Below, in pieces: positions 1 to 49,007 of a DNA stretch of 49,007 nucleotides (position 1 is the first letter of the stretch; each line of letters begins with the position of its first letter). The notes under the pieces were generated by a model that searched no databases, had not been told where the DNA came from, and saw nothing but the letters and a program-made list of their open reading frames with translations. Source of the stretch: Flavobacteriaceae bacterium (lineage in GTDB: Bacteria > Bacteroidota > Bacteroidia > Flavobacteriales > Flavobacteriaceae); the NCBI GenBank assembly GCA_029268635.1, contig JAQWNL010000045.1, positions 1 through 49,007 of the forward strand. Reading direction: 5' to 3'. A program made the position numbers and the translations under genes.

Positions 1-48
1 GTATTAATGGTCTAAATTTCAGAAGATTTTGCACATTATTCCTTTAGA
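1..48. repeat. Inverted copy of positions 181-229 at the window start (probable chimeric contig end)
   Basis: Reverse complement of 1-48 (tctaaaggaataatgtgcaaaatcttctgaaatttagaccattaatac) matches 181-229 (tctaaaggaataatgtgcaaaatcttctgaaattttagaccatttatac) with one indel and one mismatch. Confidence 0.9.
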
Positions 49-1179
49 GACACTTAAATCTAATAGTTCTATGTTTTTTCTATGAACTGTTGGGAATAAT
101 TCTGTTAAAGAATATTGGCTAGTTGCTGCCCATTTTTTAAATTGTTCTTCATTTGGGTGTGCAGAAAAACCACAGGTATTTCTAAAGGAATAATGTGCAA
201 AATCTTCTGAAATTTTAGACCATTTATACAATACTTCCCAGGCTGGTTTTTCGCTAATCCAAAGATATTCATTGTCTGGTTCTTCAATTTTACTCATAGC
301 AGCTCTAGTAACAATAATAACTAATCGCATCGCAATTGCATGGTATAAATGTTCCAATTCTTGCTCCTCTAAAGGAAACGCTGAATGATATCCTTTTATA
401 AATGCTAGGGAAGCATTTAAGGAGTCATTATGCCTCATAACACCATATGCACATAGAATAGCGACATCATTTATTGTTTGTGTGTAAAGAGCATCACCAT
501 AATCTATTGCCGCTTTTGCTCTTGGATGAAGTAGATCTGAAGAAACAATTATATTATTGTCATTGGGGTCATTATGGACTACACTTTTTCGAAGCCTTGT
601 ATAGGAAGTTTGAATCGCTTCAAACTTATCCTGATGATGCGATAAAATCTCTTTTTTAGGACCTGAAAATAAATGAACATAATCTTTAGTCCAAAGAGAT
701 TGAGCAATGTCCCAGTCAAAATAGTAATGTGCTTCGGGATGGTCAAAATTTTCAAGTGCCTTTGTAAGTATGCCACATTGTTTACCCAAACTAAATCGAA
801 AATCTTCTAATTGAGGATTTACAGAACTCCAAACTCTACCAGAAACCCAAGTTAGCATTCTTACAAATCGTTTCTTTCCAAAACTATCTGTTATTTCGGA
901 AATGGAAAGTTTTTTTTTATCTTTAACGACTCTTGGAGCAATAAGGTTTTTATCACTGCTCTTGATATATTGTAATAAATATTGCTGAAAATCAAGGTAT
1001 TTTTTGTTTTCCTCAGGACGTGATATTTTTAGAATATATCCTTGTTCATTTTCAACCTTTATTCTAAAATTAAAATCTATATACCCGGGTAAGGAGGATG
1101 CTTTCCCTTGAATACCATACAAGTCGAATAATATTTTTTCAGCTTGTTTGGCACTTATTTTAATACGGTTGTAATCCAT
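19..1179 (-). CDS. APH/hydroxylysine-kinase-like phosphotransferase; probably the N-terminal part of a longer kinase-(M23)-aminotransferase class III fusion, truncated by the inverted junction
   Basis: HNDPNDNN and IDYGD kinase motifs; the last ~9 residues (SKGIMCKIF) are read from the inverted duplicate. Confidence 0.75.
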   Translation of the reverse strand: MDYNRIKISAKQAEKILFDLYGIQGKASSLPGYIDFNFRIKVENEQGYILKISRPEENKKYLDFQQYLLQYIKSSDKNLIAPRVVKDKKKLSISEITDSFGKKRFVRMLTWVSGRVWSSVNPQLEDFRFSLGKQCGILTKALENFDHPEAHYYFDWDIAQSLWTKDYVHLFSGPKKEILSHHQDKFEAIQTSYTRLRKSVVHNDPNDNNIIVSSDLLHPRAKAAIDYGDALYTQTINDVAILCAYGVMRHNDSLNASLAFIKGYHSAFPLEEQELEHLYHAIAMRLVIIVTRAAMSKIEEPDNEYLWISEKPAWEVLYKWSKISEDFAHYSFRNTCGFSAHPNEEQFKKWAATSQYSLTELFPTVHRKNIELLDLSVSKGIMCKIF

Positions 1180-1383
1180 TTCTTTTATAAAAAAAGCTTC
1201 ATTTGCAAATCCATTCGAACCTTCATCTTTTTAAAGCGCTTTTGTTAAAGTAGAAAGATATACTTTTTTATCATATAAATAATAATAAAAAAACAACATG
1301 CTCAAAACCTTGATTTTTTTAATATTTGATAAGGTGTCGTTAGTCATCCGTACAATAAATAATAGTTAAAAATTTACTTGAAA

Positions 1384-1853
1384 TTATAGCGTTCTAAAAT
1401 ATTCCGCCAGGCATCTTGCTTCCTTTTCAGTTAGGTTTTGATTACCCATTATAGCACCATTAAATTGGATTAATAATGCCTTGGCTACTGGATCTTTTTG
1501 AACCATTTTATTTGGATTCAAAATCATATTCATCACCCAAGCCGGAGAGCGTTTTTTATAAATTTATTTTAGAGCGGGTCCAATGTATTTTTTTTCAGAT
1601 TTATGACAAAAGCTACATTTAGATTTAAATATAGCAGCACCTTTTTTTGCCATTTCTTTGTCAATTTCTGCTGAAAATTCTAAAGATTTAACCGGCCCTA
1701 TACCTTTGTTAGAAAGATCGTAAATTATTTCCTTCTTTTTTCTTTCTTAGTGTGTTTGTTTTTTCTCTTGCTTCCTTTTTTATTATCTCCATTGCAACTC
1801 ATAAGAGTAATGGATAAAATAAGCAGTAGTGAAAACTTAATAAGAGGTTTCAT
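1384..1853 (-). pseudogene. Lipoprotein monoheme cytochrome c, disrupted by a frameshift and an in-frame TAA
   Basis: Manual translation: MKPLIKFSLLLILSITLMSC (lipobox), then a frame change in the A-rich region ~1730-1780, then DLSNKGIGPVKSLEFSAEIDKEMAKKGAAIFKSKCSFCHKSEKKYIGPALK*IYKKRSPAWVMNMILNP...IMGNQNLTEKEARCLAEYFRTL*. CxxCH motif present; TAA at 1564-1566. Absent from the ORF track. Confidence 0.85.
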
Positions 1854-1896
1854 GGCATCTGAAAATGTAAATGGGGTATCTATTTTTTATTAAAAA

Positions 1897-3387
1897 CTAA
1901 TTAAATAAATCAGAAAATGAAAACTCATTTAATTCTTTTGCATTTTTTGGTAACTCTCCTAATTTAAGTTTAATACCTACATATGTTGTCCATATGTCGT
2001 ATTTTAATTTATTAATAGACTCAAGAGATGAAAAATAGTTATTAAGACTAATAATAACATCTGTTTGTGTTGTGAATCCTAATTTAAATTTATCCAACTC
2101 ATTTTCATAGGTTTTTTTCATTAAACTAACAAGTAGTTTAGTTTGATCAAATAAAATAAGTTTTTGTTTTAATAATTTTAGATTTAACTCAACGCTGGTG
2201 GTGGTTTCAAATAGATATTGTTGTAAGTCCGTTTTTGATAAATCATATTCAACAAGCTGTTCTAAATAAGCACCTTTTTGCGTTTGATTTGAAATTGGTA
2301 AATTATGTGTTAAAGAAAGAAGAAAGCTAGTGCCCGGATTAGCATTAAAAGTTTTGTTTAAATTATAAGCTCCATCTTCATAAGTCCCAAATCGAGAAAC
2401 TCTGATGTCTAAATCTAAGAGGTTTTTTTTCTGATTTTTTGCGTTTTTTAGTAAAACTTTATTTTCTTCAATTCCTAAAGATATACTTTTATATTCTGGT
2501 GTGTTTTTAATAAGGGAGTCTAAAGTGATTTTTTTTGTGGTGATATATTCAATCAATTTCTCTTTATTTGGATCTGGGACCTGATCTATTAATTTCGGGA
2601 TTGAGTCAGAATTTTCATTGTCATTTATACCTAATAGAATTTTAGTTTGATAATAAACACCTAAAACATTTATATTTGAAATGGTGAGCTGTTGGAGTTT
2701 ATTATTATAAAAAGAATTTGCTTGGTCTTTTTCTACTAGTGGGATTTGATCACTTTCTGCAAGTGTGTAAATACCATTTTTATATATTCTTGACTCAATT
2801 ACAATATTGTTTGTTATGTAGTATCTGTCTATAGCTTCTTTAAGTGTAAAGTAGTTTATTAGTAATTCACTAAAATAAGTTAATACTTGATTAGAAAATT
2901 GTTCTGCTAAAGCTTTTTGATTAATTGTTGAAACCTCAATAAAAGAATATCCAGGATTGGTTTTTCCTATTCCTTTTAATAATGGAATTTTAGCACCAGC
3001 AAAAGCACCTGAACTATTGAATGCATAATTTGGACTGGATACTTCAATTGTTCTTTCAAGCCTAAATCCTGAGTAAAAATCTATGCCAAATTTAGTTGGA
3101 ACAACAAATCTAGTCTGTAAATATTCTGTCCCATCATTATCAAGAGATGGATTTGTTCCTGAACCATAAACTAATTCTGAATCAATAAATGGGTTTAAAG
3201 CTCCATTTGCCTTTAGGAGTGTATAGGTTGCTTTAGTTAAAGAAAGTTTATCTAATTTAATATTATAGTTGTTCTCTAAACCCTCATTAAGTATCGTTTG
3301 GAAAGTTAAAATATTATTTTGTGCTTTTAGCTGAAAATTTAATGCTAATGAAATTAGTAGTATTAGTATATTGCTATTAAGATTCAT
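1897..3387 (-). CDS. TolC-family outer membrane efflux protein
   Basis: Signal peptide, ~500 aa, helical repeats, C-terminal YENELDKFKLGFTTQTDV; last gene of an ABC/MFP operon, overlapping the upstream gene. Confidence 0.8.
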   Translation of the reverse strand: MNLNSNILILLISLALNFQLKAQNNILTFQTILNEGLENNYNIKLDKLSLTKATYTLLKANGALNPFIDSELVYGSGTNPSLDNDGTEYLQTRFVVPTKFGIDFYSGFRLERTIEVSSPNYAFNSSGAFAGAKIPLLKGIGKTNPGYSFIEVSTINQKALAEQFSNQVLTYFSELLINYFTLKEAIDRYYITNNIVIESRIYKNGIYTLAESDQIPLVEKDQANSFYNNKLQQLTISNINVLGVYYQTKILLGINDNENSDSIPKLIDQVPDPNKEKLIEYITTKKITLDSLIKNTPEYKSISLGIEENKVLLKNAKNQKKNLLDLDIRVSRFGTYEDGAYNLNKTFNANPGTSFLLSLTHNLPISNQTQKGAYLEQLVEYDLSKTDLQQYLFETTTSVELNLKLLKQKLILFDQTKLLVSLMKKTYENELDKFKLGFTTQTDVIISLNNYFSSLESINKLKYDIWTTYVGIKLKLGELPKNAKELNEFSFSDLFN

Positions 3388-5650
3388 TGTTTCTTTTTTG
3401 ATTCAACTGAGCTTTTACCAAATTATAGAAAAAAGCTTTGTTATTAATTAATGTTTCGTAATTTCCTTGTTCTAAAATTTCTCCTTTTTCTAAAACAACA
3501 ATAACATCAGCGTCTTTAATAGTGCTTAACCTGTGTGCAATAACAATTTTTGTAGCTTTTAATTCATTTAAATTATCGGTAACTGTTTTTTGCGTATCAT
3601 TATCTAAGGCACTAGTAGCTTCGTCAAATAGAATTAATTTTGGGTTTTTTACAATCGCTCGCGCGATAATGATTCGTTGCTGTTGACCACCAGATAATGT
3701 GCCACCTCCAGGGAGTAGAATAGTATTCATTTTTTTATCCATACCTTCTATCTGCTTGTCACAACCAGCCATTCTAGCTGCTTCCCACGCTTCCTCAACA
3801 GTGTAGTCGGAAGTGCCTATAATATTATATAAAACGGATCCTTCCATTATTTTTCCATCTTGTAAAACAACCCCCATTTGGTCTCTTATTGTTCGTATAT
3901 CCAACACCTTCATGTCCATTCCGTTAAATAAAATAGTTCCTTGTTGATATTCTTCAAAACCCATTAAAATTCTTAATAAAGTAGATTTCCCAGAACCAGA
4001 GCCTCCTACAATTGCTACAAATTCTCCCTCTTTTATTTTAAGACTAAGATTCTTAAGAATTAGTTGATCGGTATCATTATATTTGAAATTAAGATTTGAT
4101 ATTTCAATATCTCCAGTTAAATTCCCAACATCTTTTTTCCCAACATAATCTTCAGTTTCAGCCTCTAATATTGGCATAAGTAACTCTAAAGCTGGCTTTA
4201 TACTCATGAAAGGGATTGCAACACCAAATGCACTTACTAATGCCCCTTGAAAACTTAAATAAGCAGAATTAAAAGCAATAAAATCACCAATGCTAAAAGT
4301 AGAATTTGGAAGGGTAAATAAATCATAAATGCGTAAATATATTAATAGAGTTGCTAAAATTGGAAAACCATAACTAAATACAGCAACTATAATTATTAAT
4401 TTTTGTTTAGCTACATAATGTTTTTGTTGTTCAGAAAATCTATCGACCCACATATCCATTACTTTATCTTCTGATGCCGTCATCCTTATTTTTTGAATAC
4501 CTCCTATTGTCATCATCATAAATCCAGAAATGATAGTTTTTAGATGCATAATACCGGCTACGTGCTTAATTGCTAATTTGCTAATAATTAAGGTAAAACT
4601 AGCCGTGACTAGGCCTAAGCAAAGCGCAAGTATTGTAAGGTATATGTCATAATAAAGCATTAATACTAAATAGAAAATAGAAAAAATAGCAGAAATTAAT
4701 GCAGTCATAACATGAGCAGATAAAATCTTTCTTATCGTTTCGATAGCTAAACTTCTTGCTGCTAAATTTCCCGCATCATATTTACTAAAAAAAGGAACCT
4801 TTATAGATAATATTCGGTCCCAAATAGCAGATTGTAATTTATAACTCGATTTTCCTTCAAAACGAAGTACAGCAATTTCTCTAGCAATATTTATTATCCC
4901 TAGTATTATTACTATAGAGAATAATAGGAAACCTATTTCATATAAACTTCCTTTTAGGCCTCCAGGGATAATTACATTAAATATATAGCCAGAAATTACT
5001 GGAATAAAAAGAGATAAAAACGCTCCTAGAACTCCTAATATAAAAAAGAAAATAACATCCTTTTTAGTAAATGCTAATATAAATTTAAACAAAGCTAATT
5101 TACTAATTTTTCCAGAAGGTAAAGGGGAGAAAAAAGAATGGGCTATAGTTTCGATACCTTTAGAATTTAAATTATTCGCAATTATATCTTCTCCGGTTTT
5201 TATGTTTTTTATAATGTATTTTTTGTTTTTTCTAATTAATGCGACTGGGGTTTTATCTTCTTTTAAGAAGCCTAATAAGGGTCCGTGATCATAAAGCCAC
5301 CATTTGTCTTCCAACTTAACTTTTCTAGATCGAATATTAGAAGCTCTTAGCAGCTTTTTTAATGGACTCCAAGCTTCAGAACTGTTTTTAAACCCTACAC
5401 TAAATTCTATTCTCTCAATATCACCAATAAGTTTGCACGTTTTTAACAATAAAGAATCATATGAGTCATTGGATGTATGTATGTATTTTTTACTTTTATC
5501 TTTATTGGAATTAATTATACTACTAAGTTTTTCGAATGCATCTTCTCGTGATATTTTTCTGTATAAGTAAGAAGATTTAACGTCTTTTATATAAGTTTCA
5601 TATAAGCTGTTTTTTAAGTTTTTCGTATTTGATGTATCTTTTTTTTCCAT
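3377..5650 (-). CDS. NHLP/NHLM bacteriocin-system ABC transporter permease/ATPase
   Basis: Family-typical RKVKLEDKWWLYDHGPLLGF and LQSAIWDRILS; Walker A GGSGSGKST, signature LSGGQQQR, Walker B LFDEATSALD. Confidence 0.85.
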   Translation of the reverse strand: MEKKDTSNTKNLKNSLYETYIKDVKSSYLYRKISREDAFEKLSSIINSNKDKSKKYIHTSNDSYDSLLLKTCKLIGDIERIEFSVGFKNSSEAWSPLKKLLRASNIRSRKVKLEDKWWLYDHGPLLGFLKEDKTPVALIRKNKKYIIKNIKTGEDIIANNLNSKGIETIAHSFFSPLPSGKISKLALFKFILAFTKKDVIFFFILGVLGAFLSLFIPVISGYIFNVIIPGGLKGSLYEIGFLLFSIVIILGIINIAREIAVLRFEGKSSYKLQSAIWDRILSIKVPFFSKYDAGNLAARSLAIETIRKILSAHVMTALISAIFSIFYLVLMLYYDIYLTILALCLGLVTASFTLIISKLAIKHVAGIMHLKTIISGFMMMTIGGIQKIRMTASEDKVMDMWVDRFSEQQKHYVAKQKLIIIVAVFSYGFPILATLLIYLRIYDLFTLPNSTFSIGDFIAFNSAYLSFQGALVSAFGVAIPFMSIKPALELLMPILEAETEDYVGKKDVGNLTGDIEISNLNFKYNDTDQLILKNLSLKIKEGEFVAIVGGSGSGKSTLLRILMGFEEYQQGTILFNGMDMKVLDIRTIRDQMGVVLQDGKIMEGSVLYNIIGTSDYTVEEAWEAARMAGCDKQIEGMDKKMNTILLPGGGTLSGGQQQRIIIARAIVKNPKLILFDEATSALDNDTQKTVTDNLNELKATKIVIAHRLSTIKDADVIVVLEKGEILEQGNYETLINNKAFFYNLVKAQLNQKRNNES

Positions 5651-5664
5651 TTAAAAGTTCTGAA

Positions 5665-7815
5665 CTATGAATTTTTTATTAAATTAAAATACAATCCTTT
5701 TTTGTCTTTAATTAAATCAAGAGGGGTTCCTTGTTGAATTACCATTCCTTTTTCTAAAACAATAATTTCATCAAAATCCTTGATTGTAGACAAACGATGT
5801 GCTATAGTTATTGTGGTACATTTTCTTCTTAGAAAATTATTCATAACTATTTTTTCTGTTTCTGTGTCAAGTCCTGAAGTAGCTTCATCTAAAAATAAAA
5901 TAGAAGGGTTTGTTAGTAAAGCTCTTGCTATTTCTAGACGTTGTCTTTGTCCTCCACTAAAGTTTCTGCCGTCTGGAGCTACCTTAGAATTATAGCCTCC
6001 TTTTCTTTCTGAAATAATATCGTGGATTTCTGAATCTTTTGCAGATTGTATAATTTTAGAATTTTCTATTGACTTATTCCACATTGTAATATTTTCTGAA
6101 ATAGTTCCCGTAAAAAAGAATGTTTCCTGATCTACTATAGATATCGAGTTTCTAAAAACATCTTTGTTAATTGTATTTATAGGCTTACCATCATAACTAA
6201 TTTCTCCAGACAAAGGTGGGTATAATCCTGATATTACTTTAAGTAATGTAGATTTTCCTGAGCCCGAACCACCAATGATAGCTATTCTTTTTCCAGGATA
6301 TGCAGTTAAAGAAAAATTTTGAATAAGGGGTTCACTAAATTTATTATACCCAAAAGAGATATTTTTCACTTCTAATTTACCAGTAAGTTTTGAGTTATTG
6401 GGTGTTATTGTATTGATAGATTCTTTTGTGTTATCATCACAAAAAACATCTATTGGTTCTTGTAAAGTGTCGATTATATTATTTATGTTTGATTTGTTAA
6501 CTTGAAGTTGTCCGGTAAATTCTACTAAACCTTTCACGGGCTTAGAAAGTGAATGAAGAAAACTCTGCAAAGCAAGAAATACTCCAATTGTAATTTCGCC
6601 TTTCATAATAAGTAATCCTCCTAATATTAAAATAATAATAGTTTGAAATTGAGCAATAAAAATTGGTAAAACTGTAATAACTCTAGTGGTTACTCCTAAT
6701 TTTTGCTGATCATTTATTGAATTTATTAAATGACTTGACCACAGGGAGAAAAAATCATTTTCAGCACCAGAAGACTTTAAAGTATCTATCTGTTCAATAC
6801 CTGTTGTAGCGGTACTAAATACTGCTTGTTTATTTTTAAATAGAGATTGATTCAGGGCTGTTCTTTTCGAGGAAAAATAGCGTAATGCTATAATATTAAA
6901 AAGCATTACTGACACACCGGCCAAAGACAGTATCCAATTAAATTTTAGCATTATAACCCCGTAAAAAACAATAGTGATGCATTGTAAAAGCGCCGTTAAT
7001 GTTTCTTTTGTTAATAACTCTGCAATATCATCGTTAAGTCTTAATCTTTTTACTGTTTCTCCGGCAGTATGAACATAAAAATAATTGTATGGAAGTTTTA
7101 AAACATGAATTATAAACCTCGAAGATTCTACTATATTTGATTTTAAGTAAGTTTTAAGCAGTGCCCATTGCTGGTAGTAAACTAGAATACAACCTAAAAT
7201 AATAAATACAGCAAGAATACTTATCATTGGATCAAACCATTGATGTTGAGAAAGTATTATTATATCATCAAAAAAAAGTTTATTAAAGGAGGGCACAATT
7301 ATACCGGGTATTATCAAGACTAATCCAGCAATAAAAACATACATTAATCCTTTGATGTTTGTAGTAAATCGTTTAGTCAATTCTTCATAAAATGAACCTT
7401 GTTGTTTTATGGCTTTAAAATCATTGCCTGGAGTTAGTTTAAGAGACCAACCATCATATACATTGTTTAATTTTTGTTTAGTGATTTTCTTCTTTCCTTT
7501 TTCAGGGTCGTGAATTGTATAATCGTTTTTATTTTCTTTTGTTATTAAAAGGTATTCCTCTGAAGTTGTTTTAATGATTATTGGAGAAACAACAGAGAGG
7601 TTTTCAAGAGAATTAGTATTAATTTTTGCATTAAAATTAAAACGCAAAGCAGCTTTATTTAAATTTTCAGGTAGTATTTCATCATTGCCGGTATTACAAG
7701 CAGTTTTTACAACATTTAATTTTGGATAAGAATTATAATAACCCAAAACCATTGCTAGGCAAATTGCACCTGAATGACCTTTATCAGATTCTAAAAAAAC
7801 AGGTGTTTTATTCAT
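5665..7815 (-). CDS. NHLP/NHLM bacteriocin-system ABC transporter with N-terminal C39-like (inactive) peptidase domain
   Basis: N-terminal GAICLAMVLGYY and IHDPEKG; 6-TM domain; GGSGSGKST, FSGGQRQR, FLDEATSGLD. Confidence 0.85.
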   Translation of the reverse strand: MNKTPVFLESDKGHSGAICLAMVLGYYNSYPKLNVVKTACNTGNDEILPENLNKAALRFNFNAKINTNSLENLSVVSPIIIKTTSEEYLLITKENKNDYTIHDPEKGKKKITKQKLNNVYDGWSLKLTPGNDFKAIKQQGSFYEELTKRFTTNIKGLMYVFIAGLVLIIPGIIVPSFNKLFFDDIIILSQHQWFDPMISILAVFIILGCILVYYQQWALLKTYLKSNIVESSRFIIHVLKLPYNYFYVHTAGETVKRLRLNDDIAELLTKETLTALLQCITIVFYGVIMLKFNWILSLAGVSVMLFNIIALRYFSSKRTALNQSLFKNKQAVFSTATTGIEQIDTLKSSGAENDFFSLWSSHLINSINDQQKLGVTTRVITVLPIFIAQFQTIIILILGGLLIMKGEITIGVFLALQSFLHSLSKPVKGLVEFTGQLQVNKSNINNIIDTLQEPIDVFCDDNTKESINTITPNNSKLTGKLEVKNISFGYNKFSEPLIQNFSLTAYPGKRIAIIGGSGSGKSTLLKVISGLYPPLSGEISYDGKPINTINKDVFRNSISIVDQETFFFTGTISENITMWNKSIENSKIIQSAKDSEIHDIISERKGGYNSKVAPDGRNFSGGQRQRLEIARALLTNPSILFLDEATSGLDTETEKIVMNNFLRRKCTTITIAHRLSTIKDFDEIIVLEKGMVIQQGTPLDLIKDKKGLYFNLIKNS

Positions 7816-7853
7816 AGTTTATTTAATAAAATAGCTATTTAGATAAATTGTTT

Positions 7854-9098
7854 TTAATCAAAGTAAGCTTTAAAAATAGGCAACACATAATCAATTGGTG
7901 CTTTTACTTTTACATTTACATAGGCTGCACTTAATTGACCTGGATGTATTTTCATTGGTGGTCCTTTTTTATTTGACCATTTAAAGCCGCTAAATGTATT
8001 TGGGTCTGTTTCTAAATCTACTATTAACCTATATACACCGCCTTTAGCATCTAAGTATTTAATTAAACTATTATTTTCTAAAACATTTTGAAGTCCTTCA
8101 GTCTCAGAAACATATGGTGCTACATATTTAACACTTCCTTTTAGGTATCCATATAAGTTAGGGTCTACACTAAAAAGTTCGACATCTACATCCATACCTT
8201 TGGAAATGAGCGCATTGGTAGTAAAAGGAACATACAGATTCAGTACATAATTTTTTTTGTCTTCATTAGCATTAATTATTGCTAAAATATATTCTGGAGA
8301 TACTATATCCCCTTTTTTTATATTTATCTGCCTAATGAACCCACTTGTTTTTGCTGTAACTTCTCTTTCAAACTTATACTCTTCTATTAAATCAAATAAC
8401 TCTGCTTCTAAAACCGCCAATTGGCTTGAAAGATCAATTTCGTTAATATTATTATTTAAATTCCATTCATTTCTATTGAGTGAAATTAAATTTAGTTGTT
8501 CTTCTGTTTTAATTTTATTGACTTTCATTGATGTTAAATCTTGTTCAACAGTAAAATATTGAGCGTATGTAATAAGACCCTTATCAAATAATTTTTTTTC
8601 TTCAATAACTCTTTTTTTATAAAAAAGAATACTTTTATTTATCTCCTCAAGATTTTTTTTTAGACTTAATTCGCTAAGATCATCAGATTTATTTTTGATT
8701 AAAGTATTTTTACTATTCCCAGAAAAGGTTGTGTTTTTTTTCTGTTTTAATTGCCCAATTGAGAGTTTCATCTGATCAATACTAAATTTCCTTTCTGGCA
8801 GATCAATTGTAAAAAGAACGTCTCCAGCCTTTACCTCATCATTTAGCTTTACCTTAACTTCAGATATTCGCCCATTAGAGATTGAAGTAATTCTTTCCAA
8901 GCCCTGAACTGTATCTATCATTCCCACACCCTCAACTCTTTGAGGAATTGATCCAAATATGCTCCAAATAACAGCAATCAAACAGGTAATAATAATCCCA
9001 ATTAAAACGTATGTATAAATTGGACGAGTTATATCAATAGATTTCATCAAAGTCTCATCCACATTACTAGGATTATCTTGTGGGGTTATTGTATTCAT
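7854..9098 (-). CDS. NHLP bacteriocin-system secretion protein (HlyD/MFP)
   Basis: N-terminal TM then WSIFGSIPQRVEGVG, lipoyl half-motifs, coiled coil, C-terminal SGFKWSNKKGPP and APIDYVLP. Confidence 0.85.
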   Translation of the reverse strand: MNTITPQDNPSNVDETLMKSIDITRPIYTYVLIGIIITCLIAVIWSIFGSIPQRVEGVGMIDTVQGLERITSISNGRISEVKVKLNDEVKAGDVLFTIDLPERKFSIDQMKLSIGQLKQKKNTTFSGNSKNTLIKNKSDDLSELSLKKNLEEINKSILFYKKRVIEEKKLFDKGLITYAQYFTVEQDLTSMKVNKIKTEEQLNLISLNRNEWNLNNNINEIDLSSQLAVLEAELFDLIEEYKFEREVTAKTSGFIRQINIKKGDIVSPEYILAIINANEDKKNYVLNLYVPFTTNALISKGMDVDVELFSVDPNLYGYLKGSVKYVAPYVSETEGLQNVLENNSLIKYLDAKGGVYRLIVDLETDPNTFSGFKWSNKKGPPMKIHPGQLSAAYVNVKVKAPIDYVLPIFKAYFD

Positions 9099-9115
9099 AA
9101 TTTTTTTGGTTTACA

Positions 9116-9131
9116 CAAATATACAAAGTTA
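9116..9131 (-). promoter_or_regulatory. Two tandem Bacteroidota -7 promoter elements upstream of the export operon
   Basis: Minus strand reads TAACTTTG TATATTTG (both TAnnTTTG), ending 17 bp before the MFP start codon. Confidence 0.55.
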
Positions 9132-9352
9132 AAAAAAAGTAATTCATTATTGAATAATCCGAAGCATATATCAGTTTTAGATCTCACATTAATTTTTGCC
9201 TCCCATTCGTGATCATCGTTTTAATTATTAATTCTAACGCAAAAGTATATTATTATTAATATCACACATTAATCTGGGTTTAGAAATAAAAATATCTGTA
9301 AATAAAAGTGAAACCTCCCTACTGAAAAAAAAGGAAGAGCAAATGTTTAAGG

Positions 9353-10204
9353 TTAATATTCGATAATTTTTTTAAGTAATTTCAATTTTTTTTCTAACGA
9401 TTTTATTCTTTTTTTGTAATGCTGCTTTATGATCTTATTAATTAATATTACGGAAGCATAAAATTCAATTTCTTTTAAATCAAAATCTCCATATCCTTCC
9501 ATAAAATAAATAAACTTTTCGGTTCCATGATACTGGATATAGGACATTCCTAAATCATAAGAATTTGGCCCGGACGATAAATCTCCAAAATCTATTATTC
9601 CAGAAACTTTTCCATTTTTTACTTTAATATGACTATCTGTATAATCAAAATGTAACAATACAGAATCATTATTGTTAAAAAAAAAATCATTTAATTTGAA
9701 ATATAATTTTACTTTTTTAATTTCTTCATTAGCTAATATATTTTTCTCTAAAAGATACCTGAATCCATCTTCAAGCATTTGATCGCTTGCTTCTCTTATA
9801 TTTGTATAATTACCAAATCCTTTTAAATTAATATAGCCAAATCCTTTACTTTTTATTTGATGAATTTTTTTTAAATAAATTCCTGCTTGGAAATATACTT
9901 TTTTTAAATCATTTATAGACAGATTAATTTCATTTAAACTTTTTCCAGTTATATACTCTTGAATTAAAAAACATTCACTCTTAAATATTATTTGTGGAAC
10001 TGTAATAATACCATTTAATTTTTCACAAGCAAATATTTCTCTAAATAATAAAACTTCGTCGTCAGGAAATTTCATTACATATTTATTACTTTTAGTTTCA
10101 ATTATTTTAACTAGTTGATCGATACCATTAGAGCTGTCAGAAATTTTAATTACGGTTTTATTTAAAGATTTTTCAAATAATTTAATGATTTTTTGATCTT
10201 TCAT
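9353..10204 (-). CDS. Aminoglycoside-phosphotransferase (APH)-family small-molecule kinase
   Basis: YVMK, LLHFDYTDSHI (Brenner-like) and IIDFGD motifs; very AT-rich. Confidence 0.75.
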   Translation of the reverse strand: MKDQKIIKLFEKSLNKTVIKISDSSNGIDQLVKIIETKSNKYVMKFPDDEVLLFREIFACEKLNGIITVPQIIFKSECFLIQEYITGKSLNEINLSINDLKKVYFQAGIYLKKIHQIKSKGFGYINLKGFGNYTNIREASDQMLEDGFRYLLEKNILANEEIKKVKLYFKLNDFFFNNNDSVLLHFDYTDSHIKVKNGKVSGIIDFGDLSSGPNSYDLGMSYIQYHGTEKFIYFMEGYGDFDLKEIEFYASVILINKIIKQHYKKRIKSLEKKLKLLKKIIEY

Positions 10205-10262
10205 ATTGATTCAATTCTCTGGATCTATTTACTTCTAAAATATTTATTTAGAGTTTTTTATT

Positions 10263-11651
10263 TTAGCTACTCATTTTTGTGAAATAATGATAAAACTTTG
10301 GAATGGTTTCTATTCCTTTTAAGTAATTCCATATACCAAAGTGTTCGTTAGGAGAATGAATAGCATCACTATCCAACCCAAAGCCCATTAAAATTGTTTT
10401 ACTATTTAATTCTTTTTCAAATAAGGCTACAATAGGAATGGATCCTCCGCTACGTTGAGGTATAGGAGTCTTTCCAAAAGTTGCTTCATATGCTTTTTCA
10501 GCAGCTTTATAACCCAGACAATCTATAGGTGTTACGTAAGCTTGCCCTCCATGGTGTGGCGTAACTTTAACCTTTACTGAACCAGGTGCAATACTTTCAA
10601 AATGATTTTTAAATAAATCAGTTATGTCTTCCCAGTTTTGGTTAGGTACCAATCGCATCGAAATTTTAGCAGATGCTTTACTTGCTATTACCGTTTTTGC
10701 ACCTTCACCAATATAACCACCCCAAATTCCATTAATATCTAAAGTTGGTCTAATAGAATTTCTTTCATTGGTGGTATATCCGTTCTCTCCATGAACATCA
10801 CTAATGTCAATTGATTTTTTATAAGCATCTAAACTAAAAGGAGCTTCGCCCATTTTAGCCCGTTCTTCTAAAGATAATTCATCTACATTATCGTAAAAAC
10901 CTGGAATGGTGATGTGATTGTCCTTATCATGCAAGGATGCAATCATTTTAGTTAAAATATTTATAGGATTGGCAACTGCGCCTCCATATAAACCACTATG
11001 TAAATCACGATTAGGACCAGTAACCTCTACTTCTACATAACTCAATCCACGCAATCCAGTAGTTATGGAAGGAACATCTGGAGAAATCATACCGGTATCA
11101 CTTATTAAAATGATGTCATTAGCTAATTTATCTTGATTGCGTTCTACAAACCACCCAAGACTTTCACTACCAACCTCTTCCTCACCTTCAATCATAAATT
11201 TAACGTTACAGGGTAATTGCCCTGTATTTGTCATGTACTCCATTGCCTTTACATGCATGTACATTTGGCCTTTGTCATCACAAGCACCTCTAGCAAAAAT
11301 AGCTCCTTCAGGATGTAATTCTGTTTTTTTAATAACAGGCTCAAACGGCGGACTGTCCCATAATTCTATCGGATCAGGTGGCTGTACATCATAATGGCCA
11401 TAAACTAATATTGTTGGTAATTTTTGGTCGATTATTTTTTCACCATAAACAATTGGATAGCCTGGAGTTTTACAAATTTCAACTAGATCACAACCAGCCT
11501 CTGTAAGTCTATTTTTAACTACTTCTGCAGTATTAATTACATCTTCTTTGTAGTTGGAGTCGGCACTAATAGAAGGTATTTTTAATAAATCAATTAATTC
11601 GTTTAAAAATCGTGGTTTATTTTCTTGAATATATGTTTTGGCGCTTTTCAT
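10263..11651 (-). CDS. M20/M25/M40-family dipeptidase
   Basis: YGHYDVQP, ARGACDDKGQ, EGEEEVGS, DLHSG and HSPNE motifs. Confidence 0.93.
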   Translation of the reverse strand: MKSAKTYIQENKPRFLNELIDLLKIPSISADSNYKEDVINTAEVVKNRLTEAGCDLVEICKTPGYPIVYGEKIIDQKLPTILVYGHYDVQPPDPIELWDSPPFEPVIKKTELHPEGAIFARGACDDKGQMYMHVKAMEYMTNTGQLPCNVKFMIEGEEEVGSESLGWFVERNQDKLANDIILISDTGMISPDVPSITTGLRGLSYVEVEVTGPNRDLHSGLYGGAVANPINILTKMIASLHDKDNHITIPGFYDNVDELSLEERAKMGEAPFSLDAYKKSIDISDVHGENGYTTNERNSIRPTLDINGIWGGYIGEGAKTVIASKASAKISMRLVPNQNWEDITDLFKNHFESIAPGSVKVKVTPHHGGQAYVTPIDCLGYKAAEKAYEATFGKTPIPQRSGGSIPIVALFEKELNSKTILMGFGLDSDAIHSPNEHFGIWNYLKGIETIPKFYHYFTKMSS

Positions 11652-11799
11652 GATTCTATATATTTAATAATTTGGTCAATGCTGTTCGCTATTGTTCATT
11701 CTCGTAGATTTATAAAAATACAACAAGCTCGTTTCATTTCATGAGTTTTTCGAAGAACGGCTAAGGTAATAAAAAGCATTATTTTTCTGAACTAGTTTC

Positions 11800-11829
11800 T
11801 TTGTAAATTGCAAATCTTCTTTATATTTG
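11800..11829 (+). promoter_or_regulatory. Bacteroidota sigma-A promoter for tRNA-Leu
   Basis: TTTG (11800-11803), 18-bp spacer, TATATTTG (11822-11829), ending 10 bp before the tRNA. Confidence 0.7.
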
Positions 11830-11839
11830 TAGTCCTTTA

Positions 11840-11921
11840 GCGGGCGTGATGGAATTGGTAGACATGCTAGACTTAGGATCTAGTGCTTCACGGCGTGGGA
11901 GTTCGAGTCTCCCCGCCCGTA
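11840..11921 (+). tRNA. tRNA-Leu(TAG)
   Basis: Acceptor GCGGGCG/CGCCCGT, D-loop GGAATTGGTAGAC, anticodon arm CTAGA-CTTAGGA-TCTAG, long variable arm, T-arm GGGAG-TTCGAGT-CTCCC; CCA not encoded. Confidence 0.97.
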
Positions 11922-11986
11922 CACTAAAAAAGCCTTTCAGTTTTGAGAGGCTTTTTTAATTTTAGTAAGGACTTGATTTTAAATTT
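11901..11986 (+). repeat. Left copy (attL-like) of the island-bounding direct repeat
   Basis: Aligns with 32631-32717 at 75/87 columns by hand; exact 17-bp core acactaaaaaagccttt. Confidence 0.9.
11926..11957 (+). terminator. Intrinsic terminator after tRNA-Leu
   Basis: aaaaaagcctttca-gttt-tgagaggctttttt hairpin with T tail. Confidence 0.8.
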
Positions 11987-12077
11987 ATCTCTAAAAATAA
12001 TTTATATTTCTTAACACAAATCAATGTTTAATATTTATTAATTTCGTGTGGCTCTACTTTTATTTCAAAAAAAAAAT

Positions 12078-12085
12078 TATATTTG
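12078..12085 (+). promoter_or_regulatory. Bacteroidota -7 element for the first island gene
   Basis: TATATTTG 40 bp upstream of ATG 12126; no clear -33 element. Confidence 0.45.
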
Positions 12086-12125
12086 AATTAGATAAACAAG
12101 TATTTATAAATTTAAATAAACAAAA

Positions 12126-12410
12126 ATGAAGTATTTAGTTATTAGTAGAGGAGGTTCTTTAGTTCATGGAGCTAAAAAAGAAAATCTTCAAAAAGCAAAA
12201 GAAATGTTACAAAAAGGATTAGATTCTGGAAAAGTGGAAGCTTGTTACGGGATTGTCTCAGGAGGAACGGTATGGGTTATTAATGCAGATAGTCACGCAG
12301 CTTTAGCTCGTGGTTTGAAAGATTTTAATAGGTCTGGTGATCATCGTGTAGAAGTAATTCCAGTTTTAGATGGAATAGGAACATTAGATGCTCATATTGC
12401 AGGCAAATAA
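12126..12410 (+). CDS. Small dimeric alpha+beta barrel protein (DUF3303/muconolactone-isomerase-like)
   Basis: 94 aa with pattern MKYLV...GKVEACYGIVSGGTVWVINADSHAAL...VEVIPV. Confidence 0.55.
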   Translation: MKYLVISRGGSLVHGAKKENLQKAKEMLQKGLDSGKVEACYGIVSGGTVWVINADSHAALARGLKDFNRSGDHRVEVIPVLDGIGTLDAHIAGK

Positions 12411-12427
12411 AATGAATAATTTCTTAT

Positions 12428-12461
12428 AATCCTTAACGTTAATGTGTTAAGGATTTTTTTT
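12428..12461 (+). terminator. Intrinsic terminator
   Basis: aatccttaacg-ttaatg-tgttaaggatt followed by a T run. Confidence 0.75.
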
Positions 12462-12487
12462 AGTTCACATCCAAGTCTGAAAAAAAT

Positions 12488-14977
12488 ATGAAGACTTATC
12501 AGTTTTTTTGTATTGTAGATAAAAGTAAATCTGGTTTAATAATACAGATAAGCAAATTTATTCTTCGCTTAAAAAATAATCCAAATCAACAACTATCTTA
12601 TTTTCTTCCAGAAATACCTCATGAAATTGGTATAAGACTTATAATTCTTATCACTAATGTTAAAACTCTTGATCAGAAATTAAAAAAAACTATTAAGATA
12701 TTGGAATCAAACGATTCAATCCGATTTTTCCCCAATGAAAAAATATATATTACAAATCATAATTTAAAACCTGGAAAAACGGTATTCCTATTTCCTGGGT
12801 TTGGGTCTGAATTTCCAGAAATGTTAACAGGAACATCATCTAAATTTAAAGTTGTTTCAAAATGGATGAACATATTCGAAGATTTTCACAACAGAACTGA
12901 TAAAAATAATTCAATCAGTCAGGATGAATGGCTAGAATCCTTTTTAGTAAAAAAAAATTATGGCGTTACTGAAATAGGTCCAATAGGATCAATTGCTTCA
13001 TTAGCTTTTAACGATATTTTGCATACTTTGAATATTAAGTGTGATGCCATGATTGGTCACAGCAATGGTGAAAATGCAGCACTAATTTCATCTGGAATAT
13101 TAAACTTTAGTTCAAAGGATAAAATTTTAAAAATCCTACAATTGCTATCAGAATTCCCGCAATTGAAAAATAAAAATGGCGTTTATCTAGCCGTAAATAA
13201 TTTTTCTAAAAAGAATATTGATGAATTGTTATACCAATATTCAAACGATGTTTTTCTAGCAATGAACAACTGTCCAGGACAACAAGTTGTGTTTGCAAAA
13301 TTAGATTCTCGTGAATCAGTTATTGAATTTATTAAAAAAAGATATGGCTTAGTTTTCGAATTGACTACGGATCATCCTTATCATACAAAGGCATTTGAAG
13401 AGTCATTGGATTATTTAAACCCTATATACAGCCAATTTCAAATTATTAAAGGAATTATTCCTGTTTATAGCTGTGTCAATGCTAAATTATTTCCGGATGA
13501 TGAAGAGGGAATTCGAGATTTAGCTTTGCGTCAATGGATAGAACCTGTTGATTTTCAAAAAACCATTAAAACAGCTTACGAAGAAGGAGCAAGAACTTTT
13601 ATTGAAGTTGGTCCTAATAATCGACTTTCAGGATTTGTTCTTGATTCCTTGAAAGGAAAGAATATTTTGATGGTTAATTGTAGTAAAGAAAATACTTCTG
13701 CTCTCGATATGATCATTGAAATGTGTGCAAAGTTATGGGTGAATAATCATACAGTCGATTTGTCTTATTTCACAAAAAATATTGAATTCAATTTAGTTGA
13801 TAATCAAGCTGCAACAGATTCAAAATCAATAATAAATAGCGAAAAAATATTTGAAGGGCATCAAGAATTAATGCAACAATTTTTAAAAGTAAATGATGCT
13901 GTAACAAAATCTTTTTTAAATAAATTGAATGCTGTACCCAAAGCAATTGAAGACACCTCGATAATTCATGAAATAAATGATTTGTTATTGAATGGAAAAT
14001 ATAAAAAGACGGACTTAGGCCTTGAATTTATAGGGACTTTAGATCTCTCTAAACAAAAACTAATTAACGATCATTCCATGGGTGGAGCATTACCCGTTGT
14101 GCCTTTTACGGTTAGTCTCGAGTTACTAGCGGAAATAGGAACACAACTAATTAAACCAAATAATGGTTGTTTATCAGTGTTTGATTCAAGTGGAAATCAA
14201 TGGTTGGATTTTGAGCGAAATATAATTGAATTGAAAATCACGGCGAATTTGGAAGTTAGTGATTGTGAGAAAATTGTCGATATTAAAGTTTACAATGTCA
14301 CGGATAAAATGGATTCCAAAATTCCAGCTTTCCAAGGAAAAGTAAAATCGATTATAAACACAAACAAGGTGTCTATTATTGAACTTGGCGAAACAAAAAA
14401 TAGCGCTACCATAAGTATGAGTGATTTTTATAAAGACCACTTATTTCATGGAACTTGTTTTAAAAGTATGCACAGGATAAATTATTGGAATAATCAAGGT
14501 GTTGAAGCCATATTTAAAATGCCAGATTTATCTAATGGAATTGAAGGGATTTCGTCTCCTGAATTTCTTATTCCAGGTCCAATGTTGGATAGCACAGGAC
14601 AATTGATAGCTTATTGGCTCTATGAAGAAGGAATGAAGGACTACGCAATTTTCCCTTTTTATCTGGGATCATTTGATCAGTATAGTAAATTTCCTTCTGC
14701 GGGAATTTCAATATTATGTAGAGCCAAAATCAGCAAAGAATCGTCAGTAATCACTGGCAATTTTGAGTTTATAGATTCTAATGGAAATTGCATCGGGAGG
14801 TTGAACAATTTTCGATTAAAAGTGTTTAATAACGAATGGATTCCACCGCTTTTGATGAATAGGTTAAGTGATGGAAATCCTGAAACGCTTACTGCAGAAT
14901 TTTTAAACGAAGGTGGAGGCATTTGGAAAAAAATATTAGGGAAACTCAAGTTGAAAAATGAAGAATATACTCACTGA
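12488..14977 (+). CDS. PKS partner protein: KS-AT linker + acyltransferase + dehydratase (no KS domain)
   Basis: FLFPGFGSE, GHSNGE, NNCPGQQV, HPYHT, FIEVGP (AT); HSMGGALPVVP and LFHG...LDSTGQ (DH His/Asp dyad). Confidence 0.85.
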   Translation: MKTYQFFCIVDKSKSGLIIQISKFILRLKNNPNQQLSYFLPEIPHEIGIRLIILITNVKTLDQKLKKTIKILESNDSIRFFPNEKIYITNHNLKPGKTVFLFPGFGSEFPEMLTGTSSKFKVVSKWMNIFEDFHNRTDKNNSISQDEWLESFLVKKNYGVTEIGPIGSIASLAFNDILHTLNIKCDAMIGHSNGENAALISSGILNFSSKDKILKILQLLSEFPQLKNKNGVYLAVNNFSKKNIDELLYQYSNDVFLAMNNCPGQQVVFAKLDSRESVIEFIKKRYGLVFELTTDHPYHTKAFEESLDYLNPIYSQFQIIKGIIPVYSCVNAKLFPDDEEGIRDLALRQWIEPVDFQKTIKTAYEEGARTFIEVGPNNRLSGFVLDSLKGKNILMVNCSKENTSALDMIIEMCAKLWVNNHTVDLSYFTKNIEFNLVDNQAATDSKSIINSEKIFEGHQELMQQFLKVNDAVTKSFLNKLNAVPKAIEDTSIIHEINDLLLNGKYKKTDLGLEFIGTLDLSKQKLINDHSMGGALPVVPFTVSLELLAEIGTQLIKPNNGCLSVFDSSGNQWLDFERNIIELKITANLEVSDCEKIVDIKVYNVTDKMDSKIPAFQGKVKSIINTNKVSIIELGETKNSATISMSDFYKDHLFHGTCFKSMHRINYWNNQGVEAIFKMPDLSNGIEGISSPEFLIPGPMLDSTGQLIAYWLYEEGMKDYAIFPFYLGSFDQYSKFPSAGISILCRAKISKESSVITGNFEFIDSNGNCIGRLNNFRLKVFNNEWIPPLLMNRLSDGNPETLTAEFLNEGGGIWKKILGKLKLKNEEYTH

Positions 14978-15092
14978 TTTAAAAGTTCAAACAGTGATCA
15001 AATTAAATATTTACTAGAGTTAGAAACAGTTAAATTTAGTTCGATAAAATATTAATTTAATATTCACAAACTGAATAAAAATAAATATAAAA

Positions 15093-15401
15093 ATGGAAAG
15101 AACATTACCTGAAATTAGAGACGCAATTAAAGACATTCTAGATGAAATGATAGAGATGTATGATTTACCAGCTACAGAAATTAAAGATGATTTATTATTG
15201 ATCGAAACTTTAGGGTTTTCATCAGTGGATATTATGCATATGCTTGCATCTGTAGATATGAGATTCGAAAGACATTTGCCGTATGATAAAATAATGTTGA
15301 AAAACGATGAGTACGTAACCGATCTAAGTTTTGGAGAGATTGTCAATTTTGTCCACGAGAATTTTGATTTCGCTTCAACAGGGCCTAAAAAAATGTCATA
15401 G
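15093..15401 (+). CDS. Discrete acyl carrier protein
   Basis: Acidic 102-aa protein with LIETLGFSSVDIMHML (variant GxDS) and LSFGEIVNFV. Confidence 0.85.
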   Translation: MERTLPEIRDAIKDILDEMIEMYDLPATEIKDDLLLIETLGFSSVDIMHMLASVDMRFERHLPYDKIMLKNDEYVTDLSFGEIVNFVHENFDFASTGPKKMS

Positions 15402-15404
15402 AAA

Positions 15405-16187
15405 ATGAAGAAACTAATAATAAGCGCAGATGATTTTGGATTAACAGAAAGTGTAACAAAAGGAATTTCTGAAAGTATTCTTGATGGTGCTGTAACACGA
15501 ACGTCTGCAATGATGTGTACGAATGGGGCAGACTGGATTAAGAAATATAAAAATGGTATTGATGGTAAAATTGGGTTACATCTTCAATTAACAGATGGAA
15601 CTCCATTATTACCGTCTGAAGAGGTTTTATCGCTTATTGATGCAGAAGGAAATTTTCCATCTAAATCGAAACAACTAGGAAATGTAAATCATCTAGAAAT
15701 TGAAAAAGAATGGGAAGCTCAAATGGCAGCTTTATTGAACTTAGGAATTATTCCAAGTCATATTGATACACATCATAACGTTCACCGCTTCCCAAAAATT
15801 TTTAAAGTATATTGTGCAATTGCGGAAAAATATAAACTTCCATCAAGAGCATTGTCTTCAAACATGGCCAAAAAACTTAATTCTATCGGTTTATTAGGTA
15901 GTAATTTATGTCTTGAAAAATGGTGTGGAGAAAATGTAACAATTACTAGTCTAGTTAATCACACGCTAAGCGCCTTTAGATCAATTGAAAATAATGGAAC
16001 AATAGAGTTGATGTGTCACCCGGGTTATGTAGATAATAATCTGGAAGCACGATCACATTATTTACTGGCAAGAGAACAAGAATTGGCAGTATTTCTAGAT
16101 CCACAATTGAAAACGCTGTTGGCAAATCACAATATTGAATTGGTTGAAAACAACACAATATATTCTTTAAATACTTTAAAATGGTAA
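15405..16187 (+). CDS. YdjC/ChbG/HpnK-family carbohydrate deacetylase
   Basis: LIISADDFG, IGLHLQL, SHIDTHHNVH, ELMCHPG and REQEL motifs. Confidence 0.92.
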   Translation: MKKLIISADDFGLTESVTKGISESILDGAVTRTSAMMCTNGADWIKKYKNGIDGKIGLHLQLTDGTPLLPSEEVLSLIDAEGNFPSKSKQLGNVNHLEIEKEWEAQMAALLNLGIIPSHIDTHHNVHRFPKIFKVYCAIAEKYKLPSRALSSNMAKKLNSIGLLGSNLCLEKWCGENVTITSLVNHTLSAFRSIENNGTIELMCHPGYVDNNLEARSHYLLAREQELAVFLDPQLKTLLANHNIELVENNTIYSLNTLKW

Positions 16188-16900
16188 AGAACTTGACTTT
16201 TGACACAAAACCACTTGTTATCCATGCTCAAGGGCCGCATGATAACAAACCGTATTGGAAACCAATTCGAGATAATTTTTTTGCCTCACCGAAAAAGAAT
16301 ATTAAGCTAGTAGATGATTTAACTATATTTACTTGGAACAATGGTCATGAAGCAATGGGGGTTTTTGAAAAAAGTATGGAGCATCTTGGGTTGCCTTGTA
16401 TGATTCTTGGTGCTGGTGTAGAGAATTGGCAAAACAGTAAGCACAAACCATCTCTTACATATGAAGCATTGAAAAATATTGATACCCAGTATATTATGGG
16501 TGTTGATTCTCGTGATGCTATCTTAATTGATGATCCAGATATAATTTTACAATTATTCTTAAAGAATTTCGATTGTGATTTAGTTTTTTCTGCAGATTTA
16601 ATGAATTGGCCAAATATTATTAAATTTAAAAAATTCGAGGATAAATGTGCTAAAGGGGTTGATTCAGATTACAAATACTTAAATAGTGGAGCCTTTATCG
16701 GAAAGACAGATTTTTGCTTAGATTTTTTTAAAAAGGCCTCTGAAACAGAACCAGTTCCGCAAGCACCAAAGGCCGATCAAGGAATTTTTAAACAAATTTT
16801 TATGGACTATTATCCAAAAGTACAGTTGGACTACAATTGCCAGTTATTTCAAAATATAGGATTTGTATTTCGTAAAACATTAGAAGTGACTGAAAATTAG
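16181..16900 (+). CDS. PLOD/LH3-type GT-A glycosyltransferase domain, circularly permuted
   Basis: ILGAGVENW, GVDSRD, LVFSADLMNWP, YLNSGAFIG, DQGIF, LDYNCQLFQNI; the motif NLTFDTKPLVIHAQG lies at the N-terminus. Confidence 0.8.
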   Translation: MVKNLTFDTKPLVIHAQGPHDNKPYWKPIRDNFFASPKKNIKLVDDLTIFTWNNGHEAMGVFEKSMEHLGLPCMILGAGVENWQNSKHKPSLTYEALKNIDTQYIMGVDSRDAILIDDPDIILQLFLKNFDCDLVFSADLMNWPNIIKFKKFEDKCAKGVDSDYKYLNSGAFIGKTDFCLDFFKKASETEPVPQAPKADQGIFKQIFMDYYPKVQLDYNCQLFQNIGFVFRKTLEVTEN

Positions 16901-16901
16901 A

Positions 16902-17795
16902 ATGAAAGAACAAATTCTTATAAGTTATGAATGGGCAATTGCTATCTATAGAGGTAAAACTCCATCTAAGCTCGAACCTTGGATTGAGGCCCCTGAAACA
17001 GTGCTTACATTTGAAGATGTTACGGACGTCAAAGCAGATTTCGTTGCTGATCCTTTTATGATTTTAATTAATGATTTATGGTATATGTATTTTGAAGTGT
17101 TGAATAACACGTCAGGTCTTGGAGAAATTGGCTATGCAATAAGTTCGGATTGCATACAATGGACCTATAGAAAAATTATTTTGAGAGAAAAATTTCATCT
17201 TTCATATCCAATGGTTTTTGAAAATAATCAAGAATTATATATGATTCCCGAGACTCGACAAGCTGGTGAAATTAGATTATACAAAGCTGATGCATTTCCA
17301 GAAAAATGGAGACAAGAAAAAGTACTAGTTAAAGGAAACTATGCCGATGCAACAATATTCAATAATGAAGATCAATGGTGGATGTTTGCTCTTAAAGGAA
17401 CGAAAGACCTTCATTTATTTTACTCAGATTCTTTGTTGGGTGATTGGATTTCGCATCCTGCCAATCCTATTATAGAAAATAATATGAAAACGAGTCGTCC
17501 TGCGGGAAGAATAATAAAAGAAAACGGAAGCGTTTATCGATTGGCTCAGGACGGTGTTCCTCTTTATGGAAATAAAGTTAGAATGTTTAAAATAATAAAT
17601 TTGAACCGCACCAGCTATGAAGAAAGAGAATTGGATGAAAGTCCAATTTTAAAAGGATCAAGAAAAGGATGGAATTCAATTGGAATGCACCACGTTGATG
17701 CACATCAATTGGAAAATAAAAGTTGGATAGCTTGTGTTGACGGAGCAAATCCAAAGTTTAAGCAACTTAAGAATTTGAAAACGGAAATAAAATAG
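16902..17795 (+). CDS. Five-bladed beta-propeller, GH43-clan-like / GINT1 N-terminal-domain-like protein
   Basis: FVADPF, FHLSYP, YMIPE, ADAT, HPANPI, SRPAG and GMHHVD motifs. Confidence 0.7.
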   Translation: MKEQILISYEWAIAIYRGKTPSKLEPWIEAPETVLTFEDVTDVKADFVADPFMILINDLWYMYFEVLNNTSGLGEIGYAISSDCIQWTYRKIILREKFHLSYPMVFENNQELYMIPETRQAGEIRLYKADAFPEKWRQEKVLVKGNYADATIFNNEDQWWMFALKGTKDLHLFYSDSLLGDWISHPANPIIENNMKTSRPAGRIIKENGSVYRLAQDGVPLYGNKVRMFKIINLNRTSYEERELDESPILKGSRKGWNSIGMHHVDAHQLENKSWIACVDGANPKFKQLKNLKTEIK

Positions 17796-17802
17796 GACAA
17801 AA

Positions 17803-18957
17803 ATGCCAACACATAAAAATAAAATATGTTTTGCTACTGGAGAGTTTTTTCCTACTGTTGGAGGACTATCAAAGTCTGCAACAAGAGTTGTTAAAATGTT
17901 GACGGCATCAGGGTTTGAAATGCATGTTATTGTACCTATTCAAGGAATAGTTTCAAATTTAATAGTTGATCCAGAAGAAGCGAATGAAGCTTTAATATAT
18001 CGTGTGTCAGTTGGTAATGATATTCAAAATCATAATGGAAGTGCATTGGTAAAAGCCATTAGTCAACTAGATGCAAAGTTAAATTTTGATCTTTTCCACG
18101 GTTTCTTTTTATCAATGGCTTATGTGTGTTGTCTTGGAATGAATAAAAAGAATCGACCATTGATCTCTAGTATCCGAGGTAGCGATGCAATAATTTGGAC
18201 ACAGCCAACCATGAAGAACTTACTTAGAGTGGTAATGAAAAAGACCACTTGTTTAACATCCGTAAACTCAGTGCTATTGTCTACTGTTCTGCAAAGTAGT
18301 GGAATAGAGGTAGTATCAAAATTTATCAAAAATTCAATTGAATTGATCTCAGATACAGTTTGGAATGTTGATGCGATGACCTCAGGAAAAATTGGAACAC
18401 TTGGCAAATTTCAAAAGTGTAAGGAAATTGAAACCTTACTTGAATCTTATAATAAGACAGATGTCTTGTTAAGAAACAATTTAACGTTAATAGGTGATTT
18501 TCCGAATAGTCAATTAAAGATAAAATACCTTAATAAAATTGAATTCTTAAAACTTCAAGATGAAGTTGTTTTAACAGGTTTTTTAGATCAAACTGATGTT
18601 ATTAAAAGTTTAAGCGATTTGAATGTTTTTGTAAGTACTTCTTCATCTGAAGGATTCCCAAATGCTTTGTTAGAAGCTGCATCTATTGGAGTACCAATTG
18701 TTGTTGCAGGTTTTGATGGGATAGAGGAATACTGTGAAAATAATAAGAATGCATTGATTGTGCCAATTGGAGATGCAGAAGCAACAGCACAAGCAATTAC
18801 TTCAATTCTAACGAACAAAGAAATGGCACAACATTTATCAAATGGGGCAATTGATTTTGCAAAATCATTGTCTCCTGATAGCGAAAAAAATCAATGGGTT
18901 GATCTCTACCAAGAACAATTAGAACTGCACTTTCAAACAAACTTTCAAAACAATTAA
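17803..18957 (+). CDS. Glycosyltransferase family 4
   Basis: EFFPTVGG, SIRGSD, SEGFPNALLEA (ExxxxxxxE). Confidence 0.9.
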   Translation: MPTHKNKICFATGEFFPTVGGLSKSATRVVKMLTASGFEMHVIVPIQGIVSNLIVDPEEANEALIYRVSVGNDIQNHNGSALVKAISQLDAKLNFDLFHGFFLSMAYVCCLGMNKKNRPLISSIRGSDAIIWTQPTMKNLLRVVMKKTTCLTSVNSVLLSTVLQSSGIEVVSKFIKNSIELISDTVWNVDAMTSGKIGTLGKFQKCKEIETLLESYNKTDVLLRNNLTLIGDFPNSQLKIKYLNKIEFLKLQDEVVLTGFLDQTDVIKSLSDLNVFVSTSSSEGFPNALLEAASIGVPIVVAGFDGIEEYCENNKNALIVPIGDAEATAQAITSILTNKEMAQHLSNGAIDFAKSLSPDSEKNQWVDLYQEQLELHFQTNFQNN

Positions 18958-18958
18958 T

Positions 18959-21900
18959 ATGTTTAAAGTAATCACATATTCTCCACTTCATTTATCCAAT
19001 ACAGCATTGGCTATTGAAACAGTTAAAGCTGATAGTATCGCTTTATTTGATCTTGAGTATTGCGAAGATTCAAAAATTGAAAGATCAATTGAAAATCTTA
19101 AGTATACCTTAAGTACCATTCCTGAAAATTCTACAATTGGACTAAAATCTCCTTTGAATAAAATCAGTTTTTATAAAGTACTTATAGATTTGTTGATTGG
19201 CCATAAATTAATTCTTGTTCTAAGTGATTTACAAAATACAAAAAAAGAAAAAGTAGCTATTCCTGATTGGATTTTAAATTCTGATTTAGAGATTTGGGGA
19301 GAGATTACTTCAAAATCACAAGAGTGGATACTCCATGATAACAATATTCAATCTATAATAATTAAAGGAAATGAATCAGGTGGAAGTATTGGTTCTGAGT
19401 CCTCTTTTGTATTATCAGCTTATTTAATTAATAAGAGTGAAAAAGATGTTTTCGTTCAGGGTGGAATAGGATTTCATACCGCTGCTGCTTGTTTTGTAGC
19501 AGGAGCAAACGGTGTTATTATTGATGATCATTTATTAGCGATGAGTCAGTCGCCATTTCCAAATCAGTGGAAAAAAATAATAAAACATTTAGCAATTGAA
19601 GATACCGTTATAACTAGTAAAAACAACAGAAATTATAGAACAATAAACCATCCTTTGTTTAAAAATTCTGAAGGCATTGGTTGGGATAATCCTTCCCTAG
19701 TAAAATGGCCTGTAGGGCAAGCAATTGGTTTTGCGCATGAATTGGCAAGTGAATACAAAACAGTTGGTCGTTTAATTAATGCTATACTGGCAAATGCACT
19801 GCTAAACATTAAAGAAGCAAAAGTACATAAACCCTTGGCACCAAATTCAAAATTGTCAGTATCTCACGGTACGCGTTTTCCAATTGTTCAAGGGCCAATG
19901 ACTAGGGTTAGTGATGTACCTAATTTTATTGATGCAGTGGCTAAATCTGGAGGGTTACCATTTTTAGCATTATCCATGATTTCAGGAAAAGCGGTAACAG
20001 AATTACTAGCCGAAACACATAGTCAACTTGGAGAGAAGCCCTGGGGAGTTGGTATTTTAGGATTTGTTCCTGAAGAATTAAGAGTTCACCAATTCAATGA
20101 GATAAAAAAAATAAAGCCACCTTTTGCTTTAATAGCAGGAGGTACTATAGCTCAAGTTAAAGAGTTTGAGGAAGAAGGAATCTCAGCATATATCCATGCA
20201 CCGGTTCCAAGTTTATTGAAAATATTTTTAGAAAAAGGATGTAAGCGTTTCGTTTTTGAAGGACGCGAATGTGGAGGTCATGTAGGGCCAATTGGAAGCT
20301 TTACCCTTTGGGAAAGTGCGATTAAGATTCTGCTTGAATTGCCAAAAGGGGAAGCGGAACATATTCATGTGTTGTTTGCTGGTGGAATTTATAATTACAT
20401 GTCAGCTTCTATGATAGCGGCAATGTCTGGACAGCTAGCAGCAAAAGGAATTAAGGTTGGTGTTCTAATGGGAACTGCTTATCTATTTACATCTGAAGTA
20501 TGTGAATCTGGTGCAATTCTTCCAAGGTTTCAGCAAACTGCAATTGATTGTGAAACAACGGCAGTAATTGAAACAGGTCCAGGTCACGCTATTCGATGCG
20601 CAAATACCCCTTTTATTCAAGAGTTTGAATCTGAAAAAGAAAAAGGAAATAAAGATTTAGATAACTTGACTTTGGGTCGATTAAGAATTGCATCCAAAGG
20701 AATTAAAAGAAATGAGATTGGAGAATTATCTAAAATTTCTGAAAAAGACCAATACGATAATGGAATGTTTATGCTGGGCGAAGTGGCTGCAATGATGTAT
20801 TCATTAACAAGCATGGAAGAATTGCATGTTGAAGTCTCCAAAAAAGGTAATGAATTACTTGGAAAAGTAGAATTACCTGAGAAAAAGAGAGTAGAGTTGA
20901 CCGCCTCTAATATTGCAGTCATTGGGATTTCAACGATCCTTCCTAAAGCGGATTCACCAGATGATTTTTGGACAAATATTATTAATAAAGTTGATGCTAT
21001 AACTGAAGTGCCATTGAGCAGATGGGATTGGAGACTTTATTACGATGAGGATAATAAAAAACGAGATAAGATAAATTCTAAATGGGGAGGTTTTATAGAC
21101 GATGTTATTTTTGATCCCTTAAAATTTGGAATTCCACCACATTCATTGAAATCAATAAGTCCTGCTCAGTTATTACTTTTGGAAGCAGTTGATAGAGCAT
21201 TAAATGACGCTGGTTATGGAGACGGGGGTTTTGATAATGAACACACATCCGTTATCGTTGGAAGTGATGGAAGTAGTACGTTAAAAACGCAATACACTAC
21301 TCGAGCATTGTCACCATTATCGATGGATTTGCTCACAAAAGAAGATTTAGATCGACTACCTGAATGGAATGAAGAATCTTTCCCTGGTGTTTTAACAAAT
21401 GTACTGGCAGGACGTATTGCTAATAGATTCAATCTAGGAGGTGCTAATTTTACGGTGGATTCGGCTTGTGCTTCTTCGTTGACTGCTATTGACTTAGCAA
21501 TTAAAGAATTGGAACATGGAAATAGCAACATGGTAATTGCTGCTGGCGCTGACATTGCTCAATCTCCATTTTCATATACAGCATTTAGCAAAACTCAAGC
21601 GCTTTCGCCAACTGGTAAATCACAGCCGTTTAATAAAGATGCGAATGGTATTGTAATTAGTGAAGGAATTGCTGTTGTTTTATTAAAACGATTAGAAGAC
21701 GCCGAAAGAGATGGTGATAAAATCTATTGTGTAATTAAAGGAGCAGCGAACTCAAGTGATGGGAAAGGATTAGGCCTTACTGCTCCTCGTTCTGGAGGTC
21801 AAGAAAAAGCACTTAACAGAGCCTATCTAAAAGCAGGTTATTCACCTTCAACATTAGGAAGTTACGAAGCACACGGTACAGGAACTTCATTTGGAGATAA

Positions 21901-24900
21901 AGTTGAATTAACGTCAATTAATAATGTTCTTGAAAATGCTGGTGCGAATGAAAATTCTTGTGTTGTTGGGTCGGTAAAGTCCTTAATTGGTCATACCAAA
22001 ACTACAGCAGGAATTGTTGGTTTAATAAAAAGTGCATTGTCTTTACATTATAAAACTTTAGCACCCCATCCTATGAACGGTGATCCAATTGATTTATTAA
22101 AAAATAACACGACACCAGTTTATCTTCTAGAAGAAGCTCGACCTTGGTTTAAGGATGCTATTCATCCTAGAAGAGCAGGAATAAGTGCTTTTGGTTTTGG
22201 GGGAACAAATACACATGTTACTATTGAAGAATATAGAAATAATACAAAGAAAAATTTGATTGGGCATGAAAAATGGCCAGCTGAACTGTTCATATTTGAA
22301 GCGTTAACGAGTGATGAAATGCTTAAAACAGTGAACGGTTGGGCGGCAGCTTTAAAAGATGGACTGACCAACTCACTTAAAGATTTATCCTTTATCTCAT
22401 TCTGTGAAAGTCAAACTAAAAAGAACTTAAAGGTGAAGCTTAGTATTGTGGCTGAGAATAAGGAAAGTCTCATACATCTATTGGAAAGAGTTGCGCTGAA
22501 CTTATCTGAAAAAGATGGAAATATATTACTTCCACCTCAAATTACATTGAACTTAAATTCAGAAGAGACTAAAGGAAAATTAGGATTTGTCTTTCCAGGA
22601 CAAGGATCACAATACTCCAATATGGCTCAAGAAAACACCTTGTATATTAAGGAATTGCGTGAAGTTATTGATTTAGCCAATGATCAATTGAATGGAGCTA
22701 TTAAGATGGATAAATTACTATTTCCAAAAGCTTCATTAAATCAAGAAACAACGGATTATTGGCAGGATAAATTAAGAGCGACCGAAAATGCCCAACCAGC
22801 TATTGGTACAATATCAATGGGATATTTGAATTTTCTGAAATCATTAGAGATTAAGCCAGAAGTTGTTGCAGGACACAGTTATGGGGAATTTACAGCGTTA
22901 CATGCCGCAGGGGTTCTGAGTTCAAACGATTTGTTTACTATTTCTCAAAAGAGAGGATCAATAATGGCTGGCAGTTGCGAGGTAGATGGAACAATGGCTG
23001 TTGCTTTTGGAACTCCAATACAAATCTCCTCTTATTTGAATACTGATGTTTATATTGCAAACTTAAATTCTCCAAAGCAAACCGTTATTTCAGGTGAAAG
23101 AAATGCTGTTTATGAAGCAATGGCTGAAATAAAAAAGAACGGTATAAAGGTAAAGGAAATCGCCGTTGCAGGTCCATTTCATACTCCGTTTTTTAAAATA
23201 GCTCAACAACCGTTAATAGAGGCTATAAGTAGCTTGTCTTTTAATAGCCCTAAAATCCCTGTTTATTCTAATACTACTGGAAATGTTTATCCTCAAGATT
23301 CAGAGATGATAGGTAAATTATTAAATCAACACCTTTTGAGTCCTGTTCATTTTTTAAATGAAATAGAACAGATGTACAAAGACGGAGTTCGACTATTTCT
23401 TGAAGTTGGTCCGAATAACGTATTAACTGGATTAATTGATCAAATTCTAGAAGGTAAATCATATAAAGCAATAGCCGTTGAAGGTCAAGGTGGTGGAATG
23501 AAAGGAATTTTAAGCGCGGTTGGTGCTGTTTTTGCAGATGGATATAATTTGAATATTGAGAGTTTATTTGAAGGGAGAAACTGCGAATTTCTTAATCTAT
23601 CCGAAGCAATTAAAGAATCTAAAAAGAAAACACATAGTGATGCAACTGTCTTATTACACGGTGGAGGTGTTCGAAAAATTGATGAAAATATAGCTATCAC
23701 AGGGATTTCACCGCTTATTGATGCAACAAAAAGAAAAGAAATTAAATCTGTTGAAGTTTTAAAATTATCGCTTGCTTCTGGTCAATTGAATACTAACGAT
23801 CAGCTACTTGCGGGCTATCAATCTTATCAACAAACAATGCAACAATTTCTCGCAAGTCAAGAAACAATGATGGAGCTTTTTTTAAAAGGAGAACCGATTC
23901 TAGATCAACAAATAAATAATACTGATATTCCTTTAGCTGCAGTAAAAATGGATCAAATACCTCTTATAAATGAGGAGATTGATTCTAATGAAATAGAGGG
24001 AACCAAAACTCAATTTATTGAAAATGAGAAATCTGTAAATAGAGATGATGTTGCAGCGAAAATGATTGCTATTATCAGTGAAAGAACAGGGTATCCTTTA
24101 AATATGCTGACTGAACATATAGATTTAGAAGCGGAGTTGGGAATTGACTCAATCAAACGGATGGAAGTACTTGATAAGGTTTTGAAAGAATTATCAATAG
24201 ATCATGAAAGAAAACTTCAAGGATTTATGCCACAATTAATGCGAGCGAAATCAATCAATGAATTTTTAAATATCGCTTTCAATAAAGAAATTGTTCAAAA
24301 GCTGGGCGAAGTTACCGAAACCTCAAAAACGAATAAAATTCCTCTTGTAGCAATTAAAAATGATACAAATAAAGAAACGTGTGCACGTTTTGTTATGGAG
24401 TCCGTAATACAGGAATTGCCATTTAAAGGAAATCCAGTATTAACAGGGGTTCACCTTATAACTTCTGATTCGGGAAATATAGCAAATTTGGCAGCAAAGA
24501 AGATTAAATCTTTCGGCGGAACTCCTATTGTTTTAGGTGAAGATATTTTGGCTTCATTTGATCTTTTGGAAGCAGAACTTTTGATTTTATTTAAAAAATA
24601 TCCTGAAATTTCAAGTGTGATTCACTGTGCGCCTTTGAGTAAAATCTCAATGCCAGAAGAGTTGAAAGGATGGAAAAACCTAACGCAAATCCAATCAAAA
24701 AGTTTGTTTCAAGTTCTGCGATTTGCTGCGCTTGAAGATGAGAAAGCAATTCATTTTCCAATCAAAAAAGTGATAACAACTTCTTCATTTGGAGGTTATT
24801 TTGGTAGAAAGAATAAACCTTCAAATGGACTTCCTTGTTCAGGAGGGAATGCTGGAATGTTAAAAGCACTTGTTAAAGAACACACTGATATTGATATTAA

Positions 24901-25879
24901 AGTTTTAGATTTTGATAGTTTACTGCTTGAAAGTGAAGTTGCATACCGAATTGTGCGTGAATTAGCGAATACGAGCGAAAAGATTGAAATTGGTTATCCA
25001 AATGGTGAACGGGTAGTTTTCTATCCTGTTGCCGCTGAATTAGAAAATCAAGATAGTTCAGAAGATCATCGTTTAGATGAGAATTCAGTTGTGTTAGCAA
25101 CTGGTGGAGCAAAGGGAATTACAGCTGAGATTACTAAATCAATGATGGTTCCTGGTATGAAGCTTATAGTTGTAGGTAGGTCAAAATCGATTGATTTAGA
25201 AATTATAAATGAAGGAGGTATAAATAAATCATTTCATCTATTAATTGAGCAGGGCGTTGATGTAGAATATTTTTCTTTAGATGTAAAGGATGATCAAGCA
25301 TTCAAAGAACTGATTGAATATGTTTATAGTACTTATGGAAGAATAGATGCCGTAATTCATGGAGCAGGAATTATAGAAGATGATCATATAGAATTAAAAA
25401 AAATCGCCTCTTTCAATAATGTGTTTGATACAAAGGTGGATACAGCATTTTTACTATTCAAATATTTGCGTCCAGAATCCTTAAAATTATTGGTGTTTTT
25501 CGGTTCTGTATCCGGACGATTTGGAAATCAAGGCCAAACGGATTATGCTGCAGCTAATGAGGTATTGAATCGTTTTGCTTGGTATTTACATCAAAAATGG
25601 TCGAACACTAGAACGCTTACCATTAATTGGGGACCCTGGAGTATGATAGGAATGGCATCCCCAATGGTTATTCGACTATTAAAAAGTCAAGGAATTGGAC
25701 CAATTCATCCAGATGAAGGGTGTGCTTTTTTCTTGCGTGAAATTCGCCAAGGAAGCAATGAAACTTCAGAAGTGATCGCTGGAGATGGACCTTGGGGAAA
25801 TTCTGACGAAATGATTCTGCCAGAATTCGAACTTGAACATATTTTTAATCAAACGGCTATTCACAGTATTGCAGAATAA
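18959..25879 (+). CDS. Iterative type I PKS, PUFA-synthase-like: degenerate NMO/ER + NMO/ER - KS - AT - ACP - KR
   Basis: ER: KGNESGG (first copy), PIVQGPMTRVSD and EGRECGGHVG; KS: DSACASS, EAHGTGT, IGHTK, FGFGGTN; AT: FPGQGSQ, GHSYGE, GPFHT; PfaA-type ACP: ERTGYP...LEAELGIDSIKR; KR: TGGAKGIT, YAAAN, WGPW. No DH or TE. Confidence 0.93.
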   Translation: MFKVITYSPLHLSNTALAIETVKADSIALFDLEYCEDSKIERSIENLKYTLSTIPENSTIGLKSPLNKISFYKVLIDLLIGHKLILVLSDLQNTKKEKVAIPDWILNSDLEIWGEITSKSQEWILHDNNIQSIIIKGNESGGSIGSESSFVLSAYLINKSEKDVFVQGGIGFHTAAACFVAGANGVIIDDHLLAMSQSPFPNQWKKIIKHLAIEDTVITSKNNRNYRTINHPLFKNSEGIGWDNPSLVKWPVGQAIGFAHELASEYKTVGRLINAILANALLNIKEAKVHKPLAPNSKLSVSHGTRFPIVQGPMTRVSDVPNFIDAVAKSGGLPFLALSMISGKAVTELLAETHSQLGEKPWGVGILGFVPEELRVHQFNEIKKIKPPFALIAGGTIAQVKEFEEEGISAYIHAPVPSLLKIFLEKGCKRFVFEGRECGGHVGPIGSFTLWESAIKILLELPKGEAEHIHVLFAGGIYNYMSASMIAAMSGQLAAKGIKVGVLMGTAYLFTSEVCESGAILPRFQQTAIDCETTAVIETGPGHAIRCANTPFIQEFESEKEKGNKDLDNLTLGRLRIASKGIKRNEIGELSKISEKDQYDNGMFMLGEVAAMMYSLTSMEELHVEVSKKGNELLGKVELPEKKRVELTASNIAVIGISTILPKADSPDDFWTNIINKVDAITEVPLSRWDWRLYYDEDNKKRDKINSKWGGFIDDVIFDPLKFGIPPHSLKSISPAQLLLLEAVDRALNDAGYGDGGFDNEHTSVIVGSDGSSTLKTQYTTRALSPLSMDLLTKEDLDRLPEWNEESFPGVLTNVLAGRIANRFNLGGANFTVDSACASSLTAIDLAIKELEHGNSNMVIAAGADIAQSPFSYTAFSKTQALSPTGKSQPFNKDANGIVISEGIAVVLLKRLEDAERDGDKIYCVIKGAANSSDGKGLGLTAPRSGGQEKALNRAYLKAGYSPSTLGSYEAHGTGTSFGDKVELTSINNVLENAGANENSCVVGSVKSLIGHTKTTAGIVGLIKSALSLHYKTLAPHPMNGDPIDLLKNNTTPVYLLEEARPWFKDAIHPRRAGISAFGFGGTNTHVTIEEYRNNTKKNLIGHEKWPAELFIFEALTSDEMLKTVNGWAAALKDGLTNSLKDLSFISFCESQTKKNLKVKLSIVAENKESLIHLLERVALNLSEKDGNILLPPQITLNLNSEETKGKLGFVFPGQGSQYSNMAQENTLYIKELREVIDLANDQLNGAIKMDKLLFPKASLNQETTDYWQDKLRATENAQPAIGTISMGYLNFLKSLEIKPEVVAGHSYGEFTALHAAGVLSSNDLFTISQKRGSIMAGSCEVDGTMAVAFGTPIQISSYLNTDVYIANLNSPKQTVISGERNAVYEAMAEIKKNGIKVKEIAVAGPFHTPFFKIAQQPLIEAISSLSFNSPKIPVYSNTTGNVYPQDSEMIGKLLNQHLLSPVHFLNEIEQMYKDGVRLFLEVGPNNVLTGLIDQILEGKSYKAIAVEGQGGGMKGILSAVGAVFADGYNLNIESLFEGRNCEFLNLSEAIKESKKKTHSDATVLLHGGGVRKIDENIAITGISPLIDATKRKEIKSVEVLKLSLASGQLNTNDQLLAGYQSYQQTMQQFLASQETMMELFLKGEPILDQQINNTDIPLAAVKMDQIPLINEEIDSNEIEGTKTQFIENEKSVNRDDVAAKMIAIISERTGYPLNMLTEHIDLEAELGIDSIKRMEVLDKVLKELSIDHERKLQGFMPQLMRAKSINEFLNIAFNKEIVQKLGEVTETSKTNKIPLVAIKNDTNKETCARFVMESVIQELPFKGNPVLTGVHLITSDSGNIANLAAKKIKSFGGTPIVLGEDILASFDLLEAELLILFKKYPEISSVIHCAPLSKISMPEELKGWKNLTQIQSKSLFQVLRFAALEDEKAIHFPIKKVITTSSFGGYFGRKNKPSNGLPCSGGNAGMLKALVKEHTDIDIKVLDFDSLLLESEVAYRIVRELANTSEKIEIGYPNGERVVFYPVAAELENQDSSEDHRLDENSVVLATGGAKGITAEITKSMMVPGMKLIVVGRSKSIDLEIINEGGINKSFHLLIEQGVDVEYFSLDVKDDQAFKELIEYVYSTYGRIDAVIHGAGIIEDDHIELKKIASFNNVFDTKVDTAFLLFKYLRPESLKLLVFFGSVSGRFGNQGQTDYAAANEVLNRFAWYLHQKWSNTRTLTINWGPWSMIGMASPMVIRLLKSQGIGPIHPDEGCAFFLREIRQGSNETSEVIAGDGPWGNSDEMILPEFELEHIFNQTAIHSIAE

Positions 25880-25907
25880 ATCATTTATTATATTAAACTA
25901 ATCAACC

Positions 25908-26984
25908 ATGAGGAAGAAAATAAAAAAGTTTATAGAAAAACTTGTAACAATACTGTTTATGAGTTATGTGCTGTTAATTAAAGTCTTACATCTTCCTTCG
26001 AAATGGTTTTCAAATCGAGTTCAGCAAATTATGAACAACTGGACATATTCAATGTTGTGGACGTATATTTCATCTTTTGCTACGAGAGTTTATTTGGATC
26101 AACCTTGTGAATATAAAATAGTAACAGATCAGCCAAAGACAATCGTTGATGATCAATTCAAATTAACACCTGAACAAATAAAGGGATTTCATATGAATGG
26201 TTTTTTAGGTCCCTTAACTTTAGTTTCAGAAGATCAAATGTCAATTTTTCGCACAAAACTTGAAAATGAACTTGATATAGATTCAAAAACATTTGGATTT
26301 AAAACTGTTAGAGATAGACATTTAGATGCCCCATTTATAATGGAGATGTTTAAAAAACCTGAGATAACAGAAGTTTTGGCTCAATTGTTAAGTCCAAATA
26401 TATTATTATGGCGGTCTCATGTTTTTAATAAACCACCTGGAGCAGCTTCAATTCCATGGCATCAAGAATCAACTTACATGTCAGAAGATTATAAACAGCC
26501 AATTCTTCATACAAAAAATAAAAACGATCTTTTTCAACTTACTGTATGGATTGCAGTTGATCCTGCAACTTTGGAGAATGGATGCATAGAGTTTATTTTA
26601 GGATCACATTCTAAAATGAGAAAAATTTCAATTGGTAAAGGAGATAAATTTTATTCATCACAATTCGCAATGGATGTAGATTTAAACAATTCTGAAATTG
26701 TCCCGATGCCTTTAAAACCTGGGCAATTTGTTGTTTTTTGTGAAAGATGTGTTCACGGTAGTAAAGGTAATATGTCGGATACAAGAAGAATGGGAATGAC
26801 TTTTAGAGCAATTACTACTGAAACATCAGCTTATGCGAATCAGAAGAAACACTACGCTGCACATCATCAATTAACTTGGGATTTGAAAAACTGGAAAATT
26901 GTGACATTACGAGGAGAAGATAAATTTAAGTTGAGTAAAACTGAAATTGAAAAGGAATCAGAGAAAATTATAGAAGAGATGTAA
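25908..26984 (+). CDS. Fe(II)/2-oxoglutarate oxygenase of PhyH/SyrB2 (chlorinating enzyme)-like type with N-terminal hydrophobic extension
   Basis: RDRHLD, LLWRSHVFNKPPG, WHQES, LTVWIA, ENGCIEF, LKPGQFVVF, VHGS, RRMG, LRGED. Confidence 0.85.
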   Translation: MRKKIKKFIEKLVTILFMSYVLLIKVLHLPSKWFSNRVQQIMNNWTYSMLWTYISSFATRVYLDQPCEYKIVTDQPKTIVDDQFKLTPEQIKGFHMNGFLGPLTLVSEDQMSIFRTKLENELDIDSKTFGFKTVRDRHLDAPFIMEMFKKPEITEVLAQLLSPNILLWRSHVFNKPPGAASIPWHQESTYMSEDYKQPILHTKNKNDLFQLTVWIAVDPATLENGCIEFILGSHSKMRKISIGKGDKFYSSQFAMDVDLNNSEIVPMPLKPGQFVVFCERCVHGSKGNMSDTRRMGMTFRAITTETSAYANQKKHYAAHHQLTWDLKNWKIVTLRGEDKFKLSKTEIEKESEKIIEEM

Positions 26985-27605
26985 ATGGTAAATGTATTTA
27001 AATCTGTGACTGGCGTATTTGTTGAGAACACTTATTTTCTCGTTAATTCGAAAGAAAAGTGGGGGGTAATTGTAGATCCTGGTCAGGGAGCATTGGAGTT
27101 TCTAGAACAATTAAATATGGAAGAGATCACTTGGAAGGCTATTTTTCTTACACATGCTCATTTTGATCACCTTTTGGGATTACGTAAGGTAGTTCAATAT
27201 GTTAATGTTCCGATTTATTTACATAAAGAAGACTTATTTTTATACGATCTTTTTGTAGAAGAAGCTTCCAAATTTGGATACAAGGAGGAAGTTTTACCAC
27301 AACCTGATTTATTCTGGAAAGATAATGATAAGATTGTAATTGGTAAAACGAAATTTGAAGTAATCCACACTCCAGGTCACACTCCTGGAAGCGTATGTTT
27401 AAAATGGGAAAATCAACTTATGACAGGTGATACATTGATGTACAGAACAATTGGTAGAACAGATTGGTTTGGATCATTTGAAGAGATCCAGAAAAGTATT
27501 TCGAAGAAGCTATTTAGTCTTCCTGATAATACCGTAATTTATCCAGGGCATCATAAAGCAAGCACTATAGCAGAAGAGAAAAGACACAACCTCGAAATTT
27601 TTTAA
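26985..27605 (+). CDS. MBL-fold metallo-hydrolase (glyoxalase II/YcbL-like)
   Basis: THAHFDH, HTPGHTPG, TGD, GRTD and YPGH motifs. Confidence 0.92.
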   Translation: MVNVFKSVTGVFVENTYFLVNSKEKWGVIVDPGQGALEFLEQLNMEEITWKAIFLTHAHFDHLLGLRKVVQYVNVPIYLHKEDLFLYDLFVEEASKFGYKEEVLPQPDLFWKDNDKIVIGKTKFEVIHTPGHTPGSVCLKWENQLMTGDTLMYRTIGRTDWFGSFEEIQKSISKKLFSLPDNTVIYPGHHKASTIAEEKRHNLEIF

Positions 27606-27607
27606 AA

Positions 27608-28681
27608 ATGAAAATATTATATATAGTTCCTAACCCAAATAGAATAGGTGGTGTATCTCGTTCTATTCAACGCGTTGTTCATTATTTAAAAAGCAATGGG
27701 TTAGACGTTAAACTTTTCTGTCCAGATTTTGAAGCCGAAAATGGGGTTTCAAAGTCAGAAATGATGATGATGAAGGAATTACTTACAGGATCTATGATGC
27801 AAGAATGGACCCAAAGAGTAATAGATAAAATGAAAACAGAGACTCCAGACTTAGTCGTAGGATATTATGGGAGCTCTGCAGCATACTGCGCTACTGCTGC
27901 AGCAAAGTTTTTAGATATTCCTGTTATCGCTTGTTTTCGTGGAAATGATATTAATAGAGATTTTTTTTCTTCATTTCATGCACCAAAGTTGAATTTCGTA
28001 GCACAGAATGCTACGGCAATCACAACCGTTTCTTCAGAGATGAAAGAGAAGGTAAGAACTTGGTTAGGAGTGGAGGCTAACTTTATTTCAAATTCTGTAG
28101 ATAAATCTATTTTTTACAACCGAAAGAAATTAGTAAAGGAATACAAACAAAAATGGAACCTAGGTAATCGAGCTATTGTCGGCTTATTTGGAGAATTTAA
28201 GGCTTCAAGAGGGCTAGAGCTTTTAGATCATTTAAAAGGTGAATTACAAAATGTACAAACTATAATTGTTGGCAAAGTTAGAAGCTCCATTCAGAAACAA
28301 CTGCCAGACTATGTTACTGTTATTCCTTACATTAATCAAATTGAAGAGTTGACAATAGCATATTCTCTGTGTGATGTAGTTTTTCAGCCATCTAAATACG
28401 ATGGAATGCCCAATGTTGTTCTCGAAGCTATGGCTTGTGAAAGAATCGTTCTTGCCTCTCCAACTGGAGGAATTAAAGATTTAATAAATCATGGTGAAAA
28501 TGGTTATTTGTGCAGTACTAACGATGATTGGAAAAACAATCTCAAGTTAGCACTCAATAATACTGGTACTCAAATCGGAAAAATGGCTAGAGAAAGTGTT
28601 CCAGAACCAAAGGAAGAAGCTGCCGAATTTATCTCTCTATTTTCAACAATTCTAAAAAAAAACAAAGCTCATTATAACTAA
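27608..28681 (+). CDS. Glycosyltransferase family 4
   Basis: IGGV, FRGND, YDGMPNVVLEAMAC. Confidence 0.9.
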   Translation: MKILYIVPNPNRIGGVSRSIQRVVHYLKSNGLDVKLFCPDFEAENGVSKSEMMMMKELLTGSMMQEWTQRVIDKMKTETPDLVVGYYGSSAAYCATAAAKFLDIPVIACFRGNDINRDFFSSFHAPKLNFVAQNATAITTVSSEMKEKVRTWLGVEANFISNSVDKSIFYNRKKLVKEYKQKWNLGNRAIVGLFGEFKASRGLELLDHLKGELQNVQTIIVGKVRSSIQKQLPDYVTVIPYINQIEELTIAYSLCDVVFQPSKYDGMPNVVLEAMACERIVLASPTGGIKDLINHGENGYLCSTNDDWKNNLKLALNNTGTQIGKMARESVPEPKEEAAEFISLFSTILKKNKAHYN

Positions 28682-28686
28682 TTTAT

Positions 28687-29850
28687 ATGCAAAAAACACT
28701 CCTTTTTTACTGTCAACATTCTATTGGTATTGGCCATTTAGTTCGCTCTTTTGCATTGGTTAACTCTTTAAAAAAAACCTTCCTAGTGACCTTGGTTTCT
28801 GGTGGTGATTTTCCTAAGGGATTAAGTGTTCCAGATGGTATTAATTTTGTTCAACTTCCGCCAATAGGATTGAATTTGAATAAATGTCTTGAAGCAATTG
28901 AGAGCGATGAACCCGTTTATAAGGTTATGAAATCAAGACAAAATAAAATCATGAGGATTTATAATGAAATTGAACCTGATGTTTTTGTTTCGGAGTATTT
29001 TCCATTTGGAAAAATTCAATTTATAGGAGACTTATTAGCTCTTTTAAAACGAACAAAATTTAGTAATAAACCCGTTACTGTTGTTTGCAGTTTACGTGAT
29101 ATTTTAGAGCCTACAAGTACGACTAAGAAAATACATCAAGACTTTAGTACTAAAATGATAAATGAGTACTATAGTAGTATTTTGGTTCATGGAGATGAAA
29201 ATTTTATTACATTAAACAAAACCTGTCCACACTTAAGTAGAATGAATGTTCCAGTTTATTATACGGGATATGTTACTGATGAAAAATACCAGACAAAGAT
29301 TGATCGTACGGTTTTTAACGAAATTGTATTATCTGCTGGAGGAGGAAAAATAGCATCGCCATTTATTACAAAAATGGTATGTTCTTTTAAGAAATTTGGA
29401 TTTGGAGAAGGCATAAGTTTAAAGGTTATTGCTGGACCTATATTTCCAAAAGGCGATTGGATTGAATTGCAAGAATTGGTAAAAAATGAACCTGGTATTG
29501 TATTGCTTCGGTCAGTTGAAAACTTAACTAATGTATGGAAAAAGGCAAAATTATCAATTAGTATGGGGGGGTACAATACTTTAATGGAAGTAATTTGTAG
29601 TAGAATTCCTGCATTAATAATTCCTTATTGCAACGAAAGTAATAGAGAGCAAGAAATTAGAGCAATTAAGCTGCAAAAAGAAGGATTAGTTGAAACTACA
29701 GATTTTGAAAAATTAAGTAAAAAAGAATTAACCGAAGCTGTTAAAAATGCATTGAATTTTAATCCTGTAGATAAAGACCTTAACTTAAATGGAGCCGAGA
29801 ATACTAGACTAATTATCGAACAACAATGTTTAGAATATTCAACACCTTAA
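28687..29850 (+). CDS. GT-B glycosyltransferase with GT28 C-terminal-like domain (COG4671-like)
   Basis: YCQHSIGIGH, EYFPFG, SLRDIL, SAGGG, SMGGYNT and EQEIRA motifs. Confidence 0.85.
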   Translation: MQKTLLFYCQHSIGIGHLVRSFALVNSLKKTFLVTLVSGGDFPKGLSVPDGINFVQLPPIGLNLNKCLEAIESDEPVYKVMKSRQNKIMRIYNEIEPDVFVSEYFPFGKIQFIGDLLALLKRTKFSNKPVTVVCSLRDILEPTSTTKKIHQDFSTKMINEYYSSILVHGDENFITLNKTCPHLSRMNVPVYYTGYVTDEKYQTKIDRTVFNEIVLSAGGGKIASPFITKMVCSFKKFGFGEGISLKVIAGPIFPKGDWIELQELVKNEPGIVLLRSVENLTNVWKKAKLSISMGGYNTLMEVICSRIPALIIPYCNESNREQEIRAIKLQKEGLVETTDFEKLSKKELTEAVKNALNFNPVDKDLNLNGAENTRLIIEQQCLEYSTP

Positions 29851-30614
29851 TCTTGATCCATAGCGGCAGTTGAAAGCCAGAAATCTTCTGTGCGAAGCGT
29901 AAAACCAACATATTCCTTTGTCTTATAAAATTGAAGGTTGAAATGTATTTTTTGTTGAATTAAAAATGAGAAATTTGGGGCTGTATCAATTGAGAACATT
30001 CCTCTGCCTGTTGATTTCAGTACAGCCTCTTTTAAGGACCATATCCAACTAAATAATATTGATTGTTCTTCACTTTTGGCATTTTGAAGTATACTAACTT
30101 CTTTCTCGTGAAAGAATCGTTTTGCTAATTGGATACCAACTTTACTTGGTCTTAATTCAGATTCTATATCTATCCCTATAGATTTATGCGAGTCTATTAG
30201 AATAGCTAAATTATTTGCAGAATGAGAAATATTAAATGAAATCTTTTTTAAAGGTATTTTTAATATAGGTTTACCATTTTCACCATATAAAAATACGATT
30301 TCTGAAGGAGAAGTGTTTAAATATTCTGCTAAAATTAACCGCAATGCAATACGTGATTTTGTTCTGGTTTCTTGCTCTACAGGGGAGATTAATCGCTCTA
30401 ATTTATCTTTTTCGTCACTACTCAAAATTCCCAAAAAAGGTCTGTGATCGAAAACTAATAAATCGATTAAGAAAAGATGTGCATTCGCCTTTTCAGGTAT
30501 TGTTAAATCAATAGTTTGATACCTGTATTCTTCAATATTGATGTTATTTTTACCAATCCAAGGAATTTTGTAAATCTTTACTGAAGAAATTTTTCTTTTC
30601 AATTTTTTTAACAT
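29847..30614 (-). CDS. Sfp-type 4'-phosphopantetheinyl transferase
   Basis: GENGKP, FNISHS, IGIDIE and WSLKEAVLKSTGRG; convergent with and overlapping the cluster end by 4 bp. Confidence 0.92.
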   Translation of the reverse strand: MLKKLKRKISSVKIYKIPWIGKNNINIEEYRYQTIDLTIPEKANAHLFLIDLLVFDHRPFLGILSSDEKDKLERLISPVEQETRTKSRIALRLILAEYLNTSPSEIVFLYGENGKPILKIPLKKISFNISHSANNLAILIDSHKSIGIDIESELRPSKVGIQLAKRFFHEKEVSILQNAKSEEQSILFSWIWSLKEAVLKSTGRGMFSIDTAPNFSFLIQQKIHFNLQFYKTKEYVGFTLRTEDFWLSTAAMDQD

Positions 30615-30631
30615 TAGTATCTTTTAATATT

Positions 30632-31297
30632 TTACTTTAAAATTTTCAAGGAGTTTAAATATAATTCAACTATGTTATTTTTTAGGTGGTGATCTAATAT
30701 GTTTTTTTTAATATATTTTAATGGTATTTCATAATGCCCTAAAGAATTTTTAAAATATTTATTTATTTCTAAAAACTTAAAATCGTTTATTTTACACAAT
30801 CTTTCAAGCTCACTATTAAATGATAGGATGTATTGATTTCGAATTTTATGAGGAATCACCTTTGGATTTATTGATTGTTCCCAGCTGTCTATTTTTTGTT
30901 TCTTGTATGAATTTATAATTTTAATTAAAAACTGATCTTTAACATGCGAAATAGGGACTTCACAAATATAAATATTCATATTTTCAGTGTTTTTTTTTAC
31001 AAAATTTACATAGTGTTCAGCAGCCTCAATAATATATTTTTCACAATTAAATTTATTGTTTTTATTAAATTTATAATTAATAACAAAACTTAAATCTACT
31101 TCACCAAAAAAAAATATTATATCAGAATTTTCACTAAGTAAGTCTATTATATTGCAAATTTTTTCATTTACATTACTTCTAGAATTAATATTGTTTAAAC
31201 CCTTTGCAGTGGAGGCTTGATATTTATAAGTATTGGGGAATAAATTTTCAAAACAACATGCAGAGCTACTTCCAAAGATGGTAAATTTTTTATTCAT
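30632..31297 (-). CDS. Hypothetical protein, SGNH/GDSL-like; paralogue of 31397-32059
   Basis: IFGSS, FFFGEVD, C-terminal LDHHL; colinear with its neighbour. Confidence 0.5.
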   Translation of the reverse strand: MNKKFTIFGSSSACCFENLFPNTYKYQASTAKGLNNINSRSNVNEKICNIIDLLSENSDIIFFFGEVDLSFVINYKFNKNNKFNCEKYIIEAAEHYVNFVKKNTENMNIYICEVPISHVKDQFLIKIINSYKKQKIDSWEQSINPKVIPHKIRNQYILSFNSELERLCKINDFKFLEINKYFKNSLGHYEIPLKYIKKNILDHHLKNNIVELYLNSLKILK

Positions 31298-31396
31298 AAA
31301 ATTGGTTTTTTCTTTTTAAAATATCAACAGTTATTTGAAAGTAATTAATGATTATTTTTGGCTTACATTTTAAAAATGATAAAATTTAAAAAAGAA

Positions 31397-32059
31397 TCAC
31401 AAAGTTTTTAAGGATTTTAAATACAGTTCAACTATGTTATTTTTTAAATGATGGTCCAACTTATTTTTCCTAATATATTTTGAAGGTATTTTTAAGTCTC
31501 CGGCAGGATTTTTAAAATATTTATTTATTTTTAGCAGCTTAAAACCATTAATATCAGATAGTTTTTTAAGCTCTTTATTAAACAATAATATATGTTTATT
31601 ACGGATTTCGTAGGGTATTACTTTAGTTATTTTTGATTCTATCCAACTATTATCTCTTTGATTTTCATAAACCTTTAAAATCTTAATTAAATTTTCATCT
31701 GTAATATGCGAAATTGGAGCTTCACAAATAAAAACATTTAAATGTTTAATATTATTTTTGATAAAATTTATATAGTGATTAACAGATTTAATAATATATT
31801 TTTCACAATTAAAATTATCAATTAAATTGTATTTGTAATTTGTAACAAAATTTAGATCAACAGTGCCAAAAAAAAAAATCACATTAGAGCTTTTCTGGAG
31901 CGAATTGAGTTTGGAGCAAATTTTTTTATTTACTTTACTTTGAGAATTAGGGTTATTTAATCCCATAGCTGTTGAAGCTGGGAATACAAATGTATTAGGA
32001 AATAGATTTTCGAAAGATCTTGCATAGCTACTTCCAAAAACACTGGTTTTGTTATTCAT
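31397..32059 (-). CDS. Hypothetical protein, SGNH/GDSL-like; paralogue of 30632-31297
   Basis: VFGSS, FFFGTVD and LDHHL motifs. Confidence 0.5.
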   Translation of the reverse strand: MNNKTSVFGSSYARSFENLFPNTFVFPASTAMGLNNPNSQSKVNKKICSKLNSLQKSSNVIFFFGTVDLNFVTNYKYNLIDNFNCEKYIIKSVNHYINFIKNNIKHLNVFICEAPISHITDENLIKILKVYENQRDNSWIESKITKVIPYEIRNKHILLFNKELKKLSDINGFKLLKINKYFKNPAGDLKIPSKYIRKNKLDHHLKNNIVELYLKSLKTL

Positions 32060-32386
32060 AATATATAATCGTATTTATTTTTTTTGTATTATTTAATATT
32101 TATTAAGTGGTCTTTAAAAGTAGTTCTTCTTTTTTAAAATTAATTATTTTTAAAACAAAAATTTGTTGAAATAAATTACTTAATCAGCTTTTTTTTTACT
32201 AGTTCCAATCATCATCTGAACCTATAATTCCAGGTGTTCAAAGTTTCACGCAAAACACAAAAGTTCTTTTTTGGTTCCTTATTCAAATATTCAAACGAGA
32301 TTTCATAATCATTTAAATCAAATATATTTTGTTTGGAATACCTGAAATTGAGAGTTTAATTACTTTGAAATTTTTTTTTGCATGAA

Positions 32387-32440
32387 GCACAACGTTTTGG
32401 CTAAATTGCCTTTTTTTATTTAAATTAGGTTTTGTTATAA
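32387..32440 (-). repeat. Short attC-like site (TTATAAC...GTTGTGC)
   Basis: Minus strand gcttataacaaaacc...agccaaaacgttgtgc; AAC/GTT inverse core-like ends; internal symmetry weak. Confidence 0.4.
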
Positions 32441-32486
32441 GCTGTTTTAATTGGACTATTCTTCAATGGCTTTTGTCTGCAATAGT

Positions 32487-32618
32487 ATACAACGGTTTGT
32501 CTATGGTTAGTTGGTTAGTACTAAGATAGCAAAAAGAAAAAGTGTATAGGAAATTCGTTAAAATTCCCCTGGTAATCATTAAATACTAATAAACAATTAA
32601 TTATATACGTTGTTATCT
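32487..32618 (-). repeat. Long attC-like imperfect palindrome (Flavobacteriaceae intergenic repeat type)
   Basis: Minus strand AACaacgtatataattaattg...caactaaccatagacaaaccGTTgtat; terminal arms pair with G.T wobbles; homologous to 46617-46756. Confidence 0.6.
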
Positions 32619-32630
32619 TCTGGTATTGCA

Positions 32631-32717
32631 ATTTGAGTATCCCCACCCGCACACTAAAAAAGCCTTTAAGTTTTGAGAGACTTTCTTAATTTTCAGTATG
32701 GACTAAATTTTAAATTT
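32631..32717 (+). repeat. Right copy (attR-like) of the island-bounding direct repeat
   Basis: Degenerate tRNA-Leu 3' end (gagtatccccacccgcaca) plus decayed terminator plus last codons of the DUF1295 gene; offset 20,730 bp from the left copy. Confidence 0.9.
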
Positions 32718-33626
32718 TTTCTTAAAAGGAATAAATCGGCCTACTTCTTTTATGTATTTTTTATAAAGTGGATATTTTTTCTCAGTTTCTTCTTCACTAA
32801 AATCGGAACTACCTTTAAAAAGTAATACAAGTAATAATGCCCCAGCTATTGACCAATTTAGCCAAATGTTAGTAGCAATTACGGAGAAGAAATAAAAAAC
32901 AACCCATATAGCCTGTTCGGCTGCGTAGTTAGGATGTCTCATATAAGCCCAAAGTCCAGTATGAGTAAACCCAATTTTATAGAAGTTGGCTACTTTTCCT
33001 ATCTTTTTTTGGCGGTATTTTTCTTCTTGATAATAATACTGTTGATTGTCAGCTATATATTCCATTATCACTAGTGCCACAAAAATGCTTGCAAGGATAC
33101 AATCTAATATACCAATTGGTATATTACTTTCCATGGCTTTTAAAGCAGGTAACGTAAAAAATAAAATAAGGGCCATTTGATATGCTGAAATAAAAAATAA
33201 GTTGAAAGCCGACCATTTCCATTGTGATTGAAATTCTGGTTTAGCTTTTAAAATAGCCCACCGGTAATCTTCCTCTCCAGTCCAAATTTTCCATGAATAA
33301 CCACCTCTTCTAGCGAAATTGTAAGTTAGACGAAAAGCCCAAATACTAACTAAGAAAGCCATGAGCACAATGCGAGGCTCGAAATCTGTATTACAGGCAA
33401 TAATCCAGACGTAGGGAATAGGAATAATACTCCATAATTTATCTACTTGACTATAGTTTTTAGTGACAGAGCTTACAACAAAACAAAGACCTGTTGCAAT
33501 TCCGTATACATATAACAACGTTTTTAATGTAGATTGCTGGAGTTCGGTTAAAGGAACATCAAAATTAAAGGTTAAGATTGGCACAATGATAAGGGTGAAA
33601 ATTAGAAATAGTACTGTTCTCCACAT
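32703..33626 (-). CDS. DUF1295 (steroid 5-alpha-reductase-like) membrane protein
   Basis: NYSQVDKLWS, EDYRW, ADNQQ and GLWAYMRHPNY motifs. Confidence 0.88.
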   Translation of the reverse strand: MWRTVLFLIFTLIIVPILTFNFDVPLTELQQSTLKTLLYVYGIATGLCFVVSSVTKNYSQVDKLWSIIPIPYVWIIACNTDFEPRIVLMAFLVSIWAFRLTYNFARRGGYSWKIWTGEEDYRWAILKAKPEFQSQWKWSAFNLFFISAYQMALILFFTLPALKAMESNIPIGILDCILASIFVALVIMEYIADNQQYYYQEEKYRQKKIGKVANFYKIGFTHTGLWAYMRHPNYAAEQAIWVVFYFFSVIATNIWLNWSIAGALLLVLLFKGSSDFSEEETEKKYPLYKKYIKEVGRFIPFKKKFKI

Positions 33627-33745
33627 AGCGATTTATTTTAATTATGTTAAAAATATAAAATATTTAAATTGATATTAATTTTTATTTCATCAAAAAATGT
33701 AACATTTTTAACATTTAAACCACAAATTCAATAAATAACATCAAT

Positions 33746-34624
33746 ATGAAACATTCATTTTTTAAAAAGAGTATTTTATTTTCAACAATACTGCTTCCAA
33801 TGCTATTATTAGCTCAGGATTTTCAGGGTAAGGCTTACTATTTTTCAAAATCTACTATGGAACTAGGTAGTTTTGGTGCTACCATGAGTGAAGCTCGAAA
33901 AAAGAAAATACAGGAACGTTTAAAAAACAGGTTAGAGAAGACTTATATCTTAACCTTTAATAAGGAAGAATCCGTTTTTAAAGAAGATGAAAAGGTAGAT
34001 GCTATTTCGGGAGCAACAGATAGTTGGGGAAAAAATTTCACTCCTGGTGAGCAATATAAAAATATAAAGACCAAAGAGTTATTACAGAAACAAGAATTTT
34101 ATGGTAAACAATTTTTAGTGAAAGACGATTTACTCGCTATTGATTGGGTAACTAGTTCTGAAACTAAGCAAATAGGAAAATACATCTGTTTTAAAGCAAC
34201 TGCTTCTATTCCTACTTCTGATCTTTCTTGGTATGATTTTTCTTGGGATAGTTTGAATGCTAACAATAATTCAAAAACAACGGATTCAATAACTAATAAC
34301 TCAAAAACAACCGCTTCAATTAATGATTCCATTAAAAAGGAAGCGCTTATTCTTTCTGAAGTGGTAGCTTGGTATTCTCCTCAAATCCCTTTGAGTCAAG
34401 GACCTTTAGAGTACTGGGGACTTCCAGGATTGATTTTAGAAGTGAGTGTAGACAATACGACCATATTGTGTTCAAAAATAATTATGAACCCAGGGGAGAG
34501 ATCCAAAATTAAAGCTCCAGAAAAAGGGAAGATTGTTTCTAAAACTGAATATCAAGAAATTATTTCTGGAAAAATGAAAGAAATGAGAAATAACAGAGGT
34601 AGGCAAAGAGGTAGAAGAAATTAA
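33746..34624 (+). CDS. GLPGLI-family protein
   Basis: Signal peptide, KQIGKYICFKA, AWYSPQIP and GPLEYWGLPGLILE. Confidence 0.93.
   Translation: MKHSFFKKSILFSTILLPMLLLAQDFQGKAYYFSKSTMELGSFGATMSEARKKKIQERLKNRLEKTYILTFNKEESVFKEDEKVDAISGATDSWGKNFTPGEQYKNIKTKELLQKQEFYGKQFLVKDDLLAIDWVTSSETKQIGKYICFKATASIPTSDLSWYDFSWDSLNANNNSKTTDSITNNSKTTASINDSIKKEALILSEVVAWYSPQIPLSQGPLEYWGLPGLILEVSVDNTTILCSKIIMNPGERSKIKAPEKGKIVSKTEYQEIISGKMKEMRNNRGRQRGRRN
34265..34324 (+). repeat. 2 x 30-bp in-frame tandem repeat in the GLPGLI gene
   Basis: aataattcaaaaacaacggattcaataact / aataactcaaaaacaaccgcttcaattaat (NNSKTTDSIT / NNSKTTASIN). Confidence 0.75.
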
Positions 34625-34666
34625 ATTTGCATAATTTTTAATTCAAGCAGTTTATTAAATTAACAA

Positions 34667-37372
34667 ATGAAAAAAACATTCCTAATATTATTTATTTGCT
34701 CAATAAATACACTTTTGTCTCAGATTAAATTTGATGGTGTTGTAAAAGATAGTATTGGTAACCCTTTGGAATTAGCAAATATTATTGTTTTAGATCAAGA
34801 AACAAATAAATTAGACTCTTACTCCATTACCGATGAAAGAGGTTATTATTCCTTTGAATTAGAAAAAAATACCAATTATAAATTTCAAGTTAGTTATATA
34901 GGTATGAATAGCTTCGAAGAAATTATTAGCACAAAAGAATCTAATATAACAAGAGATTTTTTACTACAAGCCGATAACGCTTTAGATGAAGTGGAACTAA
35001 CCTATGAAATGCCAGTTACAATAAAGGGAGATACCATTGTTTATAATGCAGATTCTTTTAAAAATGGTTCTGAAAGGAAATTGGAAGATGTATTAGAAAA
35101 ATTACCTGGTGTAGAAATTAACGAAGAAGGTCAGGTGGAAATAGAAGGGAAGGTTGTTAATAAATTGATGGTTAATGGGAAGGATTTTTTTGATGGGGAT
35201 ACTAAAATTGCGACTAAAAATATTCCTTCCAATGCGGTAGATAAGATACAGGTATTGCGAAATTACTCCGAAGTCGGACAATTAAGCAGTGTAACAAATA
35301 ATAAGGATAATTTTGCTTTAAACATTAAACTTAAAGAAGGGAAAGAAAATTTTTGGTTTGGTTCTGTTAATTCAGGTGGAGGTTATACAGCAGAAGATAA
35401 AGGACTCTATTTATTGCAGCCTAAGCTCTTTTATTATTCTCCTAAAGTTACTTTCAATTTTATTGGCGACATTAATAATATTGGTGAATTAGTTTTAACA
35501 CCAAGAGATCTTCGAAATTTTGGAGGAGGCTTTAGATTGCCAAGCAGGGGTAGTGGTACGAATATAGATTTAGGAAGTAATAGCCTTGATTTTTTAACCA
35601 ATCAAAATAATGCTTTATCTGTAGAAAATATAATTGCTGCCTCAAATTTTAGTTGGTCGCTAAACAATGCATTAGATATTAGTGGTTTTGCGATTTATAA
35701 TTGCAGCCTTATTGATTCTAAGCAAAGAACTGTTAAGCAATTTACAGATTCAGATTTAGGAATACCTGATGAGTTAACAGAGCAGACAAGTAACGAACGT
35801 TCTGATCAAGGATTGTTGAAATTAAGTGCTTCTTATAAACCAAATGGAAACAATCAAATGGGTTACGATGTTTTAAGTCGAATTTCAAAAGATTCACAAA
35901 ACCAGAATTTAGTGTCTTCTGTTATTGGGAATACAAGTCAGTTAGATGAAACAACACCCTTTAGTATCAATCAAAATCTAAATTACTATTATACACTAAA
36001 CGAAACTAATATTTTTGCTTTTGAAGCACAGCATTTACTTAAAGATGAAGATCCTTTTTATAATGCAATAATAGAAGATAAAGAAAATTATGAATCCACC
36101 GGAGAATCTATAGGTTTAGACGAAGATCAGCAGGATTATAATATTAGTCAAGATAGGCGTATAAAATCAAGTCAGTTAGATGCTAAAATTGATTATTATT
36201 ATATTATTAATCCAAAAAGTAATCTTAATGTAACTTTTGGGTCTATTTTTAGTCATCAAAAATTTAATTCTAATTTGTTTCAATTTTTAGATGATGGTTT
36301 AGTGTTTAATCCAACTCCAACATTTAACAGTGGTTTAGCTATCAATGATATTGAATATAATTTTAAGGACCTTTACTTAGGTGCTCACTATCGTGTAAAA
36401 ATAGGAAAGTTTACAATAACACCTGGTTTTTCATTACATTCTTATGGGAATAATAATACGCAGTTTGGTCAGAAGTTTAAAGATGATTTTTTTAGAATAA
36501 TGCCTGATTTTGAAACACGAGTACAATTTAAAAATAGTGAAAGCTTAACGCTTATTTATAATATGCAAAACCAATTTACAGATGTTACAAAGCTAGCACA
36601 AGGATTGGTTTTAAATAATTTTAGTACTATTCAATTTGGTGAACCAGAATTACAAAATGCTTTATCTCACAACCTAAGTTTAGTTTATTCTAGTTTTAAT
36701 CTGTTTAATTATACAAATGTTTTTGCGCGTTTGGCTTATTCGAAAAATATAGATCAAATTAGAAATATCACTTCTTTTGAAAATGTAATTAGTACAAGTA
36801 CTTTTTTTAATTCTAATTTTGCAGATGAAAGTTCTACTGCCTTTTGACGTATTCAACGTACTTTTGGAAAATTAATAGCATCTGTAAATTTAAGTTTTAA
36901 TTATAGCAAAATAAATCAATTAATCGACTCTAGAAGATCTGTAAATACAGGATTTACAAGAAGCTATACTCCAAGTCTGCGCACAAACTTCAAAAAAGCA
37001 CCAAATGTTAGCTTAAAATATAAGTATACGGTCTCTACAAATAACCAAGGTCCAAATGAAACTACGTTTTATACCAGTGCTCCCTCTCTAGATTTTGATG
37101 CTTATATATGGAAATCGGTTACTCTTAAAACAGATTATACCTATACTACTCAAAGCTTAAGAGGTGGTAATAGTGATACTTTTCAGACTTGGAATGCTTC
37201 TATATCCTACAGGAAAAACAGGGATACTAAATGGGAATTTGAAGTTGTAGCAACTAATTTATTAGATATCGACTCAAAAGTTAGTAACACCGCTACCAAT
37301 CTTTTTGTATCAGAATCTCGAATTTTTATACAAGCCCGATTCTTAACTTTTAGGTTGCGCTTTGAATTATAA
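34667..37372 (+). pseudogene. GLPGLI-partner outer membrane beta-barrel (CarboxypepD-reg/TonB-receptor-like) interrupted by one in-frame TGA
   Basis: KGDTIVYNADSF, LEKLPGV and VNGKDFF; TGA at 36845-36847, then 174 further open codons ending RFLTFRLRFEL* at 37372 (barrel-type C-terminus). Confidence 0.85.
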
Positions 37373-37519
37373 ATTTATTCCTCTTCATAATTCAAGTTAA
37401 TTATACATTAGCTTATACTTCCTTTAATACTTGCTCGCTTTTAATGTTAAATATTTCATAAAAAAAATGTAATGTCTAACAAATGGTTAGTTTTGCTCAA
37501 CAAAAAAAATCAAATTATT

Positions 37520-38032
37520 ATGAAAAAATTAGTATTTATTTTATCGATTATGATGTCATTAACATTGACTCAAAAAACAGTTGCGCAAAAGACAATTGTA
37601 GACGTTGCTGTTGGGAATGAGGATTTTTCTACGCTAGTAGCTGCTTTAACAGCTGCTGATTTAGTTAGTGCTTTACAAAGTGATGGATCTTTTACCGTTT
37701 TTGCTCCAACAAATGCTGCATTTGCAAAAATTGATTCTAAAACTTTAAATTCTTTATTAGAGAAAAAAAATCAAGAGGCATTAGCAAATATTTTAACGTA
37801 TCATGTTGTACCAGGAAAATTGGTAGCAAGCGATGTAGTTGAAGCTTTAAAGAAAGGTAAAGGAACTTTAAAGCTTACAACATTAAATGGTGAAGTTTTA
37901 ACAGTTGAGCAAAAAAATGATAAAATTTGGTTGAAAGACCAAAACGGTAATTATAGTGAAATTATAGCTACAGATGTGATGGCTAGTAATGGAGTAATCC
38001 ATGTAATTAATACAGTAGTTATGCCTAATTAA
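37520..38032 (+). CDS. Fasciclin (FAS1) domain protein
   Basis: Signal peptide from MKKL at 37520 (preferred start); FTVFAPTNAAF, ILTYHVV and NGVIHVI. Confidence 0.93.
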   Translation: MKKLVFILSIMMSLTLTQKTVAQKTIVDVAVGNEDFSTLVAALTAADLVSALQSDGSFTVFAPTNAAFAKIDSKTLNSLLEKKNQEALANILTYHVVPGKLVASDVVEALKKGKGTLKLTTLNGEVLTVEQKNDKIWLKDQNGNYSEIIATDVMASNGVIHVINTVVMPN

Positions 38033-38057
38033 TTTATTAAAAATTGCTATGAAAAAT

Positions 38058-38086
38058 TAAAGCTTCGATAATTCGAAGCTTTTTTA
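38058..38086 (+). terminator. Intrinsic terminator
   Basis: aaagcttcga-taat-tcgaagcttt followed by a T run. Confidence 0.8.
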
Positions 38087-38307
38087 TTTAAACAAAACTA
38101 CCACCAAACAATAAAAAAAGCCACATATGTATCTTTATATTTTTGCCAACATAATGGGGATCGTTTTTCTGTAATACTTGTTATAACATATTTTTCGATA
38201 CTATTAAAGTCTGTCCAACTATTATTTTCAGAAGGATCTATTCCCCATTCCTTTTTTAAAGTATATATTTTTTTTCTTAATTATAAATTAGTTATTTTTA
38301 TTTCTTT

Positions 38308-39879
38308 ATGTCAAAACCTATAACGATGAGGTATTCAAAATTCTTAATTGTTGTATTTGCTACTTTAGGAGTAGTTTCTTTTCTCTTTTTAGCTTGTTCT
38401 ACAACCACAAAAAAGTCTAATCAAAAATTAGAGGATATTCCTTTTATTCCCCTAGCTCAAGAAATTGAAAGTTCAAACTCATTTCTTTTAATTAATGATT
38501 TGAGTTCGATTCAAATAAAAGTTAAATCTGAAAGGATTAATGTTGCTCTTAATGATTTTAAAAATTTTTGGAAAGAACAAACATCTTATGAAATACCAAT
38601 TAATAATAGTGTAAATGATAACTTAAAATATATTAAATTAGAATTAAATCCTAATTCAGAAACATCAAAAGAATTTTATCAGCTGAGAATTAATGAAAAA
38701 GGAATAGAAATTAAATCAAATAGTGAGGAAGGTTTATTTAGAGGTTTAACAACTTTAAAGCAAGTAGTTATTTTTTCTGATATTAAAAATAATATCAAAA
38801 CACTACCAACAGGAATCATAAATGATTTTACTAGTTATGAGTATAGAGGGTCTATGATGGATGTTGCTCGTCATTTTTTTGATGTAGAGGATGTTAAAAG
38901 ATATATCGACGTATTAAGCTTATATAAGTTTAACTTTCTTCACCTTCACCTATCTGATGACCAGGGATGGCGAATAGAGATTAATAAATGGCCAAAACTA
39001 ACTACAATAGGAGGTGAAAAAGAAGTAGGAGGAACAAATGGAGGATTCTATACTCAGGAAGAATATAAAGAACTAGTTAATTATGCACATAATAAATTTA
39101 TCACAATAGTTCCTGAAATTGATGTTCCTGGACACACTAACGCTGCCTTGGCTTCATATCCAGAATTAAATTGTGATGGAATAAGTCCTAAAATTTATAC
39201 TGGAACAGAGGTTGGATTTAGTTCGCTTTGTGCTCAAAGAAAAGAAACATATACATTTTTAAAAGATGTAGTTAATGAAATTTCTCTTTTAACAAAAGGT
39301 CCTTATTTTCATATTGGGGGAGATGAATCTTATAAAACTTCAAAGGAAGATTTTATACAAATTATTGATTCAGTTATATCATATGTTCATAACAATAATA
39401 AAATACCCATTACTTGGAATAATGAGGTTAAAAATGCAGAAATTGCTCAATTTTGGTATTTAAAAAATGATCTTCCTGTTGAAATAGCAGATGATCTTAT
39501 TGCTCTTAAAAAGAGTAAAAAAATAATATATTCACCAGCTAATAAAGCATATCTTGATATGAAATACGATAGCTTAAGCAAATTTGGTTTAACCTGGCAA
39601 GGATATATATCTGTCAAAAATGCTTATGAATGGGATCCGAAAATTATAGCAACTCAATTAAATTTAAATGAAATTGATATTCTTGGAATTGAAGCGCCAA
39701 TTTGGTCAGAAACGATAAGTTCTTTTGACGAATTGGCTTATTTAGTATTTCCAAGATTATTAGGACACTCCGAAATTGGATGGACTTCAAATGAAAACAG
39801 AAAATGGGAGGCTTACATTCAAAGATTAGAAAAACACAAAATATATTTAAAATCTATAAATATTGAATCACCATATTAA
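38308..39879 (+). CDS. GH20 beta-N-acetylhexosaminidase (lipoprotein)
   Basis: Lipobox FLAC; DVARHF, HLHLSDDQGWR, PEIDVPGH, catalytic HIGGDE, WSE. Confidence 0.95.
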   Translation: MSKPITMRYSKFLIVVFATLGVVSFLFLACSTTTKKSNQKLEDIPFIPLAQEIESSNSFLLINDLSSIQIKVKSERINVALNDFKNFWKEQTSYEIPINNSVNDNLKYIKLELNPNSETSKEFYQLRINEKGIEIKSNSEEGLFRGLTTLKQVVIFSDIKNNIKTLPTGIINDFTSYEYRGSMMDVARHFFDVEDVKRYIDVLSLYKFNFLHLHLSDDQGWRIEINKWPKLTTIGGEKEVGGTNGGFYTQEEYKELVNYAHNKFITIVPEIDVPGHTNAALASYPELNCDGISPKIYTGTEVGFSSLCAQRKETYTFLKDVVNEISLLTKGPYFHIGGDESYKTSKEDFIQIIDSVISYVHNNNKIPITWNNEVKNAEIAQFWYLKNDLPVEIADDLIALKKSKKIIYSPANKAYLDMKYDSLSKFGLTWQGYISVKNAYEWDPKIIATQLNLNEIDILGIEAPIWSETISSFDELAYLVFPRLLGHSEIGWTSNENRKWEAYIQRLEKHKIYLKSINIESPY

Positions 39880-40218
39880 ATAATTAAAGAATCTAAAAGA
39901 GTTAGAGAGAACTTTAAAGTAAAAACACTATCCCAAAAATTCGATGAAGTTAAAAACATCAAAAAAGAAAAGGATAAAAGGGTAAAGTACATCAAAGAAA
40001 AGAATAAGATATATATGGGTTACTCCGATAATGTGATTGCCATATCATCTAATTTTAAAAAAAAATATACAAAAATAGTCTGATATTAACCCGATGGTAT
40101 TGTACAAAAACGAATAAGAACGTGTTTCAACGTATTTAAAGCAATGCTAGTATATATAATATTTAAGGAGTGTTTTAAGTATTTAATACCTTAAAAGAGT
40201 ACTGTAGTTTGGGTTGTT

Positions 40219-40256
40219 AAAAAAAAGTCCGTTAATTTTATTTTAATGGACTTTTT
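40219..40256 (-). terminator. Intrinsic terminator after hpf
   Basis: aaaaagtccgttaa...ttaatggacttttt hairpin with A/T tails. Confidence 0.7.
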
Positions 40257-40289
40257 AATAGTTATTTTTTGCATTATTTGACATACAAA

Positions 40290-40589
40290 TTAGTGTTTTT
40301 TATAAGTTGCTTTTCTTTTTTGTAATTGCTTAGTTAAATCACTAATAGAATTTTTTGCAGCCAATTCAAAATTTCTCTCTTTAGAAGAAGCAAACACTTT
40401 AGGGCCAGGTATACTTAGTTCTATTTCACAAATATGACTATCTTCTCTAGGATCGTTTTCTGATTTAAAAAATACATTTGCATTGATGATAAAATCAAAT
40501 TTATTACCTAATTTATTTAGTTTTTTAGTTACATAATCAGTCATTGTTTTACTGGTTAGCATTTTAACATATTGAATATTTATTGTCAT
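40290..40589 (-). CDS. hpf: Ribosome hibernation promoting factor (HPF/RaiA family)
   Basis: MTINIQYV...KKLNKL...CEIELSIPGPKVFASS...QLQKRK. Confidence 0.88.
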   Translation of the reverse strand: MTINIQYVKMLTSKTMTDYVTKKLNKLGNKFDFIINANVFFKSENDPREDSHICEIELSIPGPKVFASSKERNFELAAKNSISDLTKQLQKRKATYKKH

Positions 40590-40839
40590 AGTATATAATA
40601 TTTAGATTAATATCTAAATTTAACCTTTTTGGGTAAAATAATTCATGATATTTATAAGAAATAACAGAAGATTAACTAATTGTAAACCTAATTTCTTTAA
40701 TATAATAAGAATCCACTTTATTATTAATAAAGACTTATTTTTGTCATTGAAAAAACAAAGAAAAAATGCCTAAGCGATGTTGAAGGGAATACACCCTAGA
40801 ATCTTTAAATAGTTTGTCTTTGAATTAATATTACTATCT

Positions 40840-41925
40840 ATGTCTGAATTGGATTTTTTATCGAAAAAGTATACCAACGTTTTTGAAAACGGAACCCTAA
40901 CTTGGGAATCACCAAGTAATATCGCATTGATAAAATATTGGGGGAAATATGGAGACCAGTTACCAGCTAACCCCTCTATAAGTTTTACATTAAATAATTG
41001 TAAAACAACGACCGAATTAAAATTTCAATTAAAAGAAAAACCTTCTCAAGAATTTGAGTTTGAGGTCTATTTTGAAGGAAAGAAGTCAAAAGATTTTAAA
41101 CCTAAAATTGAAAATTTGTTTAAAAGAGTTGAAAAATACCTGCCTTTTGTAACTAAGTATGCATTTGAAATAAATACCGCCAATACGTTCCCACATAGCA
41201 GTGGTATTGCTTCTTCAGCAAGCGGAATGAGCGCCTTGGCTTGTTGTTTGATAGCTTTGGAAAAGTCATTAACTAATGAGCAATTAACCGAAGAATACTG
41301 GATTCAAAAAACATCTTTTATTGCTCGATTAGGTTCGGGATCTGCTTGTAGAAGTTTAGAAGGAGATCTAGTGGTTTGGGGAGAACATTCAAACATAAAA
41401 GGAAGTTCAAATCTATTCGGAATTAAATATCCCTATAAAGTACATAAGAATTTTAATAATTATCAAGATACTATTTTGTTGGTCGATAAAGGTGAAAAGC
41501 AAGTAAGTAGTTCTGTTGGGCATAATTTAATGCATAACCATCCATTTGCTGAAAAACGTTTTGAGCAGGCTCAAGAAAATATAACTAAGATGATATCAAT
41601 TTTAGAAAGCGGAACCCTTTCAGAGTTTATCAAAATTGTCGAAAGTGAAGCCTTGATACTTCATGCGATGATGATGACATCGATGCCTTATTTTATTTTA
41701 ATGAAACCAAATACCTTGGAAATAATTAATAAAATATGGAGCTATAGAAATGAGACCGACAGTAAGGTTTGTTTTACTTTGGATGCAGGTGCTAATGTTC
41801 ATTTACTATATCCTGAACATGAAAAAGATACTGTTTTGGAATTTATTAAAAATGAGTTAGTTGCTTATTGTCAGAATGAGCAGTATATTTCCGATCAAAT
41901 TGGATTTGGAGCAAAAAAATTGTAA
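40840..41925 (+). CDS. mvaD: Diphosphomevalonate decarboxylase
   Basis: SPSNIALIKYWGK, PHSSGIASSASG, RLGSGSACRS and TLDAGANVH. Confidence 0.93.
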   Translation: MSELDFLSKKYTNVFENGTLTWESPSNIALIKYWGKYGDQLPANPSISFTLNNCKTTTELKFQLKEKPSQEFEFEVYFEGKKSKDFKPKIENLFKRVEKYLPFVTKYAFEINTANTFPHSSGIASSASGMSALACCLIALEKSLTNEQLTEEYWIQKTSFIARLGSGSACRSLEGDLVVWGEHSNIKGSSNLFGIKYPYKVHKNFNNYQDTILLVDKGEKQVSSSVGHNLMHNHPFAEKRFEQAQENITKMISILESGTLSEFIKIVESEALILHAMMMTSMPYFILMKPNTLEIINKIWSYRNETDSKVCFTLDAGANVHLLYPEHEKDTVLEFIKNELVAYCQNEQYISDQIGFGAKKL

Positions 41926-41950
41926 ATTTAACAAGCCAAACAAAACATAA

Positions 41951-42889
41951 ATGTACGGACCGTTATTTTATTCAAAAATATTACTCTTTGGTGAGTATGG
42001 GATTATTAAAGATTCTAAAGGACTTTCTATTCCTTATAATTTTTATAATGGAGCTTTAAAAATTGATACCCTTCATAACGAATCTACTTATAAATCCAAT
42101 CAAAGTTTAAAACGATTTTCGGTATATCTTGAAAATCTTCAAAAAGAAGAATTAACTTTAGTTTCTTTTAATATAGAAAGACTAAAGTCAGCTATTGAAG
42201 CTGGTTTGTATTTTGATTCAAGTATCCCAGAAGGATACGGAGTAGGAAGTAGTGGTGCTTTAGTAGCAGCTATTTATGATAAATATGCTTCAGATAAAAT
42301 TACCATTCTTGAAAATTTAACTAGAGAAAAGTTGCTAACTTTAAAATCTATTTTTTCAAAAATGGAATCTTTTTTCCACGGTAAATCTTCTGGATTAGAT
42401 CCATTAAATAGTTATTTAAGTTTGCCTATTTTAATTAATTCTCAAGATAATATTGAGCCAGCAGGCATTCCATCTCAAAAGCAAGATGGGAAAGGAGCTG
42501 TATTTTTATTAGATACTGGTATAACTGGAAAAACAGCACCGATGGTTCAAATTTTTATGGAAAACATGAAACAAGAAGGTTTTCGTAAAATGATTACAAA
42601 TAAGTTTGTAAAAAGTACAGATGCCTGTGTTTCTGACTTTTTACAAGGAAATGCAAAGTCCTTGTTTGGTAATGTAAAAGAGCTTTCAAAAGTTGTTTTT
42701 GAAAACTTTAAACCTATGATTCCGGAAGAGTTTCATACACTTTGGAAAAATGGAATTGAAACTAATGCTTACTATCTAAAACTTTGTGGTTCTGGAGGTG
42801 GTGGTTATATGTTAGGTTTTACAGAAGATATTGTAAAAGCAAAACGAGTCCTTAAAGATTATAAACTTGAGATAGTCTATAGTCTATAG
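41951..42889 (+). CDS. mvk: Mevalonate kinase (GHMP family)
   Basis: KILLFGEY, IPEGYGVGSSGA, HGKSSGLD and KLCGSGGGG. Confidence 0.88.
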   Translation: MYGPLFYSKILLFGEYGIIKDSKGLSIPYNFYNGALKIDTLHNESTYKSNQSLKRFSVYLENLQKEELTLVSFNIERLKSAIEAGLYFDSSIPEGYGVGSSGALVAAIYDKYASDKITILENLTREKLLTLKSIFSKMESFFHGKSSGLDPLNSYLSLPILINSQDNIEPAGIPSQKQDGKGAVFLLDTGITGKTAPMVQIFMENMKQEGFRKMITNKFVKSTDACVSDFLQGNAKSLFGNVKELSKVVFENFKPMIPEEFHTLWKNGIETNAYYLKLCGSGGGGYMLGFTEDIVKAKRVLKDYKLEIVYSL

Positions 42890-42902
42890 TTTATAGTTTA
42901 TA
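42872..42902 (+). repeat. Heptamer tandem repeat (ATAGTYT x4) across the mvk stop codon
   Basis: atagtct atagtct atagttt atagttt ata. Confidence 0.7.
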
Positions 42903-42914
42903 ATAATCTTTTTC

Positions 42915-43811
42915 ATGTTAAATAGAAAGCAAAAATACTTTTTTCTTAAGTTATTCAGTTTGTTTTCTATTATTAGAGGTTATAATGTGTTGATTATTGT
43001 CTTGGCACAATATTTAACATCTATTTATATTCTTGAACCCTATATATCTGTCAAAGAGATCATATTTGATGTCAATTTGTTTATGATTGTATTAGCTTCT
43101 GCAAGTGCTATCGCTTCAGGGTATATTATAAATAATTTTTACGACAGTGATAAAGATTTAATAAATCGACCAGAGAAAACAATGTTGGATCGTTTAGTAA
43201 GCCAAAATACTAAATTGACCGCCTATTTTGTTTTAAATTTTTTGTCAGTAATTTTTGCTAGTTGTGTTTCTTTTAAAGCGTTGCTATTTTTCTCCTTTTA
43301 TATTTTTGGAATATGGTTTTATTCTCATAAACTTAAAAAATATCCATTCGTTGGAAATTTTGTAGCAGCTATCTTAGCTGTAATTCCATTTTTTGCGGTG
43401 TTTATTTATTATAAGAATTTCGATTTTGTCATATTTGTCTATGCCACCTTTCTTTTCATTATTATCTCCATGAGAGAATTGGTAAAAGATTTAGAAAACT
43501 TAAAAGGAGATCTTGCTCAGAATTACCGAACTATTCCTGTGCTTTATGGAGATCTGGTTTCAAAAAAAACGCTTACTTTGTTATGCTTGTTTGCGTTAAT
43601 ACCTAGTTATTTATTGATTTTTAAATATAATGTAGGCTATATGGTTTTCTTTTTCTACGGAAGTATAATTGCCTTATTTATATTTGTAATAATATTATGG
43701 AAATCAAATAAAAAACTTCACTATCTACTGTTGCATAATATTCTTAAATTTATTATTGTTGTGGGCGTTTTTAGTATCGCATTTATAAATGTGAATAGAA
43801 TTTCTTTATAG
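42915..43811 (+). CDS. UbiA-family prenyltransferase (DGGGP-synthase-like)
   Basis: GYIINNFYDSDKDLINRP and RELVKDLENLKGD; multiple TM segments. Confidence 0.88.
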   Translation: MLNRKQKYFFLKLFSLFSIIRGYNVLIIVLAQYLTSIYILEPYISVKEIIFDVNLFMIVLASASAIASGYIINNFYDSDKDLINRPEKTMLDRLVSQNTKLTAYFVLNFLSVIFASCVSFKALLFFSFYIFGIWFYSHKLKKYPFVGNFVAAILAVIPFFAVFIYYKNFDFVIFVYATFLFIIISMRELVKDLENLKGDLAQNYRTIPVLYGDLVSKKTLTLLCLFALIPSYLLIFKYNVGYMVFFFYGSIIALFIFVIILWKSNKKLHYLLLHNILKFIIVVGVFSIAFINVNRISL

Positions 43812-43953
43812 TTAAAAATTTGAGTCCAATCGTTTATCAATCTTTTCTCCATAACATTAATTGCTCCTATAAAATAGTATCCAACTTTAGGTTTTAAAAT
43901 TAATTAGGAATTCGTATTTTTACTTTTGATGCATCAAACCCATTGACATTCAT

Positions 43954-43961
43954 TACCTTTG
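43954..43961 (+). promoter_or_regulatory. Bacteroidota -7 element
   Basis: TACCTTTG 43 bp upstream of ATG 44005. Confidence 0.5.
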
Positions 43962-44004
43962 CAAAAAATTAAAAAGAAGCTATCCAGATAGTAAGGTAAC
44001 AAAT

Positions 44005-44844
44005 ATGAGCAAGCAGAAAGATAATAAGCGTATAGGAAAATCATTAGATAAAGAAAAAAGAATGAAACCTTTTGGGAAGGATACTCGTGGTAAAAAACCT
44101 AAAGAAACTCTTCAAAATAAACCTTCAAAGCCTTCGAATCCTTCGAGTGGTATTCGTTTAAATAAATACATCGCAAATTCTGGAATTTGTTCTCGAAGAG
44201 AAGCAGACATGTACATTCAAGTTGGGAGTGTTTCTGTAAATGGTTCTGTTGTCAGTGAAATGGGTTTTAAAGTAAAATCTAATGATGAAGTGAAATTTGA
44301 CGGAAGAAAAATTAGTCCCGAAGCAAAAAAATATGTATTGCTTAATAAACCTAAAGGATTTGCAACTACTACTAGTGATAATAAAGGGAACACAGTGATG
44401 GATTTAGTAGCGAATGCTTCTAGTATTCCTCTTCATCCCATCGGGAGATTAGGTCGCAATGCAACAGGTTTGTTGTTGTTTACCAATGATGATGATTTTA
44501 TGCAAAAATTTACGCGTCGAGGTGTCACTCGTTTGTTTCATATTGAATTGGATAAAAATCTAAAATCTGAAGATATTCAACGCATCAAGGAAGGACTTAA
44601 AATTGATGGAAAAACTATTGATGTTGAAGAGGTGAGTTGGGTAAACAATGCTCCAAAAAAAGAAGTAGGTTTAAAAATAAAACATATTGGGAATAGTGTG
44701 ATACGAACTATTTTTGATCACTTAAACTATAACGTAGTAAAAGTAGACTGTGTAACAATTGGACCACTAACCAAAAAAGATTTACCTCGGGGTCGTTGGA
44801 GAGATTTAAACGAGCTAGAAATGAATAACTTTAGTATGCTTTAA
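44005..44844 (+). CDS. RsuA/RluB-family pseudouridine-synthase-like protein with S4 domain; catalytic Asp absent
   Basis: RLNKYIANSGICSRREAD (S4), LLNKPKG, IGRLGRNATGLLLFTND, LPRGRWRDL. Confidence 0.88.
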   Translation: MSKQKDNKRIGKSLDKEKRMKPFGKDTRGKKPKETLQNKPSKPSNPSSGIRLNKYIANSGICSRREADMYIQVGSVSVNGSVVSEMGFKVKSNDEVKFDGRKISPEAKKYVLLNKPKGFATTTSDNKGNTVMDLVANASSIPLHPIGRLGRNATGLLLFTNDDDFMQKFTRRGVTRLFHIELDKNLKSEDIQRIKEGLKIDGKTIDVEEVSWVNNAPKKEVGLKIKHIGNSVIRTIFDHLNYNVVKVDCVTIGPLTKKDLPRGRWRDLNELEMNNFSML

Positions 44845-45159
44845 TAAATTTATAACTCTTAAAATTTACTTATCGCAAGCTTCTTCATTATCTTTTGTTA
44901 AATGCGCAATCGTTTTAACATTGTGATTGAGTATGGTGACAATGGGAATCGATTTATAAAAATAGAAAAGCGATTCTTATGAAAGTGTTGCGAATCAATT
45001 GGATGAAATTTCAAATTGAGAAAAAATATTAAATCAACTCCTATAAAAACAATAGTCAGAGGATTTATCATTCAATCTAAATCGTTTTCTGATGAAGAAA
45101 AAATAGAATTTAATTAAATACATCTAAAAGTGTCGGATAGAAGTTCGTTTGAACATAAA

Positions 45160-46311
45160 ATGAAAACTCTTAAAATATGTGTAATCATACCCATATATAT
45201 TAATGAGTGCACTTTAAAAATAGTCATAGATGGAGTATTAGAAATTACAAAAGATTTAATTGTTATTATTAATGGTGCTACCGATGCTACTTTTAGAATT
45301 TTAAAAACATATACAGACATAACACAGATCTCTTTAACAAAAAACAAAGGAAACGCTTTGCAAATTGCTTTTAAAAAAGCCGAAGCGCTAGGATACGATT
45401 TTGCCATCACATTAAAAACTGATGGGCAGTATTATCTTGAAGATATATCGGTATTTGTTAATCAACTACAATTTGAAACTAATAAAAACCTTCTTCTTAT
45501 TGGGTCTACAAATAGGTATCAAAAAACGGTTTCTGGCAGAATGAGTTTTACTGATAAACTTTCAATTTTTTTATATAAACTTCAAACGGGTGTTCAATTA
45601 AAAAATACGCAATCGGGATTTCGTTTATACCCTTTAAAAGAATTGAATAAAATTAAATTTTTTACGACCAAGTCTGAATTTGAAATTGAAACTATAGTTA
45701 AAGCAGCATGGAGGGGAATTTCAGTAAAAAACGTTCCGATTAAAACATCAATCGACCGTCAAGAAAGAGTAACTTATTTTAAATCAATCAAAGGTTTTTT
45801 AAGAATAAGTTTATTAAATACTTGGTTCATTATAATAGCATTCCTGTATATAAAACCACGTAATTTAATACGGAAATTTAGGAAAAAAGGAATTCGACGA
45901 TTTATAAAAGAAGAACTATTAGGAAATAATGAATCTCCACTAAAGAGTGCTCAGGCAATAGCATTAGGAGTTTTTATTGGTTTAACTCCGCTCTGGGGAT
46001 TTCATACTATATTGGTGCTTTCATTAGCAGTATTATTTAAATTAAATAAAGCGATATCTTTTGCTTTTACCAATGTTAGTTTTCCACCTTTTATTCCCTT
46101 TACAGTTTATGCAGGGATCATGATAGGTAACAATGTTTTAGGGGAGCCCACCGATTATTCATTTGCAGATTTTGAAGAAAATTTTGAATTTGTTAAGAGT
46201 TTAAAAACCTATGTAGTTGGAAGTTTTATTTTAGCATCTGTAGTATCTGTTATGCTGGGTATAGTAGCTTATTTCTTATTATCTTTATATAATAAGAAAA
46301 AGAACCATTAA
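45160..46311 (+). CDS. GT2-like domain (degenerate) fused to DUF2062
   Basis: CVIIPIY, KGNAL, TQSGFRLYP, EFEIE; C-terminal AIALGVFIGLTPLWGFHT and NVSFPPFIP. ATG 45160 preferred over GTG 45130. Confidence 0.85.
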   Translation: MKTLKICVIIPIYINECTLKIVIDGVLEITKDLIVIINGATDATFRILKTYTDITQISLTKNKGNALQIAFKKAEALGYDFAITLKTDGQYYLEDISVFVNQLQFETNKNLLLIGSTNRYQKTVSGRMSFTDKLSIFLYKLQTGVQLKNTQSGFRLYPLKELNKIKFFTTKSEFEIETIVKAAWRGISVKNVPIKTSIDRQERVTYFKSIKGFLRISLLNTWFIIIAFLYIKPRNLIRKFRKKGIRRFIKEELLGNNESPLKSAQAIALGVFIGLTPLWGFHTILVLSLAVLFKLNKAISFAFTNVSFPPFIPFTVYAGIMIGNNVLGEPTDYSFADFEENFEFVKSLKTYVVGSFILASVVSVMLGIVAYFLLSLYNKKKNH

Positions 46312-46387
46312 AATTGGATTCCTATTTTTATAAACTATACAATTATATTTCATTTTGGTTAAAAGAATAAGCGCTACCAAACATTTC

Positions 46388-46510
46388 CTACATTTTAGTC
46401 ACCTTACTTACATCCCAATCACCAATGGGTTGATTAAAAGAAGATTTTTTGTAAAATAGTTTCCTCATATTAGTTACTTTAGAGTTATCCCATTTAGAAA
46501 TGTGTATAAT
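46388..46510 (-). pseudogene. Fragment of a BspA/DUF285 repeat surface protein
   Basis: ISKWDNSKVTNMRKLFYKKSSFNQPIGDWDVSKVTKM: about 1.5 DUF285 repeats with no proper start. Confidence 0.75.
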
Positions 46511-46616
46511 ATAAATGGGAAAAAGGGCTTGCAATTGAATTAAAAAATATAAAAAAATTTGTGATCGGAACACATAAAGCAACTGAACTAAAAAATATGA
46601 TAGAAAAAATGCCAGT

Positions 46617-46756
46617 TGCCAACACCAAATGAAATTAATTATAAGTGCAAGTGCAAGTATGGTTACAAAAGTCCTTGCAGACTTTCTATCGGTATTTTAT
46701 TTACTAACTTTAATGCTTATATTACTTAAAAAAAACCTTAGAAAAACACGTTTTGT
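46617..46756 (+). repeat. Long attC-like repeat, degenerate, homologous to the reverse complement of 32487-32618
   Basis: TGCCAACacc...aattaatt...atggttac...tttctat...ttttatttactaacttt...aaccttagaaaaacacGTT; VIT1 gene starts 22 bp later. Confidence 0.55.
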
Positions 46757-46778
46757 GTAATTAAAAATAACAGCGTAA

Positions 46779-47483
46779 ATGATAGAAAAAACAGAGGAAT
46801 TAGATTCGTACTACATACACCGAAGCAATTGGATAAGAGCTGCTGTCCTTGGAGCTAATGACGGAATTTTATCAACGGTGAGTATCGCAATTGGAGTTGC
46901 TGCTGCGACTGATGTTAGAGAGCCTGTTATTTTGGCAACATTAGCGGGATTAGTTGCGGGTGCTTTATCAATGGCTGCTGGAGAATACGTTTCTGTAAGT
47001 TCGCAGAGAGACATTGAGAAAGCTGATATCAAACGCAACAAAAAAGAACTTAATGATATGCCCGAAATCGAATTACAACGACTGGTGGAAATTTATAAAA
47101 AAAGAGGTCTAAATAAAAAAACTGCATTAACAGTAGCTAAAGAATTAACGATGCACGATGCTCTGGGCTCACATATTAGAGACGAATTGGGGATTAACGA
47201 AATTAGTCAAGCTAAACCTATACAAGCTGCATTTGCCTCTCTTACAGCATTTACAACAGGAGGATTACTTCCTCTTTTAGTAACGCTTTTTCTACCTTTA
47301 AAGAGCTTGGAATATTCACTTTACGGTTTTGCACTTTTTTTTCTTATTACTTTAGGAGCATTAGCAGCAAAAACTGGCGGTTCAAGTATTGGAAAAGCAA
47401 TTATCCGAATTACATTCTGGGGAACGCTCGCCATGGGATTGACTGCAATAGTTGGTTATTTATTCAATGCTAATGTTGGATAA
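46779..47483 (+). CDS. VIT1/CCC1-family Fe/Mn transporter
   Basis: RAAVLGANDGI, AGALSMAAGEYVSVSSQ and HIRDELGI. Confidence 0.93.
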   Translation: MIEKTEELDSYYIHRSNWIRAAVLGANDGILSTVSIAIGVAAATDVREPVILATLAGLVAGALSMAAGEYVSVSSQRDIEKADIKRNKKELNDMPEIELQRLVEIYKKRGLNKKTALTVAKELTMHDALGSHIRDELGINEISQAKPIQAAFASLTAFTTGGLLPLLVTLFLPLKSLEYSLYGFALFFLITLGALAAKTGGSSIGKAIIRITFWGTLAMGLTAIVGYLFNANVG

Positions 47484-47698
47484 AAACGATACACAATAAA
47501 AAATAAAAAGCATTAAAAAGCTTGTTTTATCAATTTAATCTCCTGTAAAATATAATGAAACTCTTTAAAATAAATTAAAGCTTTATCGAATATAAGCTTG
47601 TTAAATGGAATCTTCTATATAGCTATACATTTATAAATATTTGCTATCTTGGCATTAACTTAATAAGGTATAAATACCTTGTAATAATTAAAAAAATA

Positions 47699-48040
47699 AT
47701 GGACAATATAAGGGTATACATCGTGTTTGTTGCTAAAATAATAGAAACCATAGGAGTCTTAACTATTTTTCTTGGTTTGCTATACTCTTTACTAGTGTTT
47801 CTGATAGGCATTGCTAAAAAGAAATTAAACCAATTAGAAAAACTAAGACAAACTATTGGAAAATCAATTCTGTTAGGGTTAGAGGTTCTTATAGCTGCTG
47901 ATATTATTTTAACAGTTTCAACAGAACCAACCTTAAGGTCTGTGACTATTTTAGGGCTTATCGTACTAGTTCGAACTATTTTAAGTACCTCCTTACAGGT
48001 TGAATTAGAAGGTAGATTTCCTTGGCAAAAAAACAGATAG
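47699..48040 (+). CDS. DUF1622 membrane protein
   Basis: GKSILLGLEVLIAADII, LGLIVLVRTILS and ELEGRFPWQ. Confidence 0.88.
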   Translation: MDNIRVYIVFVAKIIETIGVLTIFLGLLYSLLVFLIGIAKKKLNQLEKLRQTIGKSILLGLEVLIAADIILTVSTEPTLRSVTILGLIVLVRTILSTSLQVELEGRFPWQKNR

Positions 48041-48292
48041 TATAAAAACTATATATTTCTTATCCTTTATTATATGTATTATTAGCAATAGATTTTTTGA
48101 AGTTTAAAACCATTTTTTTTAAAAAAAAATAACAAATACTTGTAATTGTGATTAAAAGTATAATTCCAATCAATATATAATATCCATTTTTAAAATTAAG
48201 TCCTGGCATGTACTTAAAATTCATCTCATAAACTCCAGATAAAAATGTTACTGGAATAAAAATTACAGATTAGTTAGTATTAAAGTTTTAGG

Positions 48293-48781
48293 TTAGGTAA
48301 ACCAAGGATGGTTTCCAAATTCGTTTCGTGGAACAGACTTTTTGTAAGTTAAATAATATTCAAGGCCTTTAAGCACTGCATTTAAATATGATTTGAGTTT
48401 TGGTCTAATAACGGCGTAATGAAAAAATGGATATAATAATTTAGGAATTTTACTGCTAGTATAAGGCTTAACAGTGATTTTTACAAAAGTAAATACCCCT
48501 TTGTCAATTATTTGCCATTTAACATCTGATTCTTTTGCATTTTTACTGCCAATTTTTATACTATATCCAACCATTGGTTTCCATTCTAAAAAGGTTCTGT
48601 AATAAGTTAGATCATTTAAATAAATTAGTTGATCTTTTAAAATAGCATCATTTCTAGATTCCAAAACTTTATTTTCTTTACAAAAAGGGTGAAATTGATT
48701 TAAGTGGCCTGGAGAAGAAATCAGGTCCCACACCACATCAGCACTATTTTCAATTTTAATCTTGTTTGAAATTTTAAACAT
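48293..48781 (-). CDS. SRPBCC (START-like) family protein
   Basis: ADVVWDLISSPGHLNQFHPFC and C-terminal helix LKGLEYYL. Confidence 0.7.
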   Translation of the reverse strand: MFKISNKIKIENSADVVWDLISSPGHLNQFHPFCKENKVLESRNDAILKDQLIYLNDLTYYRTFLEWKPMVGYSIKIGSKNAKESDVKWQIIDKGVFTFVKITVKPYTSSKIPKLLYPFFHYAVIRPKLKSYLNAVLKGLEYYLTYKKSVPRNEFGNHPWFT

Positions 48782-48822
48782 TTTTACAGAAAACTTGCTC
48801 TACAATTATTTTAAATAAATAT

Positions 48823-48867
48823 AAAAAAATTATCCCCAAAATAAATTATTATTCTTGGGGATAATTT
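48823..48867 (-). terminator. Intrinsic terminator after tRNA-Leu(TAA)
   Basis: aaattatccccaa / ttggggataattt 13-bp stem, T tail on the minus strand. Confidence 0.8.
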
Positions 48868-48868
48868 G

Positions 48869-48954
48869 TACTGAAGACGGGACTTGAACCCGTACGGACA
48901 TTACTGTCCACTGGATTTTAAGTCCAGCGTGTCTACCAATTCCACCACTTCAGC
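48869..48954 (-). tRNA. tRNA-Leu(TAA)
   Basis: GCTGAAG/CTTCAGT acceptor, GGAATTGGTAGAC, CTGGA-CTTAAAA-TCCAG, long variable arm, ACGGG-TTCAAGT-CCCGT. Confidence 0.97.
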
Positions 48955-48984
48955 TTGCGGTTGATTGTCGTTAAATTCGAATCG

Positions 48985-49007
48985 AGCGAAAAACGGGATT
49001 CGAACCC
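48985..49007 (-). tRNA. 3' part of a tRNA (probably Gly), cut by the window end
   Basis: Minus strand GGGTTCGAATCCCGTTTTTCGCT: T-arm, acceptor 3' strand and U discriminator; anticodon not in window. Confidence 0.75.

What the first reader, a model, noticed from the sequence alone, without database searches (positions are those of the whole stretch)
12488..30614. Candidate undescribed glyco-polyketide lipid pathway in a Flavobacteriaceae island
Seen: eleven co-oriented, tightly packed genes plus a convergent Sfp PPTase. They encode an AT-DH protein, ACP, YdjC deacetylase, PLOD-type GT, GINT1-like propeller, GT4, a 2306-aa ER-KS-AT-ACP-KR synthase, Fe/2OG oxygenase, MBL hydrolase, GT4 and a GT28-like GT. 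Established: PfaA-type ACP sequences (TGYP...LEAELGIDSIKR) and FMN-dependent NMO/PfaD-like ERs belong to iterative secondary-lipid synthases. YdjC-family HpnK de-N-acetylates a lipid-linked GlcNAc in hopanoid synthesis. Inference: the megasynthase plus trans AT-DH supply a full reductive cycle (KS, AT, KR, DH, ER) for a long acyl chain that is oxidised and given a multi-sugar head including a free glucosamine. The gene set is not flexirubin (type II, DarAB), not canonical pfaABCD (no tandem ACPs, no KS-CLF) and not a standard heterocyst glycolipid cluster. I cannot name a product for it.
Basis: partly seen in the sequence, partly recalled or inferred. Interest (0 to 1): 0.88.

Follow-up and report, generated by a model that had tools for sequence, protein, structure and literature searches.

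The report
Marine glycolipid cluster with reverted halogenase
A 21-kb island inserted at a tRNA gene of a marine flavobacterium carries a gene set, conserved in other Flavobacteriaceae, that likely builds a sugar-decorated long-chain lipid, and its halogenase-type enzyme has regained an iron-binding residue that is predicted to turn it from a chlorinating into a hydroxylating enzyme.

Summary
Confirmed: all 12 genes are present. They lie in a 20.6-kb island bounded by a tRNA-Leu repeat, with an empty site in a congener. The gene order recurs in Mesohalobacter, two cultured Flavobacterium species and marine metagenomes.

The synthase itself is not new. ER-KS-AT-ACP-KR is the fused PfaDA/Ars-type secondary-lipid synthase, and its KS groups with the Beijerinckia Type P enzyme. 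The tailoring set matched nothing in my paper searches; MIBiG was not available.

New here:
(1) The 'oxygenase' is a SyrB2-family halogenase homologue. Five syntenic orthologues have the halogenase motif HQA; the window lineage has a derived HQE with companion changes, under purifying selection (Ka/Ks about 0.1). The same swap engineered into SyrB2 kills activity.
(2) The PLOD glycosyltransferase is circularly permuted but keeps its catalytic residues.
(3) The second AT lacks the malonyl Arg, like the long-chain transferase PfaB.
(4) A protease-dead ABC exporter accompanies several marine copies.

Best reading: an amino-sugar glycolipid, hydroxylated here and chlorinated in sister clusters. 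Product, linkage and activities are untested. Verdict: new variant of a known kind.

The parts
11840..11922 (+). tRNA-Leu(TAG), insertion site of the island
   Evidence: ARAGORN; Rfam; empty site in G009
11902..11997 (+). Left copy of a 96-nt direct repeat (tRNA 3' end plus terminator-like hairpin)
12126..12410 (+).
   Evidence: Pfam E 0.0015, below cut-off; Atlas score 0.94; upstream in L005, L007, L009, L028, L029, L032, L033, L034 at 53-100%
12488..14977 (+). KS-less AT-DH protein. AT has GHSNG Ser192 and lacks the malonyl-binding Arg (PfaB-like); PKS-type DH has His529 and Asp701
   Evidence: Arg present in 0 of 50 aligned second-protein rows, present in every ER-first synthase AT printed; PfaB comparison from PMC12895367
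15093..15401 (+). Stand-alone acyl carrier protein (Ser44 invariant)
15405..16187 (+). YdjC/ChbG-family carbohydrate de-N-acetylase with its metal ligands retained
   Evidence: Pfam E 4e-54; PDB 2i5i and 7vi8; below HpnK and ChbG cut-offs
16181..16900 (+). Circularly permuted PLOD/LH3/R699-type GT-A glycosyltransferase
   Evidence: residues 2-20 align to LH3 221-239; model pLDDT 78 matches LH3 and R699; N-terminal His motif in 113 of 121 rows, C-terminal LH3-order motif in 0
16902..17795 (+). GINT1_N beta-propeller, likely an accessory domain of the next glycosyltransferase
   Evidence: Pfam E 2.5e-62; fused to GT4a in L034
17803..18957 (+). GT4 glycosyltransferase A; best NCBIfam hit is the GlcNAc transferase BshA, below cut-off
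18959..25879 (+). 2306-aa fused PfaDA/Ars-type synthase: His-less ER-like repeat, ER, KS (Cys837), malonyl AT (Ser1307), one ACP (Ser1731), KR (Tyr2196)
25908..26984 (+). SyrB2-family Fe/2OG enzyme with His185-Gln-Glu187 (codon GAA at 26466), His283, Arg294, Thr298 and a hydrophobic N-terminal extension; syntenic orthologues have HQA
26985..27605 (+). Metallo-beta-lactamase-fold hydrolase (glyoxalase II-like), candidate thioesterase
27608..28681 (+). GT4 glycosyltransferase B; absent from L030 and L032
28687..29850 (+). GT28_C/GT1-like glycosyltransferase
29847..30614 (-). Sfp/HetI-type phosphopantetheinyl transferase
30632..32059 (-). Two tandem orphan paralogues (221 and 220 aa) with SGNH-hydrolase-like motifs (label from recalled motifs only); found with the HQE lineage
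   Evidence: no family hit
32632..32727 (+). Right copy of the direct repeat, island boundary
1897..9098 (-). NHLP-type exporter (HlyD, two ABC subunits, outer-membrane factor) whose C39 domain has Ser in place of the catalytic Cys; outside the island here, directly next to the cluster in four marine relatives; candidate exporter

Best explanation
The island carries a co-conserved 13-gene set that likely makes an amino-sugar-bearing glycolipid with a long, predicted saturated acyl chain, predicted to be hydroxylated in this lineage and chlorinated in sister lineages. Shown: the genes, motifs, synteny, island bounds and the derived Ala-to-Glu change. Inferred steps: (1) the PPTase primes both ACPs; (2) the fused ER-KS-AT-ACP-KR synthase elongates malonyl units iteratively, borrowing the DH of the AT-DH protein; (3) the Arg-less AT moves the finished chain to the stand-alone ACP; (4) the SyrB2-family enzyme oxidises the ACP-bound chain, giving C-Cl with HQA and C-OH with HQE; (5) the MBL hydrolase releases the chain; (6) GINT1-GT4a adds GlcNAc, YdjC removes its acetyl group, the permuted PLOD enzyme adds an alpha-1,2-linked hexose, and GT28 and the optional GT4b add further sugars; (7) in several marine copies the protease-dead ABC exporter ships the product out. 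Rough odds: glycolipid of some form 0.75, hydroxylase switch 0.65, free glucosamine in the product 0.45.
For: Synteny: of 23 PKS-anchored loci (13, 10), 5 carry all 12 genes in order (L005, L028, L029, L033, L034), 2 lack only GT4b (L030, L032), 2 cultured Flavobacterium lack only the Fe/2OG gene (L007, L009), 3 are contig fragments and 11 share only the synthase core, plus at most the PLOD, GT28 or halogenase gene. The KS falls in a 21-row ER-first clade (SH-aLRT 95) with Beijerinckia, apart from PfaA/HglE-type KS (4 rows, 100); the Type P product is a C22-26 saturated chain (PMC3098273). The DH is PKS-type, not the FabA isomerase type. The second AT has the malonyl Arg in 0 of 50 rows, as in PfaB (PMC12895367). 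Best PDB matches of the Fe/2OG enzyme are SyrB2 and CytC3. A relative, P0338 (HQA), is a fatty acyl-AMP ligase-ACP-halogenase fusion in the same 26-row clade (support 90), and the island has no adenylation domain, so acyl-ACP is the likely substrate. Glu187 occurs in 8 of 74 rows (7 distinct sequences) and Ala in 61; the Glu rows form one clade nested among Ala rows and share G162S, P203K, S278C and N298T. Ka/Ks is 0.09-0.12 within the Glu clade at Ks up to 1.0. Asn298 is found in 36 of 57 HxA rows and 0 of 65 HxD rows. PLOD residues matching R699 K62, E114 and H216 are kept. Verrucomicrobial L014 has a DegT aminotransferase and a Gfo/Idh/MocA oxidoreductase where YdjC is missing, a second route to an amino sugar. 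RNA-library contigs cover the cluster in 4 of 4 runs laid.
Against: No product, activity or sugar donor is shown; GT4 hits to BshA are far below cut-off. No acyltransferase or thioester reductase explains how chain and sugar are joined. Engineered Ala-to-Asp/Glu in SyrB2 gives no hydroxylase (PMC4019311), so Glu187 alone does not prove hydroxylation. With the five diagnostic columns removed, support for one Glu clade falls to UFBoot 73. Nine other HxE rows keep Asn298. The Glu lineage is one evolutionary event, so its companion changes are not independent. L001 has the PLOD enzyme with neither YdjC nor an aminotransferase in the cluster. The exporter is not found in F. collinsii, F. araucananum or the L014 genome at E<=1e-80. 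RNA contigs cannot show strand or level.
Confidence: 0.5

Rival explanations
1. N-acyl amino-sugar route, with Nod-factor or lipid A logic. YdjC frees the amine so that the Arg-less AT, via the stand-alone ACP, can acylate it. The product is an N-acyl-glucosamine oligosaccharide with no free amine.
For: The cluster has no separate acyltransferase; the second AT is PfaB-like; AT-DH, ACP and YdjC are consecutive genes; L014 makes an amino sugar by another route. Deacetylation followed by N-acylation in NodB/NodA and LpxC/LpxD is recalled.
Against: Amide formation by an AT domain is not a known PfaB activity in the passages read. The MBL hydrolase would then lack a release role, although it is kept in all 11 Bacteroidota-type loci of the presence matrix. 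L001 has the same AT-DH and ACP with no amino-sugar gene.
Confidence: 0.2
2. The pathway decorates an existing envelope molecule (lipid A, LPS core, or a glycine or sulfonolipid) with a very long acyl chain and extra sugars, rather than making a free glycolipid.
For: The top PDB match of the ACP profile is a 'specialized acyl carrier protein' (2kw2; recalled as AcpXL). There is no transporter inside the island. A homologue of the orphan paralogues lies beside an ABC-transporter ATPase and genes that look like surface-polysaccharide modifiers.
Against: The ACP match is barely better than ordinary ACPs (E 2e-6 against 1e-5); no LpxXL- or PlsC-type acyltransferase is encoded; a dedicated exporter flanks four marine copies.
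Confidence: 0.12
3. The product is a secreted short or partly reduced polyketide glycoside (allelochemical or surfactant), not a long-chain membrane lipid.
For: Patchy island distribution (0 of 40 relatives; 0 of 400 family genomes), halogenase ancestry, swappable tailoring genes (TauD, citrate-synthase-like and methyltransferase genes in L007, L009, L001), a TolC-type exporter, and a single ACP with no chain-length factor.
Against: The KS belongs with the long-chain Ars-type synthases; ER, KR and DH all look active; the Fe/2OG enzyme has a hydrophobic N-terminal stretch.
Confidence: 0.13
4. Same pathway, but the Glu187 enzyme is not a hydroxylase: it is a desaturase, another oxidase, or a catalytically silent binding partner. 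This rival concerns step 4 only.
For: SyrB2 Ala-to-Glu or Asp abolishes halogenation without giving hydroxylation (PMC4019311). Two Flavobacterium genomes keep the pathway with no copy of this gene.
Against: Ka/Ks near 0.1 over Ks 0.9-1.0; both His and the 2OG Arg are retained; the changes near the active site shift towards residues seen in HxD enzymes. The two Flavobacterium clusters carry a TauD dioxygenase instead.
Confidence: 0.3

Closest known systems
Ars-type phenolic-lipid synthase (Type P of Shulse & Allen 2011, PMC3098273; Azotobacter, Beijerinckia)
   Same: ER-KS-AT-ACP-KR order, 37-39% identity to the Beijerinckia plasmid synthase, same KS clade, DH supplied by a second protein
   Different: No type III PKS head-group genes; the second protein is AT-DH with a separate PPTase instead of DH-PPTase; one ACP instead of two; four glycosyltransferases, a deacetylase, an Fe/2OG enzyme and an MBL hydrolase
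Fused pfaDA / pfaBC synthases of Flavobacteriales clade VI and Renibacterium (PMC13291983)
   Same: ER fused to PfaA in Flavobacteriales
   Different: Those lie beside NRPS/PKS lines and have a PfaBC-PPTase fusion; here there is no NRPS and no KS-CLF. Their sequences were not compared directly.
Canonical PUFA synthase pfaABCDE and heterocyst glycolipid hgl synthases
   Same: PfaA-type KS, AT, ACP and KR; a PfaB-like Arg-less AT; Sfp/HetI PPTase
   Different: Below the PfaA cut-off (898 against 1010 bits), single ACP, no CLF, no FabA-type DH, no thioester reductase, separate KS clade
SyrB2/CytC3/HctB carrier-dependent Fe/2OG halogenases
   Same: Best PDB matches (E 2e-46 with the profile); two His, 2OG Arg and DRHL motif; HQA in the orthologues
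   Different: The window enzyme has Glu at the halide site plus companion changes, an 80-residue N-terminal extension, and no adenylation domain nearby
HalA/Hydrox natural halogenase-hydroxylase pair (bioRxiv 2024.09.19.613983)
   Same: Close homologues differing at the halide site and at a second-sphere Asn
   Different: That pair acts on free lysine in the BesD family; this pair is SyrB2-family, likely carrier-bound, about 80% identical and in the same gene cluster. Equivalence of Asn298 to HalA Asn224 rests on recalled spacing and could not be verified.
Collagen glucosyltransferases LH3/PLOD3 and mimivirus R699 (PMC12279948)
   Same: GT-A fold and catalytic residues
   Different: Circular permutation; a stand-alone bacterial enzyme in a lipid cluster; LH3's acidic run before the conserved Gln is shortened

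Membership tests
Ars-type (Type P) phenolic lipid synthase | ER-KS-AT-ACP-KR megasynthase in the same KS clade | tested here: met
   domain map and KS tree, 21-row clade, SH-aLRT 95
Ars-type (Type P) phenolic lipid synthase | flanking type III PKS genes | tested here: not met
   none among window ORFs; present in Beijerinckia L002
Ars-type (Type P) phenolic lipid synthase | DH-PPTase partner protein | tested here: not met
   AT-DH plus separate PPTase
canonical pfaABCDE PUFA synthase | tandem ACPs, KS-CLF, FabA-type DH pair, separate PfaD | tested here: not met
heterocyst glycolipid (hgl) cluster | HglE-type KS, KS-CLF-AT protein and thioester reductase | tested here: not met
   the KS reference was a Nostoc plasmid pfa/hgl-type locus (L055), not HglE itself
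flexirubin/aryl-polyene cluster | type II KS genes and DarAB | tested here: not met
   no such domains among the island ORFs; the defining genes are recalled
SyrB2-type halogenase | HxA/G halide site | tested here: not met
   HQE in the window; HQA in 5 syntenic orthologues; motif rule from PMC13519999
SyrB2-type halogenase | SyrB2-clade fold, two His and the 2OG Arg | tested here: met
   TIGR01762 129.7 bits, below its 226.3 cut-off
SyrB2-type halogenase | acts on a carrier-tethered substrate | not testable with these tools
   needs an assay; indirect support from the ligase-ACP-halogenase fusion P0338
Fe/2OG hydroxylase | HxD/E...H facial triad | tested here: met
   His185, Glu187, His283
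Fe/2OG hydroxylase | hydroxylation activity | not testable with these tools
   needs an assay
PLOD/R699 GT-A glucosyltransferase | DxxD, Lys, acidic acceptor residue, Trp, Asn and metal His | tested here: met
   K89, D109, D112, N168 and Q200 in 121 of 121 rows, D139 in 120, H15 in 119, W143 in 118
PLOD/R699 GT-A glucosyltransferase | LH3 sequence order, with the metal His at the C-terminus | tested here: not met
   circularly permuted
HpnK hopanoid deacetylase | TIGR03473 cut-off | tested here: not met
   107.9 against 232.6 bits; YdjC superfamily membership is met
tRNA-integrated genomic island | tRNA 3' repeat at both ends and an empty site in relatives | tested here: met
tRNA-integrated genomic island | own integrase | tested here: not met
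   no integrase among island ORFs of 80 aa or more
any MIBiG known cluster | same gene content with a known product | not testable with these tools
   MIBiG and antiSMASH not available

The most novel reading that the evidence does not exclude
A family of bacterial chloro- and hydroxy-glycolipids is made by Ars-type synthases. In surface-ocean Flavobacteriaceae a carrier-dependent SyrB2-type chlorinase has naturally evolved back into a working hydroxylase through Ala187Glu plus a few second-sphere changes, and a circularly permuted collagen-type glucosyltransferase builds the sugar head. The roughly 80%-identical HQA/HQE pair would reveal what the inactive SyrB2 Ala-to-Glu mutant lacks.
Probability: 0.35. 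Interest if true: 0.85.

Novelty: new variant of a known kind. Interest (0 to 1): 0.66.

Why it matters
Most Pfa-like secondary-lipid synthases have no known product. This cluster has cultured carriers (F. collinsii, F. araucananum), so its product can be identified directly, and its near-identical marine form is held by 20 of 24 listed public runs from 13 studies. If the HQA orthologues chlorinate, they point to an unrecognised bacterial source of marine organochlorine lipids. How non-heme iron enzymes choose halogen over hydroxyl rebound is a long-standing question. Restoring the carboxylate in SyrB2 kills activity, whereas this lineage has kept that change under purifying selection, giving a short list of compensating residues to test. 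The permuted PLOD enzyme would be a bacterial, lipid-directed member of the collagen glucosyltransferase family.

Tried and rejected
- A single-sequence fold of the PLOD protein failed (pLDDT 31); the 10-row alignment fold was used instead.
- Complex prediction of the Fe/2OG enzyme with the stand-alone ACP gave no answer (score 0.00) and is not used either way.
- The Atlas search of the GINT1 propeller could not be run and PDB gave no match, so its role rests on the L034 fusion only.
- Glu279, the His-4 position highlighted for HctB, is not diagnostic: it occurs in 41 HxA and 40 HxD rows.
- BesD/HalA residue numbering could not be confirmed in two papers.
- The SGNH label for the orphan pair got no support from Pfam, PHROGs, PDB, phage or plasmid searches.
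- The promoter scan was at chance level, 5 found against 4.4 expected.
- GC of the cluster (33.1% against 30.8%) is only a weak island signal.
- No tmRNA or structured RNA other than two tRNAs.
- The exporter's role in a bacteriocin system was rejected as unlikely: the C39 Cys is Ser in 4 of 4 copies and no convincing precursor ORF was seen.
- Pseudogene status of the HQE gene was rejected.
- Five look-ups of earlier scan findings returned nothing.
- Ten paper searches found no description of this gene set; the library lacks most subscription journals.

Full report
OBSERVATION. All twelve ORFs are present as described, with the stated domains. The synthase reads ER-like repeat (1-290, catalytic His missing), ER (296-630), KS (649-1095), AT (1206-1500), one ACP (1696-1770) and KR (2041-2260), with intact active-site motifs. 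The window is contig C45 of a 58%-complete genome; a flanking peptidase clusters with proteins labelled Flavobacteriaceae.

ISLAND. The cluster starts right after tRNA-Leu(TAG). A 96-nt repeat of the tRNA 3' end recurs at 32632-32727. In congener G009 the left flank (to 11996) and the right flank (from 32632) overlap on the same 95 nt, which is the empty site. G010 and G020 have only one other small gene there (11 stretches from 8 genomes were examined). None of 40 relatives, 24 of them congeners, has the full synthase; their hits are FabD/FabF only. None of 400 family genomes matched the ER region at E<=1e-60. The PLOD profile gave 2 weak hits in 400 phylum genomes, and the halogenase profile 0 in 400 class genomes. 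These are samples, so the cluster is rare, not absent. No integrase lies inside.

CONSERVATION. Scans with the synthase returned 13 genome loci and 10 metagenome loci. Five carry all twelve genes in order: L005 (Mesohalobacter MAG, synthase 64%), L028, L029, L033 and L034. L028 (99%) and L029 (94%) are close kin and not independent. L030 and L032 lack GT4b. F. collinsii and F. araucananum (46%) lack the Fe/2OG gene genome-wide and carry TauD, citrate-synthase-like and methyltransferase genes instead. L006, L031 and L035 are fragments; L031 was left out of the presence matrix. The other eleven loci and four plasmid loci share the synthase core with other tailoring genes; the PLOD gene also occurs in L001 and L014.

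THE SYNTHASE IS A KNOWN KIND. The plasmid search found the same architecture in Beijerinckia beside two type III PKS genes. This is the Type P phenolic-lipid cluster of PMC3098273 (parts 2-3 of 7 and passages read; its Figure 1 with domain maps was not visible; the ars gene names are recalled). PMC13291983 (passages) describes fused pfaDA in Flavobacteriales. In a 40-row KS tree the window groups with all ER-first synthases (21 rows, SH-aLRT 95), apart from PfaA/HglE-type KS (4 rows, 100). Within it the ten PLOD-type, KS-less clusters form a clade (96) (quick ML; L035 is truncated before its PLOD gene). The partner protein has lost the KS that Nevskiaceae, Leptolyngbya and Streptomyces relatives keep. 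Its AT has the malonyl Arg in 0 of 50 rows. PMC12895367 (passages) shows that the same loss marks PfaB, which transfers long acyl chains. I infer that it hands the finished chain to the stand-alone ACP.

THE FE/2OG ENZYME. Its best solved relatives are the halogenases SyrB2 and CytC3. The window has His-Gln-Glu where SyrB2 has His-Gln-Ala. Among syntenic copies five have Glu (window, L028, L029, L030, L032) and five have Ala (L005, L006, L033, L034, L035). Among 74 rows have Ala, 8 Glu, 2 Thr, 2 Val and 1 Ser. The Glu rows form one clade (SH-aLRT 99) nested among Ala rows, and all carry G162S, P203K, S278C and N298T. A 167-row tree with distant representatives shows the same nesting. With the five diagnostic columns removed, the Glu clade persists at UFBoot 73 inside a 100% clade whose outgroups are all Ala. 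The direction Ala to Glu is therefore well supported and a single origin moderately so. Ka/Ks is 0.09-0.12 within the Glu clade at Ks 0.17-1.0, so the gene is maintained. Asn298 is in 36 of 57 HxA rows and 0 of 65 HxD rows, but 9 other HxE rows keep it. PMC13519999 (passages) gives HxG/A as the halogenase rule. PMC4019311 (passages) states that Ala-to-Asp/Glu in SyrB2 abolished halogenation without giving hydroxylation. bioRxiv 2024.09.19.613983 (passages) shows that second-sphere residues set the outcome in HalA/Hydrox. A fatty acyl-AMP ligase-ACP-halogenase fusion in the same clade (P0338) and HctB (PMC6218459, passages) make acyl-ACP the likely substrate. Hydroxylation by the window enzyme and chlorination by its sisters are predictions.

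SUGAR ENZYMES. The PLOD protein matches R699 and LH3 by sequence and predicted fold. Its first 20 residues match LH3 residues 221-239, which carry the metal His: a circular permutation. The N-terminal motif is in 113 of 121 rows and the LH3-order motif in none. That two-segment alignment is itself weak (6.5 bits), so the family-wide pattern carries the claim. Residues matching R699 K62, E114 and H216 (PMC12279948, passages; 3-residue tag offset inferred) are kept; R699 makes alpha-1,2-glucosides. GINT1_N is fused to GT4a in L034, echoing the plant glucosamine transferase named in the Pfam description. GT4a's best NCBIfam hit is a GlcNAc transferase, far below cut-off, and YdjC keeps its metal ligands. 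L014 has an aminotransferase and an oxidoreductase instead of YdjC. An amino sugar is therefore likely; whether its amine stays free is open.

EXPORT AND EXPRESSION. An NHLP-type exporter at 1897-9098 is missing from 27 of 27 congeners. It flanks the cluster in L005, L032, L033 and L035 at 52-71% identity, and has Ser for the C39 Cys in 4 of 4 copies. It is not found in three other carrier genomes, is not at this position in L029, and is not seen beside the cluster in L034. Twenty of 24 listed runs from 13 studies hold part of 18959-28681; one may be the source sample and six are RNA. Contigs of four RNA runs from three studies cover 30, 30, 28 and 24 of 30 bins. On a flanking control stretch RNA depth ranged from 0 to over 1000, against 0-25 in a DNA run apart from the tRNA bin, so the libraries behave like RNA. 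Transcription is likely but not shown.

VERDICT. This is a real, conserved cluster that I did not find described, built on a known synthase type: a new variant of a known kind. MIBiG could not be checked, no supplements were read (supplementary figures of PMC3098273 and PMC13291983 could list related clusters), and product and activities are untested. Interest 0.66.

Noticed in passing
L017:3672-25934 (Leptolyngbyaceae MAG): An ER-first synthase, KS-AT-DH, ACP-sulfotransferase fusion, second sulfotransferase, hydrolase and at least two SyrB2-family halogenases (HQT, HRA). This is the gene content expected for a chlorosulfolipid; my one paper search returned no hit for that word among the listed papers.
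   Followed up: partly
L008 (Cyanobium sp. FGCU52): A related synthase with an HKA halogenase, acyltransferase, hydrolase and TPR protein: another candidate halogenated-lipid cluster.
   Followed up: partly
L007:325-3181, L009:316-3174, L001:21336-24872: A TauD dioxygenase, citrate-synthase-like protein and methyltransferase trio is shared by the two Flavobacterium clusters and a Rhodobacteraceae plasmid cluster, and takes the place of the halogenase gene; it may add an alkyl-citrate-type group.
   Followed up: partly
P0377, P0350/P0352 and a 7-row clade including P0399 and P0405: Other HxE sequences lie among HxA rows, so restoration of the carboxylate may have happened several times in this halogenase family.
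   Followed up: partly
window:30632-32059 against L005, L007, L009, L033, L035: The SGNH-like pair is seen in 5 of 5 HQE loci and 0 of 4 HQA loci that cover this spot. L005, L007, L009 and L035 carry a methyltransferase gene there, and L033 a 129-aa ORF that was not scanned. This is one event, but it fits a new hydroxyl being acylated or trimmed.
   Followed up: partly
window:1-10204: A second insertion relative to congeners holds the exporter and an APH-like kinase. The 386-aa ORF at 19-1179 is the N-terminal part of a 1011-aa kinase-M23-aminotransferase of relatives and runs to the contig end.
   Followed up: partly
window:12488-14977; L028:2093-4582: The window AT-DH (829 aa) is 16-41 residues shorter than full-length orthologues (845-870 aa) but is a common allele (27 cluster members); in L028 the gene is split in two.
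   Followed up: no
window:26984-26985: The Fe/2OG and MBL genes abut in frame (stop then ATG) in the window, L029, L006, L035 and L034, and the protein collection puts both products in one 90% cluster, which may mean a fused allele exists.
   Followed up: no
L011-L013, L015, L016, L036, L037 (Nevskiaceae, Algiphilus): Related clusters keep a KS-AT-DH second protein with its Cys, up to five ACPs, a phosphodiesterase/sulfatase-fold gene and an alpha/beta hydrolase; product unknown.
   Followed up: partly

Follow-up and report, generated by a model that had tools for sequence, protein, structure and literature searches.

Residues 1–239 encoded at 16181..16900 form a circularly permuted PLOD/LH3-type glycosyltransferase (GT) of the GT-A fold, in which the histidine-bearing segment that closes the domain in LH3 stands in front of the core. 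We have very little doubt that the permutation is real. The window, the whole stretch of 49,007 nucleotides analysed here, places the gene inside an orphan type I fatty-acid-synthase/acyl carrier protein (ACP) cluster, and the bacterial subfamily tied to such clusters is new. The permuted enzyme, with His15 predicted to complete its Mn2+ site, probably transfers a nucleotide-linked sugar to a hydroxyl of the cluster lipid and so would be the core first-sugar transferase. The parts of the protein are as follows.

16181..16900, + strand: permuted PLOD/LH3-type GT-A glycosyltransferase, 239 aa
16181..16294, + strand: moved piece, residues 1–38 (hairpin strand, His15 strand, helix), C-terminal in LH3; from profile searches and the split model
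16223-16225, + strand: codon of His15 (LH3 His253), in the moved piece
16304..16897, + strand: collinear core, residues 42–239 (LH3 34–234); from VIA-align superposition
16505..16516, + strand: DSRD metal motif, Asp109/Asp112 (LH3 Asp112/Asp115); from alignment and conservation

A PLOD-type domain that ends early

The start ATG overlaps the stop codon of the upstream YdjC gene (15405..16187), and residues 1–19 read MVKNLTFDTKPLVIHAQGP. The initial annotation had reported a series of LH3-like motifs ending 13 residues before the stop codon. With positions recomputed, all are present exactly and in that order: DSRD (109–112), FSADLMNWP (136–144), YLNSGAFIG (166–174), ADQ (198–200) and LDYNCQLFQNI (216–226), then 13 residues. 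In Pfam, residues 54–227 match positions 13–190 of the 246 in the PLOD GT domain profile PF25342 (E 4e-17), with a score of 62.7 bits that lies above the gathering cut-off of 27, leaving the last ~55 profile positions without a collinear partner. The best PDB sequence match is mimivirus R699 (E 2.3e-10), with human LH3 at E 2e-6. By score and fold the protein belongs to PF25342; it is a single domain of 239 residues, and Pfam finds no AC domain in it. We rejected a truncated gene with its missing end downstream, because the next ORF encodes a GINT1_N protein and close relatives stop at the same place.

The last LH3 motif stands first

The motif missing from the end sits at the start of the ORF, as had been annotated: by profile, residues 2–20 match LH3 residues 240–258, with His15 equivalent to His253, and are placed before the core. 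In LH3, His253 binds Mn2+ with Asp112 and Asp115 (PMC6082870). The single-sequence HMMER match of residues 2–20 to the LH3 segment ending HGNGP, out of order, reaches 6.5 bits and is insignificant alone. We therefore rely on a 36-column N-terminal profile of 27 sequences, namely the window's and those of 26 of the 29 loci described below. Searched blind against 177,635 PDB sequences, this profile places five LH3 sequences at the top (E 0.007–0.028), over residues 240–258 in full-length numbering, and the next match follows at E 0.21. It also aligns with residues 220–243 of unpermuted metagenomic relatives (hhalign probability 96%, E 4.6e-9), and comparison of the N-terminal residues with the PLOD C-terminal segment, a check proposed with the initial annotation, thus came out in favour of permutation. 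Of 116 unpermuted relatives, among them animal PLODs, 110 have the motif behind the core when scanned with a 22-column profile built from the wider family, and 0 of 1160 shuffles score above 6 bits. The PDB profile ranking, the hhalign match and the shuffle controls rule out a chance motif. When the 27 short N-terminal pieces were scanned singly against Pfam, two matched PF25342 (best E 0.065). A tandem or both-ends intermediate, with the motif on either side of the core, is absent from the 370 proteins compared; longer proteins were searched by a limited set of words.

Both blocks are homologous to LH3 with their order swapped, the His strand being N-terminal to the core, unlike the PF25342 norm. 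The LH3 segment from residue 240 on is at the front of the chain, the chain is cut in the hairpin turn at about LH3 235–239, and the old ends are joined by residues ~36–46.

Predicted structure of the permuted domain

The AlphaFold2 model (mean pLDDT 96.2, pTM 0.93) has strands at residues 2–4 and 234–236. VIA-align superposes its residues 42–239 on LH3 34–234 with Z 19.6 and an rmsd of 2.3 over 186 residues at 23% identity. Thirteen LH3/R699 entries score Z 16.8–19.6 and the next fold 11.3. Residues 1–41 of the model and LH3 beyond residue 234 are left unaligned, which fits what a permutation requires. Model alignment and profile together place the cut within five residues, between LH3 234 and 240. 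The new termini adjoin at this loop of LH3: model residue 239 corresponds to LH3 234 and residue 2 to LH3 240, and a contact is predicted between residues 234 and 5.

Modelled as two chains (1–38 and 42–239) with Mn, the halves score 0.95 against 0.02 for the best control; of 157 solved complexes 116 come up to the mark used, and of 215 mismatched pairs 2 do. The score may reflect memory of solved LH3, and our own alignment and the ligand lie outside the calibration. Runs agree in at least 95% of contacts, with partner pLDDT of at least 93. The listed contacts include 112–15 (Asp112–His15) and 234–5, with no direct His–Mn contact reported; the annotation had proposed to look in a model for the histidine near DSRD, and the first of these contacts is of that kind. 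The moved piece is predicted to dock where it does in LH3.

This split model is blind to docking in cis or in trans, and R699 works as a dimer (PMC12279948), so a domain swap could be imagined, with the N-terminal piece of one subunit filling out the active site of the next and not that of its own chain. We consider such a swap extremely improbable: the single-chain model is compact and confident, with pLDDT 96–97 in the linker, and linker length is conserved. The natural circular permutant with an intact metal site that had first been proposed is borne out by sequence, family conservation and the two predicted models.

Active site

Across 56 close relatives of 44–87% identity, eleven residues never vary (H15, W83, K89, D109, S110, R111, D112, D139, N168, G170 and Q200), and position 199 is D or E. 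The metal-site residues D109, D112 and H15, kept in all 56, are also found in 105–106 of 106 aligned rows (His15 in 106). Among distant relatives, His15 is kept in 140 of the 140 rows aligned at that column.

R699 holds its donor glucose through N138, H216, K62 and W118/D162, next to D163/Q164, and its acceptor through E114 and N218, in a retaining reaction (PMC12279948). Mapped by sequence alignment with an inferred 3-residue offset, these become N168, H15, K89, W143/A198, D199/Q200, D139 and Q17. As H15 and Q17 both map to the moved piece, it holds a metal ligand and an acceptor-side position. We propose that the N-terminal His15 would complete the Mn2+ site with Asp109 and Asp112, as the models predict. 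Judging from the R699 and LH3 structures, sugar transfer would be Mn2+-dependent and retaining; the donor sugar would be bound by Lys89, Asn168, His15, Trp143 and Asp199/Gln200, and the acceptor by Asp139.

Three residues required in LH3 differ: Tyr114, which stacks on uracil, is replaced by Arg111, Asp190 by Ala198 and Asn255 by Gln17. LH3 Y114A and D190A/S are reported to be nearly inactive, and N255A to keep 9% by MS. The changed sites are themselves conserved, with Arg111 in 56 of 56 close relatives, Ala, Ser, Val or Thr at 198 in 56 of 56, and Gln, His or Pro at 17 in 50 of 56. These three changes point to another donor or acceptor and leave some room for loss of transfer. The protein could, for instance, keep fold and metal site and act as a nucleotide-sugar hydrolase or an inactive scaffold with no transfer to the cluster product; uncoupled UDP-glucose hydrolysis is seen in both LH3 and R699 (PMC12279948). 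Such a role seems very unlikely to us, since donor- and acceptor-site residues are invariant across the 56 proteins and the gene holds a fixed place in a biosynthetic cluster.

We read the protein as an enzyme that works like the LH3 and R699 GTs without being a collagen glucosyltransferase. Collagen-like repeats, scored as (Gly-X-Y)8 runs, are absent from the window, from the 58%-complete genome and from the bacterial loci. As a positive control, the locus of phage CRP-6, with an unpermuted GT beside tail fibres, has two. On these grounds we rejected a collagen acceptor, within the limits of a genome that is 58% complete.

A large permuted family

The ORF is no isolated case but one member of a large permuted family. 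Among 5.8 billion proteins, a search returned 63 relatives. Together with the query these make 64 proteins, of which 58 have the permuted order, 3 are unpermuted and 3 lack a scoring motif. A profile search of 1.84 billion representatives gave 2445 matches at E 0.001 and 215 at 1e-30. Sorting covered the best 150 of the 2445, a ranking that favours permuted proteins, and 136 of the 148 new ones among them are permuted, with 12 lacking a scoring motif. Within the window's phylum, a match was found in eight of 401 genomes: that of the window itself, one with another permuted gene, and six that carry seven unpermuted genes. Elsewhere in the permuted family the domain is joined to GT64, GT2, sulfotransferase, methyltransferase or radical-SAM domains.

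In a core-only tree of 55 randomly chosen of the 141 dereplicated permuted rows and all 36 dereplicated unpermuted ones, permuted and unpermuted rows are separated by one branch (SH-aLRT 100). A quick tree with 15 more rows places one long-branch, unpermuted-looking protein (P0365) among the permuted. The tree that keeps all 56 permuted rows together is 60.5 log-likelihood units better and is not rejected (p-AU 0.935). A single origin of the permutation is therefore allowed. The C-terminal His is part of the GT-A common core (PMC7185993), and the permuted order is for this reason inferred to be derived.

The available text of that study on the GT-A core makes no mention of permutation, and a search of the openly available literature found no printed report of this one. 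IMG/VR scans with two queries (A1 and P0081) found no close relatives in viruses; the window protein had no tblastn match in phages, and a metagenome scan with P0116 had no match. Compared with phages, P0116 gave 10 partial matches, the best of them unpermuted. An Atlas search of the homologue P0053, alone among the searches, turned up virus-rich clusters aligned over the full permuted length, which we record as a lead only.

The gene cluster

The cluster runs in the order below, with the permuted GT gene between those for YdjC and the GINT1_N protein and the phosphopantetheinyl transferase (PPTase) gene on the other strand.

12126..12410, + strand: 94-aa conserved ORF of no family, with relatives in 18 of 29 loci
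12488..14977, + strand: acyltransferase-dehydratase (AT-DH) subunit of the synthase (PF00698, PF14765)
15093..15401, + strand: stand-alone ACP with invariant Ser44, in 25 of 29 loci
15405..16187, + strand: YdjC-family carbohydrate deacetylase (PF04794), in 19 of 29 loci
16902..17795, + strand: GINT1_N-domain protein (PF24793)
17803..18957, + strand: GT4 glycosyltransferase (PF00534)
18959..25879, + strand: type I fatty-acid/polyketide synthase, NMO-type ER-KS-AT-ACP-KR (Pfam domains)
25908..26984, + strand: SyrB2/CytC3-like Fe/2OG enzyme, HQE instead of the halogenase HQA (sequence comparison)
26985..27605, + strand: metallo-beta-lactamase (MBL)-fold hydrolase, below every curated cut-off shown
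27608..28681, + strand: second GT4 glycosyltransferase (Pfam)
28687..29850, + strand: GT28-like glycosyltransferase (PF04101)
29847..30614, – strand: PPTase (PF01648, PF22624)

The synthase scores 898 bits against TIGR02813 (PfaA omega-3 PUFA synthase), below the curated cut-off of 1010.1; its domain order presumably resembles that of Azotobacter ArsA/ArsD. The 94-aa ORF has no Pfam, NCBIfam or credible PDB match, and we found no product of the cluster in the literature.

Marine RNA libraries contain a 6,155-base contig that spans 12000-18031 (run X1) and a 3,930-base contig that spans 14042-17969 (X2, from the same study as X1); a control stretch is represented by short pieces only. As 13 of 18 RNA runs contain at most a quarter of the words, gaps in contig cover were not counted as evidence. 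Contigs over the GT gene fit with transcription.

Lipid-synthase context across 29 loci

A GTDB scan with patterns of the close subfamily yielded 29 loci, each of which holds the GT by selection. They span Bacteroidota, Acidobacteriota, Proteobacteria, Cyanobacteria, Myxococcota and others, and extra flanks were read for 14 of them. Synthase genes lie within 10 kb of the GT in 28 loci and within 30 kb in the 29th, hence in 29 of 29. ACP genes occur in 25 loci and YdjC genes in 19; the counts are 15 for GT28, 11 for GT4, 16 for TauD and 3 for SyrB2-like genes. Recruitment to lipid or small-molecule glycosylation, the role first suggested, gains support from this neighbourhood and from the lack of collagen-like repeats, with the transfer itself putative. 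A distant permuted member (L052/L060) has a methyltransferase as neighbour, and the 19.9 kb read there, with 8 ORFs, contain no synthase; this locus and the fusions of other members indicate that the lipid context belongs to the close subfamily and not to the whole family.

Two clusters, L017/L034 and L026/L049, are bounded by unrelated genes, and no GT besides the permuted one was found in them; in the latter there are also genes for a UDP-sugar dehydrogenase, a Gfo dehydrogenase and a DegT aminotransferase. As the only GT found there, the permuted enzyme likely sugars the lipid product. We propose that sugar would pass from a nucleotide donor onto a hydroxyl of the lipid made by the fatty-acid-synthase/ACP cluster, the context suggesting that the permuted GT is the core first-sugar transferase. 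Candidate sources of the hydroxyl are the ketoreductase, a citrate/malate-type head group and, for some clusters and possibly the window's, the Fe/2OG enzyme; GT28, GT4 and YdjC would then elaborate the head group. Transfer to a non-sugar hydroxyl has a parallel in trypanosome ESAG3, a PLOD-like GT reported to glucosylate serine (10.64898/2026.01.27.701950).

Against first-sugar transfer, the close homologues LH3 and R699 glucosylate a sugar, and 15 of the 20 loci with at least 20 kb read hold GT28 or GT4, another possible supplier of the sugar. The same permuted enzyme might then add a second sugar (alpha-1,2-type) to a head group started by GT28 or GT4 and deacetylated by YdjC, much as LH3 and R699 add glucose to galactose or glucose (PMC12003778, PMC12279948). 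The GT28-YdjC fusion in L019 and the retention of Asp139, the counterpart of acceptor-binding E114 in R699, in 56 of 56 relatives agree with this scheme. Against it, no other GT was found in the two bounded clusters, and where R699 has its acceptor-contacting Asn (N218), 50 of 56 relatives have Gln, His or Pro. We regard sugar extension as possible, though well short of an even chance, and keep first-sugar transfer to the lipid as our reading, with moderate confidence.

Fe/2OG enzymes and the source of the hydroxyl

Fe/2OG genes are present in 19 of the 29 loci and in 16 of the 20 well-read ones. The gene directly upstream of the GT encodes TauD in eight (L014, L018–L022, L024 and L026), and one TauD-GT fusion (P0198) is a single record that looks frameshifted. 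The window's own enzyme most closely resembles SyrB2 and CytC3, whose class works on substrates bound to a carrier (PMC4019311). It carries HQE, the carboxylate type, as do 8 of 8 near-identical copies in which the motif is present, and has no His-X-Ala/Gly of the SyrB2 halogenase type. The orthologues beside the GT in L001, L004 and L005 are HQA, the halogenase type, in 3 of 3.

The initial annotation had suggested that this enzyme possibly makes the hydroxyl that is then glycosylated. A strict form of the idea, and a sub-case of lipid-hydroxyl transfer, is that the Fe/2OG enzyme hydroxylates an ACP-tethered unit and that the permuted GT glycosylates exactly that hydroxyl. The frequency and position of the genes, the fusion record and the HQE motif speak for such coupling, and ACP-bound glycosylation has a precedent in MitB/MmcB (PMC8621148). 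Against it stand three well-read clusters (L017, L023 and L025) that show neither Fe/2OG type, although in L025 the contig ends a short way upstream of the GT, and the HQA orthologues. Moreover, Ala→Asp/Glu alone gave SyrB2 no hydroxylase activity (PMC4019311), and a citrate-synthase or HMGL gene accompanies TauD in 15 of 16 loci compared with 0 of 13 others, and TauD may therefore belong to that module. We dropped the idea that the TauD and PhyH types strictly exclude each other, since L002, which bears TauD, has a distant PhyH gene a few kb past its PPTase gene (L040). We treat the coupling of Fe/2OG enzyme and GT as tentative and rather doubtful.

The annotation had also seen a split-gene echo of LH3, with hydroxylase and GT on separate genes. 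This is possible in part: neither Fe/2OG type matches the LH3-type family PF03171 in Pfam, so any echo would be one of analogy and not of descent. Moreover, in collagen the LH3 GT adds glucose to galactose, not to the hydroxyl of its own hydroxylase, which COLGALT glycosylates (PMC12003778).

The furthest-reaching account would have one ancient permutation found a large unrecognized GT-A family, one branch of which became the core transferase of a widespread orphan glycolipid pathway. That branch would glycosylate an ACP-tethered acyl unit at a hydroxyl from interchangeable Fe/2OG enzymes, here a SyrB2-type halogenase turned naturally into a hydroxylase by Ala→Glu. We think this account unlikely to hold as a whole.

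Comparison with known systems

A family that supplies its His from the N terminus shows that the GT-A fold tolerates re-threading, and collinear profiles score such proteins as truncated because of the permuted order. With its single domain of 239 residues, the bacterial GT lends itself to the study of LH3-type chemistry. Because it is regularly tied to an orphan lipid-synthase cluster, in Bacteroidota, Acidobacteriota, Proteobacteria and further groups, it offers a way to an undescribed glycolipid or glycosylated natural product. Cultured carriers include Flavobacterium araucananum DSM 24704, F. collinsii CECT7796, Thiocapsa marina 5811 and Allorhizobium sonneratiae; in the last of these no other GT was found.

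The human LH3/PLOD3 GT domain (PDB 6WFV, 6FXR; PF25342 GT_PLOD) shares the fold, the non-canonical DxxD, the His, the NxG, the acidic-Gln pair and Lys89. It differs in the order of the His-bearing piece, and the permuted GT lacks the AC and lysyl-hydroxylase domains, has Tyr114→Arg, Asp190→Ala and Asn255→Gln, and lies in a lipid-synthase context in which no collagen-like repeats were found. Mimivirus R699, a collagen glucosyltransferase and kojibiose synthase (PDB 9DYT), aligns with Z 18.4 over 182 residues at 32% identity and accepts a small-molecule acceptor. Its K62, W118, N138, D163/Q164 and H216 are matched in the permuted GT, whereas D162 and N218 are not kept and E114 is Asp; R699 is also unpermuted and two-domain. 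ESAG3 (10.64898/2026.01.27.701950), set beside our protein by its published description, is likewise an LH3-like GT-A enzyme with DxxD, His and an E/D-Q pair that acts on a non-sugar hydroxyl, but its His is C-terminal (H297) and its acceptor is a protein.

Unpermuted bacterial and phage PLOD-type GTs (L053–L059; Roseobacter phage CRP-6 gp58, QBQ72782.1) share the core but carry the His motif behind it. Of the seven from bacteria, three show HxPG, a form that is common among permuted members; gp58 of CRP-6 is a fusion with GT25 and adjoins collagen-like tail fibres. The cluster itself is nearest in kind to the Pfa/Ars-type secondary lipid synthase clusters (Shulse and Allen 2011, PMC3098273), which have an iterative type I synthase, a PfaA-like KS-AT-ACP-KR and a PPTase, and many types of which are described there as having no known product. 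The window's cluster differs from Pfa in falling below the PfaA cut-off and in its N-terminal ER fusion, its stand-alone ACP and its several GTs.

Gene content of the clusters

Two unrelated condensing enzymes substitute for one another across the bacterial loci (L001-L029) that carry a close-subfamily permuted glycosyltransferase (GT):

L002, L003, L018-L022, L026 and L029: citrate synthase-like gene
L006, L008, L009, L011, L013 and L024: HMGL-like gene

TauD, one of the two types of Fe/2OG enzyme gene in these clusters, is present in all 15 loci with either gene. This interchangeability, together with the constant company of TauD, suggests a head-group module of the alkylcitrate or alkylmalate type.

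The second type of Fe/2OG enzyme is SyrB2-like and differs between lineages in one motif:

Window 25908-26984, + strand: SyrB2-like enzyme, motif HQE
L001:19726-20715, L004:20005-20706 and L005:20095-20712: SyrB2-like orthologues, motif HQA

HQE occurs in every motif-holding copy from the window's lineage (8/8), whereas one orthologue at 76% identity and two further ones have HQA instead. Judged from sequence, the contrast is a candidate natural halogenase-to-hydroxylase switch, or else may mark a loss of function.

A PKS-NRPS hybrid is an extra component of a variant cluster (L017, L023 and L025 with their extended flanks L034, L035 and L045, and L012); L017, L023 and L025 also hold an O-methyltransferase. 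Neither a TauD nor a SyrB2-like gene was found in these variant loci. The Allorhizobium sonneratiae cluster encodes a UDP-sugar dehydrogenase, a Gfo dehydrogenase and a DegT aminotransferase (L049:1171-2484 with L049:12308-14498), and no GT other than the permuted one was found in it. This gene set hints at an amino-uronic-acid donor.

Conserved and flanking ORFs

Further features of the window lie within or beside its cluster:

1897-9098, − strand: NHLP-bacteriocin-type export set (HlyD, two ABC, TolC), upstream of the cluster
12126-12410, + strand: small conserved ORF
30632-31297 and 31397-32059, − strand: two neighbouring paralogous ORFs of ~220 aa, directly beyond the PPTase gene

The small ORF belongs to a family of 85-105 aa proteins with members in 18 of the 29 loci, commonly as two copies in one cluster. 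Tyr41 and Gly46-Gly47 are invariant; the family has no match in Pfam or NCBIfam and no credible one in the PDB, and may resemble muconolactone-isomerase-type barrels. A Pfam search with the paralogous pair gave no match above cut-off. In the L001 genome, four ORFs after the cluster (L039:219-7411) are like the window's export set in size and order.

Permuted GT and its relatives

The L029 GT gene (G005:C6:65714-66431) matches in four pieces spread over two frames, and is therefore frameshifted or mis-assembled. An unpermuted relative occurs in a phage:

L051:4440-6209: gp58 of Roseobacter phage CRP-6, a fusion of an unpermuted PLOD GT with GT25

It is annotated as hypothetical and adjoins collagen-like tail fibres.

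Blood-group GT6 entries 3zgf and 1g93 align collinearly with the AlphaFold model of the permuted GT, starting at its residue 5, with Z about 10.7. This alignment is about six residues longer than that of bacterial BoGT6a; hence, on the model, the GT6 N-terminal extension may take up part of the space that the moved hairpin fills in the permuted GT.
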